Virus record (IMG/VR): IMGVR_UViG_3300025018_000093
Length of the DNA: 64,000 bases
Source of the DNA: a virus
Lineage: Duplodnaviria > Caudoviricetes
Reading direction: 5' to 3' (one strand)
Of this stretch, positions 1 through 64,000 are shown piece after piece. Made by a program: the position numbers and the translations under genes. How positions within the stretch are numbered: position 1 is the stretch's first letter; each line of letters begins with the position of its first letter. The notes beneath the pieces are model-generated. The model was not told where the DNA came from and did no database searches. It was given only the letters and a program-made list of their open reading frames with translations.

Positions 1-1
1 A

Positions 2-1057
2 GACGCGCTCACACTCGCTACGCCGTCTGTGATCGTTCCAGGAGCTGCCTCGGCTGGATCTGCAGCATCTTTTGTGCGCAGCGACCACCAGCACGGCATC
101 GGCACCGGGACTCCTGTAGCTGTAGGGACAGCAAATAGCGCAGGGTCGGGGACGGATGTATCGCTTGCCAATCATGTGCACGATCACGGATCGCAGACCG
201 TAGCTACTCACCATGCTGCGGTGACGACGTCAGCCAATGGATTCATGACGGCGGCGGATAAGACGAAGCTCGACGGTGTAGCTACGGGGGCAACGAATGT
301 GACCCTATCGAGCACAGCACCCGTCAACGTCACGAAGGCGACGGCGTCTGCCGGGGCGGCCACTCAGGCGGCAAGGCAGGACCACAAGCACGATATCTCC
401 ACGGCCACGGCTGTAGGCGTTCCACCCGGAACGGCAAATGCAGAGGGAGTGTCGGCCTCGCTTGCTCGCGCGGACCACACACACGCGGTGCCTGCTTATG
501 GGACTGTTGTGTCTACGATCTGCCAGGGAAACGATTCCCGCCTGTCAGACGATAGGACTGCGAGCGGGTTACGCACCGCGACGACTGTTGTGTCAGTTTC
601 GACAGCTACAGCACCCTCAGCGGGTCAAGTGCTTCAGGCGTCCAGCTCGACTTCCGCCGCCTGGGCTACGCCGGCCACGGTAGTCTTTGGGCAGGATTAT
701 CAGTACGCCGAGTCGCTTGCACGGTCAACGACCACCTCATCTGTTTTCCAAACCAAGGTGACGCTGACTACGCCGGCTCTAACGGGCACGTATAGGGTTG
801 CGTGGACGGCCGGGTACGGTATGGATTCCACGTCGAATAGGCGTATCGCGGCCAGGTTGTATAACAGCACGGATGCAGTCGAGCTGGACATCAAGTCGGT
901 AAGACCTTCGGTGACCACTGTCACAGAGTCGGCCGGAGGTTTCGCTCAGGTAACGTTCACGGGTTCGGCCAAGACGTTCTTGGTTCAGTTTAGAGCGCTT
1001 GACGGAACATCGGTCGCGATTGAGAATGCCCGCTTGGAGTTCTGGAGAGTCGCGTAG
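2..1057 (+). CDS. Tail/head fibre-like protein, 5' truncated by the window edge
   Basis: The frame is open from base 2 (DALTLATPSV...). Ala/Thr/Ser-rich with repeated DHxH motifs (SDHQHG, NHVHDH, QDHKHD, ADHTHA) typical of phage fibre repeats, then a beta-rich C-terminal domain. Confidence 0.65.
   Translation, partial: DALTLATPSVIVPGAASAGSAASFVRSDHQHGIGTGTPVAVGTANSAGSGTDVSLANHVHDHGSQTVATHHAAVTTSANGFMTAADKTKLDGVATGATNVTLSSTAPVNVTKATASAGAATQAARQDHKHDISTATAVGVPPGTANAEGVSASLARADHTHAVPAYGTVVSTICQGNDSRLSDDRTASGLRTATTVVSVSTATAPSAGQVLQASSSTSAAWATPATVVFGQDYQYAESLARSTTTSSVFQTKVTLTTPALTGTYRVAWTAGYGMDSTSNRRIAARLYNSTDAVELDIKSVRPSVTTVTESAGGFAQVTFTGSAKTFLVQFRALDGTSVAIENARLEFWRVA
802..1012 (+). repeat. 211-bp segment duplicated at 5254-5464 (donor copy)
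   Basis: Direct comparison gives 210/211 identity. The only mismatch is G824 vs A5276. Confidence 0.95.
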
Positions 1058-1079
1058 CGAGAAGGATTGGGAGTAAGCT

Positions 1080-2141
1080 ATGGCCGTCAAGTATACCTAT
1101 TCGATTCAGAGCGATTTTCCTCAGCACGCTGTCTCCCCGGATCGGCTGTTGAAGGAGGTGCGGGACAGTGCTGTGACAATCGCGCTGGACTACATAAACT
1201 CCGACGCGACCTCCTGTGATCTGTGGTTTAAGGCGGACCTTCCGACAGCAGACAAGAGCCTGCTCGACTCCCTGGTTGCGGCACACTCAGGAGAGCCGTT
1301 GCCGGACGAAGCACTGGCCGTGGTGCTGCCGGGTACTCAGGAACTCGACCACGCGACACTCGTGTCCCTGTCCCCTAGACAAGGAACAGAGGTTGTCCGG
1401 GCGACGCATAATCTCTGCGATGCCACGACGTGGTGGGAGGGGTCGACTCGTGTAGAATCCGAGGTGTTGACGGACTCGGGGGACGGGCTCCGCTGGGTGT
1501 CTCAGCATCCTGTGTGGATTGATTTGGACCATGGGAAGATATACGAGGAAGAGCAGATTGTTGAAGAGTACCGCCCCGTCATATCGGTCGACGGAGTCGA
1601 GGCAACGGACTACGTTATTGACTACCAGACGGGTGACGTGACGTTTGCGACGTCGAAAGCCGGGCAGATTGTGACCGCGACCTACAACTACGCGGTTACG
1701 TCGACGTGGACTCTTGTTCCCTACCCAGGGAAGATCCTATGCGTCGAGCAGGCGGAGATTCAGCTCAGCGCTGACATTCAGATGGACAGCCCGTTCGTGT
1801 TGGAGCTGCACGGGTACGTCGACGTTTTTGCGCCGGAAATGGCCGAGAGCAACGGAGGCCCGGTTCCGAACGGAACGAAGATCAAGCTCGGCGCGGCGGT
1901 GTACAAAACCGTGGCTCAGATTATTGACGAGGCCAAGGGCAGCTATCCTCCGATACCTCCTATTGGCGGGTCGATTGGCGGCACACAAAACACGTTCTAC
2001 GTGTTTCCGTTTGTCTACCTAGCTACCAAGGAGCTTAGGGCTTCATATGGCATGGAGTACCATGTCTACGTACTAGGTGACACAGTGTACGGCGGGGAGA
2101 GAGCTACGGCGACGTTCTATTGCGTGTGCCGAGACGAATAG
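1080..2141 (+). CDS. Putative virion structural protein (353 aa)
   Basis: Long ORF with SD (GGGAG), located between structural genes. Contains a DYQTGDVTF beta-strand motif seen in phage baseplate/fibre proteins. Confidence 0.55.
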   Translation: MAVKYTYSIQSDFPQHAVSPDRLLKEVRDSAVTIALDYINSDATSCDLWFKADLPTADKSLLDSLVAAHSGEPLPDEALAVVLPGTQELDHATLVSLSPRQGTEVVRATHNLCDATTWWEGSTRVESEVLTDSGDGLRWVSQHPVWIDLDHGKIYEEEQIVEEYRPVISVDGVEATDYVIDYQTGDVTFATSKAGQIVTATYNYAVTSTWTLVPYPGKILCVEQAEIQLSADIQMDSPFVLELHGYVDVFAPEMAESNGGPVPNGTKIKLGAAVYKTVAQIIDEAKGSYPPIPPIGGSIGGTQNTFYVFPFVYLATKELRASYGMEYHVYVLGDTVYGGERATATFYCVCRDE

Positions 2142-2152
2142 CGGAGGGAAGC

Positions 2153-3067
2153 ATGAGAGCACTTGTCTTGTCCGGTGGTGGTGTGAAGGGTGCTTATCAG
2201 GTGGGGGCAATCTCTCACTTGGTTGGGAGGCTGCGGCGGCACTATCCTATCGTGTGCGGCGTGTCTGTTGGGGCTATCAACGCGGCTCACCTAGCCCAGT
2301 ATGCTAACGGGTACGAGAGTGACGCATCCGACCAGCTGTTGAAGCTATGGCACTCCCTCACGACGGGCAAGGTGCACAAGCGCTGGTTTCCCTTCGGCCG
2401 GCTCCACGGGCTATGGAAGCCGTCGCTGTACAACAGTGCTCCATTGCGCGCGTTCCTGGAGCAGCATCTAAAGACAGATACTATCCTCGACTCAGGCAAG
2501 AAGCTACGCCTTGGTGCTGTGTCCCTCGACACCGGGGAGTACACGGCCTTCACTGAGGCTTGCGGAGACTTGGTCGGGGCAGTACTGGCTTCGGCATCGT
2601 TTCCGGGGATGCTGCTGCCTATCCATCTTGTCGGCACGTCGGCCACAGACCTATACACGGATGGAGGGGTGAAGAACGTCACTCCGCTGGCGGATGCTAT
2701 CAGGCTTGGGGCTACTCATATCGACGTCGTTCTAACTGCTCCGAAGGATAACCGGTACACGCGGCTGGCGAAGCCGAACGCTGTTGACGTGTTGATGCGC
2801 AGTGCCGAGCTAATGAGTGACGAGATCATCGAGAACGATCTGCGCGTGTGTCGTTCAGGGAATCGGAGAGCGGAGCTGGGGGAGATCGGCATGAGGCATA
2901 TCGAACTCACGGTCATACGGCCTGAGATCCCCTTATGCGAGGATTCGCTGCGGTTTGATCCTAAAGAAATCGCTGATATGATCGCTAAGGGCGAGGCGGA
3001 CGCCGCTACGGCTACGGGCGAGGTGGACGCCGCTACGGCTACGGACGCCGCTACGGCTACGGAATAG
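2153..3067 (+). CDS. Patatin-like phospholipase
   Basis: Start ATG 2153 after GGAGGG. Motifs: LVLSGGGVKG glycine-rich loop, GVSVG nucleophile elbow, ASASFPG, and catalytic DGG. Confidence 0.92.
   Translation: MRALVLSGGGVKGAYQVGAISHLVGRLRRHYPIVCGVSVGAINAAHLAQYANGYESDASDQLLKLWHSLTTGKVHKRWFPFGRLHGLWKPSLYNSAPLRAFLEQHLKTDTILDSGKKLRLGAVSLDTGEYTAFTEACGDLVGAVLASASFPGMLLPIHLVGTSATDLYTDGGVKNVTPLADAIRLGATHIDVVLTAPKDNRYTRLAKPNAVDVLMRSAELMSDEIIENDLRVCRSGNRRAELGEIGMRHIELTVIRPEIPLCEDSLRFDPKEIADMIAKGEADAATATGEVDAATATDAATATE
2989..3060 (+). repeat. Tandem repeat (27+27+18 bp) encoding DAATAT units at the patatin C-terminus
   Basis: ggacgccgctacggctac occurs three times. Confidence 0.9.
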
Positions 3068-3077
3068 GGAGGAAGAG

Positions 3078-3509
3078 ATGGGATGGGCTGCTACAGCGGA
3101 GCTTAGTGTTAAGGTCTTGGACGTAGAACTGGTGTCAGGCCAAGAACCTGACAATGCCGAGGATTTCGCGACAGACGTGTACGTGACTTTTGAGTTGACA
3201 TGAGTCGATGTGGCTCGACTTCTGGGTGTGCAGTACCGTACGCTCGACAAACACTCTGTAAAGAGGACCGAGCGACAGTGGCTACATGCCTTGCAGGATG
3301 GTAAGTATGCAACAGATGTGCTTAGGGCTCTCAAGCCCTACGTGAAAAAGGAAGTGTACTCATACTGCCTGGATGAGTTTGGCGAGCGTCCTCGGGGACT
3401 GGATCTGGAGTGGGCAGATACTTTTGATTCGAGCATACATTCCGTGGTGTATGACACCCGGAAAGAAAGGCTACATGTGGCTATCGAGGTGAGTGCTTTG
3501 GCGGACTAG
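3078..3509 (+). pseudogene. Hypothetical gene interrupted by one in-frame TGA (3201-3203), or two adjacent small ORFs
   Basis: ATG 3078 (good SD) gives a 41-aa ORF. The same frame continues after the TGA (FELT*VDVARLLGV...) to 3509. The downstream GTG at 3210 has no SD. Confidence 0.5.
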
Positions 3510-3553
3510 TTTCGGTGGGAGACGCCAGGCGTACCTGCGCGGAGTAAGGGTAG

Positions 3554-4270
3554 ATGGAATTCTTCATTGCAGAGTCTTCTGACACCTCAATCCCCTTGAA
3601 TCTGACTCTGGAGCAGGAGGGGGTTGGTGGCATCACGGGGAAGAGTCCGACTGTGGCTCTGCGAGATGGGTCCACTTCCAGTTCGTACTTTGACTGGGCG
3701 GATGGTCTGTTCAAGACGTCTGGGTGGACTATGAAGAACGCAGTGATGGCAGAGGTGGGGAACGGCCACTACATCTACATCTTGAATGCTGCTGTGGCCG
3801 GGACAATCATCCCTGGGTTGGTCCTGGTTGCAGAGTTTCATGTGGATGACGGCAGCTCAGTGATCGGAGTTGACCACGACACGATTCGCATCGTTGCCTC
3901 AATTGATGACATCCCTGGGGATATCAGTGGAGGTGGCGGGACTGGTGGGGTCCTCGTGGTGAATGGGGAAGTCTACAACTTCAACGAGTGGGTGACTGAG
4001 ATCACCCTCCCGCAGTCGGGAACGCAAGCGCAGCGCCTCATCGAGTTCGACACTGAAACAAGAGGGTTTGGAAAAGTCTACATTGAGTCCAATCTCTCCG
4101 TGATCTACGTGCAGTTCGGAGACTTGACTGTAAACGCTGATTCTTCTATCGCCTCGATTAGGTTGGTGGGTGGTGCCCCTTGGGCAATTGCCACAAGAGG
4201 CCACACTCATATGTCCGTGTACGCCTCCGCAGATATCTCCATCCGTGTGCGGGGGCTTGTTCCTGTGTAG
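3554..4270 (+). CDS. Hypothetical virion-associated protein (238 aa)
   Basis: ORF with SD. Beta-rich, with a Gly linker (GGGGTGG) separating two domains. Confidence 0.6.
   Translation: MEFFIAESSDTSIPLNLTLEQEGVGGITGKSPTVALRDGSTSSSYFDWADGLFKTSGWTMKNAVMAEVGNGHYIYILNAAVAGTIIPGLVLVAEFHVDDGSSVIGVDHDTIRIVASIDDIPGDISGGGGTGGVLVVNGEVYNFNEWVTEITLPQSGTQAQRLIEFDTETRGFGKVYIESNLSVIYVQFGDLTVNADSSIASIRLVGGAPWAIATRGHTHMSVYASADISIRVRGLVPV
3889..4009 (+). repeat. 121-bp segment duplicated at 5969-6089 (donor copy)
   Basis: Identical by direct comparison. Confidence 0.95.
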
Positions 4271-4362
4271 GCCGCGCTACTCGTTCTATACAGATCCCTT
4301 GATAGTAGATGGGCTCGTCTTGAGCCACCATTCGAGGTTGACCCCACAAAGAGGAGCACAAG

Positions 4363-5055
4363 ATGGGCGCAGATACTCGGTACATCGTTGTTCGCCGTAC
4401 AGACATCCCGAATGGGACGCTGCAGGTTCTGGATCTTTCACCCAATGAGTCGCAGCGGAACTTGGTTTATGATCCCCCAGGTCAGACCAAGTATCTCAAC
4501 CGATTCCAGAATGACACCGTGCTCACGGTGGTCGGGAGTGGCGGTTCGATTCGGGCTCGCGGTGACTTGAAGGGCATTGGAGCGTACCTGATCGACCATG
4601 TGGAAGCTGGCGGTCTCGGGGCAGGCGTGGCTGCTTTCACGGCGACACAAGCCAACGCTGCCGCTGCAGCTCTCGTGGCCATTGCGAATGCGGGGACGGC
4701 TCTGACGCTCATCACTGTCAATGCGGCTCTCTCTGGCATCGTGGCACTTACAGAGCTGACCAACGCCGGCCTTTCGGCTTCCACGGGTTCGCTGGAAGAG
4801 CTTCTGCGTATCATGGCAGGGGCCGAGTACATTGTCCCGAACGGGTCCCTCCTGGACACGAATGGCTCCACGTTTAACCCCATCGTCAGTGGTAGCTTCT
4901 CGGCGGGCGTCGAGCGTGAGGTCTTCGCGACAGGCTACTTCATGCTCTCCCTGAATGGGGGTGAGCTGGCGGAACTCAAGAGCAGCCAGTTCACGTACAA
5001 GGGTGTGACCGGGGCAGCCGTCGCTATCTATAGCAACACGGGCGCTGTGCTCTGA
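4363..5055 (+). CDS. Hypothetical structural protein (230 aa)
   Basis: ATG after GAGGAG. Ala/Gly-rich protein in the structural cluster. Confidence 0.65.
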   Translation: MGADTRYIVVRRTDIPNGTLQVLDLSPNESQRNLVYDPPGQTKYLNRFQNDTVLTVVGSGGSIRARGDLKGIGAYLIDHVEAGGLGAGVAAFTATQANAAAAALVAIANAGTALTLITVNAALSGIVALTELTNAGLSASTGSLEELLRIMAGAEYIVPNGSLLDTNGSTFNPIVSGSFSAGVEREVFATGYFMLSLNGGELAELKSSQFTYKGVTGAAVAIYSNTGAVL

Positions 5056-5253
5056 TCTACCCTCGCGACTTCGCATCGAAATGAGGTCTGACATGAGTGG
5101 CAAGGACACTTTCGAGACAGGTGGCCTGTACTTTGCCGCATATCTGAAAGCAGCTAGAATTCCTTGGAAGGGTTGTCTGCCAGACAACCGGGATGGTCGC
5201 AGGGGGAGGATGAAGTTCGTCTTCGAGAACTCTGAGGAGATCCCACAGCTCCA

Positions 5254-5464
5254 GTGGACGGCCGGGTACGGTATGAATTCCACGTCGAATAGGCGTATCG
5301 CGGCCAGGTTGTATAACAGCACGGATGCAGTCGAGCTGGACATCAAGTCGGTAAGACCTTCGGTGACCACTGTCACAGAGTCGGCCGGAGGTTTCGCTCA
5401 GGTAACGTTCACGGGTTCGGCCAAGACGTTCTTGGTTCAGTTTAGAGCGCTTGACGGAACATCG
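5254..5464 (+). repeat. Copy of 802-1012 (fibre C-terminal domain), fused in frame to the 5093 ORF
   Basis: 210/211 identical. The translation WTAGYGMNSTSNRRIAARL... is in the native frame of the donor gene. Confidence 0.95.
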
Positions 5465-6170
<706 letters not shown>

Positions 6171-6180
6171 GGCTTCCCTG

Positions 6181-7125
6181 TTGAATCCGAACCACATCCG
6201 GAAGGCTTGGCTCGCTGTGAATGTGCAGGATCCCTGGCACAACATTCGGGAAGCTTGCAAGCAAGCGCTTCTCCTGGAAGATCACCTCTTCCACCCAGCG
6301 AAGTATTGCGAAGATTGTATCAGCAAGCATCTCCTGATGATGGAAGCTCTCCTTGAGGAAGCCGTCACCCTGGACGTGTCAGGAAGCCTCCAGAAGCTCC
6401 TAGGAAGCCTTCTGACGCGCGTGCTGACCTACCAGGTACTTTGGGCCTCCGGTCGCGCGGACGCGCGTCAGCTTGCCCAGGCGTTGCGCAAATGGCGCAA
6501 GGGGATCTGCGCGCAGGTCCTCCGCCCTCGAACGGTACACACTTCGCGTGTGGCTTCTACAGAAGCTGCTCGAAACACTGCCCTGAACCTCATTGAAGAA
6601 TCTCCCGGGAAGTCGTTTGAAAGCCTGGCGAAGACGGTACGTCAGCACGCCCAGTACCTGCGGGACCCTGTTACTCGGCAACGTGTTGACGCGGAAGATG
6701 TGGTCGAGGAGTTGGCCAAGTTGATGGGTGAGGAAGAGGTCTCGGAGGAAGACAAGCTACCTGGGGGGTACATCACGGTCTATCACGCCACGGACAGGAG
6801 CACCGCGCAGGAGTTCCTGAAGCGAGGCGCTATCCCCGAAATGAAGCCCCGACCCCGAGTCCCGATGGAGTACGCTCCGGGGAGGGGTGTTGACGTGGGT
6901 CTTTACGTGGGTCACTCTGCGAAGGCAGTGGATTCCTACGGCCCTGTGGTGCTCTCTGTGGCTGTTCCAAAGAAGTGGCTGGAAGTGCCCACAGAACTGT
7001 CCCAGTTGGGCTACAAAGACCCACTGAGGGCTCTACACGAGCATGACGGGGCCATCATCAAGAAACGTATCCCAGCTTCGGCCTTCAAAGTCGTTTTGGG
7101 GAAAGTTGGAAGGAGTGCAGCATGA
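6181..7125 (+). CDS. Two-domain protein: CxxC-containing helical N-domain plus ADP-ribosyltransferase-like C-domain
   Basis: N-terminus HNIREACKQALLLEDHL...YCEDCISKH. C-terminus ITVYHAT...GRGVDVGLYVGHS...YGPVVLSVAVP resembles ART-fold strands. TTG start is uncertain. Confidence 0.55.
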   Translation: MNPNHIRKAWLAVNVQDPWHNIREACKQALLLEDHLFHPAKYCEDCISKHLLMMEALLEEAVTLDVSGSLQKLLGSLLTRVLTYQVLWASGRADARQLAQALRKWRKGICAQVLRPRTVHTSRVASTEAARNTALNLIEESPGKSFESLAKTVRQHAQYLRDPVTRQRVDAEDVVEELAKLMGEEEVSEEDKLPGGYITVYHATDRSTAQEFLKRGAIPEMKPRPRVPMEYAPGRGVDVGLYVGHSAKAVDSYGPVVLSVAVPKKWLEVPTELSQLGYKDPLRALHEHDGAIIKKRIPASAFKVVLGKVGRSAA

Positions 7126-7613
7126 GTCTGAAAGGAAGTATTATTCGCCTCGCGTACCAGCGCCCTGCTCTGCGGAAGCACCTGCTTCCGTTGGTCTCGG
7201 AGAAAACCGCTGCGGAAGAGGTTCCCCTGGATGTTCAGGATTTCTTGCTCCGCATAGAGCGCACGGTGAAGAGGTACTTTCCGAGGGGGCACTTCGGTAT
7301 CCGAGCTGCTAAGGGGTTGGCGAACAGCTACGACATCTACATGGTGACCGCGACGCTCCCCAAGGGAAAGCAGCCTAACGGAATCATGCAGAATGACCCA
7401 TCGTTCAACACCTTCTGGATGTTTGGAGCCTACACCCCAGAGAGGGGTATGAATCCAAAGATCAAAGTCGAGATGTCGCAGGGTGGGAAGCTCTACAGTC
7501 CGAATGCCTTCAAGGCACAAAAGATTGGGTGGCGGGACAAGACCGGCACACCCGCACAGATTATCGCCCACTTCGACCGCTACTATGCCACGCTCGCGTC
7601 CATGGTGGAGTGA
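7122..7613 (+). CDS. Hypothetical protein with N-terminal IRLAYQ motif (putative internal head protein)
   Basis: ATGA overlap with the upstream gene. Begins SLKGSIIRLAYQRPALRKHLLPLV. Confidence 0.75.
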   Translation: MSLKGSIIRLAYQRPALRKHLLPLVSEKTAAEEVPLDVQDFLLRIERTVKRYFPRGHFGIRAAKGLANSYDIYMVTATLPKGKQPNGIMQNDPSFNTFWMFGAYTPERGMNPKIKVEMSQGGKLYSPNAFKAQKIGWRDKTGTPAQIIAHFDRYYATLASMVE

Positions 7614-7628
7614 GGTGCGAGTTGTTAG

Positions 7629-7967
7629 ATGGCCAGTAAGTTTCATCCGGGAATTGAGATCCAACGTGCGGACATCCGCGTGTTTTTCACATACGATTGC
7701 GGGTCCCGGAGGAACGTTTGCGAGATCACCTATGCGCTTTACTATGTGGACCCCGGTCCACCAGAGGCAGAGGTTCTCATTGGGAGCCCACAGCGAACTC
7801 CTGTGAATCCCGAGGTGGGGGAGTATCACCCAGCGCTGTTCCTACCACTCAGTGCTGCTGTTGGATGGTACAGGCTCCGTTGGGTCTTTCGAAAGTCCCC
7901 AGAGTCCTTGCCTGAGCAAATTGTGATGCAGTTTCAAGTGGTGAGAAAGCTTCGGAGTCACGCATGA
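7629..7967 (+). CDS. Paralog of the N-extein domain of the downstream split gene (112 aa)
   Basis: Aligns end to end with aa 1-106 of the 7964 ORF (EITYALYYVDPGPPExEVLIG...QRTPVNPExGEY). Confidence 0.85.
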   Translation: MASKFHPGIEIQRADIRVFFTYDCGSRRNVCEITYALYYVDPGPPEAEVLIGSPQRTPVNPEVGEYHPALFLPLSAAVGWYRLRWVFRKSPESLPEQIVMQFQVVRKLRSHA

Positions 7968-8461
7968 CAATTCAATTCAATCCCGGAAGTGAGGTGCAAC
8001 GTGGGGATCTCTGCGCGTTCTTTCAGGATGCTTGTGGGTCCCGGACGAACATCTACGAGATCACCTATGCGCTCTACTACGTGGACCCCGGTCCCCCGGA
8101 GACAGAGGTTCTTATCGGGGCTGCACAGCGGACACCTGTGAATCCTGAGATGGGGGAGTACTACGCAGCACTGTACATCCCCCCGGACGCCATCGTGGGG
8201 AGCTATCGCATTCGGTGGACCTTCAAGGAAGCGAATGATGTTTCTCCTGCACAGGAGATCGTCATGGAGTTCCAGGTCGTGGCCAATGAGGCAACTCTGG
8301 GATGCCATTACAGTGCCTGCGTCCGGGAGCTGATGCGTCGGTTGCGCATTCACCTCCGAGATCAGTGTGTTGCTGGAGAGGAGTTGGTTGAAGTGATGGT
8401 CCACGGGGAGAAAATTGTGCTCCGAATGGACGAGCTTTGGGAGCTGACAAATGTCGAGTGA
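7964..8461 (+). CDS. N-half of a fractured head/neck structural gene: N-extein (aa 1-134) plus split-intein N-fragment
   Basis: Ends ...LRIHLRDQ|CVAGEELVEVMVHGEKIVLRMDELWEL-TNVE, an intein block A starting with Cys at 8366. Confidence 0.85.
   Translation: MTIQFNPGSEVQRGDLCAFFQDACGSRTNIYEITYALYYVDPGPPETEVLIGAAQRTPVNPEMGEYYAALYIPPDAIVGSYRIRWTFKEANDVSPAQEIVMEFQVVANEATLGCHYSACVRELMRRLRIHLRDQCVAGEELVEVMVHGEKIVLRMDELWELTNVE
8366..8458 (+). mobile_element. Split intein N-fragment (IntN, 31 aa)
   Basis: C1, then a block-A-like hydrophobic pattern and an 'IVLRMDELW' strand-helix typical of the intein N-terminus. Stop codon follows after 31 aa. Confidence 0.8.
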
Positions 8462-9356
8462 ACCACATTCTGTGTTGCTACCTTTGTTTGCGGAGCACGA
8501 TATCTCTTATGAAGTATTTCGTAAGAAGAGGAGACCTCCTCTGGGGATTCGGGAAAAAAGAGCTGCTATCGTGACCTGTCTACATCAACAGGGGTACTCG
8601 TGGTCTGAGATGATTTCAGTTACGGGCTTGTCTCAGGGGGCAATTCAAAGACTGACACAGGCCAAGGGTTGCGCCGCAGTACAGGAGAAGCTGAGGCTCC
8701 TGGGAACAGAGGTCGGGAAGTCCTGGAAAAGTCGCAAAAGACCAGGCCAACTTGAGCGGCAGTGGGAGACAGGGGTATTTGACCACCTTCGCGGACGTAA
8801 GCGTCCTGTCTGGGAGAGGGAGTGTTTGAAGGACTCTTGGACCCCAGAAAGAAGAGATGCCCAAGCTGTGCGTAGTTCTGAGACTGTATGGGGGGTCGAG
8901 GAAGTTCGAAATCGGATTCTGGCTTTCCACCGTTCTCCCGAAGAAAGGGCGCGGCGTTCTCGTCTTCAAACTCAGCGTATGCAAGAGAACCCTGTGAAGT
9001 ATCTTCGCGGGAAGGGTGGTTGGGTAGAAACTCCCAAGGGCGATAAAGATCAGGTTTTTGTGCGAAGTTCTTATGAGAGGGCGGCAATTTCTCTGCTAGA
9101 AGAGGACCCTCTGGTTATCAGTTACCAATTTGAGCCTCGATTTGTTCTTCTCAATGGTAAGTGGATACTTCCCGATTTCTTGGTACTTCCAAACCAGCCT
9201 CCCCACATACTCATCGAGGTGAAGGCTTCCTGGGTTTTGAAGCAAGCCCCCGATACAAAAGTACAACAGAGACTCCGTGCTGCTCAGAGCGTAGCTTCCG
9301 AAAGAGGCTGGAGCTTTGAGGTCTGGACGGAAGAGGAGTTGGCAGATGCTCTCTGA
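8451..9356 (+). CDS. Free-standing homing-endonuclease-like protein: HTH + TnsA N-terminal-like PD-(D/E)xK nuclease
   Basis: N-terminal HTH (GYSWSEMISVTGLSQGAIQRL). C-terminal RSSYERAA...YQFEP...PDFLV...LIEVK. Overlaps both flanking genes by 11 nt. Confidence 0.85.
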   Translation: MSSEPHSVLLPLFAEHDISYEVFRKKRRPPLGIREKRAAIVTCLHQQGYSWSEMISVTGLSQGAIQRLTQAKGCAAVQEKLRLLGTEVGKSWKSRKRPGQLERQWETGVFDHLRGRKRPVWERECLKDSWTPERRDAQAVRSSETVWGVEEVRNRILAFHRSPEERARRSRLQTQRMQENPVKYLRGKGGWVETPKGDKDQVFVRSSYERAAISLLEEDPLVISYQFEPRFVLLNGKWILPDFLVLPNQPPHILIEVKASWVLKQAPDTKVQQRLRAAQSVASERGWSFEVWTEEELADAL

Positions 9357-9741
9357 TGCGCAAAAAGAAAAGATCACTCGGGCCTTCCAGGAGAAGGCAT
9401 TGTGTGTAAGGTCTGTCTCTCCCGAGGGGCATTCCGAGTGGAAACGGGTTGTCCAGACGCATCGTGCTGAAGTGCCCTGGGAGGATATTTTTGAAGCAGA
9501 AACGGAGGGAGGGTCCTTTACTCTTACACGGGGACATCGTGTTTTCGTGACTCCTGTCGTAAAGGAGTCCATGGAGGACTTGAAAGAAGGTAGCACGGTT
9601 ACAGGTGTCCGAGAGGGAAAGGTAGTCGAGATTCCCCTTCGGGGTGTCAAGAGAGTGGCTTACCGCAGGTTCATGTATGATCTAACAGCGGAGGATTGGC
9701 ACAACTTTGTGCTGCATACCTCCGGTGTCCTGATCAGCAAC
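9346..9741 (+). mobile_element. Split intein C-fragment (IntC, 132 aa)
   Basis: TxxH block B, block F Asp, terminal Asn (9739-9741), +1 Ser. The penultimate residue is Ser rather than the usual His. Confidence 0.88.
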
Positions 9742-10239
9742 AGCCCCGACAAGTTCTATCACTTCCGGCCCCCAGAGCACGAGGGGCGCATCGGAAAGTT
9801 CAACAGGGTGTTTGGGCAAATCTGGGAGGACGAAGAGCTGCTGGTCTACCTCCAGACGGCGCTGACAGACTGGAATGCTAAGCCCCCGGAGACCGAGAGT
9901 CTTTGCACCTTGGATGCACTCTGCGCACACAAGCCTGTATGGACCGGCTACATCATGACGAGAGCTATGTTCTATGCTCTCTATGCCCTGGCAATCAACT
10001 GGGTCGCTGACGAGTTCGATTACAGTATCGGTGGAATCTCCCTCAATATTGACAAGTCGTCGAAGTATGAGCAGATGAAACAGAATGCTAAGGCCGAGTG
10101 GGACTCTCACGTCGAGACCAAGTTGCAAACCACCAAGCTCGTGCGTGGTCTGCAGCAACCGCGATTCGGTATCGGCATACGCAGCGCGTTCGGCCCACAT
10201 GTAGGCCGGGGTGTTTTGAGCCCCCGATCCTTCCTCTGA
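9346..10239 (+). CDS. C-half of the fractured gene: split-intein C-fragment (aa 1-132) plus C-extein (SPDKFYHFRPP...)
   Basis: ATG 9346 after GAGGAG. Intein block B TLTRGHRVF, block F MYDLTAEDWHNFV, block G LISN|S. Confidence 0.9.
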   Translation: MLSDAQKEKITRAFQEKALCVRSVSPEGHSEWKRVVQTHRAEVPWEDIFEAETEGGSFTLTRGHRVFVTPVVKESMEDLKEGSTVTGVREGKVVEIPLRGVKRVAYRRFMYDLTAEDWHNFVLHTSGVLISNSPDKFYHFRPPEHEGRIGKFNRVFGQIWEDEELLVYLQTALTDWNAKPPETESLCTLDALCAHKPVWTGYIMTRAMFYALYALAINWVADEFDYSIGGISLNIDKSSKYEQMKQNAKAEWDSHVETKLQTTKLVRGLQQPRFGIGIRSAFGPHVGRGVLSPRSFL

Positions 10240-10278
10240 GCAATTTTTTCTAAGTAATTACAATCACTTACGTTTTTC

Positions 10279-10307
10279 TGGACACGTCCTCAGACTTTTG
10301 CTACCTT
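10279..10307 (+). promoter_or_regulatory. Sigma70-like promoter candidate TGGACA-N17-TACCTT
   Basis: 17-bp spacing, in AT-rich intergenic DNA upstream of ORF 10337. Confidence 0.4.
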
Positions 10308-10336
10308 GATTCAGGTGGCAGTCGATGGAGGACCAC

Positions 10337-10480
10337 ATGCCAGTCAAATGCCCGTACTGCGGAAAAGAGTTTCAAGGTGACAAGCTCAACGCACGTCACT
10401 TGTCGAAGTGCAACCCTGAGCTGCAAGCAACCGTGCCCCCGTGCCTCTGCGGGCACGAGTCTACGTCATTGGGGTGTTAA
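10337..10480 (+). pseudogene. Short zinc-finger ORF (47 aa), probably a truncated endonuclease N-terminus
   Basis: SD GGAGG. MPVKCPYCGKEF...RHLSKC...CLCGH, then an early stop. Confidence 0.55.
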
Positions 10481-10654
10481 CGCGTTTTCGATTTCGTCTA
10501 CACAACGTAGTAGATTGGTTTGTACCTGCGTCTCTGAGAAGCGAAGTACTTGGAACCCTCTTTGTTCTAGGTGCTTTGTTTGCTTCTGGTCTTTTTCCAA
10601 TTGCTTTGGAAAACGGGAGCTATGCCAGTAGTCGCCATCCGCAATCTTCTGCTT
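10466..10654 (-). pseudogene. Vsr/DUF559-type endonuclease C-terminal fragment on the reverse strand
   Basis: My translation: KQKIADGDYWHSSRFPKQLEKDQKQTKHLEQRGFQVLRFSETQVQTNLLRCVDEIENALTPQ*. No ATG in frame before an upstream stop. Confidence 0.75.
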
Positions 10655-10699
10655 TGCAGAGCTTTTTTGTTCTGCTGTCTGAGCAAGCGGGGGAATGCT

Positions 10700-12181
10700 A
10701 TGACGTTACTTCGAGACCTGGTACGGTTAGCGTACAAGCATGCGCACCTGCGCCCTGCTTTGCTTCCCCTCCTGAGGGAGGCGGCCTCTGCGGATTCCTG
10801 GAATGAGGACAAGCACGGCAACAAGTGGAGAGAAGTGAGTGGTCGTGTGGAGTATGAGTTCGAGCCGGATGTACCTCCGAGCAGACGAACCTGGCCTCCT
10901 CGACAAGATCACATCAAGACTGCCGAGCTGGCAATGCTGCGGAACGGTTACAAGACCGACAAGTCCGACCTACTTCAAGTTGTGGAAGGTGAGAAGCTTG
11001 TGCGGTATTGCGTGCAAGTCCCTGCATTTCTCCCACCGAACAAGTCCGGTGTGAGCCGTATAGCACCCGTCAAGGTGCAACTGGACTTGCGAGGCCTGGT
11101 TGTGGACAAGAGGCCCTCGGATTGTGTACCCCTTCCGAGTCTTGTCGCCCGGTATGCCAGATTCATACACCAGGGTAGAAAAACAGTTCGACGTGACACC
11201 CTGAAAGGGTACTTCAAGTCTGGGTTCTATGTTCGATTTGGAGCATGGTCCGGCCCGTCTACGTTTGGACTTGTGACGAACAATGAGGATTACGACGAGT
11301 GGAGTGAGCTGGGGAAACGTCATGAGATGGGTGTGTCCGTTTACGGCGTGCGGCGGATACGAGGTCGTTGGGTACTGGAGGACATAGATCGTAGTCAAGC
11401 GGTCTATGGTGTTGGAGACTACTGGGAGCACATGCTTGGCAGTGTACTGCGGAACCGACCGCTCTATCTCGTTCGTGGTGTTCCCATTGCAATCGAAGAC
11501 TCCCAGAATCCTGACAAGCCCTACTTGGCTAAGGGATCCGACGGGGAGCCCCTGTTGGAGCTGGATTCCGTGCACAAGGTCCAACAACTGAACCCCTATG
11601 AGGTCTTCGTCATTGACACGAAATCGGAGTCTGGCGTGAACGTTGGGAATGAACTCTCTATAGGCGATGCTAGTTGGCAAGGACGGATTGTTTCGCAGCC
11701 AGCTGGAGAGACGGCAATGAATCGGAATGCAACGGGGCGCTTAGCCGGAAACGGGGTTTCTATTTGGTTTGGGGACTCCTTTATCGGGTCTCCAAAAGCT
11801 TTTGGCCAACGCGGATACCCAACGTTGCGGGAAGCTGTGTCCGCAGCAAAGGCGGCAGTGGGTAAGCTACCCTCCCCTCTAGTGGCGGAAGATCCTGGAT
11901 TCCTCCCACCGGGATCTGTAGGTAAGCCACTGGCATCAAGTTGGAAACTTGGTGAGGCTGTGAATGCGGGTATTGTTTTGCACTACCCCCAGCCAGGCGG
12001 GAAGAGCCTGTACATGGCTGCGAGTAACTACCTGGTGAAACGAAAGCATCGACCTGCGGATAGCTTATCCATGAAGCCTCTGCCGAAACAGAAGGGGACT
12101 TTGCGGCCTTTGCATGCAAGTGTGATTCGACTTGCCTACCAACACCCAGAGCTGCGAAAGCATCTTCTTCCGCTACTGTGA
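10700..12181 (+). CDS. Hypothetical multi-domain protein with the IRLAY motif at both termini
   Basis: ATG 10700. N-terminus LVRLAYKHAHLRPALLPLL; C-terminus SVIRLAYQHPELRKHLLPLL*. Confidence 0.8.
   Translation: MTLLRDLVRLAYKHAHLRPALLPLLREAASADSWNEDKHGNKWREVSGRVEYEFEPDVPPSRRTWPPRQDHIKTAELAMLRNGYKTDKSDLLQVVEGEKLVRYCVQVPAFLPPNKSGVSRIAPVKVQLDLRGLVVDKRPSDCVPLPSLVARYARFIHQGRKTVRRDTLKGYFKSGFYVRFGAWSGPSTFGLVTNNEDYDEWSELGKRHEMGVSVYGVRRIRGRWVLEDIDRSQAVYGVGDYWEHMLGSVLRNRPLYLVRGVPIAIEDSQNPDKPYLAKGSDGEPLLELDSVHKVQQLNPYEVFVIDTKSESGVNVGNELSIGDASWQGRIVSQPAGETAMNRNATGRLAGNGVSIWFGDSFIGSPKAFGQRGYPTLREAVSAAKAAVGKLPSPLVAEDPGFLPPGSVGKPLASSWKLGEAVNAGIVLHYPQPGGKSLYMAASNYLVKRKHRPADSLSMKPLPKQKGTLRPLHASVIRLAYQHPELRKHLLPLL
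12115..12154 (+). repeat. 40-bp DNA copy of the motif-coding segment (partner at 12361-12400)
   Basis: tgcaagtgtgattcgacttgcctaccaac(a/g)cccagagctg, 39/40 identical. Confidence 0.9.
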
Positions 12182-12262
12182 CAAGCTGGTAGGTAAGGAC
12201 AGAGGATTCAATTCCTCGTTTATAGTCTCAGGGGAGTGTTCCCCGACGTTGGAGGTTCTCAG

Positions 12263-12991
12263 ATGACTTTGATCCCGAAAGACAAGAAAGTATTTGATCA
12301 GTTCACGGACAAGAGGGCTAGTCGTTTTGCGGGTGCTGCCGTTTCCGAGCGATCCTTGCGTGCAAGTGTGATTCGACTTGCCTACCAACGCCCAGAGCTG
12401 AGAGGTCACCTGCTCCCTTTGCTGCGACAAGCTAGCAGTGTGGATATCGTTGCGAAGGTGGGCTATGGATTGCGAACGTTTGCAAGTAGCCTAGCTCCGA
12501 ATTGGACAGAAGATAGTGCCCTGGAATGGGCGGGTCTGCTCGACCGGAACAGGAACCTCTTCTCCTACTACAGACCGCTAATCCGTGGGGGTAAGTTTGT
12601 GGACCTCCCGGATGAAGTTCTGGATGAGATCCTCTCTTGGGAGGCCCCTCTGCTCAAGTTGTTCAAGAAAATGCAGTCGATCCTTAACAAGGTCGGATAC
12701 CCGCAACGAGTGGCCAACATGATGGCTGGTCTCACCGAGAGAGCAATCTATGTAGGTCATGCGGACCCCGTCCAGAAGATTTTGGAAAGCCTCGTGTTGT
12801 CGCTAGACGCCAGGAATGCTTACAAAGACCTCGGAGCGAAGGGAGAGCAGGTAGCTCGCATGATAGCGAAGCTTTCCAAGGTATCCCTGAAAATTGGGGC
12901 TGACACAGGTGTGAGTGACGTGGGTGAGAGTGTGACGGATGACGTGTATGATCTCGATGCGGAGTACAACAAGGACCTGCGTTCCTACTAG
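12263..12991 (+). CDS. Hypothetical protein with IRLAYQ motif
   Basis: ATG after GGAGG. Contains SVIRLAYQRPELRGHLLPLL. Confidence 0.8.
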   Translation: MTLIPKDKKVFDQFTDKRASRFAGAAVSERSLRASVIRLAYQRPELRGHLLPLLRQASSVDIVAKVGYGLRTFASSLAPNWTEDSALEWAGLLDRNRNLFSYYRPLIRGGKFVDLPDEVLDEILSWEAPLLKLFKKMQSILNKVGYPQRVANMMAGLTERAIYVGHADPVQKILESLVLSLDARNAYKDLGAKGEQVARMIAKLSKVSLKIGADTGVSDVGESVTDDVYDLDAEYNKDLRSY

Positions 12992-13001
12992 CCCCTACAC
13001 G

Positions 13002-13844
13002 TCAGCCCAGTAGCACCTGGTTGGTCGCGTTGATGGTAGCCTCAAAGTCTGCCTCGGTCATCTCGACATTGCGAGGAGACCCTGCGATCCCCTTGTGCCC
13101 ACCGGCTTCTGGTCCCCAGAGTTCCTGGACCAGAGCGCAGCAGTTCAGCGGCACACTGGGGTTCTCTGCGGAGACCGTGATCGCCTTCGTCTTTGTGTTG
13201 AAGGCGATGACGGCTTGGGCCACGTGCCCCTCGTGCTCGTACAGGTGGTTGACGAAGGCGTCGGCTTCCCGCACCAGGACGTTCCCATGCCATCGGAGGA
13301 AGCTCTGGACTTCCAGCTCAGCTTGCTTCACCGCGTTGGCGTCGCCGGCAGTGAGCAGAGACTCGTCACCGTCCAGGATGGCTGTGATGACCTCGGTGGC
13401 CTTCTGCAGGAACTCCGTGCAGTCGACTGCCGTCCCGTCACGGGGCGGGAAGTAGCGATTGCTCGTGCTCCAGGCCCAGAATGCTTGGAGTGCCCGGATG
13501 TCCTCCTCAGAAGCCTCGGCTTGGCACAGACGGTGTGCTCCGTTGACGTCCACGAAGGCGGCCAGCTCCCAGAACCCTGCATGGTTGGGGTAGGCAGCGG
13601 GATGCTTCGTGACGACCATGACACCACCAAGGGTGTCAAGATCAAAGTGGCTCAGACCGATGGTCTCGACTTGGTTCGGCTCCACCGTTGCCACACAAGG
13701 AGCAGGGTTGTGTGCCCGCTCGCCGTGATGAGCGAGTGTAAGGAGCTTCCCCTCGACCAGGACCGAGCCGTACTCGGCCTCGACGGTGGCGTCCAGATTG
13801 AGTTCCGCCAATTTTTCTGCGCTGCTTGCGATCCAAATTCTCAT
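13002..13844 (-). CDS. DHH/DHHA1-superfamily phosphoesterase-like protein
   Basis: ATG 13844 after GGAGGG. Motifs LAHH, GLSHFDLDTLGG and C-terminal AGGHKGIAGSPR (DHHA1-type GGH). The only long gene on the minus strand. Confidence 0.55.
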   Translation of the reverse strand: MRIWIASSAEKLAELNLDATVEAEYGSVLVEGKLLTLAHHGERAHNPAPCVATVEPNQVETIGLSHFDLDTLGGVMVVTKHPAAYPNHAGFWELAAFVDVNGAHRLCQAEASEEDIRALQAFWAWSTSNRYFPPRDGTAVDCTEFLQKATEVITAILDGDESLLTAGDANAVKQAELEVQSFLRWHGNVLVREADAFVNHLYEHEGHVAQAVIAFNTKTKAITVSAENPSVPLNCCALVQELWGPEAGGHKGIAGSPRNVEMTEADFEATINATNQVLLG

Positions 13845-14054
13845 CTTACCCTCCAAGGGAGCGAGTCAACCTGACCCGCTTGTTGTGTGTAGAACCGTCG
13901 TTTTGCGCGGCATGTGACACTTTGCAGAAAGTATTTCACCACCGCAGCAGGACCGTCGGTGGTAGATACACTATACCCCGGCTTTCTGTGGTTGACCAGC
14001 GTTCTCTTCCAAGGTCCCACTTGAGGTCTCCTTTCAACACGAGGTTCTGTCATC

Positions 14055-14717
14055 ATGCCGTACAATCAGTTGGCGCTTTTCCGGTCTGCTGGAAGTGATC
14101 CCTATTTCTCCAAGCGGGCAGAGTTCAAGATGTCCCCGGCAGACAAGAAGGTCTTGGATGCTTTCGTTGACAAAGAGTCTGCGGACTCCAAGAAGTTGTC
14201 CTCCGATGGAAAGACGCTGGATGGCAACTGGATGGGCGGTAAGGGAATTGCCGTGTGGAAGGGTGACAAGATCCATCTTGAGGATACGGGTGGAAAGTCT
14301 GCGGATACGATCCACCGTGCCATCCGCAAGATGGCCCCTCGTAACCTGGTAGCAGCGTCCCGTCAGGCAGCCGTCAGGCAGGGGGTTCGCTCCCTCATCC
14401 ACAAGCTCGCTCGGATGTCCGACGAGGCGCGGGAGCTGGAGTTGTTCATCGAGAATGACGGGCAGCTCTACCGGCAGCAGTATGCTCCGATCATTCAGAA
14501 CCTGATGCGCAAGCGGAACAAGGGGGTGTATGACTTCGCCCTGAGCATCAAGCTCTTCATGTACCTGGCAGACGCTGGTGCCAAGAAGTACCACGCTGAG
14601 TTTGGATCACCAGGGCTCCCCTGGAACAAAGCCTTCCCCAAGGCGACACGAATGGAAGTTGCCAAGTCTTTGGCAGAGTCCTTCCTGACTGAGGCTGAGT
14701 CCGGTGGATATCAGTGA
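14055..14717 (+). CDS. Hypothetical two-domain protein (putative internal virion protein)
   Basis: ATG after GAGG. The second domain ARELELFIENDGQLY...KGVYD...KLFMYL...GAKKY looks like a phage hypothetical family. Confidence 0.75.
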   Translation: MPYNQLALFRSAGSDPYFSKRAEFKMSPADKKVLDAFVDKESADSKKLSSDGKTLDGNWMGGKGIAVWKGDKIHLEDTGGKSADTIHRAIRKMAPRNLVAASRQAAVRQGVRSLIHKLARMSDEARELELFIENDGQLYRQQYAPIIQNLMRKRNKGVYDFALSIKLFMYLADAGAKKYHAEFGSPGLPWNKAFPKATRMEVAKSLAESFLTEAESGGYQ

Positions 14718-14813
14718 AGAGGTTGGAAAGGTTGGCCTCCTTCCAGGCCGAGGACAGTTTCTCCTGAGCCATGGTTTTCGGCAAGCGTTGCGGGATAGCA
14801 TATAGGTGATCGG

Positions 14814-15977
14814 ATGGCTGGAACACCCCATGGAATCCATTCAATAGTCAGTGCCTATGCTTCGAATGAAATTGCGGTGCAGGCACAGTTCTGTCGAATC
14901 ATTGCGGCCCTTGATCACGTAGAGGCCTTCGGTTACTGCACACGGATCGCGAGCTACTACGGGCTGACCGGCACGGGGTTTGGGATGCCTGGAAGCGGGG
15001 CTGAGCCTGGTCGCTGGGCATTTGCGGTGTATCGTTGGAACGCCAATGCGGGGCGGACTTGGGAGTGGTACCTGCTTGTGCAATTTGGGATGGGTTCCGC
15101 AGTAGGGTCTGGGGGTGAGCCCACGTACCCAATGTACCTTTCGGATCCGAATCTTTTGTTTGCATCTGCTGTGGCGTTTGACCAGTTAGGGGCGCCGGCA
15201 AACCCTTGGAGAGGTACTGTACTGAACAATGGCGCGGATTCCAAAGCGGCCACTGTTTGGGGGAAGCCCACGGGTCATGTCGATGAGAGAGTTTATGCAT
15301 GGCCTCGGTGTAACGACACGGGTGGGACCTATGCAACGAATAAGCAGTCGCTAGCTGTTGCAGAGGCTGTGTCCTCAAGTAACTACTATGGCTATACTAT
15401 GCGGTCGCATGTGCTATGCGATGCAGATGGTTTCTTTTACGGTCATGACCGCATGAATGAGGGGGAGAGTGTTGGTTTTATCATCGTTGCTCCCTACACC
15501 CCCTTGGACGGACTCTCGGCCAGAGCCCCGCTATTCATGCTCACGAGGGGTAGTGTTGGGGAGGTCCCTCTCGATGTATCTATTGGGGCTATTGGGACTT
15601 CGAATGTGGACGGAGGTGTGTTTTCACCGAAAGCAGACCAGGTTAACATCTGTCGCATTTACACGCGAGCTTCGGACTACACGGAGACGGCATACCCAGG
15701 CTATCAAAGCAACCACCAATTCACGACAAAGACCGTCACCGCCGTGCGAATCCCACTGTATGTGTATGAAGCGCCGTACCAGGGGTTTCTGGGCTATCTG
15801 GATGACTTTGTCATGCTGTCTTCTGCTGTCGTTCGAGGCAGCACGCTTCAGAGTAAGTCCTATGTGGGGTTGTTGTCCGACCATCTCAGCAATGGGGAAG
15901 GTGTTGGGATCGTGAAGTGGGATGGTGTAACCGCAGATCCAATGGCGGGTAACAGTTCCCTTGGGGTGACTTTCTGA
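14814..15977 (+). CDS. Tandem paralog 1 of 3, putative fibre/receptor-binding or decoration protein
   Basis: Begins MAGTPHG, ends WDGVTADP...GVTF. Shares CxRIASYYG, WYLLxQ and PWxGTVL motifs with the next two genes. Confidence 0.75.
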   Translation: MAGTPHGIHSIVSAYASNEIAVQAQFCRIIAALDHVEAFGYCTRIASYYGLTGTGFGMPGSGAEPGRWAFAVYRWNANAGRTWEWYLLVQFGMGSAVGSGGEPTYPMYLSDPNLLFASAVAFDQLGAPANPWRGTVLNNGADSKAATVWGKPTGHVDERVYAWPRCNDTGGTYATNKQSLAVAEAVSSSNYYGYTMRSHVLCDADGFFYGHDRMNEGESVGFIIVAPYTPLDGLSARAPLFMLTRGSVGEVPLDVSIGAIGTSNVDGGVFSPKADQVNICRIYTRASDYTETAYPGYQSNHQFTTKTVTAVRIPLYVYEAPYQGFLGYLDDFVMLSSAVVRGSTLQSKSYVGLLSDHLSNGEGVGIVKWDGVTADPMAGNSSLGVTF

Positions 15978-15986
15978 GGTGTTGGT

Positions 15987-17186
15987 ATGAGTGGAACTCC
16001 ACATGGTAGGCATTCAATCTATTTACCTCCGTCTCCGCTATCAACTGAGGATGCGGCGAAAACCCACTTTGTGGCGATTATCAAAGCACTTGATGCGATT
16101 GCAGCGTCTGGTAATTGCGCGCGGATTGCCTCGTTTTACGGTTCCGGAGGGACTGGATTTGAGTATCCCGATTCCGGCCTGGGATCTCCAGGCAACACCG
16201 CCTTTGTCGTGTACCGATGGGGTACATCAACTGGGAAACCCTTTTCGTGGTACTTATTGGTCCAGTATGCCTACGGGTCAACCTTCAATACGGCAGGGAA
16301 CGGTCAACCTGCTCTGTACCAGGGCGGAAATGGAATAACTAGCGCCTGCTGTGTAGGCTTTTCTGTAGCAGTTGCGTTTGATCAGTTTGGAACCTCCGTA
16401 AGCCCCTGGAAGGGAACTGTACTGGATGACGGGACGGATACAAAAGCCAACCCTGTTTGGGACGTGCCAACAGGTCATCTTGATGAGCGGCTGAGTGTCT
16501 GGCCAAGATCCAATAATCCTGGAGGGTCTCATGCTACCGCACGACAGAACCTGACAACCTTCTATCAAGCTACATCAACTACGCTGAATAGCGTAGAGAC
16601 GTTGCTTTTTCTGGTAGCCGACGCAGACAGTATGTTTATCACGTCGGACGTTTACTGTAATGGCACTATTGATACGATTGCTTTCGTCACCCCGATCTCT
16701 GTGATTGCTGAGCTGGAGGCACCCTCACAGGCTTCATTGTACGCTATGGGTTCAAACACTCCGTATAACTTGTTGAATGCTGCGATGCCTAATGCTACGG
16801 CTGGTACAGGCGATCCCAATGGGGGCGTTTTCTCTCCTCTACTTGAGTACCCTGTAGCAGGGATTGTCTACACGAGATCGCCGGACACGAGTAACGTGAG
16901 TCCTTACCAGCCAACGAAACAAGCGGAGACCCGAAAGAATATCCTGTTTCCGTTTGCTGTGTACGCTGACGAGACTCCAAACAAGGGTTTTGTGGGCTAT
17001 GCCTGGCCGTTCATCCAGTATTCCCAGCTTGTTCCCGCGTATGCTACGCTGGACAACAAGCTGAAAGTGTCTTTGTCAACAGGACTAAGTCGCACAGGGG
17101 GCGGGATGCTTAACTTCATAGTTCCGTGGGATGGTGTGACGGCAGATCCTTCGTCCGGTCGTACACGTGAAGGTGTGACGTTTTAG
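15987..17186 (+). CDS. Tandem paralog 2 of 3
   Basis: MSGTPHG...CARIASFYG...WYLLVQ...PWKGTVL...WDGVTADP...GVTF. Confidence 0.75.
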   Translation: MSGTPHGRHSIYLPPSPLSTEDAAKTHFVAIIKALDAIAASGNCARIASFYGSGGTGFEYPDSGLGSPGNTAFVVYRWGTSTGKPFSWYLLVQYAYGSTFNTAGNGQPALYQGGNGITSACCVGFSVAVAFDQFGTSVSPWKGTVLDDGTDTKANPVWDVPTGHLDERLSVWPRSNNPGGSHATARQNLTTFYQATSTTLNSVETLLFLVADADSMFITSDVYCNGTIDTIAFVTPISVIAELEAPSQASLYAMGSNTPYNLLNAAMPNATAGTGDPNGGVFSPLLEYPVAGIVYTRSPDTSNVSPYQPTKQAETRKNILFPFAVYADETPNKGFVGYAWPFIQYSQLVPAYATLDNKLKVSLSTGLSRTGGGMLNFIVPWDGVTADPSSGRTREGVTF

Positions 17187-17195
17187 GGGGAGCGG

Positions 17196-18344
17196 ATGGC
17201 CGGTACACCACATGGAATAATCTCGATAGCCTCTGGGGGCTCAAGTAACCCCTTCGCAGATATCGTGATGGCTCTTGACTACCTAGAGTCCACGTATGGG
17301 ACCTGCGAGCGCATCGCGAGCTACTATGGCCAAGACAGTTCCATTCCGACTAATTATGGAACGGGGCTAGGTCGCGGACAGTTCCTGCAGCGTGCCTTCG
17401 TCGTTTACAAGTTTCCGGCGAACTCGGGGAGACTTTACGACTGGTATCTGCTGATGCAGGTTTCGTGGGGCAACCTCACGTTTGACCTCAGCAACAACTT
17501 GATCAATGGAAATAGCAATGCCACTACGGGATTGGCGTTAGGCTTTCAGGTAGCGATTGCCCTGGATAGTGCCGGCAACACCGTGAACCCTTGGCAGGGT
17601 ACCGTGTTGAATGATGGGACAGATACGAAGCCCACAGTTGGATGGGATGCTCCGGTAGGTGGAAAGCTTTTTGTCTGGGGCAGATCCAACTCTCCGCTAG
17701 ATGGCACCTACGCAACCAATCGAAACAATACGATAGGGGTGCGTGACGCAACGAGTGTGTCAGACTTGGCACGGCGGATACACGTCATTGCAGATGATGA
17801 CTGTCTTGCGATCTATCACCAGAACGAAACCAGTTCGAAGCACATTTACTATTTCATTGCCTCCCCGGTGATTCCCGTCACGAACCTCACATTTGATGTG
17901 CCGTTCGCAGTGCTTTGTCGCACAGCAGTTGTGAACAGTTCCCTCTGGGGTACTTTTCCTAGTGCAGTGAATGAAAACTCCACAACGAACGGCGGCGTCA
18001 ACGCTCCGATCCCTGGAAACGTGGTGTCGGCGCATGGTGACTACGCCAGATTGTTGGGGGACGAGTCGGACACCTTCCAGCCGAACAACCAATTTGCTTC
18101 GACCACCTACACAGAGACACCCGTGTTCCTGTACGCGGAGGAAAACCCCTACAAGGGGCTAATCGGGCAGCTTGATCCTTTTGTTCGCAAGACCTTTCGG
18201 GTGACCTACAACTCGACTTTGAACTCGATGACTCGCGTTGCGTTGGGGTTCGATTCAACCACCTACAAGATGCGCATGACTCTGCCCTGGGATGGTGTGA
18301 CCACCGATCCTTTGTCTGGTGGAGCCACCGGAATCCAGTTCTAG
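17196..18344 (+). CDS. Tandem paralog 3 of 3
   Basis: MAGTPHG...CERIASYYG...WYLLMQ...PWQGTVL...WDGVTTDP...GIQF. Confidence 0.75.
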   Translation: MAGTPHGIISIASGGSSNPFADIVMALDYLESTYGTCERIASYYGQDSSIPTNYGTGLGRGQFLQRAFVVYKFPANSGRLYDWYLLMQVSWGNLTFDLSNNLINGNSNATTGLALGFQVAIALDSAGNTVNPWQGTVLNDGTDTKPTVGWDAPVGGKLFVWGRSNSPLDGTYATNRNNTIGVRDATSVSDLARRIHVIADDDCLAIYHQNETSSKHIYYFIASPVIPVTNLTFDVPFAVLCRTAVVNSSLWGTFPSAVNENSTTNGGVNAPIPGNVVSAHGDYARLLGDESDTFQPNNQFASTTYTETPVFLYAEENPYKGLIGQLDPFVRKTFRVTYNSTLNSMTRVALGFDSTTYKMRMTLPWDGVTTDPLSGGATGIQF

Positions 18345-18353
18345 GAGTGTCCC

Positions 18354-18623
18354 ATGGCAGATTTCGGGGCGGTGTTTTTGGCGGAGCAGCCCGTAGCTTT
18401 GGAACCGAGCTTGGAGTTGTCGGTAGACTTTGCTTTGGGAACTCCTAGTGGTGGAATCCCCTCCATACGTTACTACTATATGCGTGCCTGGAATACGAAC
18501 TTGAGCGCCTACGTGCATTGGCGCGTCCCTGACGAGCCAGACTTTGTGGGCACGTATAGCGGGTATCCGACAGGGGACATTCAAGACGCAACTGTGCTGA
18601 TGTTCGAGATGTCAGACCAGTAA
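18354..18623 (+). CDS. Hypothetical protein (89 aa)
   Basis: ATG after AGGAG, directly downstream of the paralog triplet. Confidence 0.65.
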   Translation: MADFGAVFLAEQPVALEPSLELSVDFALGTPSGGIPSIRYYYMRAWNTNLSAYVHWRVPDEPDFVGTYSGYPTGDIQDATVLMFEMSDQ

Positions 18624-18680
18624 CTTCAACAGCAACCTGCCATATGAGGGAAAGTCCTGTGTTCCTTCTGGGAGATTGAG

Positions 18681-19046
18681 ATGGCATCGCGTCAGCAGCA
18701 GCAACAACTTTTGTCACTAGTGACTCAGATTCTTCAAGATAGCGCGGAGGATGGCAGGAAGGAGGAAATGGTCTTTGGGAAAGCTCTGGAAGACCTTATC
18801 CTCACAGCTAGTGCGGAGGCTGTCACGGCGAGTCGCTTTTTGGACCTGCTCATTACAGCTCTGAGCCGAGACGATTCGCACTCTCTGGATAACGCGGTGA
18901 AAGCTCTCAAGGGGTCCTTGCTTGCGTTATCCCGCGTGGCGGAGAACGTGGGGCGCTTCTACGGGAACCCGAACCAACGTCTTCGTGTTCGTGCGGCCTC
19001 TGCGGAGAGAGTCGCGCAGAGGTACCTGGAAGGGAAAGACGAGTGA
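18681..19046 (+). CDS. Hypothetical helical protein ending in an RVAQRYL motif
   Basis: ATG after GGAG. 121 aa. Confidence 0.7.
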   Translation: MASRQQQQQLLSLVTQILQDSAEDGRKEEMVFGKALEDLILTASAEAVTASRFLDLLITALSRDDSHSLDNAVKALKGSLLALSRVAENVGRFYGNPNQRLRVRAASAERVAQRYLEGKDE

Positions 19047-19129
19047 GGACTCCAGGGTTTTGGTATACCTTTGATTGTTTTGCTTAGGTAGGGGGCAGGT
19101 TGCCTGAGAATGTATGACTGAGGTTTCCC

Positions 19130-19621
19130 ATGACAGCCAATGGTTTTGACTTATCTCAATGTGTGCTTCACCATGAACGCATTGTTGAGTTGCGAAAGGA
19201 CGTCCAGGAGCTACAACAACATCTTTCCTGCAAGGCTCTGGGGGAGGATGTTCGTGGGATCAACCAACGTCTTGACAAGTTTGCCTCTGGGATGCTGGAA
19301 AAGATGAAGGGGGACACACAACTTGCGGCACGTGTGGACCACCACCATGAGTTGCTGTTGTTCCTGGATGAGGTTCTCATCCGAGGGACCTCCAATAGCT
19401 CTTCCATAAAGGCTGTTGTGGAGAACCTTCGTCAGGAGGTTGGTCAGCTTTCGGATTTCTACCGGCAACTGGATAGTTTCGTTTCCGACTTGAAGCGGGA
19501 GAGAGTAGCCATAGACGTGGCTCGGATACATGCTACGTCGTCCAATTGGAAAACGATTGCGATTCTTCTGGGGACCTTTCTCACAGCGCTTGCCAGTCTT
19601 TTTGTCGCTCTTCTTACATGA
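19130..19621 (+). CDS. Coiled-coil protein with a single C-terminal transmembrane helix
   Basis: Helical heptad-like body, then the hydrophobic tail WKTIAILLGTFLTALASLFVALLT. Confidence 0.7.
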   Translation: MTANGFDLSQCVLHHERIVELRKDVQELQQHLSCKALGEDVRGINQRLDKFASGMLEKMKGDTQLAARVDHHHELLLFLDEVLIRGTSNSSSIKAVVENLRQEVGQLSDFYRQLDSFVSDLKRERVAIDVARIHATSSNWKTIAILLGTFLTALASLFVALLT

Positions 19622-19628
19622 GGACAAC

Positions 19629-19865
19629 ATGCTTGATCAAAGTCCTTTGCAGACCTTGATGACCTTAGTTGAGGCCGTCATCTCCGATGGGAAGCGGGTG
19701 ATGAGTTACACCGAGCTTCAAAACCGGCTCACGGCTCTGGGGATGGAGATTGAGGAGGGGAAGAGTCCGGAGGAAGCCTACAAACAAGCAGAGCTTCACT
19801 TCAAACGGTCGCAATCCCCCTCTCCGGAAGCCACACTGGTTCCTGTAGGGGAAAAAGCGAAGTAG
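19629..19865 (+). CDS. Hypothetical protein (78 aa)
   Basis: ATG after GAGGA. Confidence 0.6.
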   Translation: MLDQSPLQTLMTLVEAVISDGKRVMSYTELQNRLTALGMEIEEGKSPEEAYKQAELHFKRSQSPSPEATLVPVGEKAK

Positions 19866-19982
19866 CTGGGCAACTACCTATCTGTCTTTGGTAGAACATA
19901 GCTGGACAGGTCTCCTGGGAGGCGTCACGCTTTCTGGGAGGCTTTCACGCCTCCAGAGAGGCTACAGAAAAGGGTCACCAGT

Positions 19983-20324
19983 ATGACAGAGGAAAGCAGC
20001 AAGGTGGTTGGGCAGGTTGATGCGGCGGAGATGCAGTCTATCAACTCTCTGCAGACACGAGAGCAGGAGTTGACGTATCGTGTCGGTCAATTGTTCCGGG
20101 AAGCTCTCTCCGTTGCCATGCAGGCGGGTGAGGCTCATCATGGATTGCAGCGAGTGATGCAGGGGCTTCGCCAGCGCATGAGCATTCCCGACGACAGTCT
20201 GTTCCGCATTTCCTATGACGGAAACATTCATCTTGTGGCGCCTCCAGCCCCCGAGGGTGGTGCTACACCGGAAGCGGAGGCACCCATCGTGAAGACGAAG
20301 GAAGACGCCTCAGAAGAGGAATGA
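19983..20324 (+). CDS. Hypothetical protein (113 aa)
   Basis: Helical ORF, immediately followed by the next gene. Confidence 0.65.
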   Translation: MTEESSKVVGQVDAAEMQSINSLQTREQELTYRVGQLFREALSVAMQAGEAHHGLQRVMQGLRQRMSIPDDSLFRISYDGNIHLVAPPAPEGGATPEAEAPIVKTKEDASEEE

Positions 20325-21929
20325 GTGACTATCGGTTGGGACCCACAGTCTTTTCCTGCCGGGGACTTCCCCATGCCTCCCTTCAACGGGGAAGTGGTGA
20401 GTCCTCTTTTCCAGGGCACGTTAGACATTCGCTGGGACAACCCAGCCATCCTGTCTGCAAACACCCCATGGCAGGTTGTGGGGGTCAACCTCTATCGCTC
20501 CGATGTGGGGGAGCGGGGTCCCTATCACCGGATCAACGAGTACCCCTTGGGGGGTTCGTTTTACCGGGACTTCACGGATAACCTCCTGGTGAGTCAGGAG
20601 GTTATCCGCTGGGGCCAAGATTGGATCTATCAGGGGAATGGGCCGAACCATCGGCACTATCGATTTCGTACGCAGTGCCCCATCGTGAAGTCTGGAAACC
20701 GAGTCTTACCGCTCCCCACTGGGGTAGATCCTGTTTCCAACTCCGGGGTAGGGTGTCCAACCTTCGTCCCTGGGGCGGTCACTTCTGCGATGAGTGGTCC
20801 TTTTCCTTTCGTCTACGCAAATGCTCCAGAAGACGTGGTCGTGTCCATAGATGGGCAGGTTGTCCCCGTGGATTCCGTGTTTGGGTTAGCGGGAGAGGTG
20901 ACGCTGATTGACCAGCCTTACTTCGATTCGGTGGCGCAGAGTCTCATCCCACCTGTGCTGCCATCTGCAGACTCCCAGGTCTGGGTCACGTACAGGACGA
21001 ATCGTAACGTTGTCCGATACGAGCTAGACCGCAAGATTTTCTACAGGTTGACGACAGTCGCGGTGGCCAATGACCCGGAGGTCCCCGGTGGCCTGGTTGA
21101 GACCCCTCTCAAGTACGCCCAACCACTCACGCCGATCAAAGTAGAGTCCTTGGATTGGGTGTGGCGGGAAGCCGTGCGGAGGAACAATTGGGTCCTGGAG
21201 CAGGGTGGAGAGAGAGTCAAGGCGTTCGTTCGCAAGACGGCTGGAGTTCCCTGCCACTGCATCTGGGATGCACGGAAGAGATCCTATACAGGGCAGCCCC
21301 GGAACAGGTGTTTGACCTGCTACGGGAGTGGATTTGAGGGTGGTTACGAGGGTCCTTATGAGATCATCATTGCTCCAGATGATGCAGAGAGACGGATTTC
21401 TCAGACACTGCGTGGACGTAACCTCGACCACACCTATGAGGTATGGACAGGACCCACACCGCTATTGACGATGCGAGACTTCGTGGTCAAGCAAACCAAT
21501 GAGCGCTACAGCATTGGCCCTGTCCGAAAACCCTCCAGTCGTGGGAACATCCTGCAACAGCATTTCAACATCAAGTATCTTGACGAGGGGGACATTCGCT
21601 ATCGTGTTCCCGTGGACAATCTCTCGGGGATGCCTTGGCCGGGGAGTCGCACCACAGTGGATCCCGGAGAGGAGAAGCTGGTCTACCCCGTGGCCGAGTA
21701 TGGACCCATGCACCAGCTCACACCCAGTGAGCATAGTCCGCAGGAGTACCCTGTCGAGCCCGATCCCCACCAGGCCACTCCAATGGCCACGGAGAAGGAT
21801 AACATCGGTGATTCCAGGGAGCATCGCGGTCGCACGAAAACTTGGGAGAATCAGAACTATCTTTGGTGGTTGGCTCCCTTTGTGCTGGGGTTACTCCGTT
21901 GGGTGGAGGTGATGTCCAATGGAATCTAA
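20325..21929 (+). CDS. Putative head-closure/neck protein with a Cys4 zinc motif
   Basis: FN3-like N-terminus (LDIRWDNP...GVNLYRS) and PCHC...RCLTCYGSG motif. The call is mainly positional. Confidence 0.5.
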   Translation: MTIGWDPQSFPAGDFPMPPFNGEVVSPLFQGTLDIRWDNPAILSANTPWQVVGVNLYRSDVGERGPYHRINEYPLGGSFYRDFTDNLLVSQEVIRWGQDWIYQGNGPNHRHYRFRTQCPIVKSGNRVLPLPTGVDPVSNSGVGCPTFVPGAVTSAMSGPFPFVYANAPEDVVVSIDGQVVPVDSVFGLAGEVTLIDQPYFDSVAQSLIPPVLPSADSQVWVTYRTNRNVVRYELDRKIFYRLTTVAVANDPEVPGGLVETPLKYAQPLTPIKVESLDWVWREAVRRNNWVLEQGGERVKAFVRKTAGVPCHCIWDARKRSYTGQPRNRCLTCYGSGFEGGYEGPYEIIIAPDDAERRISQTLRGRNLDHTYEVWTGPTPLLTMRDFVVKQTNERYSIGPVRKPSSRGNILQQHFNIKYLDEGDIRYRVPVDNLSGMPWPGSRTTVDPGEEKLVYPVAEYGPMHQLTPSEHSPQEYPVEPDPHQATPMATEKDNIGDSREHRGRTKTWENQNYLWWLAPFVLGLLRWVEVMSNGI

Positions 21930-22368
21930 GACCGCCATCAAACGAATGCAGGCGCCTGCTTTCCGAAGAAAGGGGAGACAGTATGTCATCCACGAGATAG
22001 CGGGGGTTCCGAAGGATAAGTGGGATGAGATGCCCTTCCCTCAGAAGATCCAGTCCGTTCAGGATTACTACATCACGTTGACGAAGCGGCCCAAGCTCAC
22101 AAACGTGCTACGCAAGCACATGAATGCGATGAAGCGATGGTTCAATATCCAGAAGCGTAAGCACAAGCCCTGGCGCTCTCGCATCCAGAACTTCTTCGAC
22201 CATCGTGTCAAGCGCATTCGGGACAAGAAGGTTCTTCGAGACAAGAAGATGACTCGTGATGGAGGATTTGCTCACCAGGACGTGGCTATGTATCGTGCTC
22301 TGGTGCGGTTGGCCTATCAAAAACCGGAGCTACGGGGTAAGCTACTTCCCTTGATCCTGGGGGACTAA
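21919..22368 (+). CDS. Basic hypothetical protein with C-terminal VRLAYQ motif
   Basis: Ends ALVRLAYQKPELRGKLLPLILGD. Very Lys/Arg-rich. Confidence 0.7.
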   Translation: MESKTAIKRMQAPAFRRKGRQYVIHEIAGVPKDKWDEMPFPQKIQSVQDYYITLTKRPKLTNVLRKHMNAMKRWFNIQKRKHKPWRSRIQNFFDHRVKRIRDKKVLRDKKMTRDGGFAHQDVAMYRALVRLAYQKPELRGKLLPLILGD

Positions 22369-22904
22369 TGGCAACGCTTCGGCCTTTCAAGCAAGTTTAC
22401 GGAAAGCCCTGGTCAAAGCTAGCGCAGGGCTTGGAACTCACTCCTGATATCCTCCTCCGTGTGGGCACTGTCATCGCAGAGGAGATTGGGAAGGAAGCTC
22501 GAAAGGATTACCTGAGAACGGGTCGCACTCCGAGGGGGGAGCCCATGGGCTTGCCCAACACCCCTCGGTTCTTCGATTCCTTCTCTGCGGAAGTCATTGG
22601 TGAAAGCACCATTGGTATTCGCACAACATGGCCTTGGGCAGAGCGTCATATTGAAGGACGGGATTCGTTCAAGATGTGGTGGCTCACGCAATCCCGTGGG
22701 GTCTACAAAGTTCCTATCGTGCAGCCAGACGGAAGCATTCTTCTTGTGGCAACCCCTCCGACGCTAGCAGAAGCGTGGGTACACCCTGGAGCCCTCAAGT
22801 TCAACTTTGTCTCCAGAGGGATCAAGAAAGGTCGCCCTTTGGCAGCCAAGATTCTCCTCGCGGAGCTGATGCGACAGCTGGCGAGCGGGGATCCTACGAA
22901 ATGA
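22368..22904 (+). CDS. Putative tail-completion/neck protein (HK97 gp10-like position)
   Basis: TAATG coupling, 178 aa. The function is positional inference only. Confidence 0.4.
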   Translation: MATLRPFKQVYGKPWSKLAQGLELTPDILLRVGTVIAEEIGKEARKDYLRTGRTPRGEPMGLPNTPRFFDSFSAEVIGESTIGIRTTWPWAERHIEGRDSFKMWWLTQSRGVYKVPIVQPDGSILLVATPPTLAEAWVHPGALKFNFVSRGIKKGRPLAAKILLAELMRQLASGDPTK

Positions 22905-23860
22905 TTGCAGCGCGGGTACTGTGTTTGTGTAGGCAAATGTGCCTTCCTGAGTTAGACTTGTCCTTGCGCCAGGGGGAGTTCGGGTGGGTCCCGGAAGAGG
23001 AAGCTCGCGCATCGGATGAGTTGAAGTGGTACGCACGCCGAGGTGCTCTCAAGGTAGAGTACCTGGAGAGGATTGTGGAAATGAGTGGATACCCTACGTG
23101 GCCCCGAGGAAACAAAGTGCTCCCACAGAGAGGACCGAACGCAGCCTCCTACCCCACAAACTCTGGGGAGGACGGTACGATGGTTGCGGAAATGCATCAG
23201 ACACTGCTGCATGAACTTCGTGTCCTCAACATGGCGCAAGCACAAGCACAAGCACAGTCACAAGCCGCTCTTCTGGCGGAGGTTCAGGCTCTTCGCATGG
23301 CGCAAGAGCGCTTGGCCTCCCGCCCCCTCCAGGTTACAGTGCCCGCACAGACCCCTGGGGAGGACACCGGGGAGGTAAAGCTCTTGCGAGGAATCCTGAG
23401 AGAGTTGGTTCCATTGCGGCAGGCTTGTGAGCAGGCGGTACATGTTATCAAGGGGTCTGCGTCTATCACAGACTCTGCCGTGCCTGTGAGCACCCACACC
23501 CAGCTACTGGAAGAGATCCAGGGTCTTCGACAGGTCTGTGAGATGTTGGCCACCGCCATACAGACCTTGTCGGCGCAGCAGAAAACACTGCCGGCTTCCA
23601 TGTTGGGGGCCGTGCAGGCTTTTGCCCTGTCGCGCCCCGTATCCGGGGACTTCGCAACGCGCCCCGTATCTGGGGATTCCCGTAAGAAGGACGTTGATGG
23701 GTGGAGTGCTGCGGACGACAACCCTGTGTTCATCCCCTCGGGTTTGGTGGATACCACGCAGGCTGTTTCGGTAGAGTCTGCACAGGATAGTGAGTCGGGG
23801 GACGTGGAAAACTCGGTTGCCCGGCTCCGAGCCTTGAAGTCGGGTAGCTCGCAAAGATGA
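22901..23860 (+). CDS. Hypothetical protein with coiled-coil and low-complexity segments
   Basis: ATGA overlap at 22901. AQ repeats and a duplicated RPVSGD. Directly upstream of the actin-like gene. Confidence 0.7.
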   Translation: MIAARVLCLCRQMCLPELDLSLRQGEFGWVPEEEARASDELKWYARRGALKVEYLERIVEMSGYPTWPRGNKVLPQRGPNAASYPTNSGEDGTMVAEMHQTLLHELRVLNMAQAQAQAQSQAALLAEVQALRMAQERLASRPLQVTVPAQTPGEDTGEVKLLRGILRELVPLRQACEQAVHVIKGSASITDSAVPVSTHTQLLEEIQGLRQVCEMLATAIQTLSAQQKTLPASMLGAVQAFALSRPVSGDFATRPVSGDSRKKDVDGWSAADDNPVFIPSGLVDTTQAVSVESAQDSESGDVENSVARLRALKSGSSQR

Positions 23861-23873
23861 GGAGCAGTAGTAG

Positions 23874-25991
23874 ATGACAACGAAGCCAGAGAAGGCTCCC
23901 AGCCTGGGAGTAGGACTTGACATTGGAACAATGAACATCGTTTCCGCACGACGTACCCCACAGGGTGTGCGGACGCAGAGCATCCGAGATGCGTTCCTCG
24001 ACCTCGACCCGGATGCTCGTCGCATGTTGAAGATGAGCCAGGTCAAGTTCATTGAGCGAGATGATGATGTTCTGGTGTTGGGGGATGATGCCCTCCAGAT
24101 GGCAGCGATGTTCGACAAGGAAGCGCGCCGCCCCTTGTCAGCAGGGCTCATCTCATCATCCGAGGTGGACTCTCTGGAGATTCTGGGGATCTTGATTCGC
24201 AGTGTGCTGGGAGAACCGCAAGAGAAGGAAGAGGTGTGCTACTTCTCCGTGCCGGCTGCCCCCGTCGACATCCAGCGGGATGTCATCTATCACCGCAAAG
24301 CTTTCGAGCGCATTGTAGAGGAGTGTGGCTATCAGGCATACCCCTCCAACGAAGCAATGGCGATTGTCTACGCGGAAGCTGCCAAGGATGGCTTCAGCGG
24401 GGTTGGAATTTCTTACGGTTGTCTGACACCAGACTCCACAGTGATTTCCAGAGAGGGCTTGAAGCCCATTGCGGGGGTACAAGAGGGAGAAGAGGTGCTC
24501 TCTAAGGATGGGGCTTTTCACCGAGTTCTTAAAACATGGGTGCGAGATTACCAGGGACCCGTGTATGACATTTCTTTCTACGGAAATCCGCAGGGAGTGT
24601 CTTTGACAGGGAATCACCAGGTCTGGGTGCAAACGGAAAAGGGATGGTCTTGGATGACTGCAGACCGCTTGCAGCGGGGGGACATCATAGGAGAGCCTGT
24701 GGTCGCTGGTCACGGTCGTCGGGTATGCTTAGCTATTCAAGACAAAGATCGTAACTCTAAGGCAAAGAAGAAAGTTCTGGAATGGTCCTCTTCGCTGGGG
24801 AGGTTCCTGGGGTACTTCTTAGCGGATGGGCATCTCTCTAGGAGTGATGTGAATCGAAAAGGTCGTTACAGTATCTGGGTTGACTTTGGTCCCTCAGAGC
24901 AAGCGTATGTGGAGGACTTGAAGGGATTGGTAGAACGTTTGTTCCAGCGTTCTGTTTCTGTTTCTCCGCATGGCAATGATTTTCGTTGTCAGTTTAGTCA
25001 CAGTGGTCTACATACGTGGCTGTCTGCGAATTGCTATCGTGAGGGTGCGAAGTTCTTTCCGCTTCACATTGAGGACTTGAAGCCTAACGTGGTCGAGGGC
25101 CTTATCGTAGGTCTTGTTCGAGGAGATGGACGGGCTTCTAATTCCGAAGTGCATTTTGGCAATTCCAGTCTTTCCTTGGTGACTGCGTTTCATCTTTTGA
25201 TTGGTAGGTTGGGTCTTACAAGTACTCTTTCCAGGAGAAATCCAAGGGGAGCTGCGCTTGCGGACGGGCGTGTCATTCAAGGAAAAAAGGAAGAATGGAC
25301 TGCGCATGTTACAGGGTGGGATGGCTCCTATCTTCAACAACTTGTGAATGCTGGAAGTCCAGAAAGAAGAGTTCGTGTCTGGAAAGAGGGTGGGTTTCGT
25401 TGTACCTGCGTCCGTGATGTCTCCGTGAGAGATTATGCGGGGCCGGTGCATGATCTCACTGTGGAAGATGAGCATTCTTTTGTGACTCCTTACATGACGC
25501 TTCACAATTCGGGGATGACGAATGTGGCGCTGTCTGTCAAAGCGATGCCTGTCTTGGAGTTCAGCGTCAGTCGCGGGGGTGATTGGATCGATAAAGGTGC
25601 CTCCCAGAGTGTAGGGACGACGCAGTCTCGCATGTGCACGATCAAGGAGAAGGGTGTGGACTTGATGGACCACACGAAGGGAGATCCCAAGCAACTGCGA
25701 GAGCGGGAGGCTCTTTCCTTCTACTATCAGGACTTGATTGACTACTCTTTGCGGAAGATCGCAGAGCAGTTTCTGTCCAACTGTCGGGTGGAGTTGCAAG
25801 AGCCCATCCCGATCATTGTCAGTGGTGGGACAAGCCTAGCCGGTGGATTCCTGGAGCTTTTCCAGAAGGTGTTCAAGAAGCATCAGCGTCGGTTCCCTAT
25901 TGAGATCAGTGAGATTCGACAGGCAAAAGACCCGCTTAGTGCGGTCTCGCACGGGCTTCTCGTACAGGCCATGCAGGAGTATGAGGGTTGA
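23874..25991 (+). CDS. Actin-fold (MreB/FtsA/ParM superfamily) ATPase precursor containing an intein
   Basis: Phosphate-1 GLDIGTMN, connect-1 NEAMAIV, phosphate-2 GISYG|SGMTNV split by the intein, adenosine IIVSGGTS, connect-2 DPLSAVSHG. Confidence 0.85.
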   Translation: MTTKPEKAPSLGVGLDIGTMNIVSARRTPQGVRTQSIRDAFLDLDPDARRMLKMSQVKFIERDDDVLVLGDDALQMAAMFDKEARRPLSAGLISSSEVDSLEILGILIRSVLGEPQEKEEVCYFSVPAAPVDIQRDVIYHRKAFERIVEECGYQAYPSNEAMAIVYAEAAKDGFSGVGISYGCLTPDSTVISREGLKPIAGVQEGEEVLSKDGAFHRVLKTWVRDYQGPVYDISFYGNPQGVSLTGNHQVWVQTEKGWSWMTADRLQRGDIIGEPVVAGHGRRVCLAIQDKDRNSKAKKKVLEWSSSLGRFLGYFLADGHLSRSDVNRKGRYSIWVDFGPSEQAYVEDLKGLVERLFQRSVSVSPHGNDFRCQFSHSGLHTWLSANCYREGAKFFPLHIEDLKPNVVEGLIVGLVRGDGRASNSEVHFGNSSLSLVTAFHLLIGRLGLTSTLSRRNPRGAALADGRVIQGKKEEWTAHVTGWDGSYLQQLVNAGSPERRVRVWKEGGFRCTCVRDVSVRDYAGPVHDLTVEDEHSFVTPYMTLHNSGMTNVALSVKAMPVLEFSVSRGGDWIDKGASQSVGTTQSRMCTIKEKGVDLMDHTKGDPKQLREREALSFYYQDLIDYSLRKIAEQFLSNCRVELQEPIPIIVSGGTSLAGGFLELFQKVFKKHQRRFPIEISEIRQAKDPLSAVSHGLLVQAMQEYEG
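24420..25508 (+). mobile_element. Contiguous intein (363 aa) with LAGLIDADG homing endonuclease
   Basis: Starts CLTPDSTV; block B LTGNHQVW; EN motifs FLGYFLADGH and LIVGLVRGDGR; ends VHDLTVEDEHSFVTPYMTLHN|S. Confidence 0.95.
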
Positions 25992-26279
25992 AGTCGCACC
26001 GTGTTCCCAAACGCAACCCGAAGTTTGCCTCTTGGCTTCCAGGGAGGGGTGGGCGCGGAAGCGCTAGCCTGCTTTGTGTCGAGGTCGAGGTTGAGGCGAA
26101 GCATCCCAAAGATCCTTGCTTCTTCGAGGTTGCGGTGGGAAGTCATGCTTCTGCTATGGACCCCACGGTGCTGGTTGCCAAACCGTTTGTCGTTGTCGAC
26201 CAGCGCAGGTTTGGCGGAACGGTAGAATAGACGGGTTATAGCTGCTTCCAGTAGGAGCTTTGACTGCTGGAGGCCGCGT

Positions 26280-27497
26280 GTGTATTTCTTCCTGACCAGT
26301 GCCCTAACGGACTTGTTCATTGAGCGTATCCGGGAGTTCTGGGGGCATCACCCCAGATACCGTGATCTTGTGGACAACATCCAGGGGAAGTACGTCTTTC
26401 CGCAGCGCCCCCAGCGTGGGATGGTGATCAAGACCTCCGGGGGAAGCAATGTTCGTCTGACTTGGGACAACTTTCAGGGGACGCTGCACAGTTACGTTTA
26501 CAAGGCCAGAGTCGGAGACTATCCCGGAGTTTCCTTGGAGTGGGTCCGAGAGGATACTAGGGCTATCCAGGACAACAATGGGACCTTTCCCTCAGCACCT
26601 GGAGTGTACCTTCTGACCATTGTGGACTCTGTGCTGGACGTCGACGGAGTTCCTAAGGGGCAGCACACGTTCCAGGTGGACTCTGTGCTGGACGTCCGGG
26701 ACGAGGCCGTGTCGATGGTGAACCCCTCCACGGGTTTGCTACATCGCCCTTACTTACCCGGGACACTCCATTTGTTTGAACTCCCTTCCAACTACGAGTT
26801 GGTGGAGGGCGTCAATTTCGAGGGAGATCCGGAGACGGGGCAGATCACACTTTATGATCCCCTCCCCACGGGTTTGTACCTGTCTGCGGACTATCGCTAT
26901 GCTGGGGAGACGCAGGGACCCTTCAGCATTGAATCGGATCGGGCGCATTATCAGGCGATCCCTGGTGTCATTCTGGCTTTCGGTCGTCGCATCACCCCTG
27001 GAGATCGTCTTGCCATCGTGGTCACCGACATACGGGAACCTGTCGCCAAGGAGTACGGGGGGCGCTGGGATCTTTCGGTGGAGCTGGAGCTGTGGACCCG
27101 AGATGTGGATGACCAGCGAGAGATCACAGACTTGATGCTGGCCTGGCTACCTTCTGTTCTTCGAGATCAGTTGGCGATACAGGGCGTGTGGATCAACAGT
27201 GTGGACTTCGGGGGAGAGACCGAGGAGCCCTATGATGACAACGCGGATGACTACTTCTACGGGGCTACCATCTCGATGCAGGTACAGACGGACTGGCAAA
27301 TGCACGTTCCGCTTCCCATCCGGATTAGGAGAGTCTTCCCTCTGCGCGTAGATCAGCTGGGTGAACTGGCGGGTCTTTCGGATGAGGAAGTGGCTAAGGT
27401 GGAAAACAATTTGAAGGCCACAACAGCGCTTCACTTGCAAAGTTTCGAGGATCCCTTCTTTGTGGATCTGGCTAAGCGGTACGAAGTTCTCCGGTGA
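26280..27497 (+). CDS. Putative tail terminator/completion protein
   Basis: 405 aa, GTG start, upstream of the sheath gene. Contains a 21-bp internal direct repeat (26622-26642 and 26676-26696). Function is positional inference. Confidence 0.5.
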   Translation: MYFFLTSALTDLFIERIREFWGHHPRYRDLVDNIQGKYVFPQRPQRGMVIKTSGGSNVRLTWDNFQGTLHSYVYKARVGDYPGVSLEWVREDTRAIQDNNGTFPSAPGVYLLTIVDSVLDVDGVPKGQHTFQVDSVLDVRDEAVSMVNPSTGLLHRPYLPGTLHLFELPSNYELVEGVNFEGDPETGQITLYDPLPTGLYLSADYRYAGETQGPFSIESDRAHYQAIPGVILAFGRRITPGDRLAIVVTDIREPVAKEYGGRWDLSVELELWTRDVDDQREITDLMLAWLPSVLRDQLAIQGVWINSVDFGGETEEPYDDNADDYFYGATISMQVQTDWQMHVPLPIRIRRVFPLRVDQLGELAGLSDEEVAKVENNLKATTALHLQSFEDPFFVDLAKRYEVLR

Positions 27498-27536
27498 GCC
27501 TTCTATAAGCATCCTTGTAGATAGGAGGGCAGACCG

Positions 27537-28019
27537 ATTCCCATCTTCGACTACCAGTGTGATGATTGTGGACTTCGTTTTGAGAGACCCGGACGCATGG
27601 ATCGGGCGATGAAAGGACACGAATGCCCTTCCTGCGGGAAGGAAGCTGCACGTGTTCCGCCCAGCTCGCTGGGTTACACGTTCAACCCCAATTCAACCGC
27701 CGATGGTCCGGTTCCCCAGAACACAGGTGTTTCGGCCTACGACTACAACGTGGACCGTATTGTGGGGGCCGATGCGGCAGAGCGCTGGGGCACTGTGGAG
27801 CAGCGGGACTCGGTCAAGAGAGAAGTTCTTCGCGATGCCCCAGGGGCAACAAAGAAGGATCTCTCTGCCCTACCCGATGGTAGCTACCGGGTGATGGCGA
27901 CTGAGGAGAAGAAGACGACGCGCAACACTCGCGCCTTCCACAACCTTGCAGCCGGATTGACACAAAGCAAAGATCGATATCGTGTGCTCCGGCAGACCAG
28001 TGAGAAGGGGAGCCAGTAG
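27537..28019 (+). CDS. FmdB-family zinc-ribbon protein with an apparent ATT start codon
   Basis: GGAGG, then ATT-CCC-ATC-TTC-GAC-TAC: (M)PIFDYQCDDCGLRFE...HECPSCG matches the MPIYEYxCxxC FmdB pattern. Confidence 0.75.
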   Translation: MPIFDYQCDDCGLRFERPGRMDRAMKGHECPSCGKEAARVPPSSLGYTFNPNSTADGPVPQNTGVSAYDYNVDRIVGADAAERWGTVEQRDSVKREVLRDAPGATKKDLSALPDGSYRVMATEEKKTTRNTRAFHNLAAGLTQSKDRYRVLRQTSEKGSQ

Positions 28020-28186
28020 GCTCCACAACGGCTCTCGGTGCCGTTCAAATGAGATGCAGATGAAACACCCCGAGCTTTCGAGAAACTGCCAATAGGCAGA
28101 ACTAGATGAGTGGAGATGAGACGTTAGGCATTCCCCTCGGGGATGAGGTTACAAACACTTAGGCATCGAGAGACGGAGAGACAACA

Positions 28187-31100
28187 ATGGCCAATTTTCC
28201 TGGGCAAATCTACGCACCCCCGGGCGTCTACACGAAGACCCTGTTCGACAACCCCCTTGCAGGTGCTCTCAGCAATGTGAAGATCCCTGTCGTCATTGGA
28301 ACGGGCAACGAGATCCTGTTCCAGGAGGACTTGGAGGTTGTTCGCGGTTCCTCCTCTACGGTGGACCAACAGGTTCCCCAAGAGGACATGGACGGTCGTG
28401 CCGTCGTTCAGATTACCTCCACGGGTCAGATTGTCCTCGGCAATTTCGACGGTGTCCTGAACCGCGTGCAGGTGCGTAACTTCCCCATCGTTCGTGGGGA
28501 TGGTACGGGGACCACGACGAACGAGCGCAATGCTGTGTCCGTGACGATCAACGGTGAGCCCACCGTTGTGCTGACGCTGGACGGGGCGCGGGGTATCGTG
28601 ACACTGGCGCAGGAGCCGCAGGACGGCGACATCGTGCGGATCACGTACTATTTCAACCGCACAGACACCCTGGTCACCGACAACCTGTCAGACCAGATTA
28701 CCTCCGAAGCTGGTGTGCTCCGAGGTGAAATCAGTCTGGACGTTGCGGGTGGCGAAACCTATGACATTGTGACTGGGGTCAACAATGTGTTGTCCCTCAC
28801 GGTGGACCGGGAGAGTGCGACTAACATTACGCTCCCAGCGGGTAGCTTCACCCCAGCGCAGGTGGTGTCGTTCATCAATGGGCAGCCCACAGGCACCCTG
28901 GTGGCGTCCAGCTACGTGGACAACAACGGAAGAACAGCCATCGCTCTGACGGCGCAGTATGACATCCTGATGGGGGATGGAACCGCGAATGCCCTTCTGG
29001 GGTTCACCACTGGTGCTTCCACCTCTCGCAATCGCGTGTTCTACACCTTCCAGGGTCCCATCGTGACTGGCAATAACGGTGGTGTCACCACAACTTCCGT
29101 GACGGATCTCACGGTGAGCGTGGACAACACCCCGGTCGTCCCGACAGCTGTGGATGGTGGGAATCGTGCGGTCACGCTCCCCTTTGCCCCGAAAGCAGGT
29201 AGCGTAGTCAAGATCACGTACTACTTTAACACCTGGCAGAACACGTTTGACTATCTGGCCAACATCGCAGTGACAGACGTCTTGCGCATGGGTATCACGC
29301 CAGGTCGCAACGACTACATCGAGGGTGTGGACTTTGTGCTCAAGGATGACCTCATCGTATGGGGTACCGCATCGATCATCAGCTCCGGGGAAACGACCTC
29401 GGGGTACACAGCTTTTGGTAGCAATCAGGTGTCGACCACACTGGTGGACAACAAAGCATACCTGGAAGTCTGTGAACCAGTGGTCAACACCAGCGTGGTT
29501 CCCGCAGTAGATAGCCGCAAGACGTTCCGTCTTCCTTTCGTGCCTACGACAGGAAATGGACGCAACACACTCCTGGGGCAGAGTCTCTACAGCTCTATCA
29601 GCAACAATCGCATTGATCTTCCCACCAACCGTCCTGACTTGGTGACAGCGTACTGGGGATTCAGCCTACAGGATGCTCTGGACCGAGGTCCGGTCACGGT
29701 GGTCAAGGTGGATTCCGCGACGGCAGAGATCACGCTCAAGAGCCCGGTGGAGCCCGGCGCTTCGGTGTGGGCTTCCTTCTACTACAACATCTTGGCAGAC
29801 AACGTGTACACGTTGACAACTGTTGTCCCTGGGAGCGCGGGCATCGGCACGTACAGTGTCACGGACAAGGATGGGAACAACCTGTTCAACACGAACTTTG
29901 GTACGAAGTCTGCGGGTCTCCTTGGGATCACAGTCGCCTTCCCGAGTGGGTCCGAGACGTTGCCGGATTCCCATTTCGAGGGGGACGTCCAGGGAAGCAC
30001 TGTCTTCCAGGGTCCTGTGGAAGAGGTGGCCACGGTTACTTTTGCGACCACGCAGGACACCCCCGCCAAGCATGTGATCACGGGCTCCAGCCCCTACTAC
30101 CCCATCTTGGGTGCTTCGGATCAAGCTCGTATCGTGATCGACGGGTACGACCTGGCAACAGGCGCAGCGGGTTTGGATGTGAGCTACCCCACGGGCCTGG
30201 GCGTTGGTTTCTTCGCCAGTCTCATTGGAGATGAGGTGGTCTATGATGCCTCCACGGGTGGTTTGACCTACACGCTGGATGCTACCAACAACGAGGTGAG
30301 TCTCTCCGTTGATGGGATACTGGTGTCTGCAGCTGCGTCAACGGGTTCTGCGAAGACGCTGGCGGACTTCGTCACGGCGCTCAATGCGGCTGCTTTGACG
30401 GAGGCTCCCTCGTACACAGGCATCACCAAGTTCACTTCCCCCTTCGCTGTGACGGCTACCGAGTACGACCAGTTGGTCCTCCACTACACGGGAAAGACCA
30501 CGACTGGTTCCGGCAACCAGACCATCACACTGACTCCGGGGTCTTACAACAGCGTCACGGCGCTGGTAGCGGACATCAACACGCAGCTCGCCAGTATCAA
30601 CGGAGTTGCGGGCCTGAACGGCACCGTGACTTGCGTAGCCAATGCGGCGGGACAGTTGGTCTTCTCCTTGGAGCTGTTCCCCTACACCACGGCAACAGGG
30701 TCCGTCCTGGTTGGGTCGGTCATCCCCACAGACACGCTCACCATTGGTGGCGTTCTTCTCACGGCAGTCTCTGGTGCTATCGCTGCCAATCAGTTTGACG
30801 TCTCCTCGGGCGTTCCCGCGACCATCGCGGCGAACATTGCGGATGCTATTAACTTGGTTGGGAATGGGCTGACTGGGATCGTGGAGGCGGAAGCTGTTGG
30901 GACCACGGTGAACCTCACAGCCGTTGCAGCCGGTGCTGCTGGAAATGCGGTCACAGTGGTTGCAAGTGGTGGGACGATGACGCCTTCGGGTGGCACCCTC
31001 ACGGGTGGTGTCACTGGGGACGACGCGGGATTCCTGGAGTTCATCACAGGAGCTGCTGGACGGGACTTCGCCGTCTTGGCCGGTATCGACACAGCAGCTG

Positions 31101-33463
31101 CCACTGCAGGCACCCAGACCAAGCTCTACCAGGGTCCGATTGCTCGCCGCTACACGGTGGGTTCCGGTGCGCTGAACCATGATCGTCTCATCTTCCGCAA
31201 TCGTTTGCTGCCGGGTTCCGGTTCTCTGTCTCCGCAGCATGCGGTGGCGCAATCCGGTTTGACCATTCAGGGGAGTTCCGGGACCCTGGAGACAGGTCTA
31301 GCTATCGGCCAGACAGGAGAGGCAGGGTTCACCGCAACGGTGCGCCCTGCAAGCCTTGCTGGGCATATTGGCTTCGTCGGGGGTCAGGCTACGGGCTACG
31401 GCGATGATCGCGACAGCATGCCAGCGGTGGTCTTCTATGATGGCACTGGGACAACCGCTCAGAACAACGTGTTCAAGTTCACGTTGGATGGCGTCCCTGT
31501 GACGGTGGTCTTTGCGGCCAGCGCTTCGGGTACAGCAACTCCTCTGGGCACGGGGGCCTTCACGGGTGACCTTCTGAAGCAGATCGGTGACGCGATGGCA
31601 ACGGCTGGGTTTGGTTCGACAGCTGCAGCCGTCATCTCAGCCGGGTTGCTTCGTCTGGAAGGTGCTGGACTTCGCCTCACGAGCAATCGGATGGACCAGT
31701 TCAGCTCTTTGGAGATTGGCTCCGGTAGCGCCAACAGCGTCTTGGGGTTCCTAGACGGCCAGAGTGACCAGCGCGATGCGGTCTCCGTGCAGAAGCTGTC
31801 CGCAGCTCTGATGAGCCAGCACTGCTCTGCGGGTGCTTTCGTCACCACCTACATGTTGAACTTCGCTACCCCGGCCTCCAACTACTTCGCAGCGGAAGCC
31901 CTTGCCCTGGTGGCAACGGATACTTTGGGTGGTGAGTATCTCATGATCCAGAGCCAGATGGTGGGCGTGGGTTCCAGTGTCATCTGGAGTACCTCCTTCT
32001 CCGCTGACATCTTGGCCATCGGTACGGGTCTCCTCATCACGTCGGGCTCTGGGGCAGTGGGTGAGGCTGGTATTGCTGGGTTCTACGTTCTGTCGTCTGA
32101 CCCTGCAGATGGCTCGGGTACGGCTAACACCTCGGTGTTCAACTCAGGTACGGGTCAAGATGGCGTGGTGGGCCAGACGTATCGTGACGACGTCACGGGT
32201 CTGACTTTCACGATCTTGGAGCGTGAGGGTGGGTTCTCCTATCCTGCGGGTGAGTCTTTCACCTTCCGGGTCGGACGAACGTTCACCACGAATGCCAACA
32301 TCCCGACCAAGGCCATTGGCGGCGTGGAGATGCTCGTCACCAACACTGCTGGTGTGGGTGAAGGGGACACGGCAACAGTTGCCACCTATGAGCGTGGGGG
32401 AAGCGAGCCCGCCGTGGGTGATCTCTACAACGTCACTTACGCCTACCGGAAGCAGGACTTCTCGACGCAGCTCTACACTCGGCTCAACTCCATCGAGACG
32501 AACTATGGGTCTCGCAATCCGAACAACCCTGTCAGTTTGGCTTCCTACCTGCTGCTCATCAACGGTGGTGTGGTCGTGGCCATCAAGCAGGTTGCGAAGG
32601 ACGAGGGCAGTGAGTTTGCTTCTGTCTCGAAGTATGTGACCGCACTGGACGAGCTGATCAAGCCTTTGTCCGGAGGTCTCCGCCCGGATGTTCTGGTTCC
32701 CCTGGAGGGAAGTTCTCTGGAGTACTTCCGTCTCCTGGGTATCCACTGCGACATCCAGTCCAGCATCCGTTACCGGCAAGAGCGGACTGCAATACTGGGT
32801 CTGACTCCTTCCGTCACCCCGACACGGGCTGGGTCTATCGCGCAGTCCTTGACCAACGCTCGCTTGCGCATGGTCTACCCTGACAGTGCTCTGCTGTCTT
32901 TGACCAACGAACTCAACCAGACAGAGCAGTACCTGGTGGAAGGCTTCTACTTGGCGGCTGCTTTGGCGGGATCGGTGACAAGTCCCAACCTTGACGTGGC
33001 CACTCCGTGGACCAATCGCGTGCTCTTTGGGTTTGATGGTCTGGGCCGCATCCTCGACATCGTGGAGATGAACGAGGTTGCGGTGCAGGGTGTCACCGTC
33101 ATCGAGGAGAAGTCCCCGAACCTCAAGGTTCGGCACGGCTTGACCACGAATGTCTCGAACGTCCTGACAAGGACTCCGACCATTCAGTTGATCGCAGACG
33201 AAGTGCAGCAGCGTTCTCGCGCCGTCCTTGACCGTTTCATCGGCGTGAAGTACCTCCCCGGAATTCTCACCGAGATCGAGGGTACGCTCGCTGCGATGCT
33301 CAGTGATCTGGTGCGGCAGCAGATCCTGGCAGCCTTCACAGGCGTTCGCGCCAACGTGACGGCGGATCCCACGATGGCTGAGGTAGAAGCCTTCTACCAG
33401 CCCATTTTTCCACTTTTATATTTGATTTTGACATTCAACCTGCGCTCGCAGCTCGATGCATAG
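28187..33463 (+). CDS. Contractile tail sheath protein, unusually large (1758 aa)
   Basis: N-terminal PPGVYT, and a C-terminal sheath domain (QERTAILG...LAAALAG...VRHGLTT...EVEAFYQPIFPLLYL). Lies upstream of the tube gene. Confidence 0.9.
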   Translation: MANFPGQIYAPPGVYTKTLFDNPLAGALSNVKIPVVIGTGNEILFQEDLEVVRGSSSTVDQQVPQEDMDGRAVVQITSTGQIVLGNFDGVLNRVQVRNFPIVRGDGTGTTTNERNAVSVTINGEPTVVLTLDGARGIVTLAQEPQDGDIVRITYYFNRTDTLVTDNLSDQITSEAGVLRGEISLDVAGGETYDIVTGVNNVLSLTVDRESATNITLPAGSFTPAQVVSFINGQPTGTLVASSYVDNNGRTAIALTAQYDILMGDGTANALLGFTTGASTSRNRVFYTFQGPIVTGNNGGVTTTSVTDLTVSVDNTPVVPTAVDGGNRAVTLPFAPKAGSVVKITYYFNTWQNTFDYLANIAVTDVLRMGITPGRNDYIEGVDFVLKDDLIVWGTASIISSGETTSGYTAFGSNQVSTTLVDNKAYLEVCEPVVNTSVVPAVDSRKTFRLPFVPTTGNGRNTLLGQSLYSSISNNRIDLPTNRPDLVTAYWGFSLQDALDRGPVTVVKVDSATAEITLKSPVEPGASVWASFYYNILADNVYTLTTVVPGSAGIGTYSVTDKDGNNLFNTNFGTKSAGLLGITVAFPSGSETLPDSHFEGDVQGSTVFQGPVEEVATVTFATTQDTPAKHVITGSSPYYPILGASDQARIVIDGYDLATGAAGLDVSYPTGLGVGFFASLIGDEVVYDASTGGLTYTLDATNNEVSLSVDGILVSAAASTGSAKTLADFVTALNAAALTEAPSYTGITKFTSPFAVTATEYDQLVLHYTGKTTTGSGNQTITLTPGSYNSVTALVADINTQLASINGVAGLNGTVTCVANAAGQLVFSLELFPYTTATGSVLVGSVIPTDTLTIGGVLLTAVSGAIAANQFDVSSGVPATIAANIADAINLVGNGLTGIVEAEAVGTTVNLTAVAAGAAGNAVTVVASGGTMTPSGGTLTGGVTGDDAGFLEFITGAAGRDFAVLAGIDTAAATAGTQTKLYQGPIARRYTVGSGALNHDRLIFRNRLLPGSGSLSPQHAVAQSGLTIQGSSGTLETGLAIGQTGEAGFTATVRPASLAGHIGFVGGQATGYGDDRDSMPAVVFYDGTGTTAQNNVFKFTLDGVPVTVVFAASASGTATPLGTGAFTGDLLKQIGDAMATAGFGSTAAAVISAGLLRLEGAGLRLTSNRMDQFSSLEIGSGSANSVLGFLDGQSDQRDAVSVQKLSAALMSQHCSAGAFVTTYMLNFATPASNYFAAEALALVATDTLGGEYLMIQSQMVGVGSSVIWSTSFSADILAIGTGLLITSGSGAVGEAGIAGFYVLSSDPADGSGTANTSVFNSGTGQDGVVGQTYRDDVTGLTFTILEREGGFSYPAGESFTFRVGRTFTTNANIPTKAIGGVEMLVTNTAGVGEGDTATVATYERGGSEPAVGDLYNVTYAYRKQDFSTQLYTRLNSIETNYGSRNPNNPVSLASYLLLINGGVVVAIKQVAKDEGSEFASVSKYVTALDELIKPLSGGLRPDVLVPLEGSSLEYFRLLGIHCDIQSSIRYRQERTAILGLTPSVTPTRAGSIAQSLTNARLRMVYPDSALLSLTNELNQTEQYLVEGFYLAAALAGSVTSPNLDVATPWTNRVLFGFDGLGRILDIVEMNEVAVQGVTVIEEKSPNLKVRHGLTTNVSNVLTRTPTIQLIADEVQQRSRAVLDRFIGVKYLPGILTEIEGTLAAMLSDLVRQQILAAFTGVRANVTADPTMAEVEAFYQPIFPLLYLILTFNLRSQLDA

Positions 33464-33513
33464 TGCGGGTGCGGACGGTTTGTCCGGTCGAGACAAGCCC
33501 CTAACATTAGAAC

Positions 33514-33542
33514 TTGACTCGACTAACCGAAGGTCCTAGAAT
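33514..33542 (+). promoter_or_regulatory. Sigma70-type promoter TTGACT-N17-TAGAAT
   Basis: Near-consensus hexamers with 17-bp spacing, upstream of ORF 33581. Confidence 0.75.
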
Positions 33543-33577
33543 CCCTCCTTGGAGCTTAACTCCGGGGAGGGATTTTT
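33543..33577 (+). terminator. Hairpin with U-tract that sequesters the SD of ORF 33581
   Basis: ccctccttggag-cttaa-ctccggggaggg (12-bp stem with two GU pairs), followed by atttttc. Confidence 0.7.
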
Positions 33578-33580
33578 CGT

Positions 33581-34554
33581 ATGGGCACTTCAATAACAGA
33601 AGTCGAAGCCACGTTCCACACTGATATCCCGATGAAAGCCTACGCGGCCAGTATCGGGATATCTCCGAACACCCTGCGACGCATTTGGAAAGAGGCTCAC
33701 GGAGAAGAGGCGTACCGAGAGAGGGGTCGTAAGCTCCAAGCGGAAGCTGCTTCCCGAGTGGCCAAGAGTACCGCAACGTCACGCAGCTACCGTACTGTCC
33801 TGGTACCCTGCACTAGTTGTGGAGTCGAGGTTGGATTGAGCACCCGCCAGACATCCCAGATGGATGTGGGTAACTTTCAATGCGACCCCTGCCAGGGGAA
33901 GACCACCCCGTGCCCTGTTTGCGGGGTGCTTGTGGATGGTTCACGGGGACTCAGTTCCCACCTGCGGCACTCTCGGGAGAGAGGGGATGCTCTCCACATC
34001 GCTTACCGGGGGTCTCTGGAAGACGCCAAGTGGGCTGGTAAGGTTGAAGGTGCGGACTACGTGAAGTGTCTGGAGTGTGGGTATCGTGCTTCGACGCTAG
34101 CGCGGCATTTGAAGGCGGCGCATGGCATTACAGCCAATGGGTATCGTTCTCGATATGGAGATAATTCGTTGATCCGGTGTGGCACTCTGACAGAGAAGCG
34201 GTCCCAAGCTCAGGCAGAGAGTCATACGCAGAGAGGGAGTGGCAAGGAGAGCGGAAGGTGATTCCCTGTTCTCGATGCCATTTCTTGTGCGATGTTTCCA
34301 AGTTTGTCCCCGAGGATACCTTCGTCTGCGAGGTTTGCCAGCACAAGGAGCAAGAGGCACAGTGGGCTTCCATGTTGGAGCCCGAGGACTATGTGTCCTG
34401 TCTGGTACCTGGGTGTAACTACCGCGCAGAGAGTCTAGTGTCGCACATTCAGAACACCCACCCGGGACTTGTGGGGCGCTATCTGGAAGCGTACCCCGAG
34501 GGGCATATCTGTTCTCTAGGGTGTGACCTTCGCTCGGACAGAGTTCGAGCTTGA
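33581..34554 (+). pseudogene. Frameshifted, truncated multi-zinc-finger (C2H2 and Ros/MucR-like) gene, probable homing-endonuclease remnant
   Basis: The unit DYVKCLECGYRASTLARHL recurs as DYVSCLVPGCNYRAESLVSHI in the -1 frame after about 34246, and the frame ends next to the IS remnant. Confidence 0.65.
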
Positions 34555-34607
34555 GAACGGTACGGTATTGCCAATACAGCCTCCTCTTGAAGAGGACCTT
34601 TCCCCTG

Positions 34608-34781
34608 ATGAGTTCCAAGCCCACTACGACCGAGCTTCTGCGCTTATCCGTAGCTTCCAAGTTACTGGGAGTGACCACGACAACACTCAGGACGTGGGAC
34701 CGAAACGGGACGTTGAAAACCATCACCACAGTGCGTAATCAGATCGTGCTTGATTGTCAGTGTTACACGACGTTCGTGTAG
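34608..34781 (+). mobile_element. IS607-type TnpA N-terminal (MerR-like HTH) remnant
   Basis: MSSKPTTTELLRLSVASKLLGVTTTTLRTWDRNGTLKTITT. No serine-recombinase catalytic domain or TnpB follows. Confidence 0.6.
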
Positions 34782-35078
34782 GGTCGAGCGTGGATCGACT
34801 TGGTTGGCTTGACTCCACGTAAACGCATAGCAATCCCCCTGAGTACCAACAGGATGCCGACGGGTACCCTTCGTTTGATCCTGAAAGACGGGCAAGTTGA
34901 CGTACATCACACGGTTGGTCTTTGGACACCTCACAAAGAGGTGAGATCCATCTTGCAAAAGAGAACCGAACTACGGTTGGGACTGCTCAACCAAGACTCC
35001 AGTTGTTCTCCTCAGGAGTGTCAACGGAGAGCGAAATGCTTATAACTTTTTATAAGTTAGAGGAACCAGGGTCAAGGG

Positions 35079-37274
35079 ATGGAAGGTACCGAGAGAAAAG
35101 TTTACGTCGCAGCCACAGAAGAGCAATGGAAAGAGAGCCTTCGTGCCTGGAAGGTGTGCTTGGTGGACTTTGAAGTGTCTGGCAAGTCTCTTCTGATGTG
35201 TACCGTGCCCTTGAAGCACGGTCTGAGCTTGGTGGCTTACGATGTGAATGGGAGAGTGTTCGTAGCAGCAGTTGGAGCAGAGTACTGCTATCACAACTGG
35301 ACAGGAAAGCGGGAGGAGGTTTCTCCTTTTATCCAGGTGGAAGTCTTGGGGGAGGCGGAGCATCGCCGTGCTGTGCGGGAGGTGCCCAAGCATTACAATC
35401 GTTGGGAAGAGCTGGAGCGGGAAAGGAAAATGAAGACTGCTCCCCTCTTGGAAAGTTATGGGGATCCTTGGTATCCCCGAGGGGACTCCGATCCAAGCAA
35501 CCGTCACGTCTTTCCTTGGATTTACATCCCGTTGCGGATCTCTCTGGAAGACGGGGTGTCCGTGGAGACCACCCTTTCGTTCAAGTGGCCGACGTGCGGG
35601 AGAGTTTTGTTTCCGAAAGACAGTGTCTGGCCTTTCAATCTTGAGACTGAGTTGGATTGCTATGGTCTGCTTCTGCGCCGCACGCGAAAGGTTCAAAGTT
35701 GGAAGCAATTCAAGAGTGTCCTGCAGGAATGTGAAGTTGACAATGAGACTCTTTGGACGTGGTACTTGGGTCAGCAGCCAACTTCTGGGAAGACGTTGGC
35801 GGAGGTAGACCAGAAAGGGACAAAGGCTCTGGAGAGAGACAAGACTATCAAGCCTCATCTGGACAGACTCGCCAAAGAGGAACCTCTTCTCTTCGACTTC
35901 TACCTGTGGTTGCACGACTCCAAGACACTTGCGGGGGCGATCAACAATCGGTGTATTGCTGCGATGCTTCGAGAACATGGCAGCTCATATGAGAAGCTCA
36001 GGAGTGCGCTAAGGGAGACGATGGGTAAGGTGGAGGAATCCGGGGAGGTCCCAAATGCGTGGTCAACCCCAAGTTTGGATTCTCGCCCCATGTGCCTCCT
36101 TCTCCCTGGTGCTGTGGAGGCTGTGCAGAAGCAGGAAGCTCAGCGAAAGTGGTACCTTCAGGCGTCGAATCAGAAGCAGGCTGAGGCTCTGGGTGTGGAC
36201 CCCAAGAGACACTCTCGACTGCACAAGGCCATCCGGGAGGGTCATATTCCGATGACTCTGTTCCACGAACCGGGAGCGCAGATGACGCTAGTCAACGTGG
36301 AGTTCGATCTTTGGGAAAATTGCCTCCAGCGTCCGGGTTGGGAATCCATCCTCCTCAGCATTGCTGCGGATGCGTCCAAGCGGACCACCTACAGTCATCT
36401 GGTTACCAGCTACTTGTCCTTTCTCTTCCAGATTGAGAAGTATCTCGACCGGCACACAGAGGGGCGCAAGAAGTGGAAAGCCTACCCGAAGTTTGTCGAG
36501 AGCCAGTGGGAGTTGGAGATGGAGGAAGCCACGGAGGAGGGTACGACCAAACGAAGGTCTGCCCTCACGCCTATCGTGGATAATGAAGCACGTACTGTGC
36601 AGATCCCCTACGTCTCGATGGCGGTCTACGGTCGCCGCACCACGTACTGTTATGCAGCTCGCTATGTCCTCTTCGAGGAAGGCCACAACGACAGTTACGG
36701 GAACGGGGTGGTCATCCGTGACCTAGAAGAAAAGCTCAACGGTCGGGATGACTATGGGTTGATGTATTACACCTTCACGGGCACGGATATCAATCGTGGG
36801 TACCCCACGTTCCTCATCATCTTCGAGAGAACCACTCAGCATGGTACCCGTGTGCACTTCCACCGGGTGCACCCCAATCGCTTTAAAGATGGAGTTCCCA
36901 CCCCCACCTGTCATCTCATTCCAGAGTGCTATCGCTACATGGCGGGGAACATCCGGGCGGAGGAGATATACGCTCAGCAGGGTGACTTGCTGTTTATCTC
37001 TCGCGAAGAGCCCAAGGGACCTGAGGATGCAAAGGGTGTCTTGGAATTCGAGAGCCATGCTTTCGTCCCCAAGATTGGAACCCAGGTTGTTTTGGTTGAG
37101 AACCAGGCCAAGTCCATCAAGAATCGATTGGGTCACATTTTCTCCCCCGAGGACTTCACTCTCGAACACCCAGAGCACGAGACTGTTTCCTTGCCGGCAG
37201 GGTGGTATGAAGTCCGTCGTTGTCGATCCTGGGAAGCGAACCCAACTGCGGTTTGGTCTCTCATGATCGACTAG
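35079..37274 (+). CDS. Hypothetical protein (731 aa) with C-terminal QGD...HxEH-type domain
   Basis: Long ORF. The C-terminus AQQGDLLFI...TLEHPEHETVSLPAGWYEVRR resembles a small widespread phage domain. Confidence 0.8.
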   Translation: MEGTERKVYVAATEEQWKESLRAWKVCLVDFEVSGKSLLMCTVPLKHGLSLVAYDVNGRVFVAAVGAEYCYHNWTGKREEVSPFIQVEVLGEAEHRRAVREVPKHYNRWEELERERKMKTAPLLESYGDPWYPRGDSDPSNRHVFPWIYIPLRISLEDGVSVETTLSFKWPTCGRVLFPKDSVWPFNLETELDCYGLLLRRTRKVQSWKQFKSVLQECEVDNETLWTWYLGQQPTSGKTLAEVDQKGTKALERDKTIKPHLDRLAKEEPLLFDFYLWLHDSKTLAGAINNRCIAAMLREHGSSYEKLRSALRETMGKVEESGEVPNAWSTPSLDSRPMCLLLPGAVEAVQKQEAQRKWYLQASNQKQAEALGVDPKRHSRLHKAIREGHIPMTLFHEPGAQMTLVNVEFDLWENCLQRPGWESILLSIAADASKRTTYSHLVTSYLSFLFQIEKYLDRHTEGRKKWKAYPKFVESQWELEMEEATEEGTTKRRSALTPIVDNEARTVQIPYVSMAVYGRRTTYCYAARYVLFEEGHNDSYGNGVVIRDLEEKLNGRDDYGLMYYTFTGTDINRGYPTFLIIFERTTQHGTRVHFHRVHPNRFKDGVPTPTCHLIPECYRYMAGNIRAEEIYAQQGDLLFISREEPKGPEDAKGVLEFESHAFVPKIGTQVVLVENQAKSIKNRLGHIFSPEDFTLEHPEHETVSLPAGWYEVRRCRSWEANPTAVWSLMID

Positions 37275-37276
37275 GC

Positions 37277-37305
37277 TTGACTTCCCTTCTATACCACTAT
37301 ACCCT
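37277..37305 (+). promoter_or_regulatory. Sigma70-like promoter candidate TTGACT-N17-TACCCT
   Basis: The same -35 as at 33514, with 17-bp spacing, upstream of the RHH-like gene. Confidence 0.45.
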
Positions 37306-37350
37306 TAGCTTCCAGTGGTATGTGCCACGGTATGGAATAGGGAGGTGGAG

Positions 37351-37659
37351 GTGGGAAAGAAACGAAAGAAGGACAAGATCACACTGTCTCTCCGCAATGC
37401 TTCTGTGTTGCGGAAGGTCGCTGCGTTCTCCGAGCAGACGTGCAGTGACCTTGTGGACGAGGCTTTAGATGATTGGTTCCAACGGCAAGCCGATGCGGCA
37501 TTGGACGAAACCTCTGAAGAGGAGGTGCAGGAGATGGTCACTGCTGCGCGCATTGCCAACACAATGGGCGCTCGTCGCAAGGTTGCGATTCAGGGCAACA
37601 GTGCTGTCCAGGATGCTCTGAAAGCTTCTAGGACCGCTTCACAAGACACGGAGGAGTGA
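37351..37659 (+). CDS. Ribbon-helix-helix-like DNA-binding protein
   Basis: GTG after GGAGG. KITLSL strand followed by helices (...SDLVDEALDDWF). Confidence 0.5.
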   Translation: MGKKRKKDKITLSLRNASVLRKVAAFSEQTCSDLVDEALDDWFQRQADAALDETSEEEVQEMVTAARIANTMGARRKVAIQGNSAVQDALKASRTASQDTEE

Positions 37660-37902
37660 ATGTCGAGCAAACTTCCGAATGACATCCTGGAGCCGGACAG
37701 AAGGCGTGTTGTGTACGCGCGCAGCATGTTGGAGCTGGCGTACTCCGCTCCCAGGATTGAGCGGTGGAACAATTCTGTCCCCAAGCAGAGTTCCTTTTTC
37801 ACGCCTATGCGGGATCTTCTGGAACCGGATGCGGGGTATAGTGTGGTCGTGGGGAAGGTGAATGAAACTAGAACCCGGAGGATACTATGTTCCAGAACGT
37901 GA
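37660..37902 (+). CDS. Hypothetical protein (80 aa)
   Basis: ATG after GGAGGAG, abutting the upstream stop. Confidence 0.55.
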   Translation: MSSKLPNDILEPDRRRVVYARSMLELAYSAPRIERWNNSVPKQSSFFTPMRDLLEPDAGYSVVVGKVNETRTRRILCSRT

Positions 37903-38681
37903 TGAATAGGATGCAGTCCGCGCAAGAGCGGGTGCTAAAGGGGATGCAGTCCGCGCAAGAGCGGGTTCAACGAGCACATCGTTTTCTTTGGCTTGACCTC
38001 CCCGTCCAGACCACGCAGGGAATCCTGAAGGCAGTGTTTTTGGTGCAGAGGGGGGTACTTGCTGTGAATGACTACGTGGTAGTCTCTCGCATGACATCCT
38101 CTCGGATAAGCCCCGAGGACCTGTCGGAAATTTGGCTTGACCCGGGGGCAAGGGATACACCCCCGGAGAATTGGGTACCTCCAGAAGTCGAGATGTACAG
38201 TGGTATCCAGGACGACCTCCCTGAGTATCAGGAATCCTCTTACGGGTACGTCCTTCCGCATCCGCGAGCGAGTTCGGGGTTGACCCAATCCGTGGTTGTG
38301 AACACACACAAGTTGATGCGCGAGAAGGCTGAGAAGTTCGGTGCAGAGAAGGCTCTGGAGTACCGACAGTCATTGGAAAAAGAACGGCAGGAGCGCTTCA
38401 AGAACCTCTCTGAGTTTCTAGCAGAAGCCTTGCAACGAAAGATCGGTCCAGAGGTTCCTCTCCGGGAGTTGCTCCTGGAGATTTGCAAGCTGAACTTGGT
38501 TGCCTGGCAGGTGGCAACTGATGGGGGATCGGATCCTCTGAGTGTGCTGCGGGAACTCTATCCCGAGGAATCTCCTTCTGAGGAGAAGGCCCCTTCTGAG
38601 GAGAAGGCCCCTTCTGAGGAGAAGGCCCCCTCAGCATCAGCACGACGAAGAAGAAAAGCACGACTAGACATACCTGGGTAG
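37887..38681 (+). CDS. Hypothetical protein with N- and C-terminal tandem repeats
   Basis: ATG after GGAGG. MQSAQERV x2 (25-bp repeat at 37909 and 37942) and PSEEKA x3 (18-bp units, 38574-38627). Confidence 0.75.
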   Translation: MFQNVMNRMQSAQERVLKGMQSAQERVQRAHRFLWLDLPVQTTQGILKAVFLVQRGVLAVNDYVVVSRMTSSRISPEDLSEIWLDPGARDTPPENWVPPEVEMYSGIQDDLPEYQESSYGYVLPHPRASSGLTQSVVVNTHKLMREKAEKFGAEKALEYRQSLEKERQERFKNLSEFLAEALQRKIGPEVPLRELLLEICKLNLVAWQVATDGGSDPLSVLRELYPEESPSEEKAPSEEKAPSEEKAPSASARRRRKARLDIPG

Positions 38682-38755
38682 CGCAAGCTCGCCGATGGTG
38701 CAAGGGCGTTCCCTGAGCAACTCCTCTCGGTATCATGTTCCGGGAGGAGTTATGC

Positions 38756-39274
38756 ATGCACCATAGTGACCTTGCCCTTACCTTTGTGGATAGCTGTTGC
38801 TACGCCGCAGAGGGCCTTCAGATGCCCGCCAAGGAACTTTGGGATGCCTACAAGGAGTGGAGCGAGGGGAGTAACCTGCGCCTCCTGAAGCGCAAGGATT
38901 TGCTTTCCCGCCTAGAGGTTTACTTCCAGGTCCTTCCAGGCCCCCCTTTGCGAGTCCAGGGTCTCCACCTCAAGGATGTGGATGACTGGGAGTGGTTTAA
39001 CCCCAGTGACCTTCGCAAGGTGTACTTGATCTCGGATGGACGAAGGACGAAGATAGGAATCAGCGTAGACCCACCAACCCGATTGGAGATGCTGCAGGTT
39101 GGTTCCGCAGAACCCCTGACGCTTCTGCATTGTTGGCCTGGGTCTTACGAGCAGGAGGGGGAGATCCAGAAACGCTACCGGCACAAGTATGTGCGGGGAG
39201 AGTGGTTTGATCTGGATGCTTCTGAAATTGAGATGATTGTTCGGTTGTCTCAGTGTCTTGACTATACCCTTTGA
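38756..39274 (+). CDS. T5orf172/MUG113-type GIY-YIG domain protein with an N-terminal primase-C-terminal-like winged helix
   Basis: VYLI...TKIGIS.DP..RL..LQ.G...E..I...Y...RGEWF. The N-terminus has ELWDAYKEWS. Confidence 0.8.
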   Translation: MHHSDLALTFVDSCCYAAEGLQMPAKELWDAYKEWSEGSNLRLLKRKDLLSRLEVYFQVLPGPPLRVQGLHLKDVDDWEWFNPSDLRKVYLISDGRRTKIGISVDPPTRLEMLQVGSAEPLTLLHCWPGSYEQEGEIQKRYRHKYVRGEWFDLDASEIEMIVRLSQCLDYTL

Positions 39275-39395
39275 TAGGGAGCGTCGAGGTTGCTTGTGCG
39301 CTGTAGCTCGGTGTCCTGTCTATAGTCGAGTGTAGAGTAGGGGATCATTCTCCGAGGGCCACCGCGCCGAGACTACGTAGAAAATGGGGTAGGTC

Positions 39396-40163
39396 ATGAA
39401 CACAGATAAGAATCCCTCCAATGGTGTACAGGGTAGCAGCTACCTGTATGACTTTGGTACGTCACCCAACACCAGGGTTGCCGTCTCCCAGAAGGTGCGG
39501 CTAAAGGCCCCCGTGTTTGGTGCCACGGAAACCAAACATCAGATGGGTGTTGTCAGTAGCTTCGCTCCCAGCCAGTCTCGTACCGTTGATGCGGTTCGCG
39601 GCATCGGGTTTGGAGACCAAATCGCTGAGCTGGTTCCCGGTGTTACCGATCCGGAAACAGGGTCCTTCGAGAGAGCCCTCCTGTATCTGAACAACTTGTG
39701 GCAGTCGACGGGTTACGCTGGTGGTGTGGACGGCCCTGTGCGGTCGCTCCGGCATCATCGCTGGCCGTTTGACATCGAGCAACAGCTTGTTTTCTCCACA
39801 CTGGTGGATGGGGACCTCGGGGTGCCGAACGTGGGGTCTTCACCCGGTGTTGGAACTTTCTCAGGTGGCCAGAAGATCGTTGTGGAGCAGCCGCAGGCCA
39901 CGCAGGACCTACATACGCCGAAGGGGGCACAGTTCGGGAGTAGTGCTGGGCACTCCGCTTTGATCACCATGTACGAAGCCTGCTGGTTCACCTCCTGGGG
40001 TGCCACGTTCTCCCAAGACTCCGGTATGATCATGGAGTCGGGTGACGTGACGATCAGTGACGTCCACGACTTCAGTTCCGTGTATGGGGAGTTTCTCTCG
40101 ACAGGGAATGACCCCACAGTTGGCCAGCTCGGTTCTATTCGTTACTCGGGCCAGGTCCGCTAA
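39396..40163 (+). CDS. Tail tube protein
   Basis: 255 aa between the sheath and chaperone/TMP genes. The pattern SQSRTVDAVRGIGFGD...FDIEQ...YEACWFTSWG is typical of myophage tubes. Confidence 0.8.
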   Translation: MNTDKNPSNGVQGSSYLYDFGTSPNTRVAVSQKVRLKAPVFGATETKHQMGVVSSFAPSQSRTVDAVRGIGFGDQIAELVPGVTDPETGSFERALLYLNNLWQSTGYAGGVDGPVRSLRHHRWPFDIEQQLVFSTLVDGDLGVPNVGSSPGVGTFSGGQKIVVEQPQATQDLHTPKGAQFGSSAGHSALITMYEACWFTSWGATFSQDSGMIMESGDVTISDVHDFSSVYGEFLSTGNDPTVGQLGSIRYSGQVR

Positions 40164-40182
40164 CGGTGCTGCCCAGTTTGAG

Positions 40183-40240
40183 AGGAGAGCTTCGGTCTCT
40201 CCTTTGTCCAGTCTGAGAGGAGAGACTCCGTCTCTCTTTG
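40183..40240 (+). terminator. Two tandem hairpins after the tube gene
   Basis: aggagag-c(ttcg)g-t-ctctcct (UUCG tetraloop) and gagagac-tcc-gtctctc, each followed by short T runs. Confidence 0.6.
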
Positions 40241-40467
40241 ACCCCTTTTACTAGGGGCAGGCTTGGTGAAGATGCGATACAGATGCAGCACAGATGAGAA
40301 ACAACGCTACCCGTGCAATCTCCCTGCCTCTCGGGCAGTATGATGAGCAAAGCGCAAGAAATCAAATGAGCCGGAGCAGCCGCAAAGCTCCTTCCTGAGG
40401 GGTGGATCGCTACATCTAGGTCTACATTTTCCAAAGCCTGTCCCTCCGTTATCTTGTCGGAGGACAC

Positions 40468-41631
40468 ATGATCGACCTCAAGGCTCTACAGCAGGCATTC
40501 GAATCTATCCAGAGGATTGGAAAGTACGAAGAGACATTCCTAGTTCGTGATATCCCTGTCACTGTCCGGGCTTTGGGTGACAAGGAACAGATTGCGATTT
40601 GGAAGTACGCAAGCGTAGCTCTGGAAGAGAGCGAGGATGCGGCGACCCAGCAGGAGTGGATGCACCGTATGAAGGTGGCCACCTTGTCGCATGCGATTGT
40701 CCAGATCGGAGACGTGGACCTGCGTTCCGAGTTTGTGAGTACTGGCGAGTCTTTGGACAATGGAACACCAATCCAACGAGAGAAGGTTGAAGTGGTTCGC
40801 CAACTTCTTGCCGATTGGGGTTCTGCGATTTTGCTACGGATGTTTTCCCGGTATGGGCAATTTGTAGCCCGCATGGAGTTGCGAGCGGAGGCGGCTATTG
40901 TGTCTGATCCTGTGGACTTTGATGCAGAGATCAAACGTCTCTCCACAAGGATACAGGAGCTGGAAGATCGCCGTGACAAGGAAAAGTCGGATCTTGTGGA
41001 CCCTCTGGGAAAGAAGATTCGGGATAGTCTGCAACTTGGGCAAGGTATCAGCCTAGACCGCAGGGACATGGCGGAAAGGGTCCAAGAGAGGGTTCCCGAG
41101 AGAGTCCAAGAGAGGGTTCCCGAGAGAGTCCAAGAGAGGGCTCCCGAAAGGGTCCAAGAGAGGGCTCCCGAAAGGGTCCAAGAGAGGGCTCCGGAGATGA
41201 ACTTTGCCACTCCTTCTGAGACGTACACCCAGTTGGAAGGCATTGATCCCGATTCCTCCTTCATTGATCCTGCAGACCCTTTGGTTTTACAGCAGATGCA
41301 AGCACAGCAGTCTCACCTGTTGGCACTCAAGCAGGCGCAGCTGGAGCGGCATCGCCAGGCAGTACAAGCGCAAGAGAACATCCGAAAAGAGGAGGTTGCT
41401 TCCGTACCTGTGCGGACGGGGAGGACCCCACCCCATCTGCAAGCTGCAAAGACGCAGGCACAGATTGTGGGTACGTTGCAGGAGGGAGGGGCAGACGTCC
41501 CTGTGTATCGACTTCCCTCCGAGACCATTTCCAGTCGGGGCACTGCACCTGTTGTCTCCTCGAACCCGGTTGTGAATGCGCCTAACGAGTCCAAGATCAC
41601 GAATCCCAAGTTTCAACCTCCCCGGAGGTAG
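40468..41631 (+). CDS. Putative tail assembly chaperone
   Basis: Positioned between tube and tape measure. Helical N-domain. Confidence 0.6.
   Translation: MIDLKALQQAFESIQRIGKYEETFLVRDIPVTVRALGDKEQIAIWKYASVALEESEDAATQQEWMHRMKVATLSHAIVQIGDVDLRSEFVSTGESLDNGTPIQREKVEVVRQLLADWGSAILLRMFSRYGQFVARMELRAEAAIVSDPVDFDAEIKRLSTRIQELEDRRDKEKSDLVDPLGKKIRDSLQLGQGISLDRRDMAERVQERVPERVQERVPERVQERAPERVQERAPERVQERAPEMNFATPSETYTQLEGIDPDSSFIDPADPLVLQQMQAQQSHLLALKQAQLERHRQAVQAQENIRKEEVASVPVRTGRTPPHLQAAKTQAQIVGTLQEGGADVPVYRLPSETISSRGTAPVVSSNPVVNAPNESKITNPKFQPPRR
41074..41193 (+). repeat. 24-bp tandem repeat x5 (ERVQERVP/ERVQERAP)
   Basis: ga(a/g)ag(g/a)gtccaagagaggg(t/c)tccc units read directly. Confidence 0.95.
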
Positions 41632-41634
41632 TAG

Positions 41635-42876
41635 GTGAGTACGAACACCGCAAGTGAGAAGTTGCAACTCCCGCCTACGACTTGGGAGCAAAGAAAACCT
41701 TTCTATGCGGGGATTGAGGATCTCCTGAATCCTGGGTTTTTCACACATGCCGTGACGGTGGGCGGTGTTTCTCTCTCTCTTCGCTCCCCTTCTCCGGGAG
41801 ACTTGTTCCTCCTCAGAAATCGAGTGGGGAGGCATCCAACCGAAGAGGATTGGATGCTTTGGTCGTTGTCCACATGCACTTGGATGTTGGATGGTGCGCT
41901 GTTACTGGAGGACGTCAATTTTCCGGTGCAGCTGATACGCCTGTATCGAAGCTTACCCCTGTCCGCACGAAAAGTTCTCTACAGCACGTTGCTCGCTCTG
42001 TTTGACAAGATGGAGAGGGTTTCGCATGGGGTGTTTTCCTTTTTCCTAGAGGAGCGGAGTCGCCATCTTTGGGTCCAGTTAGGCGGGGAGAACCCTACCT
42101 CTGAGAAGGTAACGGGGGTTCCAGGCACGAGTCATCTTGGCATGAATCTGGTGCAAAGAATGTGGGTTGCTTTCAACCAAATCGAAGATCGTCGTATCGC
42201 AGATGCGAACTTAGGGCAGTGGTCCAAGTTTGTGGCTTCTGCTAGCAACCCCAAGGGGGTGAAGCAGGTAACGTCCCAAGAGAAAATGCATCTGGAAGAG
42301 GAACGTGTCCGAAGGCAGGAAGAAAGAGATACCTTCTATTATATGTGCATTGGAGTGCTGCGGAATGATGATACCTTCATGGATGGCAGTGCTCTTCAGA
42401 AGAAGTCGAAGTCGGCTCAGGACCTTCAGAAAGAGTTCCAACAGTGGGTGACTGGGGAGAAGGACGTGCACGACACCATTGTGGACAACTACAAGCGAAG
42501 TTTGATGGAAAGGTATGTGGCCGAACAGCAGAGACTTGCGGAACGGGCACACTTGGATACGTCAGACGTGTACCACCAGGAAGAGGAAGTGGCACAGACG
42601 CCTCTCACGGGATACTCTGCCGAGATGCTTGCGGAGTTGATGCAGGAGAGAGGTCAGAGTGTCGCGGTGCGTCGCGTGTACGATGGCAAGAAAGAAGCAG
42701 CGCGCGCATATGTGTTTGATGCTTTCCTGAACAAACCCGAGATGCCACCCCCTCCTGGGGGCTTTGTGGTAAGAGACGGGAAAATAGTCACACCCGAAAG
42801 TTCTGTCTCGCTGGATGAGAAAATACGGAACCGAGACTTGCGTTATGGTCTCGACCCCTCCTCGTCGGAGTCCTAG
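41635..42876 (+). CDS. Second putative tail assembly chaperone-like protein
   Basis: GTG start, directly upstream of the tape measure gene. Confidence 0.55.
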   Translation: MSTNTASEKLQLPPTTWEQRKPFYAGIEDLLNPGFFTHAVTVGGVSLSLRSPSPGDLFLLRNRVGRHPTEEDWMLWSLSTCTWMLDGALLLEDVNFPVQLIRLYRSLPLSARKVLYSTLLALFDKMERVSHGVFSFFLEERSRHLWVQLGGENPTSEKVTGVPGTSHLGMNLVQRMWVAFNQIEDRRIADANLGQWSKFVASASNPKGVKQVTSQEKMHLEEERVRRQEERDTFYYMCIGVLRNDDTFMDGSALQKKSKSAQDLQKEFQQWVTGEKDVHDTIVDNYKRSLMERYVAEQQRLAERAHLDTSDVYHQEEEVAQTPLTGYSAEMLAELMQERGQSVAVRRVYDGKKEAARAYVFDAFLNKPEMPPPPGGFVVRDGKIVTPESSVSLDEKIRNRDLRYGLDPSSSES

Positions 42877-42878
42877 TC

Positions 42879-45800
42879 ATGGAAGATGTTGTTCGCCTAG
42901 TTCTGAATGCCGAGGTGGAAGGTCTTGCTGGGATCACGAGGAAACTTCAAGCGGCAGCCCAGGGCTTCTCGCTTGACTTCTCGGAAGTGATCAAGGACAT
43001 CTCCTTGATGTCCAAAAAGGTCCTTACGGGAGCCCTCAAGGATGGGTCCCGTAAGGCTATGCGGTTCATGCGGAGCAACATCTACCAATCCAGTGTAGAG
43101 GGTGTCGGCAGTGCAATGGAGAAGGGGACGGGGATCCTCACCAAGGGCTTGCAGGATGCCAAAGGTTCTTTCCAGGGGCTTGTCTCTGGCATCTTCAAGG
43201 GAGTTGGGGAGTCAGGGGAGAAGTATGGGCAGAAACTTGACAAGTACGGGAAGAAGTTACTAGCCACACAAAAAAAAGGGATTGTTGGCGGTGGTGTTAA
43301 AGCACTTGGTGTCACCGTTCGCATTCTGGGTTCCATCGCAGGGACCCTAGGTGTTGTTGTTTCCTCCTTTAGCGCCCTAATCGGAATGATTATGGACGCG
43401 GAAGCACAGGTAAAGGAGATGAACTCTGCCATTGTTTCCGGGGGGATCGCCGGGGGGGATCTTGCCTCTCAGTTGTGGGAGGTTGGTGCTGCGATGGATG
43501 TGATTCGAGAGTCCGCTGTGGACATCGAAAACAACTGGAAGTGGGGGACTTTGGCCAAGGACCAGATTGAGATTCTGGGGGCGTTCAACGAGGCTGGCTT
43601 TACCCTGAGGGACATGACCAAGGATGTCACCGATGCCAGTACAGCCATACGGGATTATCAGGACGTCACACGGGTGGCTCTGACCTATGCGAAGTTGTTG
43701 GGCATGACTGCTCAGGAGATGGCTACGCAGCAGGCGGAGTACATGGAGAGTCTTGGGGGTAGCCTCCAGTTTGTGGAGCAACAATTCGCGGCCGTGTATA
43801 AGTCGGCACAACTTTCTGGGTTTGGCGTCAAGCGTTTCTACAGCATGGTGCAGCAGGCGACTTCTGGCATGGCCATGTACAATGTTCGTCTGGACGAGGC
43901 AGCGGGGCTTCTAGTTCGACTGGGTCAAATCCTGGGATCCCGTGTAGCGGGAGACTTCCTGCAAGAGCTAAGCAAGGGGTTCGTGGACGAGTCCATGACA
44001 GACCGTTTCAAGCGTGTGATGACTACTGGCTCAGGCACGATGAAGACGATCTTCGAGAACACAGCGGATGACGTGGCTTTCGCCTTCCACAACAAGTTGA
44101 AGGCTCTTCCAGATGGGATCGGAAAGGATGTGGAAGCGATCCTGAAAGAGGCGAATCTCAATATCGACTTCAGCACAGAAGAGGGGCGAAAGGAGCTGGT
44201 AGGTCAGCTGGCGAAGATGGACCCTGATGCGGCGACAAAGCTACTAGCACAGATTCGCATGGTAGATGAGGGCACGGCCCGTGAGATGTCTAAGCTGATT
44301 GACGTTTCGGAAGGCACGACTGGAAATCTGGGCGACATGGCTAAGGCAATGGGTAGCCTGGACATGGGTGGTACGTTGGCTGCAAAACTTGCTTCCGCCA
44401 ACGCGATCATTGGAAAGCCACTGCACAAGATGAGTGCCATGCAATTGGCTGCTTTTGAGAACATCACGGGAATCAGTGGTGAGCAGAGAGAGATTCTAAT
44501 GGAGGTTTCCAGAGGACTCACGGGTAACTACCAAGTGCTTGAGGATTCTAAGAAGAGCGTGGAAGAGTTGAATGCTAAGACAGACGCGGAATCCCAAAAG
44601 AAGTTGGAAGCGTTGCAGGTAGCACAGTTGAAGGCAACGGGTGCTTTTGTGCGGGTTGAGGCTGGTGTAACCGAGATTGCCACAGCTGTCTTGGATGAGT
44701 CAGACCATATCGTGGGGGGCACCGAGAAGGCCATTGACAACATGGGAGAATACATCCAAAGCCAGGGTGATTCCATTGCTGCAGTGACCGAGAAGGCTAT
44801 GGATAAGAATACTGCTCTCGCACAGGCGGTGGCGCGCAACACCACTTCTATGGCTACCATTCTGGAGATAGGGGTTCATCAGGCTTTGGAGAAAATCTAC
44901 GGTGTCGTTGTGGCTCTTTCCTCTTTCTTCATGGGAAAGGGGGAGGATGCTGTGACTCCCAAGGAGCGGAAAAAGGAAATCAAGGACGCGCAGAACTTGG
45001 AGCGGAAGTTCAACTCCGAACGTGGGAAAGTCGAACAGGAGCTTGCTCAGAAGAAAATCGACTTGGATGAGGCTACTGGAGAGAAAAAGCAGGAACTAGA
45101 AAAGGAAGTGGCGGATCTCCAGGCAAAATCTGCGAACCTTGGTGTTAAGGCTGGCATGCAGAGGCTGAAGCAGGTGGAGCTGAGCGGTGCGACTTCCCGT
45201 GGAGAGTTTGACCAGGCTAAGGCGGGGACTCTGGAGCAATTCCTTGCCGGAGTGGCTGAGGTGAAGGGGGAGGAGGAAGCACAGAAGTATCGCGATAGAA
45301 TGAGTGCGGAGGTAGATCGTAGAGGGGGTGCTGCGGCGGGAGTTGAAAAGGCCCTTATGGATGAGGTATCTTCCAAATTGAATGCAAGTTTGGAGTCCAC
45401 GCAAGACTTGGGGAGTATCGTTGAGGGTGCACTAACGGGGAAAGCCGTGACTGCTGCCGCTGCTGAGGCGAAGCCTGTTGCTGCAGAAAGAGGTTACTTC
45501 GACAAGCTTGAAACTGTCATCCTGGGGTGGGTACCTTTTCGGAACACGACGGCTGAGGATACCGAGGAAGCTCAGGAGAAGCAACTGAAGGCACTGCGCC
45601 TCTTCGAGAGCTCTTTCCGAGAAGTTGGCAATATCTTTTTTAGGCAAGGTGACGCGCAAAAGTTAGCCAAGGATACTGCGAGTGGTGGATGGGATTCGTC
45701 CTTTGGTGGACCCGACGCCGAGGTCCTCAAGGAGCTTTCGCCAGAGGAGACCATCGCGCAATTCAAGGAGTACCTTCAGAAGATGAACCCAGGTGGCAAT

Positions 45801-46631
45801 GTTGACTACGCTGAGATGGCGGCGGACTTGGGCACCACAGAAGAGAAACTTCTTATTTCGCTGGCAAACCAGGGGCAAGCGCAGTTTGCATCCGTGTATC
45901 AGGATGGAAATGGAAGTTTGGTCGTCGCTGAGGAGAAAACGCAGGAGCTTCTCCAGACGAAGTTGGACGACTTGATTGTTGCCGCGAATGATGCCCGAAT
46001 AGCCGATGGCAAAGCGGGAAAGCTTGAACTCTCAGAAGAATGGAAGCAGAAGAAGAAGCAGGCGGTAGATATCGCAAAAGAGCTGAATCGGATGGAAGAG
46101 AAGCAGGCGGTCTACAAGCGTCTAGCCGAAATGGGGTATGATGAGGGTGAGATTCCTGCCGGTGTGATGGATGCAATTGACAAAGCTTTCAGCGAAGGAT
46201 CCTACGGTTCCTACGGTGCACAACGTAGCCTTGCACGAAAGGGTCTTCTCTCGGATAAAGGGACAGCCCTGGTCTTGGGAAAGCCGGAGGCAAAGGACTT
46301 CGTTTTCCGTCCTGGGCAAGACCCGCTTCTTTTCAGCCCCAACGATACGCTTGTAGGGATGAAGACAGGCGGTCCGATTGAGAAAGCACTTCTAGGGAAA
46401 TTGGAAGGGCGCATGTCGAAAGCCAACGACTTTCTGTCAAGCCCTGGGAAAGATCCTCTTCTCTTCAAGTCTGGGGGTACACTCCCGGAAGCGAAGAAGA
46501 GTGTGGAGCCAAAAGTTCCAGGTTCCGAGGCGGCTCCCCAAAAGCGAGGGGTGACGATCAACATCTATGGGTCGCAGGCCGAGGTCTACAAGACGGTCAA
46601 GCGAGTTCTCTCTGAAACAGGTACCCTCTGA
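42879..46631 (+). CDS. Tape measure protein (1250 aa)
   Basis: Long helical Ala/Gly/Lys-rich ORF in the canonical position, ending GVTINIYG... Confidence 0.85.
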   Translation: MEDVVRLVLNAEVEGLAGITRKLQAAAQGFSLDFSEVIKDISLMSKKVLTGALKDGSRKAMRFMRSNIYQSSVEGVGSAMEKGTGILTKGLQDAKGSFQGLVSGIFKGVGESGEKYGQKLDKYGKKLLATQKKGIVGGGVKALGVTVRILGSIAGTLGVVVSSFSALIGMIMDAEAQVKEMNSAIVSGGIAGGDLASQLWEVGAAMDVIRESAVDIENNWKWGTLAKDQIEILGAFNEAGFTLRDMTKDVTDASTAIRDYQDVTRVALTYAKLLGMTAQEMATQQAEYMESLGGSLQFVEQQFAAVYKSAQLSGFGVKRFYSMVQQATSGMAMYNVRLDEAAGLLVRLGQILGSRVAGDFLQELSKGFVDESMTDRFKRVMTTGSGTMKTIFENTADDVAFAFHNKLKALPDGIGKDVEAILKEANLNIDFSTEEGRKELVGQLAKMDPDAATKLLAQIRMVDEGTAREMSKLIDVSEGTTGNLGDMAKAMGSLDMGGTLAAKLASANAIIGKPLHKMSAMQLAAFENITGISGEQREILMEVSRGLTGNYQVLEDSKKSVEELNAKTDAESQKKLEALQVAQLKATGAFVRVEAGVTEIATAVLDESDHIVGGTEKAIDNMGEYIQSQGDSIAAVTEKAMDKNTALAQAVARNTTSMATILEIGVHQALEKIYGVVVALSSFFMGKGEDAVTPKERKKEIKDAQNLERKFNSERGKVEQELAQKKIDLDEATGEKKQELEKEVADLQAKSANLGVKAGMQRLKQVELSGATSRGEFDQAKAGTLEQFLAGVAEVKGEEEAQKYRDRMSAEVDRRGGAAAGVEKALMDEVSSKLNASLESTQDLGSIVEGALTGKAVTAAAAEAKPVAAERGYFDKLETVILGWVPFRNTTAEDTEEAQEKQLKALRLFESSFREVGNIFFRQGDAQKLAKDTASGGWDSSFGGPDAEVLKELSPEETIAQFKEYLQKMNPGGNVDYAEMAADLGTTEEKLLISLANQGQAQFASVYQDGNGSLVVAEEKTQELLQTKLDDLIVAANDARIADGKAGKLELSEEWKQKKKQAVDIAKELNRMEEKQAVYKRLAEMGYDEGEIPAGVMDAIDKAFSEGSYGSYGAQRSLARKGLLSDKGTALVLGKPEAKDFVFRPGQDPLLFSPNDTLVGMKTGGPIEKALLGKLEGRMSKANDFLSSPGKDPLLFKSGGTLPEAKKSVEPKVPGSEAAPQKRGVTINIYGSQAEVYKTVKRVLSETGTL

Positions 46632-47413
46632 TGCCTTCTGCAACCTTCAAGGGAGCGTTCCACAACGCGCAGGCGGGGGAGATGGGGCGAGGCGTACGCC
46701 CGGTCGTCTTTGACATCCTGGCCCCGGACTATGAGACTAGTTTACTCCCCGATGACCTCAAGATGGTCCTGCATGTCAATCCTAACTCAATGAAGTTCAG
46801 CTACGCCAAGGTGATTGAGAGGATTCAGACCAAGGGTGGCTACGTGGAACAGCACTTTGGAGATGGAGCCGAGAGCATTGCTTTCGAAGCCTCTTCCGGT
46901 GCCTTCATGCGCCTCTACACGGGTCTGGTCAGCATTACGGGTGGGCCGCATAGCTTGAATGTTGGGGGGACTCGCAGGGAGACCATTGCCTACGACACCT
47001 ACTTGGACCTCCTGGCGTTGTTCCATAGCAACGGTGCTATCTACGACAATCGAGGGAGCATCGTTTTCCAGGGCATTATCAAGATCAGCTTTGATGGGGA
47101 CTATTGGCTTGGGTGGTTCAACTCCTTTTCGGTGAGCGAGGAAGCGGAGCAGCCCTACCAGTTCATGCTGAATGCCGACTTCACCATCGCCAAAGAGTTC
47201 ATGGGTCTCCGCACAGTGATACAACAAACAGCTGGGATCACTCCACTCGGAGGTGAGAACCCTCTGGCTCAGGACTTGTATCAGAAGAGGGAGGACGAGG
47301 CTGTGGAGACGTCCTTGAAACTGTCTCCCCGGGGGGAGCTACTGCGAGACACCACCACAGCCCCCTTGGTGGAGTCGACACAAGCTTCTCTGGGGTGGCT
47401 GAAGGAAGAGTAG
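46631..47413 (+). CDS. Baseplate tube-initiator-like protein (T4 gp48/gp54 position)
   Basis: Follows the TMP. LHVNPNSMKFSY...IERIQTKGGYVEQHFG aligns with the C-domain of the next gene. Confidence 0.6.
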   Translation: MPSATFKGAFHNAQAGEMGRGVRPVVFDILAPDYETSLLPDDLKMVLHVNPNSMKFSYAKVIERIQTKGGYVEQHFGDGAESIAFEASSGAFMRLYTGLVSITGGPHSLNVGGTRRETIAYDTYLDLLALFHSNGAIYDNRGSIVFQGIIKISFDGDYWLGWFNSFSVSEEAEQPYQFMLNADFTIAKEFMGLRTVIQQTAGITPLGGENPLAQDLYQKREDEAVETSLKLSPRGELLRDTTTAPLVESTQASLGWLKEE

Positions 47414-47414
47414 C

Positions 47415-49334
47415 ATGTCGACAAAGCAATTCGAGAGAAGCACTGCGGATGTTCCTCTTTCACGTTCTCGACGTTTCGGAAACTCCTTTTCCGCCGACGT
47501 GTACGCGGACCTTCGTTTCAGTCCCCAGTATGATCGGACCTTTGAGGCTCAGGAGGGGCTTCCGATTGACGGGTCGAACAAGCTCTTGCGGCAGCTTTCT
47601 CCGTTCACTATCAGTCTGCTTCCTCCCCTTGCACTGAGCAATGTCCCAGAGCAGACGTCTCTGGTGGACTCGATTCGGCAGAAGCTTGATGTGCTGGCGT
47701 TGGACGCAACGAATGTGTTCAATCTGTTTCTCGATAGCATCGCGGTCCCTCAGGTGGGTACCGTGCAGGACACAGGGGTCATCGAGAATAGTGACCTGAC
47801 GCCGCATTTTACGTTCTCCGAGTTCCTGAAGAACCCGATTGAATCTGGCAGAGAAGAGGAAATCCTCGCCAACATTCGCACTCTCGCAGGGGAGTTGGAG
47901 AAGGCCAAGCTTGCTTTCGAAGCCATCCGGGGAGGACCTGTATCCATTCAAATCATCTCTGGGTATCGTTCCCCAGACTACAATGCCAAGATTAGTGGTG
48001 CACAGGACAGCTATCACATGCGGGGTATGGCTGCCGATATCATCGTTTCGGGGCTCTCCCCTGTAGAGATGGCAGCTACCCTGAATGAGTTGATGGATAG
48101 TGGGTCGATTCTCCAGGGAGGATTAGGGTACTATCCGGATCCCAGTGATGGTTTCGTACACTATGACGTGCGTGGAAACAGATCGCGGTGGCAGGATAAA
48201 GAGATCGATGAGGGTACCGAGATTAAGACCATTGCAGAGGCTATGGGGATGCTTCCCCAAGGCCCTTTGCCATCGGAACAAGCACGACTGTCCGAGGAGG
48301 CAGGGTACTCGTCACCCTTGCAGCGACGTACTGTCCCTGCAGCCCCACCCCCAAGCATCCCTCTGTTTGATGGGGCCACCTCGGTGAACACCTGGCAAGA
48401 GGCCAAGGATGGCGCTACAAGGGCGTCTCTGAACCTCATGGGATCGGATGTAGGCGGGTCTGGGAGTAATCGCACCAAGGCAGAGGTGTTCATTGCCGGG
48501 GGTCTTGCGCAGACGAATGAGCACGGTGCATTCCTTGAGCCGGGTATTGCAGACCGACTGGTGGCTGTGGACATTGCGTCGCAGCTCGATACCATCTTGA
48601 AGGTCCCACCGCTGACGCTTCTGATTAATCCTTCCACCTTCTCCTTGCAGTACACCCGAATCCACCAATTCAGTCAGCGCACCCGAAACGGATTTCTGTA
48701 CCAGGCCTGGGGGGAAGAGCAACCGACGCTGACCTTCTCTGGGACTATTGGAGCTTTCCTCGCTGGGGCGAATCCGGGGTCTACAGGTCCGACTACGTCC
48801 ACACCGACAGGTGTGCAGTTCGCGTCCAAGAGAAACTCCGCTGCGTATCAGAACCTGATGGCGCTACTCGGGTTCTACAAGCATGCGGGGTACATCTACG
48901 ATACGGTGTACAAGACCAACGCTCACCATATGGTTGGAGCCCTGGCTATCGAGTATGATCAGTGGGTGTACGTAGGGCACATGAACAGCTTCAACTGGGG
49001 CTACGACCAAGATTCTGTGCAAGGGAAGATTGCCTTTGACATCGAGTTCAAGGTGTCCCAGATGTTCGACAACCATATGCCAATCGAGAGTATCCCTCCG
49101 CTCCGGTCTATCACAGACAGCCTGAGTTCTCCTGGGAATGTCATTGGGGGTGTTGTTCCGTTGGTGAATACTACCTCGACAAGTCAGCTTTTTGAGGAAG
49201 AGACCACGAAAACGCTTACCGGGGACGCCTGGGCGGGAACGTCGGATGCTCGGGGTGGGGGTGGGGCGGAAGTTCCTACGGGGTCCGGGGGGTGGGAACG
49301 TACGTCCTTTGTGGGTGACTTGGCTAGCCCTTAG
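47415..49334 (+). CDS. Tube-initiator-like baseplate protein carrying a peptidase M15 (Zn D-Ala-D-Ala type) domain
   Basis: HFTFSEF...IISGYRSPDYNAKISGAQDSYHMRGMAADI...GLGYY...FVHYDVRG. The C-domain LLINPSTFSLQY...QRTRNG is paralogous to the 46631 gene. Confidence 0.8.
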   Translation: MSTKQFERSTADVPLSRSRRFGNSFSADVYADLRFSPQYDRTFEAQEGLPIDGSNKLLRQLSPFTISLLPPLALSNVPEQTSLVDSIRQKLDVLALDATNVFNLFLDSIAVPQVGTVQDTGVIENSDLTPHFTFSEFLKNPIESGREEEILANIRTLAGELEKAKLAFEAIRGGPVSIQIISGYRSPDYNAKISGAQDSYHMRGMAADIIVSGLSPVEMAATLNELMDSGSILQGGLGYYPDPSDGFVHYDVRGNRSRWQDKEIDEGTEIKTIAEAMGMLPQGPLPSEQARLSEEAGYSSPLQRRTVPAAPPPSIPLFDGATSVNTWQEAKDGATRASLNLMGSDVGGSGSNRTKAEVFIAGGLAQTNEHGAFLEPGIADRLVAVDIASQLDTILKVPPLTLLINPSTFSLQYTRIHQFSQRTRNGFLYQAWGEEQPTLTFSGTIGAFLAGANPGSTGPTTSTPTGVQFASKRNSAAYQNLMALLGFYKHAGYIYDTVYKTNAHHMVGALAIEYDQWVYVGHMNSFNWGYDQDSVQGKIAFDIEFKVSQMFDNHMPIESIPPLRSITDSLSSPGNVIGGVVPLVNTTSTSQLFEEETTKTLTGDAWAGTSDARGGGGAEVPTGSGGWERTSFVGDLASP

Positions 49335-49372
49335 GGCGGAAGTTGCGCCAACAGAACTGAGTGGAGTGTTAG

Positions 49373-52300
49373 ATGGGCCTTGAGCACCGACCTTACATAG
49401 GAACCTGGCGGTTCAACAATCGTTCCCTGGTGCAGCACACCCCTGATGCCATTGTGTTCTTTAACGGTGACACGTCGCTTCCAGGTTGCCCCTCGTGCGG
49501 GGGGAAGATTGATCTACAGCCCTACATCACGCAGGTCAGCGTGGACTCCGCTACGGATCCCGCAGGGGCCTCCGCTCAAGTTAGCTTGGCTGTCCCGCTG
49601 CACGTGAAGGACCAATTCCATCGGAATGCACAGTTTCTGCTGCGTCCCGGGTTGGAAGTGCATGTGTACATGCGGGGCTACTTTCCGATACAGGGGCAGT
49701 ATCGAAATGTCCTGCCAGAAGAGACAGGTGGAATCGATGTTGGAGACATCGTCACCTACCCCTACTACCCTACCTTTCACGGGGTCGTGACGCAGGTGGA
49801 TCATGCGTACAGCGGGGGGTTCCAGGACATCACGTTGGGCTGCGCAAGTTTGTTGAACTTCTGGCAGTATCACAACATGTCCACGAACGCTTCAGCCTTT
49901 GGGGCACGCCCGAGCAACTCCAAGTTGAAGCAGTCTCTGGTGGGGAACAATTTCACTGGGATGACGCCATTCAGCATCATCTACAAGCTGTTTCACGATA
50001 CCGCAGGAGCTGCCGGACAAGTGGCATTCGCTCTGAGTGACAAGACCAACGTGGCGGCCAAGTCCACGGTTGGCGGGGACTCTTTGTTCTCGCTCAACAT
50101 CCGATATTGGGAAGAGCGGTTCAAGACACGGATGGTCAGTCTTCGGATGCATGGGGCGAGCGGGCAACTTTTCAACACCGCCCAGGCTGCCTTCTTGGGG
50201 CGTCTCTCCGGAGACGAGGTGCGAAGTCTGCTCAATGACCAGTGGAAGTTCAAGACGGGAGCCGCTCCCGCTTCCGACTTGTTCTCTGCAGCTCGGACTC
50301 TCAACTTTCTTCGCGAAACAGATGATCCCGTGACGGGAGAACGGGTCGTCATGGGTGCCGATGTCATCAATGCGGAGCAACAGCAGGCGGGTACCAGTTC
50401 TCCCAAGGGAGGCGGAGTCCCGGGCATGGAGATTAACGTGGCCTCCATGCAAGCCTTCGTGAGTGACATTGGGGAGTGGGGTCAGGTTAACCTCTTTGAG
50501 TCCACTTACGAGACGAAGCTCGACATTGTCAACAAGGTCCTGGAGGTGACAGGGTGGGAGTTCTACCAGGATGTGGATGGGGACTTCGTGTTCAAGCCCC
50601 CGCTCTACAATTTGGACACTCGTGCCAGTCGCATCTACACGATCAAGGACATTGACATCATCTCTCTGAACTTCAGTGAGAAGGAGCCGGACGTCACTTT
50701 TGTCACTTGCAATGGAAGTCAGTTCAAGAATCTGAAGGGAACAGGTCTGGAGGGAGAGTGGGGTGTTCGTGGGCAGTACATCGATTATCGACTTGTCGCA
50801 CAGTTTGGGTGGCGTCCTGGGAGCTTTGAGACCAGTTACTACAGTAATCCCAGAGCGATGTTCTTCGCTGCGGTAGCGCGCCTCGATGTGATGAACATCG
50901 GGGTGAACTCTGCTTCCTGTGCGATACCCCTACGCCCCGAGTTGCGCCCCGGATACCCAGTCTACATTGAATGCCTGGATGCCTTCTACTACTTGCCTTC
51001 CTTCAACCATGCGATGGCGTACGGCGGGCAGTGTACAACGAATCTCACTCTCACGGGGAAACGTGCTGCTTTCTTTGCTCCTGGCGTGTCTTCACGGTCG
51101 GACTCCCAGGGATCTGGTGTGGATGTTCAGACTTGGCCAAAGGGAACTCATGGGATCGCTTCTATTGATCTAGCCCAAACAAATCTTCCTCGCAGACCGC
51201 TTCGTGTCCTGGACAGTGATGGGATGCCGAAAATAATGGGGTTCCCCAACGTTGTCATGGCATTGGATCCTGAGCATGTGAATCCTTTGTTCTTCGTTGC
51301 GGGTTTCGACTTGGAATCCGTCGACAACCCCAAAGTCCTCCGCAATGTGATCACAGCGGCAGAGAGCTACAACCTTGTGAGCCGCACTATCTCTTCTAGT
51401 GGGGTAGAGGAGATCCGTTTCGAGGTGGACAAATGGCAGACCTCGAAGTTGGATCCTGAGGGGAAGCAGGCGAACCAGTCGGAGACGGGTGGCTTCGTGA
51501 CTTCCATTCGAGAGAACCGGGTATTCACCTTCGAGGAGCTGGTGGCGGTCAGCACCAAGTATGCGCGATTGTCCACGGAGCCCTCAAAGAAGCTGGAGAC
51601 GGATATCGAGAAGAGAAATCAGAAGTCTGAGTCCCTTCTGTCAAAGAGATCCCAGCTTTTCGAGCTTGAGAAGCAACGGGAAACAGAAGCTGAAAACAAG
51701 AAACTAGAAAGTCAGATTGCAACGCTCAATACGGAGATCAAGCAGCTAACTGCAGACATTGCGGCACTGTCTGCGGGTATCGGTTCGGAGCAAGAGATTC
51801 TGGAGCGGTCTTTGTTACAGGATCCCGACGTCCTCTACCTGCGGGACTTGCTCACAATGGTGGTGGAGCGATACCAAAAAAAAACGGGGGACTTCGGCAA
51901 ACCTTCCGAGACAGCCGGCTTGCTGGATCTCCTGAGCGACAAGAAAGCGATATTCAGCAATGGGCAGCAACCTGGGTTCTACAGGTACTACTCTTCCGCG
52001 CACCCCTTGGAGAACATGCAAGGGCAACTGAAGCTCAACACCACAGCAGGGGAGGGTGGCTCCGCTGGGGAAGCGGGCGGGGACATTCCTGGTGGGCGCA
52101 AGGTGGTTCAATTTGTGGAGCCCACAAGACCAGGACCAGATGGGGCTCTTCCCGAAGCGGAGCTTGGTGTTGCGCTTGTGCGGAAGGGGTTGAATATTCT
52201 TCGACCTTACGCGGAGGAAGTGCTTTCCACAGACCAGATTCAAACCCTCTCTTTTGTGGCACATCATCTGGACAGTGAGGTCGAACAAACGACCTACGAG

Positions 52301-53701
52301 TATGACGACTACTTCTCAGGGTTGGACCAGGATCACAAAGAGGCAATCTCTGGGGCTTTTCGCAATGCCATCAGCAGCTATACCCCTGGGGATACCCTTG
52401 AGGAAACGTTCAAGTCCACATGGGATTCCTTCACCCAGAACTGGGATGGACCCTCTTTCCCCGAGTTCATTTGGTATGCGGATGTGCGTTACGACACGGC
52501 AACAACGACCAATACGGAGATCCCCCCGAACTCCAACCCTGCGGCTGCGATCAGTACTCTTCGCACTATCTTTGAGACGGAGCTGTTTTCGCTGACGGGG
52601 GCGAATCTATGGGCACGTTGGGTCGCTGCCACGTCACCCCAGGATGACAAAGTCCGAGATGCTGCCGTGAAGGATTTCGGGAATGTTCTCAAGCTCGCAG
52701 CAAAAGGAAAGTTTACGATGCGGTTGGGGACGCGAACGAAGAAGAAGACTCAGTTCCAGACGGACTTCTATTCCCCTGTGTTTCCCGTGTCCGATGAGGG
52801 TGGGTATGAAGTGGTGGGGGCGTACAGATACGGTCGTGGGTTGCAGATTATGCCCAATGCTACCCTGGAGCAGCTTAGCTTTGTGGACCCACTCCAGTTC
52901 GCCACTCCGCAAGCAGTGGAGGATTACTTGGAGACGCTTCAAGGGAGAACACCCAAAAGCATTGGACTTACCACTGCAGATCGATCTAGCACGGATGAGT
53001 TACCCCCTGCATACTACGTGCAACGAGAGGCGGAACGTCGTCTCATCCAGGCTATCCGGGATAACCCCGAAACGCCGGAAGGTCTTCTCTCGGAGATTGG
53101 GGGCGCTTCCGATGGAGCGCAGTTTGAAGATCCTAACTTGACAGGTGTCAAGATGGGGAACTGGATCACACGTCACAATGAGGGGATCTTCAAGCTGCCC
53201 GTTGCGAATGCGGCGTATGCTCTGGGAGACTTGCAGGTCCACACGGATATGAAAGCTTGTGCCTGTCGGTCTACCCAAGCGGATGTGGTGCTCGAAGCCT
53301 TCACCACCGAGAAGTTCGTGCGTGTGCTTCCCCCGAACGTGGATATGATCACACAATTCTCTGCGGACTTGATGTTAGAACAGGCGAAACCTTGGCAGCG
53401 ATTCCGGGAAGCGATCACAACTGCACCTACGTCTACGGGACGGGGGCAGGCCTCCATGGACACACCTCTGAATCACGGGGTTGGCAGCCAGAATGCCCTG
53501 GAAACGGCTCTTCGTCTTGCTCAGGAGACAAACGCACGGAGTGTCCAAGTTGCCTCGGGTGGTACTCTTACACCCGCTGAGATAGCCACGGCTGCCGGAG
53601 CGACGGCCGGCGCAACGGCGATAGAAGCGGTCACGGAGGAGGACTTGCCGGAAGGGACGGAATTGGACGGGGGTGGGCGTGAAGGGACCGTGTACGAATA
53701 G
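49373..53701 (+). CDS. Baseplate hub protein (gp27/gpD-like), 1442 aa
   Basis: Positioned before the spike. Pattern EFYQDVDGDFVFKPPLYN...IPLRPELRPGYPVY typical of hub proteins. Confidence 0.7.
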   Translation: MGLEHRPYIGTWRFNNRSLVQHTPDAIVFFNGDTSLPGCPSCGGKIDLQPYITQVSVDSATDPAGASAQVSLAVPLHVKDQFHRNAQFLLRPGLEVHVYMRGYFPIQGQYRNVLPEETGGIDVGDIVTYPYYPTFHGVVTQVDHAYSGGFQDITLGCASLLNFWQYHNMSTNASAFGARPSNSKLKQSLVGNNFTGMTPFSIIYKLFHDTAGAAGQVAFALSDKTNVAAKSTVGGDSLFSLNIRYWEERFKTRMVSLRMHGASGQLFNTAQAAFLGRLSGDEVRSLLNDQWKFKTGAAPASDLFSAARTLNFLRETDDPVTGERVVMGADVINAEQQQAGTSSPKGGGVPGMEINVASMQAFVSDIGEWGQVNLFESTYETKLDIVNKVLEVTGWEFYQDVDGDFVFKPPLYNLDTRASRIYTIKDIDIISLNFSEKEPDVTFVTCNGSQFKNLKGTGLEGEWGVRGQYIDYRLVAQFGWRPGSFETSYYSNPRAMFFAAVARLDVMNIGVNSASCAIPLRPELRPGYPVYIECLDAFYYLPSFNHAMAYGGQCTTNLTLTGKRAAFFAPGVSSRSDSQGSGVDVQTWPKGTHGIASIDLAQTNLPRRPLRVLDSDGMPKIMGFPNVVMALDPEHVNPLFFVAGFDLESVDNPKVLRNVITAAESYNLVSRTISSSGVEEIRFEVDKWQTSKLDPEGKQANQSETGGFVTSIRENRVFTFEELVAVSTKYARLSTEPSKKLETDIEKRNQKSESLLSKRSQLFELEKQRETEAENKKLESQIATLNTEIKQLTADIAALSAGIGSEQEILERSLLQDPDVLYLRDLLTMVVERYQKKTGDFGKPSETAGLLDLLSDKKAIFSNGQQPGFYRYYSSAHPLENMQGQLKLNTTAGEGGSAGEAGGDIPGGRKVVQFVEPTRPGPDGALPEAELGVALVRKGLNILRPYAEEVLSTDQIQTLSFVAHHLDSEVEQTTYEYDDYFSGLDQDHKEAISGAFRNAISSYTPGDTLEETFKSTWDSFTQNWDGPSFPEFIWYADVRYDTATTTNTEIPPNSNPAAAISTLRTIFETELFSLTGANLWARWVAATSPQDDKVRDAAVKDFGNVLKLAAKGKFTMRLGTRTKKKTQFQTDFYSPVFPVSDEGGYEVVGAYRYGRGLQIMPNATLEQLSFVDPLQFATPQAVEDYLETLQGRTPKSIGLTTADRSSTDELPPAYYVQREAERRLIQAIRDNPETPEGLLSEIGGASDGAQFEDPNLTGVKMGNWITRHNEGIFKLPVANAAYALGDLQVHTDMKACACRSTQADVVLEAFTTEKFVRVLPPNVDMITQFSADLMLEQAKPWQRFREAITTAPTSTGRGQASMDTPLNHGVGSQNALETALRLAQETNARSVQVASGGTLTPAEIATAAGATAGATAIEAVTEEDLPEGTELDGGGREGTVYE

Positions 53702-53716
53702 CACGAGGGGTATGCG

Positions 53717-56140
53717 ATGGACCGCATAAGCAAAGGTGATATCAAGTCAGACCTGAACTCGAAGCTCCAGTCGAAGAAGCAACGCACGAGTAGCGGTGCT
53801 TCCAGAAACTACCTCGGTGTTGCTCGGGTGATGACGATTAACTATGAGGAGCACACGGTCACCCTTGCTGTGGTTCTGGGAGAGGACCAGGAGTTCCAGC
53901 GTCAACCCATCGCGATGACCTACCCCGGAGCTGGTGCAAGACATTTCTTTGGGGCGATGCCAGAGGAAGGTGACCACTGCATCATTGGGCATCTGTCGCA
54001 GGAGTCGGATGGACGCACAAGCACGCCTGTCATCCTAGGGTGGATCATCCCAGGTACTTGGATGGGGCATGATTGGCTGACGACACAGCCTTTCGCCCCG
54101 GAAGAGTACAGCATGGACACGAAAGATTCGTTCTTCGTGGCAGGTGCCTTCCAGAGAACCCGTCACAAGCTGCGTCACATGGACCCTGGGAACATCCTGT
54201 GTTCCAGCTCCCAGGGGTCAGACCTTGTCCTCTCGGAGGATGTGCTGCTATCTAACCGCAGGGGGAACGAGATACGTCTTCGGGACCCGGACCAGGCTAT
54301 GGTGGTGCGGGCACTTCAACAGTTCACTGCGTTGGCCGGGACACGTACCTACAGTGGAATGGTCCAGCGGGATGCCACCTTTCTCCCCACTTCGATGTTC
54401 TGTGATGGCACCCCCTGGGATGGCAACCAGCAGATCAATGTCGAAGAGAACCGACCTTGGACGGATGCTGAGCTGCGTGCCCTCGGCACCGGAAAGGTCT
54501 CCGTTGGGGACTTGAACCCCAACCCTGTGTTTGATCGTCGCAATGCGGATGGGTCTCTGGGTACGCTTGCCTCTGGGATGTTCTTCGAGAACAACGTGGA
54601 CCCTAATGAGTTCCTGCAACAGGGTGGGTTCATAACGTCCCAGGGGAAGACACTGGATGGACGGGAGAAGAGCAATGCGGTGTATGGAGGCAAGTCCTTC
54701 TTTCGCGTCTCTGCCTCCCAGGTCAATGATGGGCGTCCTGCGAATGCGGTTCTGGGAGTGGGAGACCAAAGCCATTCCTACACAGAGCATCGACTTGAGG
54801 TTGCCCACACTTCTGATGGGAGACTTCCGGTTACGGATCAGACAGACGGATTCGATGCAGAACGTCTCCCCCGCACCCCTCTCACGGGGGAGGATGGTTT
54901 GGGGAGGTCTTCTTCAGCTCCCTTCATCGAGTGCGTGTATGGAACTGTGGTGGGGAATGACCCCTTCAGTAAGGCTGGGAGGCAGGTCTACGGGATACCC
55001 CTCAAGCCTGTTATCTTCGAGGACTCCACCCCCGGTAAGGGACCCTCTCCGACATTGGAACCCGCAACGCATGCGGAGCTGGGAGACCAAGCGGCGATGC
55101 TGTTCCGCATGTTTCCGCCTCTAGCAGAACAACCGGGTTCCCCCACATTCTGGTCCGTGACCAAGGACGGGCGTTTCAAGGCGTCCATCGGAGGACCGCA
55201 GAATGTGGACTTCTCTGCAGAGATCGCGCTGCGCTCCGGGTTGCGTGTCAACACTGCAGGTGTGCTGCGGCTGGAAGCAGAGGGTGGCCTGGAGCTGAAC
55301 ATTGCCAATGGAGATGCCAAGAGCAATATGGGGCTCAATCTGTCTTCTGACAAGGGGGCAGTTCGAGTCTATGGCGGTGGGAAGACGACGCAGGGGACGG
55401 TGGCTTCTCAGACAGCACCCGCAGGGGCGGGTGAGTCCAACCTACCCAGTTTGATCTTGGAAGGAAAGGACAACGTCCTGATCAAGTCTGGGCGACAGGT
55501 CATGGTTAACACGACAGACATGGCCGTGCGGGCTACCGGCTTGTCTTTCAGTGCTTTGTCTGGGATCGGGATGGAAGCGGGTGACCGCATTGGGTTGAAC
55601 TCGAAGACCTACGACCAGATCACCAATGGGAAAGCCACCTATAACTTCCACGGGTACAAGGACAACCTCCCGACCAACGGTGCTTTCCGCAGCACGACGT
55701 TCACCGGAATCAGTATTGGGAACGTGGACGAGTACCTGGTGGTGCAGGGAGACCGAACGGAAGACTTCCTGCTCGGCAATCACACCACCACAGTCCAGGT
55801 CGGCAACCTCACGTACGAGACGAATGCGGGAACCTGGAAAGCCCGAGCTGGGGCAAATGAGCTGTCTGTGGACGTCGCTTCGGGGATCTCGGGTCAGGTG
55901 TCTCTTGGAAACATCACCCTTGACGCTATCGCAGGGGCCGTTACCATTTCTGGTCAAGTGTCCCTCACAGCAAAGAGCACGGGTCCAGCTGTACTAAGCG
56001 GTGCCACTGGAGTAACCTTGGGAGGTCCTGGCAAGAGCGGGGCAATTGTCTGTGGCATGGACTTGGATCCTCTGACGGGTGCCCCCCTCTCCACGTATGG
56101 GATGGGGAGTCCAGGGCATCTACTCGGACCCTCAGTGTGA
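53717..56140 (+). CDS. Central spike protein (gp5/VgrG-like OB-fold plus beta-helix)
   Basis: N-terminal OB-fold (ARVMTINYEEHTV...FFGAMPEEGDHCIIG) and C-terminal beta-repeats. Confidence 0.75.
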   Translation: MDRISKGDIKSDLNSKLQSKKQRTSSGASRNYLGVARVMTINYEEHTVTLAVVLGEDQEFQRQPIAMTYPGAGARHFFGAMPEEGDHCIIGHLSQESDGRTSTPVILGWIIPGTWMGHDWLTTQPFAPEEYSMDTKDSFFVAGAFQRTRHKLRHMDPGNILCSSSQGSDLVLSEDVLLSNRRGNEIRLRDPDQAMVVRALQQFTALAGTRTYSGMVQRDATFLPTSMFCDGTPWDGNQQINVEENRPWTDAELRALGTGKVSVGDLNPNPVFDRRNADGSLGTLASGMFFENNVDPNEFLQQGGFITSQGKTLDGREKSNAVYGGKSFFRVSASQVNDGRPANAVLGVGDQSHSYTEHRLEVAHTSDGRLPVTDQTDGFDAERLPRTPLTGEDGLGRSSSAPFIECVYGTVVGNDPFSKAGRQVYGIPLKPVIFEDSTPGKGPSPTLEPATHAELGDQAAMLFRMFPPLAEQPGSPTFWSVTKDGRFKASIGGPQNVDFSAEIALRSGLRVNTAGVLRLEAEGGLELNIANGDAKSNMGLNLSSDKGAVRVYGGGKTTQGTVASQTAPAGAGESNLPSLILEGKDNVLIKSGRQVMVNTTDMAVRATGLSFSALSGIGMEAGDRIGLNSKTYDQITNGKATYNFHGYKDNLPTNGAFRSTTFTGISIGNVDEYLVVQGDRTEDFLLGNHTTTVQVGNLTYETNAGTWKARAGANELSVDVASGISGQVSLGNITLDAIAGAVTISGQVSLTAKSTGPAVLSGATGVTLGGPGKSGAIVCGMDLDPLTGAPLSTYGMGSPGHLLGPSV

Positions 56141-56148
56141 GGTAGAAT

Positions 56149-56712
56149 GTGGCTCTCACGTCAGCAGCCGTCACCGCAGCTATTCTGGCTGCTGCGCCAG
56201 AGATGGCGGGACCAACAGGGTCTATTCTAGCCCAGGCCGTGGGTGCTGCGGTGGTCCCCTGGGCTAACCTTGTCGCAAACTTGGCGTTGACAGGGGTCAC
56301 CTCTGGGACTCTAGGTGCAGGCACTGTCCTGGGGACTCTTCTGGTGCCTTCGAATGTGGCGGTAGTTTCCGGGGGATTGTCTGCGGCGGGGGTCTTGGGA
56401 CCAACGGCTCCCATCTTGGCCAAAGCTATCGCCATTGGCATTTCTACGTCCTTTTCGACGGCGCAGTACACTGGACCCTCTATCGGAGTGGGTATGGGGA
56501 TTGACAACTCCCTTGTAGCGCTGGCGAATGCCTCTACTCTGATCTCTCTTCTGTCTGCGGGACTTCTCGGTGCTTCAGGTCCGTCTGTTTGCACTGGTAT
56601 TGGTAATGGCATCGCCAGTCTCCTACTTCTGGCGACAGGAGTTGGAGTCGTGACGGGAGCCCCCTCAACTGTGTCTGGTGTTGGTACCAGTGGCCCAAGC
56701 ACTGTTTTCTAG
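56149..56712 (+). CDS. Small Gly/Ala-rich baseplate-associated protein
   Basis: GTG start, 187 aa, between the spike and the giant baseplate gene. Confidence 0.6.
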   Translation: MALTSAAVTAAILAAAPEMAGPTGSILAQAVGAAVVPWANLVANLALTGVTSGTLGAGTVLGTLLVPSNVAVVSGGLSAAGVLGPTAPILAKAIAIGISTSFSTAQYTGPSIGVGMGIDNSLVALANASTLISLLSAGLLGASGPSVCTGIGNGIASLLLLATGVGVVTGAPSTVSGVGTSGPSTVF

Positions 56713-56721
56713 GTTGCACTG

Positions 56722-59700
56722 ATGACTTCAAAGCTCACATCCGGGTTCGTTATCAAGCCTCTCAAGGTCGCCTCCACAAATGCGGTGGATACGGCAACTC
56801 CGAACAACGGTGTCGTGAGAGACGTAAAGCCCATTCCCACGTCCTTCGACCTCGGAGTGGGAGGGTCGGTGTTGGATGTTGCGGGAGACCAGTACCGCGT
56901 AGCGTTTTTGGAGGGTCCGAATCAGGAACCCTCTGAGTATTTGGTGTGGGCTGCCAACAACTCCAATCTGGCACTCGTCGAGGATGACTCTTGGAGCACC
57001 ACAAACGGAGTGGGGAAGATTCCTTCGGGGACGGCCATCGTTCTGGATTCCAGTCCCCCGGACGGAGGGCAGAGGACGGATGGAAGCACGCGGCTTGTTG
57101 TCACCGACAACGGGGGGAGGTCCCTGGCGAAGATCCTGTCTGTAAAGGTCATTCGAGGGGATGACTCCCTTCGGGTCGAGCACACGCTGTCATACCCCAC
57201 GGACTTCTCTGTGCCCGACGCGGACTCGGGTTTACTCTATCTGGTGGACAATGCCACGACACAAGCAGCTCTGACACCGGCTACAGGAGAGCACCCGGCT
57301 TTCAGCGCACTCCGTCGGGATACCATCACAGAGGTGGAGTACGTCATTGCTCAGGCGAGGTTCTGGTGGACGCGCAATGATGTCTACCAGACGAGGTTCT
57401 CCTGGAATGGCCGCACGCAACGCTGGGAGCCTCTTCGCGGCGGCTCTCCGTCCAACTTGGGTGTTCTGCTACCCCTGGAGACGTACGCGCTACAACCAAG
57501 CCCTGAGGGCCTTACAGAGGGTGTGTACCTTCCGGGAAGCCTAGACTTTGATAGCTACAGTATGCTGCGTGTGGGTTCCTCTCCGAATGCGCAGAGCATA
57601 CCCATTGCGCCGAACCCCAGCGGCCCCTTTGAGGGTGTCTTGGTGGTCACGGACGAGTCTGCGTCCACTGTCTTTGACTTCTCCTCTTACACCCCTCCTC
57701 CAGCAGCTGTTGTGGGGGTGACCAGTGGGTTGCTCCAGTGGAATCAGAACTTCGTGGCTCAGAATGCGGGTCTGAGCATCTGGTATGTGCCGCAGACCTT
57801 TGACCCAGAATCTAAGGGACGCTTGGGTTTGCTTCTCGACGCAAAGAGCACCCCGCTGCACATTGCTCCCGTCCCAGGTCTCTCCGAGAACCCGCATTTG
57901 CGTTTAGGATCCCGGAAGTATTTGACAGTGATCCCCGTGGCCACAGAGGCGGAGCAAGATGCATTGCCATCTGTCCTGGAAGGAACCGTCTCGGTCACAG
58001 GGTCGACAGGACGGTTGCGGTTTAGCCTGGAGGACATTGCCAAGGCTGACCCTGATGACTCTGGATTCGACATTCGATATCTGAACGTGGAGGTCTTCTA
58101 CGACGGTGTTTCTTTGAACAGGAAAGCACAACCTGTTCGTAGCCCCACGGCTGCTATCGGAACAGGAGGGGAAGAGGAAGTCGTTGCGGATAGCAATCTC
58201 CTCTACCTGCGAAATGCGGAACCGCTTCCGGGTTTGGGGACCTCCGGCATTCTGCATGTTCCGGACGGCACGGGGTCTATCCCTATACCCGGAAATGCTC
58301 ACTTGCGCCCTGGAGGGGATAGCTCCTTGGAGGATGACTATTCCGGTTTGCTTCGTTGGGTCGAAGGGGTTGGGGATAGCATTCTGTTCACACGATCCGG
58401 TTCTCTGGTGGAGATTCGGGTGGTGGACACCTCTGCGGACTTTCCCTCTTTCCGTTTTCACATTCCTCAGGGTACGGGGTACATCGCGAGGAAGCTGGAA
58501 AAGTCTGGGAACTTTGACCGGGGCTCCCTTGTGGAGTTGGGCGTTACCGATAGGCAGAGGTTCTCTGGGGAGCTTCTGTACTTTCTCCAGGCAGAATTGC
58601 TTCCCGCACAGTACACGGAACAAGCTCGTGTGTTCTCTCGCGTACGGCACACGTTCACGTTGGATGGGACTGAAAGTTTGCATTTCGCCATCGACGGCGG
58701 GACTGTGGTGAAGACGGTAGCCCCTTCCGGTGCGGGGACGTACACAGCAGCTCAGATTGCAGCTCATCTCAATTCTGGTTTGTCTGCTGGCAGAGCCTAC
58801 GAGCTATCTGGGCATGTCGTCTTGGAAGCAGAGGACCCAACGTCTGGAACTATCGAGATTGGGTTTGGGTCTTCTACACGGGATCTTTCGGGGGCTGCGG
58901 CGCTTGGACTTCTTCCAGGGTGGAGAGTTGACACAACGGACCCGGCCACGTTTTGGCTTCCCGATTCCGGGGTCAGTGTTGGGTTGTTCCGAAGCCCCTC
59001 AAATCTGGACAGGGCAGAAGGGGTACCCGATGCGCAGGCTCGTGTGCGATTTGAGGAGAAGCTTCTGGTTCCTTCCACGCAAGCACAACCTTTTGTGTTC
59101 CTGACCAATCCACCGTTGCGGGATGTCGCGGGGTTCGACGAGGACGTGTTTTTCAAGGTGGTTTCAGGGGACGGGGCACGCCTCCTCCGAAACTTCTCTG
59201 AGGTGGAGTACAGGTTCACGGAGGACAATCCGAAGTATGCCTGGCTGGAAGGTCACACCGAGCAAGCGGCAATCACTCGTCCTGTCACGACGCTGAACTT
59301 CCAACGGACGAATATCTCTTCGCCCACACTCCTCGGAGTGGTGGGTGGGGGTTTGTACAGTTCTGAGGATGGCGGGCCTCTTCAGCGTCAAGCTTTAGGT
59401 ACGGACTACCTCTTGGACGCGGGTGGGTCTACCGGGGGAGCCACCCTAATCACTCAGGTGGGGCGCAAGATTTCTTCCGGGGCGCGAGGCTCTTTTACGG
59501 CCGGGGAGGCTACCTTCACCGACTTGACCGCTACGTTCCAGACAGATTCGATTGCTCCGGGGTATCGACTCAAGCTCTTGTCTGGGGATGCGACGGGGCA
59601 GTCCTTTATTGTCCAAGAGGTCCTCAGCGAGACTCGGCTGGTCGTCGCAGTCCCGTCTTTTCCCGTAGGGTCCGGGGGCATCCCCGTGGCCTGGGAGCTG

Positions 59701-62700
59701 TGTGAAGGTTTCTCTGCGAACGTGTATGACCCCAGTCTTTTGGCTGACGTGGTGTATGAGGAGTTCAACCATCTCCAAGAGGAGCCGTTCCGAGTGCGTT
59801 TGCTCTCCTCTGTTGGGGAGATCCCTTCCACAGACTCTGAGCAGATAGCCAATCGAAATGTGGCCTTCGTAGCGGATGCCATTGAGCGAGGCCGCAGTAT
59901 GGCTGTGCGCTTCGGGTTGGAGAATCGAGTCAGTGAGGTGTCCCTGACACTCCTCCAGTATCCCGAGTTGGGGCTCCTGGCGAAAGGATTGCTCATCCCA
60001 GATGCTCTGTCCGATGATCACTTCTTGAATCAGACGTTCCGAGTACGAGTGGGGAGTACGCAGTTCACGCAGGGTGTGGACCTCTTCCCCGTGACCTCTT
60101 TCACGGTGCCAGCTCCCGCCACAGGCACTGTGGAGTATCTCACCAGCACGGGGGAGCTGGCTTTCGCGACGGATATCCTCACGGACTACCAGAGCGCCAT
60201 CGTCCGGTACGAACAGGAGTTTCTCCCTGCGGCGCAGGTTCCTGTAGGAACAGCGGAGCTGAACTCTTTGACGGGGGAGTTGAACTTCGCGGCGTTTGAA
60301 CTGATGGCCTACCATCAGCGCACGGGGTACTTCGTCGAGCAAATGGTCACGGAGAGAAGAGTTGATGTTGCAATGAACCCCCTTGCGGGAAGTTTCGTCT
60401 TCTTCCAGCCTCTGCGTGAGGGACAGATTGTCGAGGCGCACTATTTCGTTGCGGACAACCAAGGTGGGAAAGCCCTGGACGAGGATGGCAATGCTATCGA
60501 GGTCCTGGAGTTTCTTCCCCTGTACATACGATCCGAGGAAGCCTCGCGGGTTACCCCTCAGGCATACACGTTCAACTCCAATGGAAAGACGGCGGATGAC
60601 CGCATTGCGCCTGCTGTCTATGTTGATGTCAACCGACAAAACTATGGTTCAAAGACCACAGCCGAAGTGGTCTTCGATCCCGAGCCTTACATCTACTTCC
60701 AGGGTTTTACGGTAGACGCGAGTTCCGTTGTCAAGATTAGCTACGCCGTCTTGGAAGCCTTCGGGGGAGAGACAGGGTATTCTACGTCGCAACGCCCAGT
60801 GTACCGCCCGCCATTCTTCCTGGGGAAGAGGCAAACAACCTTTACACTGGAAGGGGATCGCTCTGCGGAATTGACTCCCGGGAAGGTGCTACGCCTGGGT
60901 GCTAGGCCCTTGTACATCCAATCCTCTGTCTGGGACTCGGTTCAGGACAGCACAACAGTGACAATCTACCCGGAGCTGGAACAAGAGGTTGGGATACGAG
61001 CCCCTGGAAACGACGTTCTTTCTCTGTTGACTTCGGTCCCTGTGACAACTCTTGTCAATGGAGTTTCCACGTCAGCCGCTGCGGGGTTCCTGCTGACGGT
61101 GACAGCACCCTACGCACCTGTGCGCAAGGGAACTCGGGAGATCCGTTTTGAAGGGGACCTGACACAGTTTGCCGTGGCAGGGCATCTTATCGAGGTGGGG
61201 GGTGTTCCCTTCCTCGTGATCAACGCCAGCCAGTCTGAGGATGGCGCAACGACCTCGGTGGAAGTTTCGGTCGCCTTCCCACGGGAGTTTCATTTCGGTT
61301 CGGATGCGGTGAAGCTTTCCGTCCGCCCCGTTTACCCGGACGGTGCTTTGCAGTTCCTTGGGCGGAGCCCTCTACTTCGTTCGGAACCGTTCGAGTTAGT
61401 GCTGTTCGGTGAGCGGGACCGGAGTGGGGATCTCCTTCCAGGTAGAACGCTTGAGCTTGGGGTGGAGTATGACATCGATGCAGAGAGCGGGAACGTCACT
61501 CTGATTGAGGGTAACCAGGCGGGGATTAGAACGGGGCAGCGGTTCTTCCTCCGTTACACCAAACTCAAGAGTTTGCAGCCGAGACTAGGTTCTGGGTACG
61601 TCATTCTCCCGCGCTTTCGAGCGGACTTCCACCACGTCACTGTGCCTTCCGAGGACAACCAGTTCCTGGCCACTTCTGTTCTGGGGACCTTCACCTTCCA
61701 CAACCCGGATAGTTTCTTCTTCCGGGTGGACACGATGGACAACTTCATCTCGGAGGTGCAGCAGGACCGTGTGAACCTCCTTGCTTCCCAGAACCCTTCG
61801 GGAGGACCGATAATCACAGTTGCCAGTCCCGTGGAGAATCAGGACCGAGGGTTTTCGGGGTTTGGTTCACAACGCAGGTCTCTTCTGGACAGCGACCGTG
61901 CTGGCAGGACACTCTTGGACTTCTACAATTCCACGGTATCTTGCTTGGAGCAGGTACAGGAGACGTACAACGGTTTGCTTGTGGGTGACCGTGACGGGAA
62001 GTTTCAGCATTTCGTTGGCCGGGGTGCTCGTTTTGCACCCCCGGGGTTCGAGGATGAGATCACGGGATATCTGAATCCCAGGTACCTGTGGACCGAGGTC
62101 TTCCTCTCGGAGACGAGTACGCAAGCCGTACCCATCAGGGCACTTCCTAAGGACCCCCTGGTAGATCCTGCTACCGCCACTCTGGTGAGCGCTGAGTTGT
62201 TGGGGAACCTTCCTCTTCCGAATGTTCTGGAGCAGCTCCTGGCATCTCAGGAAGTGCTCTTGCGCAATGCGGTGGATGATCTTCTCTTGACCCAGAGGGG
62301 AGTTGTCACAGCGGTCCTCTCTGGTTTTCCTCCTGTGCGGATGTACCAAGCCAGTGGGGTGTTCAAGAGCATGGCTGAGCCGCAGCAGTTCAGCCGGTTG
62401 TTTCCTACGACGACGCTGGCTTTCACGACGACCGTGCCGGGGCTTGGTGCGGACCCTGCGAATGGTAACTTGGGGGTTTACGCCTTCCGGCGAACGTTGT
62501 TGAATGCCGGTGGGGATGCAGAAACGCAATCCACCTATCAGCAGTCCATGGCAACGCTCTCGAATCCTGTGCAGGGTGTGCTCACGAATATCGTGGATGT
62601 TGCAATATCAGACCGTCTCCCAAGAGCCCGTGTGGTTTCTTTCTCCAGTACGGGGTATCCCGAGGTGGACCTCTTCAGCTCTGGGTTGCCAGCAGCACTC

Positions 62701-64000
62701 CTATCTGTAGTTCCCTTGTCCGAGTTCCCTGTGGACACGAGCACGGGTCTTCCAGACACAGGTCGTCTTCTCTCCCAGGCGTTAACCTCGGGTGCGGTGT
62801 TCGACATTGCCACGGGCAACCCGGATCTTCACACGCCTCCTTTCGAGACAGGGCAACCCTTGGCTCTGGGAAGGTCTAACGGGGAAGTTGTGGTCTTGCG
62901 CTATGTGCGAGAGAAGGTGGACATCCAAGGAAACGCGGTCTTTGGTGGGGTGTACGTCAAGGACGTCCTGAGCGGGTGTATTGTCACTTTCCAGGGGAAG
63001 TCTGGGAACATACTGAACGCTGCGGACATCGTCACGGTGGATGCCAGTGGTCTTCCCCTCCCTGTAGAGATGGGTCCTGGGGATTCTCTCTTCGTTGTGA
63101 CGGATTCAGCCACAAACATTGCACCCTCAGATCCCCCGACGCAGGCGGACATTGAGCGACTTGCCGCGTCTTTGGCTTCCTACCGCATAGGGGTTGACCT
63201 GGGAGTTAACAAACAGACGGGGGAGGTGCTGGACATCACGCAATCCTCTTTTGCGGACCCGTCCAACCTGGCTTTGAAAGAGCTTCTCGGGCAACACCCA
63301 CCCGTTCCGGGGACGAGCATCGAGGCTCTGCTGACCTTTTCCAATGGGAGCGTGAAGCACACACAATTCCCGGCTCTGGACAGCCAGGCACGAAACGACT
63401 CCGGGGATGAGTCCCTGCCCTACAAGGTCTGTTTGGAGACGGAGCAAGTACTACTGCGAAAGGCAGCGCAGGCTTTGCGGGAACTCCGATACGACAGTCC
63501 GGTACCCAGTGCGGTATACCCGGATGAAATATTGGGTACAGACGGACAGGTGTACCTTTCCCACTCCCTTGGCTTTCCTCCGGCCACTCTAGTCACGGTA
63601 GAAGATGCGCTCCCAGTGACAACAGCCGGATCCTACACGGCACATTCCGGCATGGGGGATGTGCGGCAGTACGATCTTCTGCTGGTTCAAGTGGATGACA
63701 CCGCTTCGTCTATCAACCAGGGCTCGCAAGGCATCTTGTCTGTTGGGGATGTGTCTCGTGCGGGGGGTCATAGCTTTTTGGAGCCTCCGCGCTTTATCAC
63801 GCAGACGCGGAAAGGGGATCGAATCAGGTACAAGTTGAACAACGCAATGACCCATTTCACATCGTCTCTGGGAACCTCTGGGGTTACCGTGCAGGAGAGC
63901 GGTGGAAACACGTCGTTGTTGTTCTCGGATGTGGGGTTCTACCTAGACGACGGGGAGGGAACGAGTCAGGGTGGTCTCAACCACATCTTGGACAATGCCC
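56722..64000 (+). CDS. Very large baseplate/wedge-type structural protein, 3' truncated (at least 2426 aa)
   Basis: ATG 56722 (MTSKLTSGFVIKP...). The frame was open at every point I sampled up to the window end. It is absent from the ORF track, presumably because no stop lies in the window. Confidence 0.8.
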   Translation, partial: MTSKLTSGFVIKPLKVASTNAVDTATPNNGVVRDVKPIPTSFDLGVGGSVLDVAGDQYRVAFLEGPNQEPSEYLVWAANNSNLALVEDDSWSTTNGVGKIPSGTAIVLDSSPPDGGQRTDGSTRLVVTDNGGRSLAKILSVKVIRGDDSLRVEHTLSYPTDFSVPDADSGLLYLVDNATTQAALTPATGEHPAFSALRRDTITEVEYVIAQARFWWTRNDVYQTRFSWNGRTQRWEPLRGGSPSNLGVLLPLETYALQPSPEGLTEGVYLPGSLDFDSYSMLRVGSSPNAQSIPIAPNPSGPFEGVLVVTDESASTVFDFSSYTPPPAAVVGVTSGLLQWNQNFVAQNAGLSIWYVPQTFDPESKGRLGLLLDAKSTPLHIAPVPGLSENPHLRLGSRKYLTVIPVATEAEQDALPSVLEGTVSVTGSTGRLRFSLEDIAKADPDDSGFDIRYLNVEVFYDGVSLNRKAQPVRSPTAAIGTGGEEEVVADSNLLYLRNAEPLPGLGTSGILHVPDGTGSIPIPGNAHLRPGGDSSLEDDYSGLLRWVEGVGDSILFTRSGSLVEIRVVDTSADFPSFRFHIPQGTGYIARKLEKSGNFDRGSLVELGVTDRQRFSGELLYFLQAELLPAQYTEQARVFSRVRHTFTLDGTESLHFAIDGGTVVKTVAPSGAGTYTAAQIAAHLNSGLSAGRAYELSGHVVLEAEDPTSGTIEIGFGSSTRDLSGAAALGLLPGWRVDTTDPATFWLPDSGVSVGLFRSPSNLDRAEGVPDAQARVRFEEKLLVPSTQAQPFVFLTNPPLRDVAGFDEDVFFKVVSGDGARLLRNFSEVEYRFTEDNPKYAWLEGHTEQAAITRPVTTLNFQRTNISSPTLLGVVGGGLYSSEDGGPLQRQALGTDYLLDAGGSTGGATLITQVGRKISSGARGSFTAGEATFTDLTATFQTDSIAPGYRLKLLSGDATGQSFIVQEVLSETRLVVAVPSFPVGSGGIPVAWELCEGFSANVYDPSLLADVVYEEFNHLQEEPFRVRLLSSVGEIPSTDSEQIANRNVAFVADAIERGRSMAVRFGLENRVSEVSLTLLQYPELGLLAKGLLIPDALSDDHFLNQTFRVRVGSTQFTQGVDLFPVTSFTVPAPATGTVEYLTSTGELAFATDILTDYQSAIVRYEQEFLPAAQVPVGTAELNSLTGELNFAAFELMAYHQRTGYFVEQMVTERRVDVAMNPLAGSFVFFQPLREGQIVEAHYFVADNQGGKALDEDGNAIEVLEFLPLYIRSEEASRVTPQAYTFNSNGKTADDRIAPAVYVDVNRQNYGSKTTAEVVFDPEPYIYFQGFTVDASSVVKISYAVLEAFGGETGYSTSQRPVYRPPFFLGKRQTTFTLEGDRSAELTPGKVLRLGARPLYIQSSVWDSVQDSTTVTIYPELEQEVGIRAPGNDVLSLLTSVPVTTLVNGVSTSAAAGFLLTVTAPYAPVRKGTREIRFEGDLTQFAVAGHLIEVGGVPFLVINASQSEDGATTSVEVSVAFPREFHFGSDAVKLSVRPVYPDGALQFLGRSPLLRSEPFELVLFGERDRSGDLLPGRTLELGVEYDIDAESGNVTLIEGNQAGIRTGQRFFLRYTKLKSLQPRLGSGYVILPRFRADFHHVTVPSEDNQFLATSVLGTFTFHNPDSFFFRVDTMDNFISEVQQDRVNLLASQNPSGGPIITVASPVENQDRGFSGFGSQRRSLLDSDRAGRTLLDFYNSTVSCLEQVQETYNGLLVGDRDGKFQHFVGRGARFAPPGFEDEITGYLNPRYLWTEVFLSETSTQAVPIRALPKDPLVDPATATLVSAELLGNLPLPNVLEQLLASQEVLLRNAVDDLLLTQRGVVTAVLSGFPPVRMYQASGVFKSMAEPQQFSRLFPTTTLAFTTTVPGLGADPANGNLGVYAFRRTLLNAGGDAETQSTYQQSMATLSNPVQGVLTNIVDVAISDRLPRARVVSFSSTGYPEVDLFSSGLPAALLSVVPLSEFPVDTSTGLPDTGRLLSQALTSGAVFDIATGNPDLHTPPFETGQPLALGRSNGEVVVLRYVREKVDIQGNAVFGGVYVKDVLSGCIVTFQGKSGNILNAADIVTVDASGLPLPVEMGPGDSLFVVTDSATNIAPSDPPTQADIERLAASLASYRIGVDLGVNKQTGEVLDITQSSFADPSNLALKELLGQHPPVPGTSIEALLTFSNGSVKHTQFPALDSQARNDSGDESLPYKVCLETEQVLLRKAAQALRELRYDSPVPSAVYPDEILGTDGQVYLSHSLGFPPATLVTVEDALPVTTAGSYTAHSGMGDVRQYDLLLVQVDDTASSINQGSQGILSVGDVSRAGGHSFLEPPRFITQTRKGDRIRYKLNNAMTHFTSSLGTSGVTVQESGGNTSLLFSDVGFYLDDGEGTSQGGLNHILDNA

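Follow-up and report, generated by a model that had tools for sequence, protein, structure and literature searches.

The window analysed here was a 64,000-nucleotide DNA stretch from an uncultured aquifer phage (Caudoviricetes; IMG/VR record IMGVR_UViG_3300025018_000093), in which the same two-helix peptide of about 25 residues occurred on four otherwise unrelated proteins. The public runs holding this stretch were aquifer DNA runs only, and no RNA run was listed. Five copies of the peptide (the tag), all on the + strand, were located within 15 kb beside neck and tail genes. Immediately before carrier 4 came a neck or head-closure-like gene (20325–21929), the product of which had a head-closure-like fold. 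A weak tail-terminator match and an M15 tail-lysin-like peptidase were also present near the tags. The tag spans given below are the 25-residue profile matches, and the strict regex cores are shorter.

7122–7196, +, tag copy 1, extreme N-terminus of ORF 7122–7613 (163 aa), 50.0 bits
7143–7196, +, strict regex core of copy 1
7197–7613, +, body of carrier 1, basic (pI 9.6)
7203–7214, +, K-T-A-A after copy 1, with S-E between the tag and K-T-A-A
10700–10774, +, tag copy 2, N-terminus of ORF 10700–12181 (493 aa), 40.6 bits
10721–10774, +, strict regex core of copy 2
10775–10786, +, R-E-A-A after copy 2
10775–12103, +, body of carrier 2, no relatives and no known fold
12104–12178, +, tag copy 3, extreme C-terminus of ORF 10700–12181, 40.3 bits
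12125–12178, +, strict regex core of copy 3
12263–12349, +, N-terminal extension before the tag in ORF 12263–12991, 29 residues
12350–12424, +, tag copy 4, residues 30–54 of ORF 12263–12991, 55.4 bits
12371–12424, +, strict regex core of copy 4
12425–12436, +, R-Q-A-S after copy 4
12425–12991, +, body of carrier 3, no relatives
21919–22281, +, body of carrier 4, very basic (pI 11.2)
22282–22356, +, tag copy 5, residues 122–146 of 149 in ORF 21919–22368, 39.8 bits
22303–22356, +, strict regex core of copy 5

A regex search and two HMM scans in six frames found just these five copies, at the places named in an earlier sequence-only reading of the DNA. The copies scored 39.8–55.4 bits against a family profile of 86 copies, and the per-protein E-values ranged from 7e-12 to 1e-22. 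The next best six-frame match in the window reached only 3.4 bits (E 2.8); hence, chance was excluded for the five copies. The window version of the tag was (I/V)RLAYQxPELRxxLLPL. In copy 3, the stop codon followed LLPLL at once, and copy 5 was followed by three residues and then the stop. The small-residue sites claimed after the N-side copies (KTAA, REAA and RQAS) were present. RVAQRYL at the end of ORF 18681, which had been noted as related, was rejected as a sixth copy because it gave no match to the family profile even at E 1000. The 10700 protein was tagged at both ends. The public gene call for this ORF started at a TTG at residue 21, which cut the tag, and that for the 12263 ORF started at a GTG at residue 60, after the tag. 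The ATG at 10700 had a G-rich Shine–Dalgarno site, and GGAGG was located 8 nt upstream of the ATG at 12263. The longer reading of both ORFs was supported by these sites and by the in-frame tags.

The four carrier bodies showed no significant mutual similarity when the tag was masked, and three of them were without relatives, which upheld the earlier claim that they are unrelated. The body of carrier 1 had no relative but itself among 5.8 billion proteins, an ESM Atlas look-up of the carrier 2 body returned nothing usable, and no close relatives of carrier 3 were found in IMG/VR. The window carriers gave no Pfam or PHROG match, and megablast of the region against GenBank phages gave none either. 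ORF 6181–7125 was rejected as an ART, as it had no similarity to the ART-PolyVal carrier described below.

An HMM of the motif, the check proposed with the sequence-only reading, was built and used to scan the window and its relatives; it recovered the five window copies and a large family in the relatives. The family consensus was M-x-x-LRSK(L/V)IRLAHxNPELRPHLLPLLK(E/T)A(A). The profile matched 4,432 representative proteins at E ≤ 1e-3 and 1,017 at E ≤ 1e-10, and many of the matched proteins had 2–7 copies. Related huge-phage contigs in IMG/VR carried 8–15 copies each. Only 7 weak or short loci, mostly on small lake-MAG contigs, were found in 185,579 species genomes, and the tag occurred in only one of 50,697 GenBank phage records, an uncultured 485-kb phage (LR745208.1; IMGVR_UViG_3300025030_000038). 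Among 96 copies from the relatives and the window, about 70 were at the predicted N-terminus, 6–8 were C-terminal and the others were internal; the tag was also found between domains and in tandem. The carrier bodies were diverse. The recognised ones included an ADP-ribosyltransferase of the polyvalent-protein type (ART-PolyVal; L014:7466–8314), an RNA ligase (L002:8641–9951), and DUF5710, pentapeptide-repeat, DUF2958, LRV, GNAT and WGR domains. No family was common to the 79 and 103 carriers scanned with Pfam-A and PHROGs, and some carriers in the relatives were true paralogues. The LRV matches were located in the bodies of two carriers, off the tag, and an origin of the tag from LRV or HEAT-like repeats was rejected according to hhalign against the carrier LRV repeats (probability 0.16%). 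The best hit of the tag profile in a PDB sequence search was a designed repeat protein (E 3.2), a chance match. A full-text literature search for the tag strings and for huge-phage targeting peptides returned nothing relevant. The pI of the carriers as a class showed no difference from the background (p 0.71); the proposal that they are, as a class, basic DNA-binding internal proteins was rejected on this ground, although carrier 4 was very basic.

The evolution of the copies was explored at the codon level. Synonymous codons between copies were near random (56 of 144 the same vs 41.6 expected), with the exception of one young adjacent pair. Such scrambling indicates that the peptide, rather than the DNA, was under selection. 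The exception was copies 3 and 4 (12104–12178 and 12350–12424), in which 14 of 21 codons for identical residues were the same (6.4 expected) and the DNA similarity extended past the stop codon (TGA vs CGA). Copy 3 is a young local DNA duplicate of copy 4. In the syntenic slot downstream of a conserved gene, the related contig L010 carried the tag (9998–10342) on a body different from that of carrier 1, and only the 33-residue tag was shared between the window and L010 at this slot. Moreover, RLAY occurred in all five window copies and in 12 of 81 elsewhere, and another contig had IKLA in 5/5 copies. The tag identity was 72.5% within genomes and 67.6% between genomes, a difference reached by 0 of 2000 permutations. 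These genome-specific variants fit one reader per genome.

The structure of the tag was predicted by AlphaFold2 with the 86-copy alignment, and two helices (6–16 and 18–34) were obtained with a mean pLDDT of 84.8. The model was helix–Pro–helix. In the favoured explanation, this module would fold alone and would not be part of the folds of the bodies. The motif [KR]-x-A-[ASG] was about 21 times commoner at the tag borders than in the rest of the same proteins (0.078 vs 0.0038 per position). It was on the body side, after N-terminal copies and before C-terminal ones, and the downstream profile was K 50%, E 25%/K 20%, A 43% and A 29%. Both C-terminal window copies were without an upstream [KR]-x-A. 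AlphaFold extended helix 2 through K-x-A-A, and S, T, N or D at position −1 is a classical helix N-cap. An alternative reading of the junction residues is therefore that they simply cap and extend the helices.

A portable tag on unrelated proteins, as the sequence-only reading had it, is strongly supported by the unrelated bodies, the body swap at a common slot, the varied positions, the selection on the peptide and the thousands of carriers. Its most likely role is that of a docking or address label. In the favoured reading, an uncultured huge-phage clade would graft it onto many unrelated proteins, and one shared, probably phage-encoded, partner would read it. The preferred destination would be the head during its assembly, at the scaffold core, the inner surface of the shell or the portal; the virion would then carry the tagged proteins inside, and they could reach the next host together with the DNA. 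The body-side [KR]-x-A-[A/S/G] could be a maturation-protease cut site for removal of the tag. Binding to a common partner, its location in the head and cleavage of the tag are what we infer; the whole reading, from portable docking label to head destination and possible cleavage, is judged to fall slightly short of an even chance, and capsid loading with trimming of the tagged proteins is proposed tentatively, as somewhat less than evenly probable.

Indirect hints of head loading came from bodies that resemble effectors, from the location of the tags near neck and tail genes and from the [KR]-x-A sites beside them. Clustering of the conserved neighbours around tags gave only synteny with neck and tail genes, together with a heterogeneous chain including Dps/ferritin-like proteins, and yielded no candidate reader. 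In the five related contigs, no match was found to the HK97 or T4 capsid models (PF05065, PF07068; the T4-model controls were silent too), to the S78 head protease (PF04586; the controls worked) or to the S77 gp21-like protease (PF03420; silent in the control genomes as well). The head reading was weakened by the 92%-complete 485-kb relative, in which the copies were scattered genome-wide instead of being limited to a head module, and by the fact that known phage propeptides and the T4 capsid-targeting sequence (CTS) are N-terminal, whereas the tag is position-independent. Nor did the pI of the carrier bodies aid it, since they were not unusually basic as a class. The cleavage step was weakened by the helix-capping reading of the junction and by the C-terminal window copies without the upstream motif.

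Docking inside an HK97-fold shell is the function of encapsulin cargo-loading peptides and of the coat-binding C-terminal helix-turn-helix domain in the P22 scaffolding protein; these modules are short terminal peptides or two-helix basic ones, which can be at either terminus and in multiple copies. A two-helix shape is predicted for the tag as well, with no sequence relation to them (no PDB match). T4 internal proteins have the CTS alone in common, and the CTS also loads foreign proteins (PMC3012670). Effectors carried in capsids have precedents in the T4 Alt ADP-ribosyltransferase, which is packaged and injected, and in polyvalent proteins (PMC5512222). Like the tag, the T4 CTS (IPI–III and Alt; removed by gp21) is a short, mostly N-terminal peptide on diverse fast-evolving proteins, including an ADP-ribosyltransferase, with a small-residue junction after it and the same portable logic. 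The tag is nevertheless not a T4 CTS and is not homologous to it, the two sequences having no similarity. The CTS has about 10 residues, resembles MKTYQEFIAE and is N-terminal, whereas the tag has about 25 residues in two helices, and 26–28 of its 96 copies (2/5 in the window, both C-terminal) are internal or C-terminal. The gp21 site is (L/I)-x-E followed by a small residue, whereas the tag junction is [KR]-x-A-[ASG]; only window copy 2 (L-R-E-A) fits L-x-E. Furthermore, tagged clients far outnumber those of the CTS, with at least 8–15 per contig and thousands of families. Many proteins are packed by giant phages, in which N-terminal propeptides, some as short as 20–24 residues, are trimmed (PMC10052503). 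About 80% of the head proteins of SPN3US are uncleaved. The propeptides of phiKZ-like phages and SPN3US are cut at A-x-E by the prohead protease, from which the tag junction differs, and, unlike the tag, they have no single conserved portable sequence. The MuF/SPP1 gp7 handle is similarly a common module thought to carry varied effectors (ART and others) into the capsid (PMC5512222), but MuF is a large folded head-protein domain, the tag has 25 residues, and no MuF domain was found on the scanned carriers.

The tag may instead dock to a partner outside the capsid, so that many phage proteins gather at one intracellular hub, for example a replication or transcription factory, a chaperone, a protease, a machine of the host or the actin-like (volactin) filament of the phage itself. 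This alternative is rather unlikely. In its favour, position independence (N-terminal, C-terminal, internal and tandem copies) is typical of short docking motifs, the copies are spread across whole genomes, some bodies are enzymes working in the cytoplasm, and the genome-specific flavours of the tag fit any co-evolving reader. A volactin homologue was present in 3/5 tag-bearing contigs, and the one in the window was 1.5 kb from copy 5. However, of 36 viral loci taken around a volactin gene at their centre, 33 had no tag within 10 kb, and an 89%-complete 234-kb volactin phage had zero tags; volactin was therefore not favoured as the reader. No candidate hub was identified, and the effector-type bodies and the virion-gene neighbourhood fit packaging equally well or better.

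The tag may also be a self-associating sticker, through which tagged proteins bind each other or multi-tag hubs and form a multivalent network, e.g., an internal scaffold, an inner body or a condensate; this would be compatible with head loading. Many proteins have 2–7 tags parted by highly charged, low-complexity linkers, some are little but tags (63 aa with two, 321 aa with four), and in proteins of about 1000 aa a long charged stretch is flanked on either side by three diverged tags. The doubly tagged 10700 protein of the window is of the same kind. Multivalent attachment to a lattice, the capsid shell for instance, would however predict multi-tag proteins just as well, and fusion of tagged paralogues gave rise to at least some internal tags (repeated tag–LRV-domain units, P0097). 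A co-fold of two tag copies with the 86-row alignment scored 0.16 (mark, 0.42) and was evidence neither way. Self-association is considered improbable. It is very improbable that the tag is part of one shared folded domain or a by-product of a repeated DNA element (a promoter or RBS cassette, or a recombination site): the recent duplication of copies 3 and 4 and the true paralogues among the relatives' carriers speak for it, but the tests contradict it, including the shared domain that the sequence-only reading had named as grounds for its own refutation: the masked bodies are dissimilar, three are without relatives, many different Pfam domains are borne, similarity to the L010 neighbour ends after 33 residues and the codons are scrambled, and a start-site cassette would be senseless for C-terminal and internal copies.

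Beyond the favoured docking label with a head destination, a bolder extension is a general phage-encoded protein-sorting system, so far undescribed, for which the tag would serve as address label. In this system, which is unlikely as a whole, one dedicated reader, possibly with multi-tag hubs forming an internal scaffold or condensate, would collect dozens of unrelated effectors per genome, and a non-canonical protease would release them at [KR]-x-A. If it were true, sequence alone would suffice to list the proteins that thousands of uncultured huge phages sort, whether by packaging or by compartmentalisation. Huge phages have hundreds of proteins without an assigned role, and one label on thousands of them would offer a sequence-only handle on a common fate, e.g., packing and injection as a first-strike toolkit against host defences. 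The tag would also offer a compact transplantable label with which large capsids could be filled with foreign proteins, a use to which the T4 CTS has already been put. Current annotations hide it, as it is missed by Pfam and PHROGs and partly clipped by public gene calls in the window. The window itself adds a divergent RLAY variant, a double-ended tagged protein, a local duplication caught in the act and the same-slot body swap. The extension before the tag in the 12263 protein contained a second short module, DKKVFDQFTDK, which was also found at the N-terminus of ORF 14055–14717 as a weak match (E 0.012).

Exactly five copies of the tag, a peptide of about 25 residues with the form (I/V)RLAYQxPELRxxLLPL, were recovered in the window via a regular expression and two profile scans in six frames. 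All of them lay on the plus strand at the places named by the sequence-only reading, and none was found elsewhere.

7122-7196, plus strand: N-terminus of carrier 1 (ORF 7122-7613)
10700-10774, plus strand: N-terminus of carrier 2 (ORF 10700-12181)
12104-12178, plus strand: C-terminus of carrier 2
12350-12424, plus strand: near the N-terminus of carrier 3 (ORF 12263-12991)
22282-22356, plus strand: C-terminus of carrier 4 (ORF 21919-22368)

These copies scored 39.8-55.4 bits with a profile of 86 family members, whereas the runner-up match in the whole 64 kb reached only 3.4 bits; they were confined to 15 kb, with zero copies in the other 49 kb. RVAQRYL at the end of ORF 18681, earlier called related, gave no profile match even at E 1000 and was rejected as a sixth copy. 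Public gene calls began two of the carriers within or past the tag, ORF 10700 at a TTG (residue 21, cutting the tag) and ORF 12263 at a GTG (residue 60, skipping it). The ATGs adopted here for both were preceded by Shine-Dalgarno sites, and automated annotation probably undercounts tags.

The DNA identity among the five coding stretches was only 69%. Codon agreement at identical residues between copies (56/144, against 41.6 expected from codon usage) was near chance, which argues for selection on the peptide and not on the DNA. Only the neighbouring copies 12104-12178 and 12350-12424 departed from this: they shared 14 of 21 codons (6.4 expected), and their DNA likeness ran beyond the tag end, TGA-CAA-GCT in the first and CGA-CAA-GCT in the second. 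This pair is a young local duplication, one copy of which ends a protein while the other lies near the start of the next; the remaining copies are old and kept by selection on the amino-acid sequence. When the tag was masked, the four carriers had no significant mutual similarity. Pfam and PHROG searches of the carriers gave zero matches, and three of the bodies (carriers minus tag) found only themselves among 5.8 billion proteins, in agreement with the earlier claim of unrelated bodies. A shared fold, the circumstance named beforehand as fatal to the tag, or a DNA-level repeat is contradicted by these dissimilar masked bodies and by the near-chance codons outside the one young pair. The lowest value in the masked BLAST comparison (E 0.012) came from a short second N-terminal module common to ORF 12263 and ORF 14055. 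This module, DKKV[FL]D[QA]F[TV]DK, was located at 12263-12349 in the tagged ORF and at 14055-14200 in the untagged one, and is possibly another portable peptide.

The gene at 6181-7125, upstream of carrier 1, was matched in the IMG/VR locus L010 by a homologue with 44% identity over 118 residues. The following gene began with the tag in both phages, and the likeness stopped after 33 residues, so that slot and tag are shared but the cargo is not. The window backbone at 20-53 kb was syntenic with locus L013, where a 112-aa tag carrier (L013:9995-10330) occupied the place of about 6 kb of other genes in the window (33463-39396). Hence, tagged genes behave as accessory, swappable insertions in a conserved frame.

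A search with the five-copy alignment recovered 35 loci on large IMG/VR contigs (up to 485 kb), in which a profile search yielded about 100 tag copies. The family consensus was M-x-x-LRSK(L/V)IRLAHxNPELRPHLLPLLK(E/T)A; in the window variant, Tyr replaced His and the middle Pro was mostly missing. The wider distribution is summarized below.

Table. Occurrence of the tag.
1.84 billion representative proteins, 86-copy profile: 4,432 at E<=1e-3 and 1,017 at <=1e-10, many with 2-7 copies
Five related contigs: 8-15 copies apiece, dispersed along the genome
185,579 prokaryotic species, one genome each: 7 loci, mostly short lake-MAG contigs
50,697 GenBank phage records: one uncultured 485-kb phage

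In a 92%-complete relative, copies were likewise spread genome-wide. The tag had zero matches in Pfam, PHROGs and PDB sequences, and its sequence strings had none in the full-text literature. The tag thus forms a new sequence family that has no name; it behaves like known cargo tags and is a member of none. The copies also had a genome flavour: RLAY occurred in 5/5 window copies versus 12/81 elsewhere, and IKLA replaced IRLA in 5/5 copies of another contig. Tag identity was 72.5% within genomes and 67.6% between them, a difference reached in 0/2000 permutations. Such flavours fit a tag-binding partner encoded per genome; inheritance of a single ancestral tag in each lineage would produce an identical pattern.

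Among 96 copies, about 70 were within a few residues of the predicted start, 6-8 were C-terminal and the remainder were internal. A Shine-Dalgarno-like 4-mer preceded 58% of N-terminal copies versus 24% of random positions. AlphaFold2 and the family alignment placed two helices in a 35-residue piece (6-16 and 18-34, mean pLDDT 84.8), joined by the conserved Pro. The position before helix 1 was S, T, N or D, the classical N-cap residues. The junction [KR]-x-A-[A/S/G] flanked N-terminal copies on the downstream side, C-terminal copies on the upstream side and internal copies on both, and was about 21 times commoner at tag borders than in the rest of these proteins. In the window, the small-residue sites reported earlier were present at all three N-side copies (KTAA, REAA, RQAS); the junction was missing upstream of both C-terminal copies. 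In C-terminal copies, the stop typically fell 1-3 residues past LLPLL.

A portable tag is thus well supported by the unrelated bodies, the cargo swap in the same slot, the thousands of family proteins and the varied positions. Strong hydrophobicity and conservation set the tag apart from a linker, and such diverse bodies cannot all include it in their folds. Its tolerance of varied positions argues for docking of a folded client, not threading from one end. The preferred reading is an address label that a single common partner would bind, with the assembling head as the most likely destination and trimming at the junction possible; this combined reading is offered tentatively, as somewhat short of probable. 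An alternative reading of the junction is helix capping and extension. The multi-tag proteins suggest, as a less likely rival compatible with head loading, that tags self-associate into a multivalent network. The linkers of these proteins were low-complexity and highly charged, and some of the proteins comprised little beyond two to four tags; in others, repeated tag-LRV-domain units look like fused tagged paralogues. Two proteins of about 1000-1100 aa (P0081, P0084) had a long Lys/Glu-rich region with three diverged tags close to either end, and could be multivalent hubs or resemble scaffolds. The linkers of the metagenomic multi-tag proteins P0001, P0006, P0110 and P0122 contained more small recurring modules (such as CEKLPEGPMRDNC, GEVPEAFKKQW and an FDP..EI...EPYMKG.FT block), which hints at a wider short-peptide vocabulary in these phages.

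The head is favoured as the destination by effector-like bodies, known cargo-tag precedents and the position among virion genes. General precedents include the cargo peptides of encapsulins and the two-helix coat-binding end of the P22 scaffold. The T4 capsid-targeting sequence (PMC3012670) and the propeptides of giant phages (PMC10052503) are further precedents. Most carrier bodies across the family had no recognisable domain; those recognised were as follows.

L014:7466-8314: ART-PolyVal ADP-ribosyltransferase, tag N-terminal
L002:8641-9951: RNA ligase, tag near the C-terminus
Other bodies: DUF5710, DUF2958, pentapeptide repeats, LRV/HEAT repeats, GNAT, WGR, zinc ribbons

Several are types assigned by Iyer and colleagues to phage "polyvalent proteins", which are believed to travel inside the capsid; the classic example is T4 Alt, an ART that is packaged and then injected (PMC5512222). 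Carrier 4 was very basic (pI 11.2); unusual basicity of the bodies as a class was looked for by pI comparison and was not found. The 534-aa protein at 20325-21929, conserved in six related contigs, matched head-closure and minor-capsid folds at residues 284-422 (ESM Atlas model) and is probably a neck protein. A weak tail-terminator match occurred at 26280-27497, with an M15 peptidase further along, and the tag-bearing stretch adjoins neck- and tail-like genes. As a destination, the capsid is a plausible candidate; a tag partner outside it is somewhat less likely. The window also encoded a volactin-type actin homologue (23874-25991, Pfam E 4e-71), split by a LAGLIDADG-containing intein; intein-free homologues occurred in many viral contigs. 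Volactin was not favoured as the partner, as most of these viral-contig loci were tag-free nearby and an 89%-complete volactin phage lacked any tag.

The stretch 7122-22368 comes from a large, uncultured tailed phage. The window DNA was found almost only in aquifer metagenome runs, and no close relative was found among GenBank phages. Dps/ferritin-like genes (DUF5856/Ferritin, DUF5661) were observed at L012:10324-11616, L022:10292-11233 and L019:1654-2460, directly downstream of small tag carriers in two contigs. At 14814-18344, three paralogues in tandem, each about 385 aa long and starting MAGTPHG or MSGTPHG, belonged to a virus-only family with zero Pfam or PHROG matches and zero homologues in the fetched loci. 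The window also coded for several very large proteins and for an M15 peptidase domain (47415-49334). Perfect direct repeats (802-1012 = 5254-5464, 211 nt; 3889-4009 = 5969-6089, 121 nt; 100% identical) copied parts of two ORFs, 2-1057 (tail-fibre-like) and 3554-4270, into 5.1-6.2 kb, where mosaic ORFs resulted; the cause is a very recent duplication or else an artefact of assembly. A putative patatin-like phospholipase signature, G-G-G-x-K-G, was recognised by eye near the N-terminus of 2120-3067.

Follow-up and report, generated by a model that had tools for sequence, protein, structure and literature searches.

The window analysed here, 64,000 nt of the 261-kb genome of a huge, uncultured tailed phage, carries on its (+) strand three genes arranged head to tail, each in a different frame: ORF1 (7964-8461), ORF2 (8451-9356) and ORF3 (9346-10239) (Table 1). 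ORF1 encodes 165 aa, of which a 134-aa N-extein ending ...RIHLRDQ is followed directly by Cys135 (8366-8368), position 1 of a 31-aa intein N-fragment (IntN) that reads CVAGEELVEV...ELTNVE. ORF3 starts with an ATG at 9346 (MLSDAQKEK...), in agreement with the starts of its homologues, and encodes a 132-aa intein C-fragment (IntC) and a 165-aa C-extein, the two exteins together giving 299 aa (134 + 165). Between them lies ORF2, a free-standing nuclease gene of 301 aa. A preliminary description of the locus had given these ORF coordinates, placed Cys1 at 8366, named blocks B, F and G and the LISN ending followed by Ser, and claimed that the nuclease gene overlaps both halves by exactly 11 nt; all of this is borne out by the sequence.

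Table 1. Coordinates of the features at the three-gene locus.
Feature	Position	Strand	Description
Ig-like N-domain paralogue, separate gene	7629..7967	+	112 aa; ATGA overlap with ORF1; outside the intein cassette
N-extein of the adaptor gene	7964..8365	+	134 aa; Ig-like beta-sandwich and first adaptor-core helix; ends ...RIHLRDQ
IntN	8366..8461	+	31 codons and stop; Cys1 at 8366-8368; block A CVAGEELVEV
Overlap, IntN gene end and nuclease gene start	8451..8461	+	11 nt, ATGTCGAGTGA; read directly from the sequence
Nuclease gene	8451..9356	+	HTH-like region ~6-72, helical linkers, TnsA-N-like PD-(D/E)xK domain ~184-301
Overlap, nuclease gene end and IntC gene start	9346..9356	+	11 nt, ATGCTCTCTGA; read directly from the sequence
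IntC	9346..9741	+	132 aa; T61xxH64 at 9526-9537; YDLTAEDWHNF; LISN132 (Asn at 9739-9741)
C-extein, adaptor core	9742..10239	+	165 aa and stop; Ser+1 at 9742 (SPDKFYHFRPPEHEG...)

Shine-Dalgarno-like sequences stand 6 nt upstream of the nuclease ATG (GGGAG) and 7 nt upstream of the IntC-gene ATG (GAGGAG). No promoter-like site was found across 7000-10700, and terminator-like matches inside this gene trio are limited to short stems of 6 pairs. Given the three frames, the head-to-tail order, the 11-nt overlaps and the internal Shine-Dalgarno-like sites, co-transcription and translational coupling are the most likely case for the three genes. The arrangement is far beyond chance: the same three-gene layout recurs at diverged loci of at least seven other contigs (L001, L002, L004-L007 and L009), one of the contigs being the unannotated GenBank huge phage LR745208.1. 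The junction between the nuclease gene and the IntC gene overlaps in all eight loci, by 1 to 91 nt.

The host protein and its alleles

The interrupted gene has a continuous, intein-free homologue, P0002, which is also 299 aa long and carries the junction ...RIHLRDQ-NPDKFYHF... (RIHLRDQNPDKFYHFRPP, LRDQNPDKFYHF). The exteins of the window are 78% (N-extein, residues 1-134) and 88% (C-extein, residues 131-299) identical to P0002, and relative to this uninterrupted protein the insertion is in frame and exact. Continuity of the joined exteins across RDQ/SPDK, which had been predicted from the window, is thus confirmed. Of 268 relatives fetched, 142 are uninterrupted, and homologues of the C-extein number 1368. 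The intein site coincides with the most conserved motif of the adaptor, LRDQ-[N/S]PDKFYHF.

No family was assigned to the exteins or to P0002 by Pfam, PHROGs or NCBIfam, and the identity of the host protein was read mainly from its fold. The AF2 model of P0002 comprises a beta-sandwich (residues 1-105) and a helix (residues 118-131), and residues 117-281 match the adaptor or neck chains from some 12 different phages, with Z 7.7-10.2 and an rmsd of 2.8-4.4 Å over 98-134 aligned residues. For a helical domain such Z scores are of medium strength, although the match list is made up of about twelve adaptors of different phages. When the whole model was searched in the PDB with Foldseek, it returned the Ig-like domain only, and the adaptor fold surfaced with the exhaustive aligner only. 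An atlas search lists the Phage_connect_1/HCP cluster for the host protein, and a homologue in Tunturiibacter phage Tunturi_5 (27% identity) is annotated as a head-tail connector. The modelled structure thus points to a probable head-to-tail adaptor (neck) protein with an Ig-like N-domain, and the earlier assignment to a head or neck gene agrees with the fold of the core domain. No second intact adaptor gene was found in the window.

At the same site, the mini-inteins of other phages are contiguous (P0190, P0135, P0168, P0125 and P0217). The sequence of these mini-inteins corresponds to IntN plus IntC, with the break falling in a loop, and IntN aligns to their first ~31 residues with 59% identity to P0190. 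Contiguous, split and empty alleles occur side by side at three sites of the adaptor gene. At the third of these, 6 residues downstream, the split form is present as well. On the extein tree, intein-bearing alleles are spread much as chance would place them (18 changes, compared with 19.1 on average after shuffling). The nearest extein relative of the window is itself intein-free, and the pattern fits repeated gain and loss. The IntC tree (41 rows) is poorly resolved as to one or several splitting events. Even the nearest intein-bearing relative shares no more than about 50-64% identity, and synonymous sites are therefore saturated.

The nuclease between the halves

The preliminary description had called the middle gene a TnsA-like free-standing nuclease, and the searches uphold this. 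Residues 217-294 of ORF2 match Pfam PF08722 (Tn7_TnsA-like_N) with 31.2 bits against a cut-off of 26.5. The AF2 model (pLDDT 91) places the catalytic domain closest to TnsA 1t0f_A, with Z 12.3 and an rmsd of 2.1 Å over 109 residues, the next match having Z 7.6; Foldseek also recovers TnsA (E 9e-5). The catalytic set E209 (9075-9077), D242 (9174-9176), E256 (9216-9218) and K258 (9222-9224) is invariant in 44 homologues. At the other end of the protein, residues 6-72 resemble DnaA domain IV (Z 6.5), and this N-terminus is conserved among the homologues, which number 72.

Several other labels were considered for ORF2. A Vsr-like or EDxHD class was rejected on the active site, which reads E...PDF...IEVK, and on the Pfam search, which gave no Vsr/DUF559 match at E up to 1; the scores against Vsr (Z 6.4) and I-Bth0305I (Z 6.2) reflect general fold likeness only. 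A Tn7-type TnsA+TnsB transposase was rejected as well, as ORF2 ends with its catalytic domain and its neighbours are the two adaptor halves. The NCBIfam TnsA_like model scores 25 bits, with a cut-off of 110, and PADLOC returned nothing for the nuclease. Its one PHROG match, to 'head closure' (phrog_218), is probably a mislabel arising from this gene neighbourhood, and P0284, in which the nuclease is fused to a lyase, appears to be a chimeric assembly.

With an HTH-like DNA-binding head joined to a TnsA-like catalytic domain, and without TnsB, ORF2 most likely encodes a homing endonuclease. The enzyme would attack those alleles of co-infecting phages that lack the intein or have it contiguous, and repair would then copy the cassette into them. 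The closest fold and HMM matches are to a transposase subunit, TnsA, and Xanthomonas phage phiXF1 has a free-standing homologue of this catalytic domain beside a large, structural-looking gene, which would also suit a domesticated nuclease with a part in phage exclusion or recombination, or a Tn7-like remnant that had landed in the intein. We consider this unlikely: neither TnsB nor any other Tn7 gene lies nearby, the C-terminal domain of TnsA is absent, and all six homologues whose context was read lie between the same two adaptor-gene halves, at exactly this site in the same intein. The intein occurs patchily on the extein tree, as would suit a mobile cassette, and the layout, 3' overlap included, matches that of the fractured genes described earlier (Dassa et al., 2009; PMC2677866).

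Predicted trans-splicing of the split intein

An IntN of 31 aa is paired at this locus with an IntC of 132 aa that holds blocks B, F and G, and across the eight loci the fragments span 30-39 aa and 128-132 aa, respectively. In ORF3, block B reads T61-R-G-H64, block F YDLTAEDWHNF and block G GVLISN132, followed by S133. T61, H64 and N132 do not vary among 25 members of the family. Among the 36 inteins at the same site (site-mates), TxxH is found in 34, the remaining two being truncated, and the terminal Asn in all 36, with Ser (22) or Cys (14) at position +1; Cys1 is kept in 8 of 8 loci. The penultimate His, which is common in inteins but not obligatory, is replaced by Ser131, as the preliminary description had noted. 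Its absence is a trait of the lineage and not exceptional for an intein: 23 of the 36 site-mates end in Ser-Asn, contiguous inteins among them. A penultimate Ser in place of His slows Asn cyclisation in some inteins.

The proposal that IntN and IntC together form a Hint intein was supported by profiles and by structure prediction. By itself, the IntC of the window scores 17 bits on PF14890, under the cut-off of 35.8, and matches the Pho RadA intein in phmmer (E 3e-4). The contiguous relative P0190 is above the cut-off of both PF14890 (Intein_splicing, 36.8 bits) and TIGR01445 (25.0 bits). A profile of the IntC family matched 45 solved sequences at E up to 1. Almost all are inteins, the best E is 1.4e-10, and the KlbA, RadA, DnaX, NrdJ-1 and DnaE inteins are among the matches; TerL-type entries were not found among these 45 PDB matches, a comparison that covered solved sequences. 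The predicted IntN+IntC complex reached an ipSAE of 0.83, the best of three controls reaching 0.00, and passed a mark that 51 of 78 complexes of solved structure had attained and, among mismatched pairs, 2 of 108, a pass that may partly reflect likeness to split-intein complexes because such complexes have been solved. The runs agreed in at least 89% of contacts, with a partner pLDDT of at least 73.

We put at roughly 85% the probability that the locus is a fractured adaptor gene of a huge tailed phage, in which a class-1 intein was split by a nuclease gene and the halves are trans-spliced to a 299-aa protein. In this mechanism, the free-standing nuclease gene would have cut the intein after ~31 residues, and the short IntN would dock into the nearly complete IntC to complete the Hint fold. 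The conserved residues predict the chemistry: a thioester at Cys1, attack by Ser+1, cyclisation of Asn132 and an O-to-N shift. The spliced product would be the adaptor ...RIHLRDQ-SPDKFYHF... (junction ...LRDQSPDKFYHFRPPEHEGR).

A different outcome of the same break, which we judge very unlikely, is a tolerated gene fission whose halves no longer splice, with the intein fragments acting as a non-covalent clamp or with the N-piece and the core serving as separate virion proteins. Such an outcome could draw on the missing penultimate His; on the separate gene for the N-domain at 7629-7967, whose product is 63% identical to P0002 residues 1-108; and on gp165 of Bacillus phage G, an adaptor-core homologue of 179 aa without the N-domain. 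Yet the catalytic residues are kept in the eight loci and in 36 site-mates at only 33-54% IntC identity, and contiguous inteins that likewise end in Ser-Asn must splice for the adaptor to form at all. The break, moreover, follows the first helix of the adaptor fold and not a domain border. Short 'C-domain only' homologues had seemed to offer cases of natural gene fission; those checked are artefacts of scaffold gaps or contig ends. The fracture itself is real, and a working trans-splicing gene is the probable reading.

The three ORFs in three frames with short overlaps could also come from one contiguous intein with an in-frame endonuclease domain and two frameshift errors, a negligible prospect that is refuted as far as the sequence data go. 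Two other independent assemblies, from different sources, contain the stretch with 100% identity. In eight diverged loci the three ORFs stay separate, each with a start codon of its own; the junctions range from a gap of 220 nt to an overlap of 91 nt, and the N-terminus of the nuclease is conserved.

At two of the loci, L005 and L007, the adaptor gene is divided into three pieces, and a second split intein is accompanied by a Vsr/DUF559-like nuclease. This second-site intein is also atypically split, with Ser1 and Ser+1. We lean somewhat towards a wider reading of the fractured adaptor genes, in which TnsA-like PD-(D/E)xK nucleases would be free-standing homing endonucleases of a family not recognised so far, whose invasion of mini-inteins after ~30 residues made the atypically split adaptor inteins of huge phages. 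L005 and L007 would then need two orthogonal trans-splicing reactions to join three polypeptides into one virion protein.

Meaning and comparison with known systems

The locus uses the known fractured-gene trick, here with a TnsA-like nuclease, an adaptor host and a short IntN. It adds a TnsA-like enzyme to the types of intein-associated nuclease, and a virion neck protein, not a replication enzyme, would appear to depend on trans-splicing. Few natural split inteins have a short IntN, and those that do are in demand for the semi-synthesis and labelling of proteins (PMC11766414; PMC10189870). Dozens of diverged natural pairs, in which IntN measures 30-39 aa, are available in the adaptor intein family, and the second-site pairs have Ser at both catalytic positions. 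With its contiguous, split and empty alleles at three sites, the family also forms a well-populated natural series for the gene-breaking model of split-intein origin.

In fractured genes, which are found mainly in phages, a host gene is divided into two ORFs, with split-intein halves flanking a free-standing endonuclease gene (Dassa et al., 2009; PMC2677866). The order and orientation of IntN ORF, endonuclease gene and IntC ORF are the same in the window, and the gene-breaking model, in which a free-standing homing endonuclease gene invades an intein, would apply here too. The nucleases of the fractured genes are GIY-YIG or Vsr-like (EDxHD, I-Bth0305I) and their hosts are DNA-metabolism enzymes and terminase (PMC2677866). 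In contrast, the nuclease of the window is TnsA-N-like (E...PD...ExK; Z 12.3 to TnsA, 6.2 to I-Bth0305I), and its host is a probable virion adaptor. The preliminary description had suggested that the combination may be undescribed, and no earlier instance was found in the literature searched. The overlap between the nuclease 3' end and the IntC gene is not new, with 6-69 bp reported in 15 loci (PMC2677866). Searches for a split intein with TnsA, and for a TnsA-like homing endonuclease, found no relevant report, which is weak evidence of novelty as literature coverage was incomplete.

The best-known split inteins of the Dassa et al. set (gp41-1, NrdJ-1 and IMPDH-1) reportedly have the usual break, with a long IntN and a short IntC. 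Atypically split inteins include AceL-TerL (IntN 25 aa), GOS-TerL (37 aa) and PolB16 OarG (15 aa), and Cat-TerL is an AceL/GOS consensus (PMC11766414; PMC10189870). Like the intein of the window, the TerL and PolB16 inteins combine a short IntN with a nearly complete IntC, class-1 chemistry and an origin in phages or metagenomes. In the window, however, the host is an adaptor and not a terminase or PolB, the splicing residues are Cys1 and Ser+1 with a Ser-Asn end, and splicing is predicted. With TnsA of Tn7 (1f1z, 1t0f), the nuclease shares the fold of the catalytic domain, the E/D/K active site and the PF08722 match, whereas the C-terminal domain of TnsA, the TnsB and TnsC partners and the transposon ends are absent, and a DNA-binding, HTH-like region of ~180 aa is present instead. 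The host protein, finally, shares a helical core and beta-hairpin with the adaptors T4 gp13, Pa223, KHP30, GP4, SU10, phage 812, DEV and PhiM1 and with the HK97 gp6-like Phage_connect_1 proteins, but differs from the phage head-to-tail adaptors in its extra N-terminal Ig/MG2-like domain.

Gene layout and host protein

The locus is made up of three head-to-tail genes, each in a different frame: ORF1 (N-extein and the intein half IntN, 31 aa), ORF2 (a nuclease), and ORF3 (the other half, IntC, 132 aa, and C-extein), and the joined exteins would form a probable head-to-tail adaptor of 299 aa. Re-reading the sequence bore out the preliminary description of a split-intein gene, a middle nuclease ORF, and 11-nt overlaps throughout, and the stretch is identical across separate assemblies. 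The first 132 residues of ORF3 contain block B (T61-R-G-H64), block F (YDLTAEDWHNF), and block G (GVLISN132), and Asn132 is followed by SPDKFYHFRPPEHEG. A TTG at 9316 also opens the ORF3 frame, yet homologues start at the position of ATG 9346, and the TTG was rejected. SD-like sequences precede both internal starts (GGGAG for ORF2, GAGGAG for ORF3), no sigma-70-like promoter match was found in 7000-10700, and terminator-like matches within the three genes are short 6-pair stems only. With this layout, the three ORFs are probably co-translated.

Features of the window and further intein sites of the adaptor family (carets mark intein junctions)
Feature	Position	Strand	Details
ORF1 (N-extein + IntN)	7964-8461	+	165 aa; C-terminal part RRLRIHLRDQ^CVAGEELVEVMVHGEKIVLRMDELWELTNVE; Cys codon at 8366
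ORF2 (nuclease)	8451-9356	+	301 aa; start 11 nt ahead of ORF1 stop, overlap ATGTCGAGTGA
ORF3 (IntC + C-extein)	9346-10239	+	ATG start 11 nt ahead of ORF2 stop, overlap ATGCTCTCTGA
Paralogue of adaptor Ig-like N-domain	7629-7967		112 aa; ATGA overlap with ORF1; 63% identical to P0002 residues 1-108
Patatin-like phospholipase	2120-3067		PF01734, E 7e-28; amid otherwise unannotatable phage genes
Volactin-like actin homologue	23874-25991		PF25216, E 4e-71; interrupted by a full intein with LAGLIDADG endonuclease domain, the second intein in the window
Protein with peptidase M15 domain	47415-49334		639 aa; among very large ORFs (1250-2426+ aa) resembling tail/baseplate genes
Further site, six residues downstream of the window's			PDRNY^[S/T]F.PP; P0145, P0152, P0184, P0201, P0213, P0227, P0236, P0241, P0254
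Further site within C-extein			ADEF^[S]YSIGG

No named family was found for the host protein in the family libraries. The AF2 model of an intein-free homologue, P0002 (pLDDT 85), shows an Ig/MG2-like sandwich (residues 1-105) followed by a hairpin-bearing helical domain. For the latter (117-281), matches were obtained to adaptor/neck chains of about a dozen phages, including Pa223, T4 gp13, KHP30, GP4, A4, SU10, B2, Moo19, phage 812, DEV, and PhiM1, at Z 7.7-10.2, which is middling for a helical domain, though the match list is nonetheless consistent. Shape neighbours include an ESM-Atlas cluster with Phage_connect_1/HCP, Tunturi_5, a jumbo Tunturiibacter phage, has a full-length homologue (27% identical) annotated as a head-tail connector, and Bacillus phage G gp165 matches the adaptor core. 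The intein site lies after the first adaptor-core helix, within the family's most conserved motif, and R128, L131, D133, and P136 are invariant in the family. In one relative, P0182 (411 aa), both N-domains are fused in tandem.

Intein alleles and the capacity to splice

A search with the C-extein only returned 1368 homologues, mostly of ~298 aa. Nearest among them is the intein-free P0002 (299 aa; N-extein identity 78%, C-extein identity 88%), which is continuous across the proposed junction and reads RRLRIHLRDQNPDKFYHFRPPEHEG there. Both empty and contiguous alleles exist: 142 of 268 fetched relatives are uninterrupted, 24 have the IntC and C-extein form seen in the window, and nine have a contiguous mini-intein (~155 aa, N-terminal region), six of them at the window's site and three six residues downstream. 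IntN and IntC of the window tile these mini-inteins end to end in the alignment, with the split point falling in a loop where P0190, a relative with a contiguous mini-intein, reads MEELWGIINNSS^SQKLKVAFQKG (caret at the split point). P0190 lies above both intein cut-offs (Pfam Intein_splicing, 36.8 vs 35.8 bits; TIGR01445, 25.0 vs 24.5). The window IntC on its own scores 17 bits, under the Pfam cut-off, and matches the Pho RadA intein (E 3e-4). A profile of the IntC family (25 sequences) matches 45 solved sequences, nearly all inteins (best E 1.4e-10), including KlbA, RadA, DnaX, CDC21, NrdJ-1, and DnaE, with no TerL-type atypical intein among the 45. The profile matches of the IntC family and of P0190 uphold the original intein call and, judged from these alignments, this is a real intein insertion in the adaptor gene.

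The catalytic residues are conserved across deep divergence, with Cys1 kept in 8/8 loci. Among the 36 family members with an intein at the window's site, TxxH is present in 34 (the remaining two are truncated) and the terminal Asn in all 36, and the +1 position is occupied by Ser (22 members) or Cys (14). The penultimate His is absent, as had been noted, but this is not peculiar to the window, the residue being Ser in 23/36; because these include contiguous inteins, which must splice, its absence is a lineage trait and no sign of decay. Complex prediction with ORF1 residues 118-165 and ORF3 residues 1-150 gave an ipSAE of 0.83 (best of three controls, 0.00), with at least 89% contact agreement across runs and partner pLDDT of at least 73, a mark reached by 51/78 solved complexes and 2/108 mismatched pairs. 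Among the residues of the predicted interface are 131-147 of ORF1 (around Cys135) and 58-65, 130, and 132 of ORF3. As split-intein complexes have already been solved, this result indicates likeness to them and is no proof that the pair binds. From their conserved sequence features, the ORF1 and ORF3 products would be joined by trans-splicing. No second adaptor copy was found within the 64-kb window, and virion assembly would probably need splicing.

A TnsA-like nuclease in a recurrent layout

The middle gene proved TnsA-like, as first proposed. ORF2 is above the cut-off for Pfam Tn7_TnsA-like_N, and TnsA is by far the best structural match to its AF2 model (pLDDT 91), both with Foldseek (E 9e-5) and with an exhaustive aligner (Z 12.3, rmsd 2.1 Å, 109 residues; next match Z 7.6, Vsr 6.4, I-Bth0305I 6.2). 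The protein has 72 homologues (38-58% identity), and E209, D242 (PDF), E256, and K258 (EVK) are invariant in an alignment of 44, while residues 6-72 are similar to the DnaA HTH DNA-binding domain IV (Z 6.5). The locus is not a Tn7 element, because ORF2 has no TnsA C-terminal domain and there is no TnsB; the nuclease probably acts in homing.

This layout recurs. All six nuclease homologues with context read (contigs L002, L004, L005, L006, and L007, and GenBank LR745208.1) lie between the same two gene halves, and contig L001 shares the layout with a middle ORF of equal size. LR745208.1 is a public 485-kb uncultured huge phage record without annotation, and its stretch 353091-359017 (locus L009) contains the fractured adaptor gene. 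Across loci the genes at the IntN-side junction lie as much as 220 nt apart or overlap by as much as 17 nt, and the nuclease gene overlaps the IntC gene in every locus (1-91 nt), an overlap already known from fractured genes (PMC2677866). In L009, two neighbouring genes show nuclease-like motifs by eye: PDF...E.TK-like in the ORF directly upstream (825-1949), and Vsr-like (...PDF...GDWWHG) at the end of the DUF7487 gene, which lies downstream and is conserved. These two may be further free-standing nucleases. Xanthomonas phage phiXF1 (L008) has a more distant homologue of the TnsA-like catalytic domain in phiXF1_158, a 232-aa hypothetical protein (31% identity across residues 154-297). Its gene is free-standing and follows or precedes a large gene (472 aa) of structural appearance, with another gene on the other side, a placement often seen for free-standing homing endonucleases.

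Distribution of the cassette and comparison with known systems

The adaptor family has two additional intein sites, each in contiguous and split forms, and inteins at PDRNY^[S/T]F.PP, split and contiguous alike, form their own clade (99% support). In the huge-phage contigs L005 (1979-5796) and L007 (1789-5510) the adaptor gene is in three pieces, in the order N-extein and IntN1, TnsA-like nuclease gene, IntC1 with middle extein and IntN2, a fourth segment, and IntC2 with C-extein. The fourth segment is a DUF559/Vsr-like nuclease gene in L005 (PF04480, 28.8 bits vs 20.6 cut-off) and in L007 consists of 900 nt in which no gene was called; the second intein, located at ADEF^SYSIGG, is atypically split, with Ser1, Ser+1, and an IntN of ~33 aa. 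On the C-extein tree (154 rows, sampling biased towards top hits), intein presence requires 18 changes vs 19.1 with shuffled labels, at least eight changes are forced by well-supported branches, and the window's sister is the intein-free P0002 (95% support). This distribution is consistent with a cassette that has often been gained and lost, as homing would predict.

The locus is organised in the same way as the fractured genes described by Dassa et al. 2009, which combine GIY-YIG or Vsr-like nucleases with host genes for DNA-metabolism enzymes and terminase (PMC2677866); here, in contrast, the nuclease is TnsA-like and the host protein an adaptor. Natural split inteins with short IntN include AceL-TerL (25 aa), GOS-TerL (37 aa), and PolB16 OarG (15 aa) (PMC11766414, PMC10189870). 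A 2025 survey of intein-associated nucleases names LAGLIDADG, HNH, GIY-YIG, Vsr-like, and endonuclease VII-like families, with TnsA-like not among them (10.1101/2025.01.02.630785). The claim of an undescribed combination holds in part: the mechanism is already known, and nothing relevant was found on a split intein with TnsA, or on a TnsA-like protein with a homing endonuclease, in a literature search of incomplete coverage, which makes this only weak evidence of novelty. Relative to the known fractured genes, whose mechanism it shares, the locus would be new in its nuclease family, its host protein, and its atypically split intein lineage.
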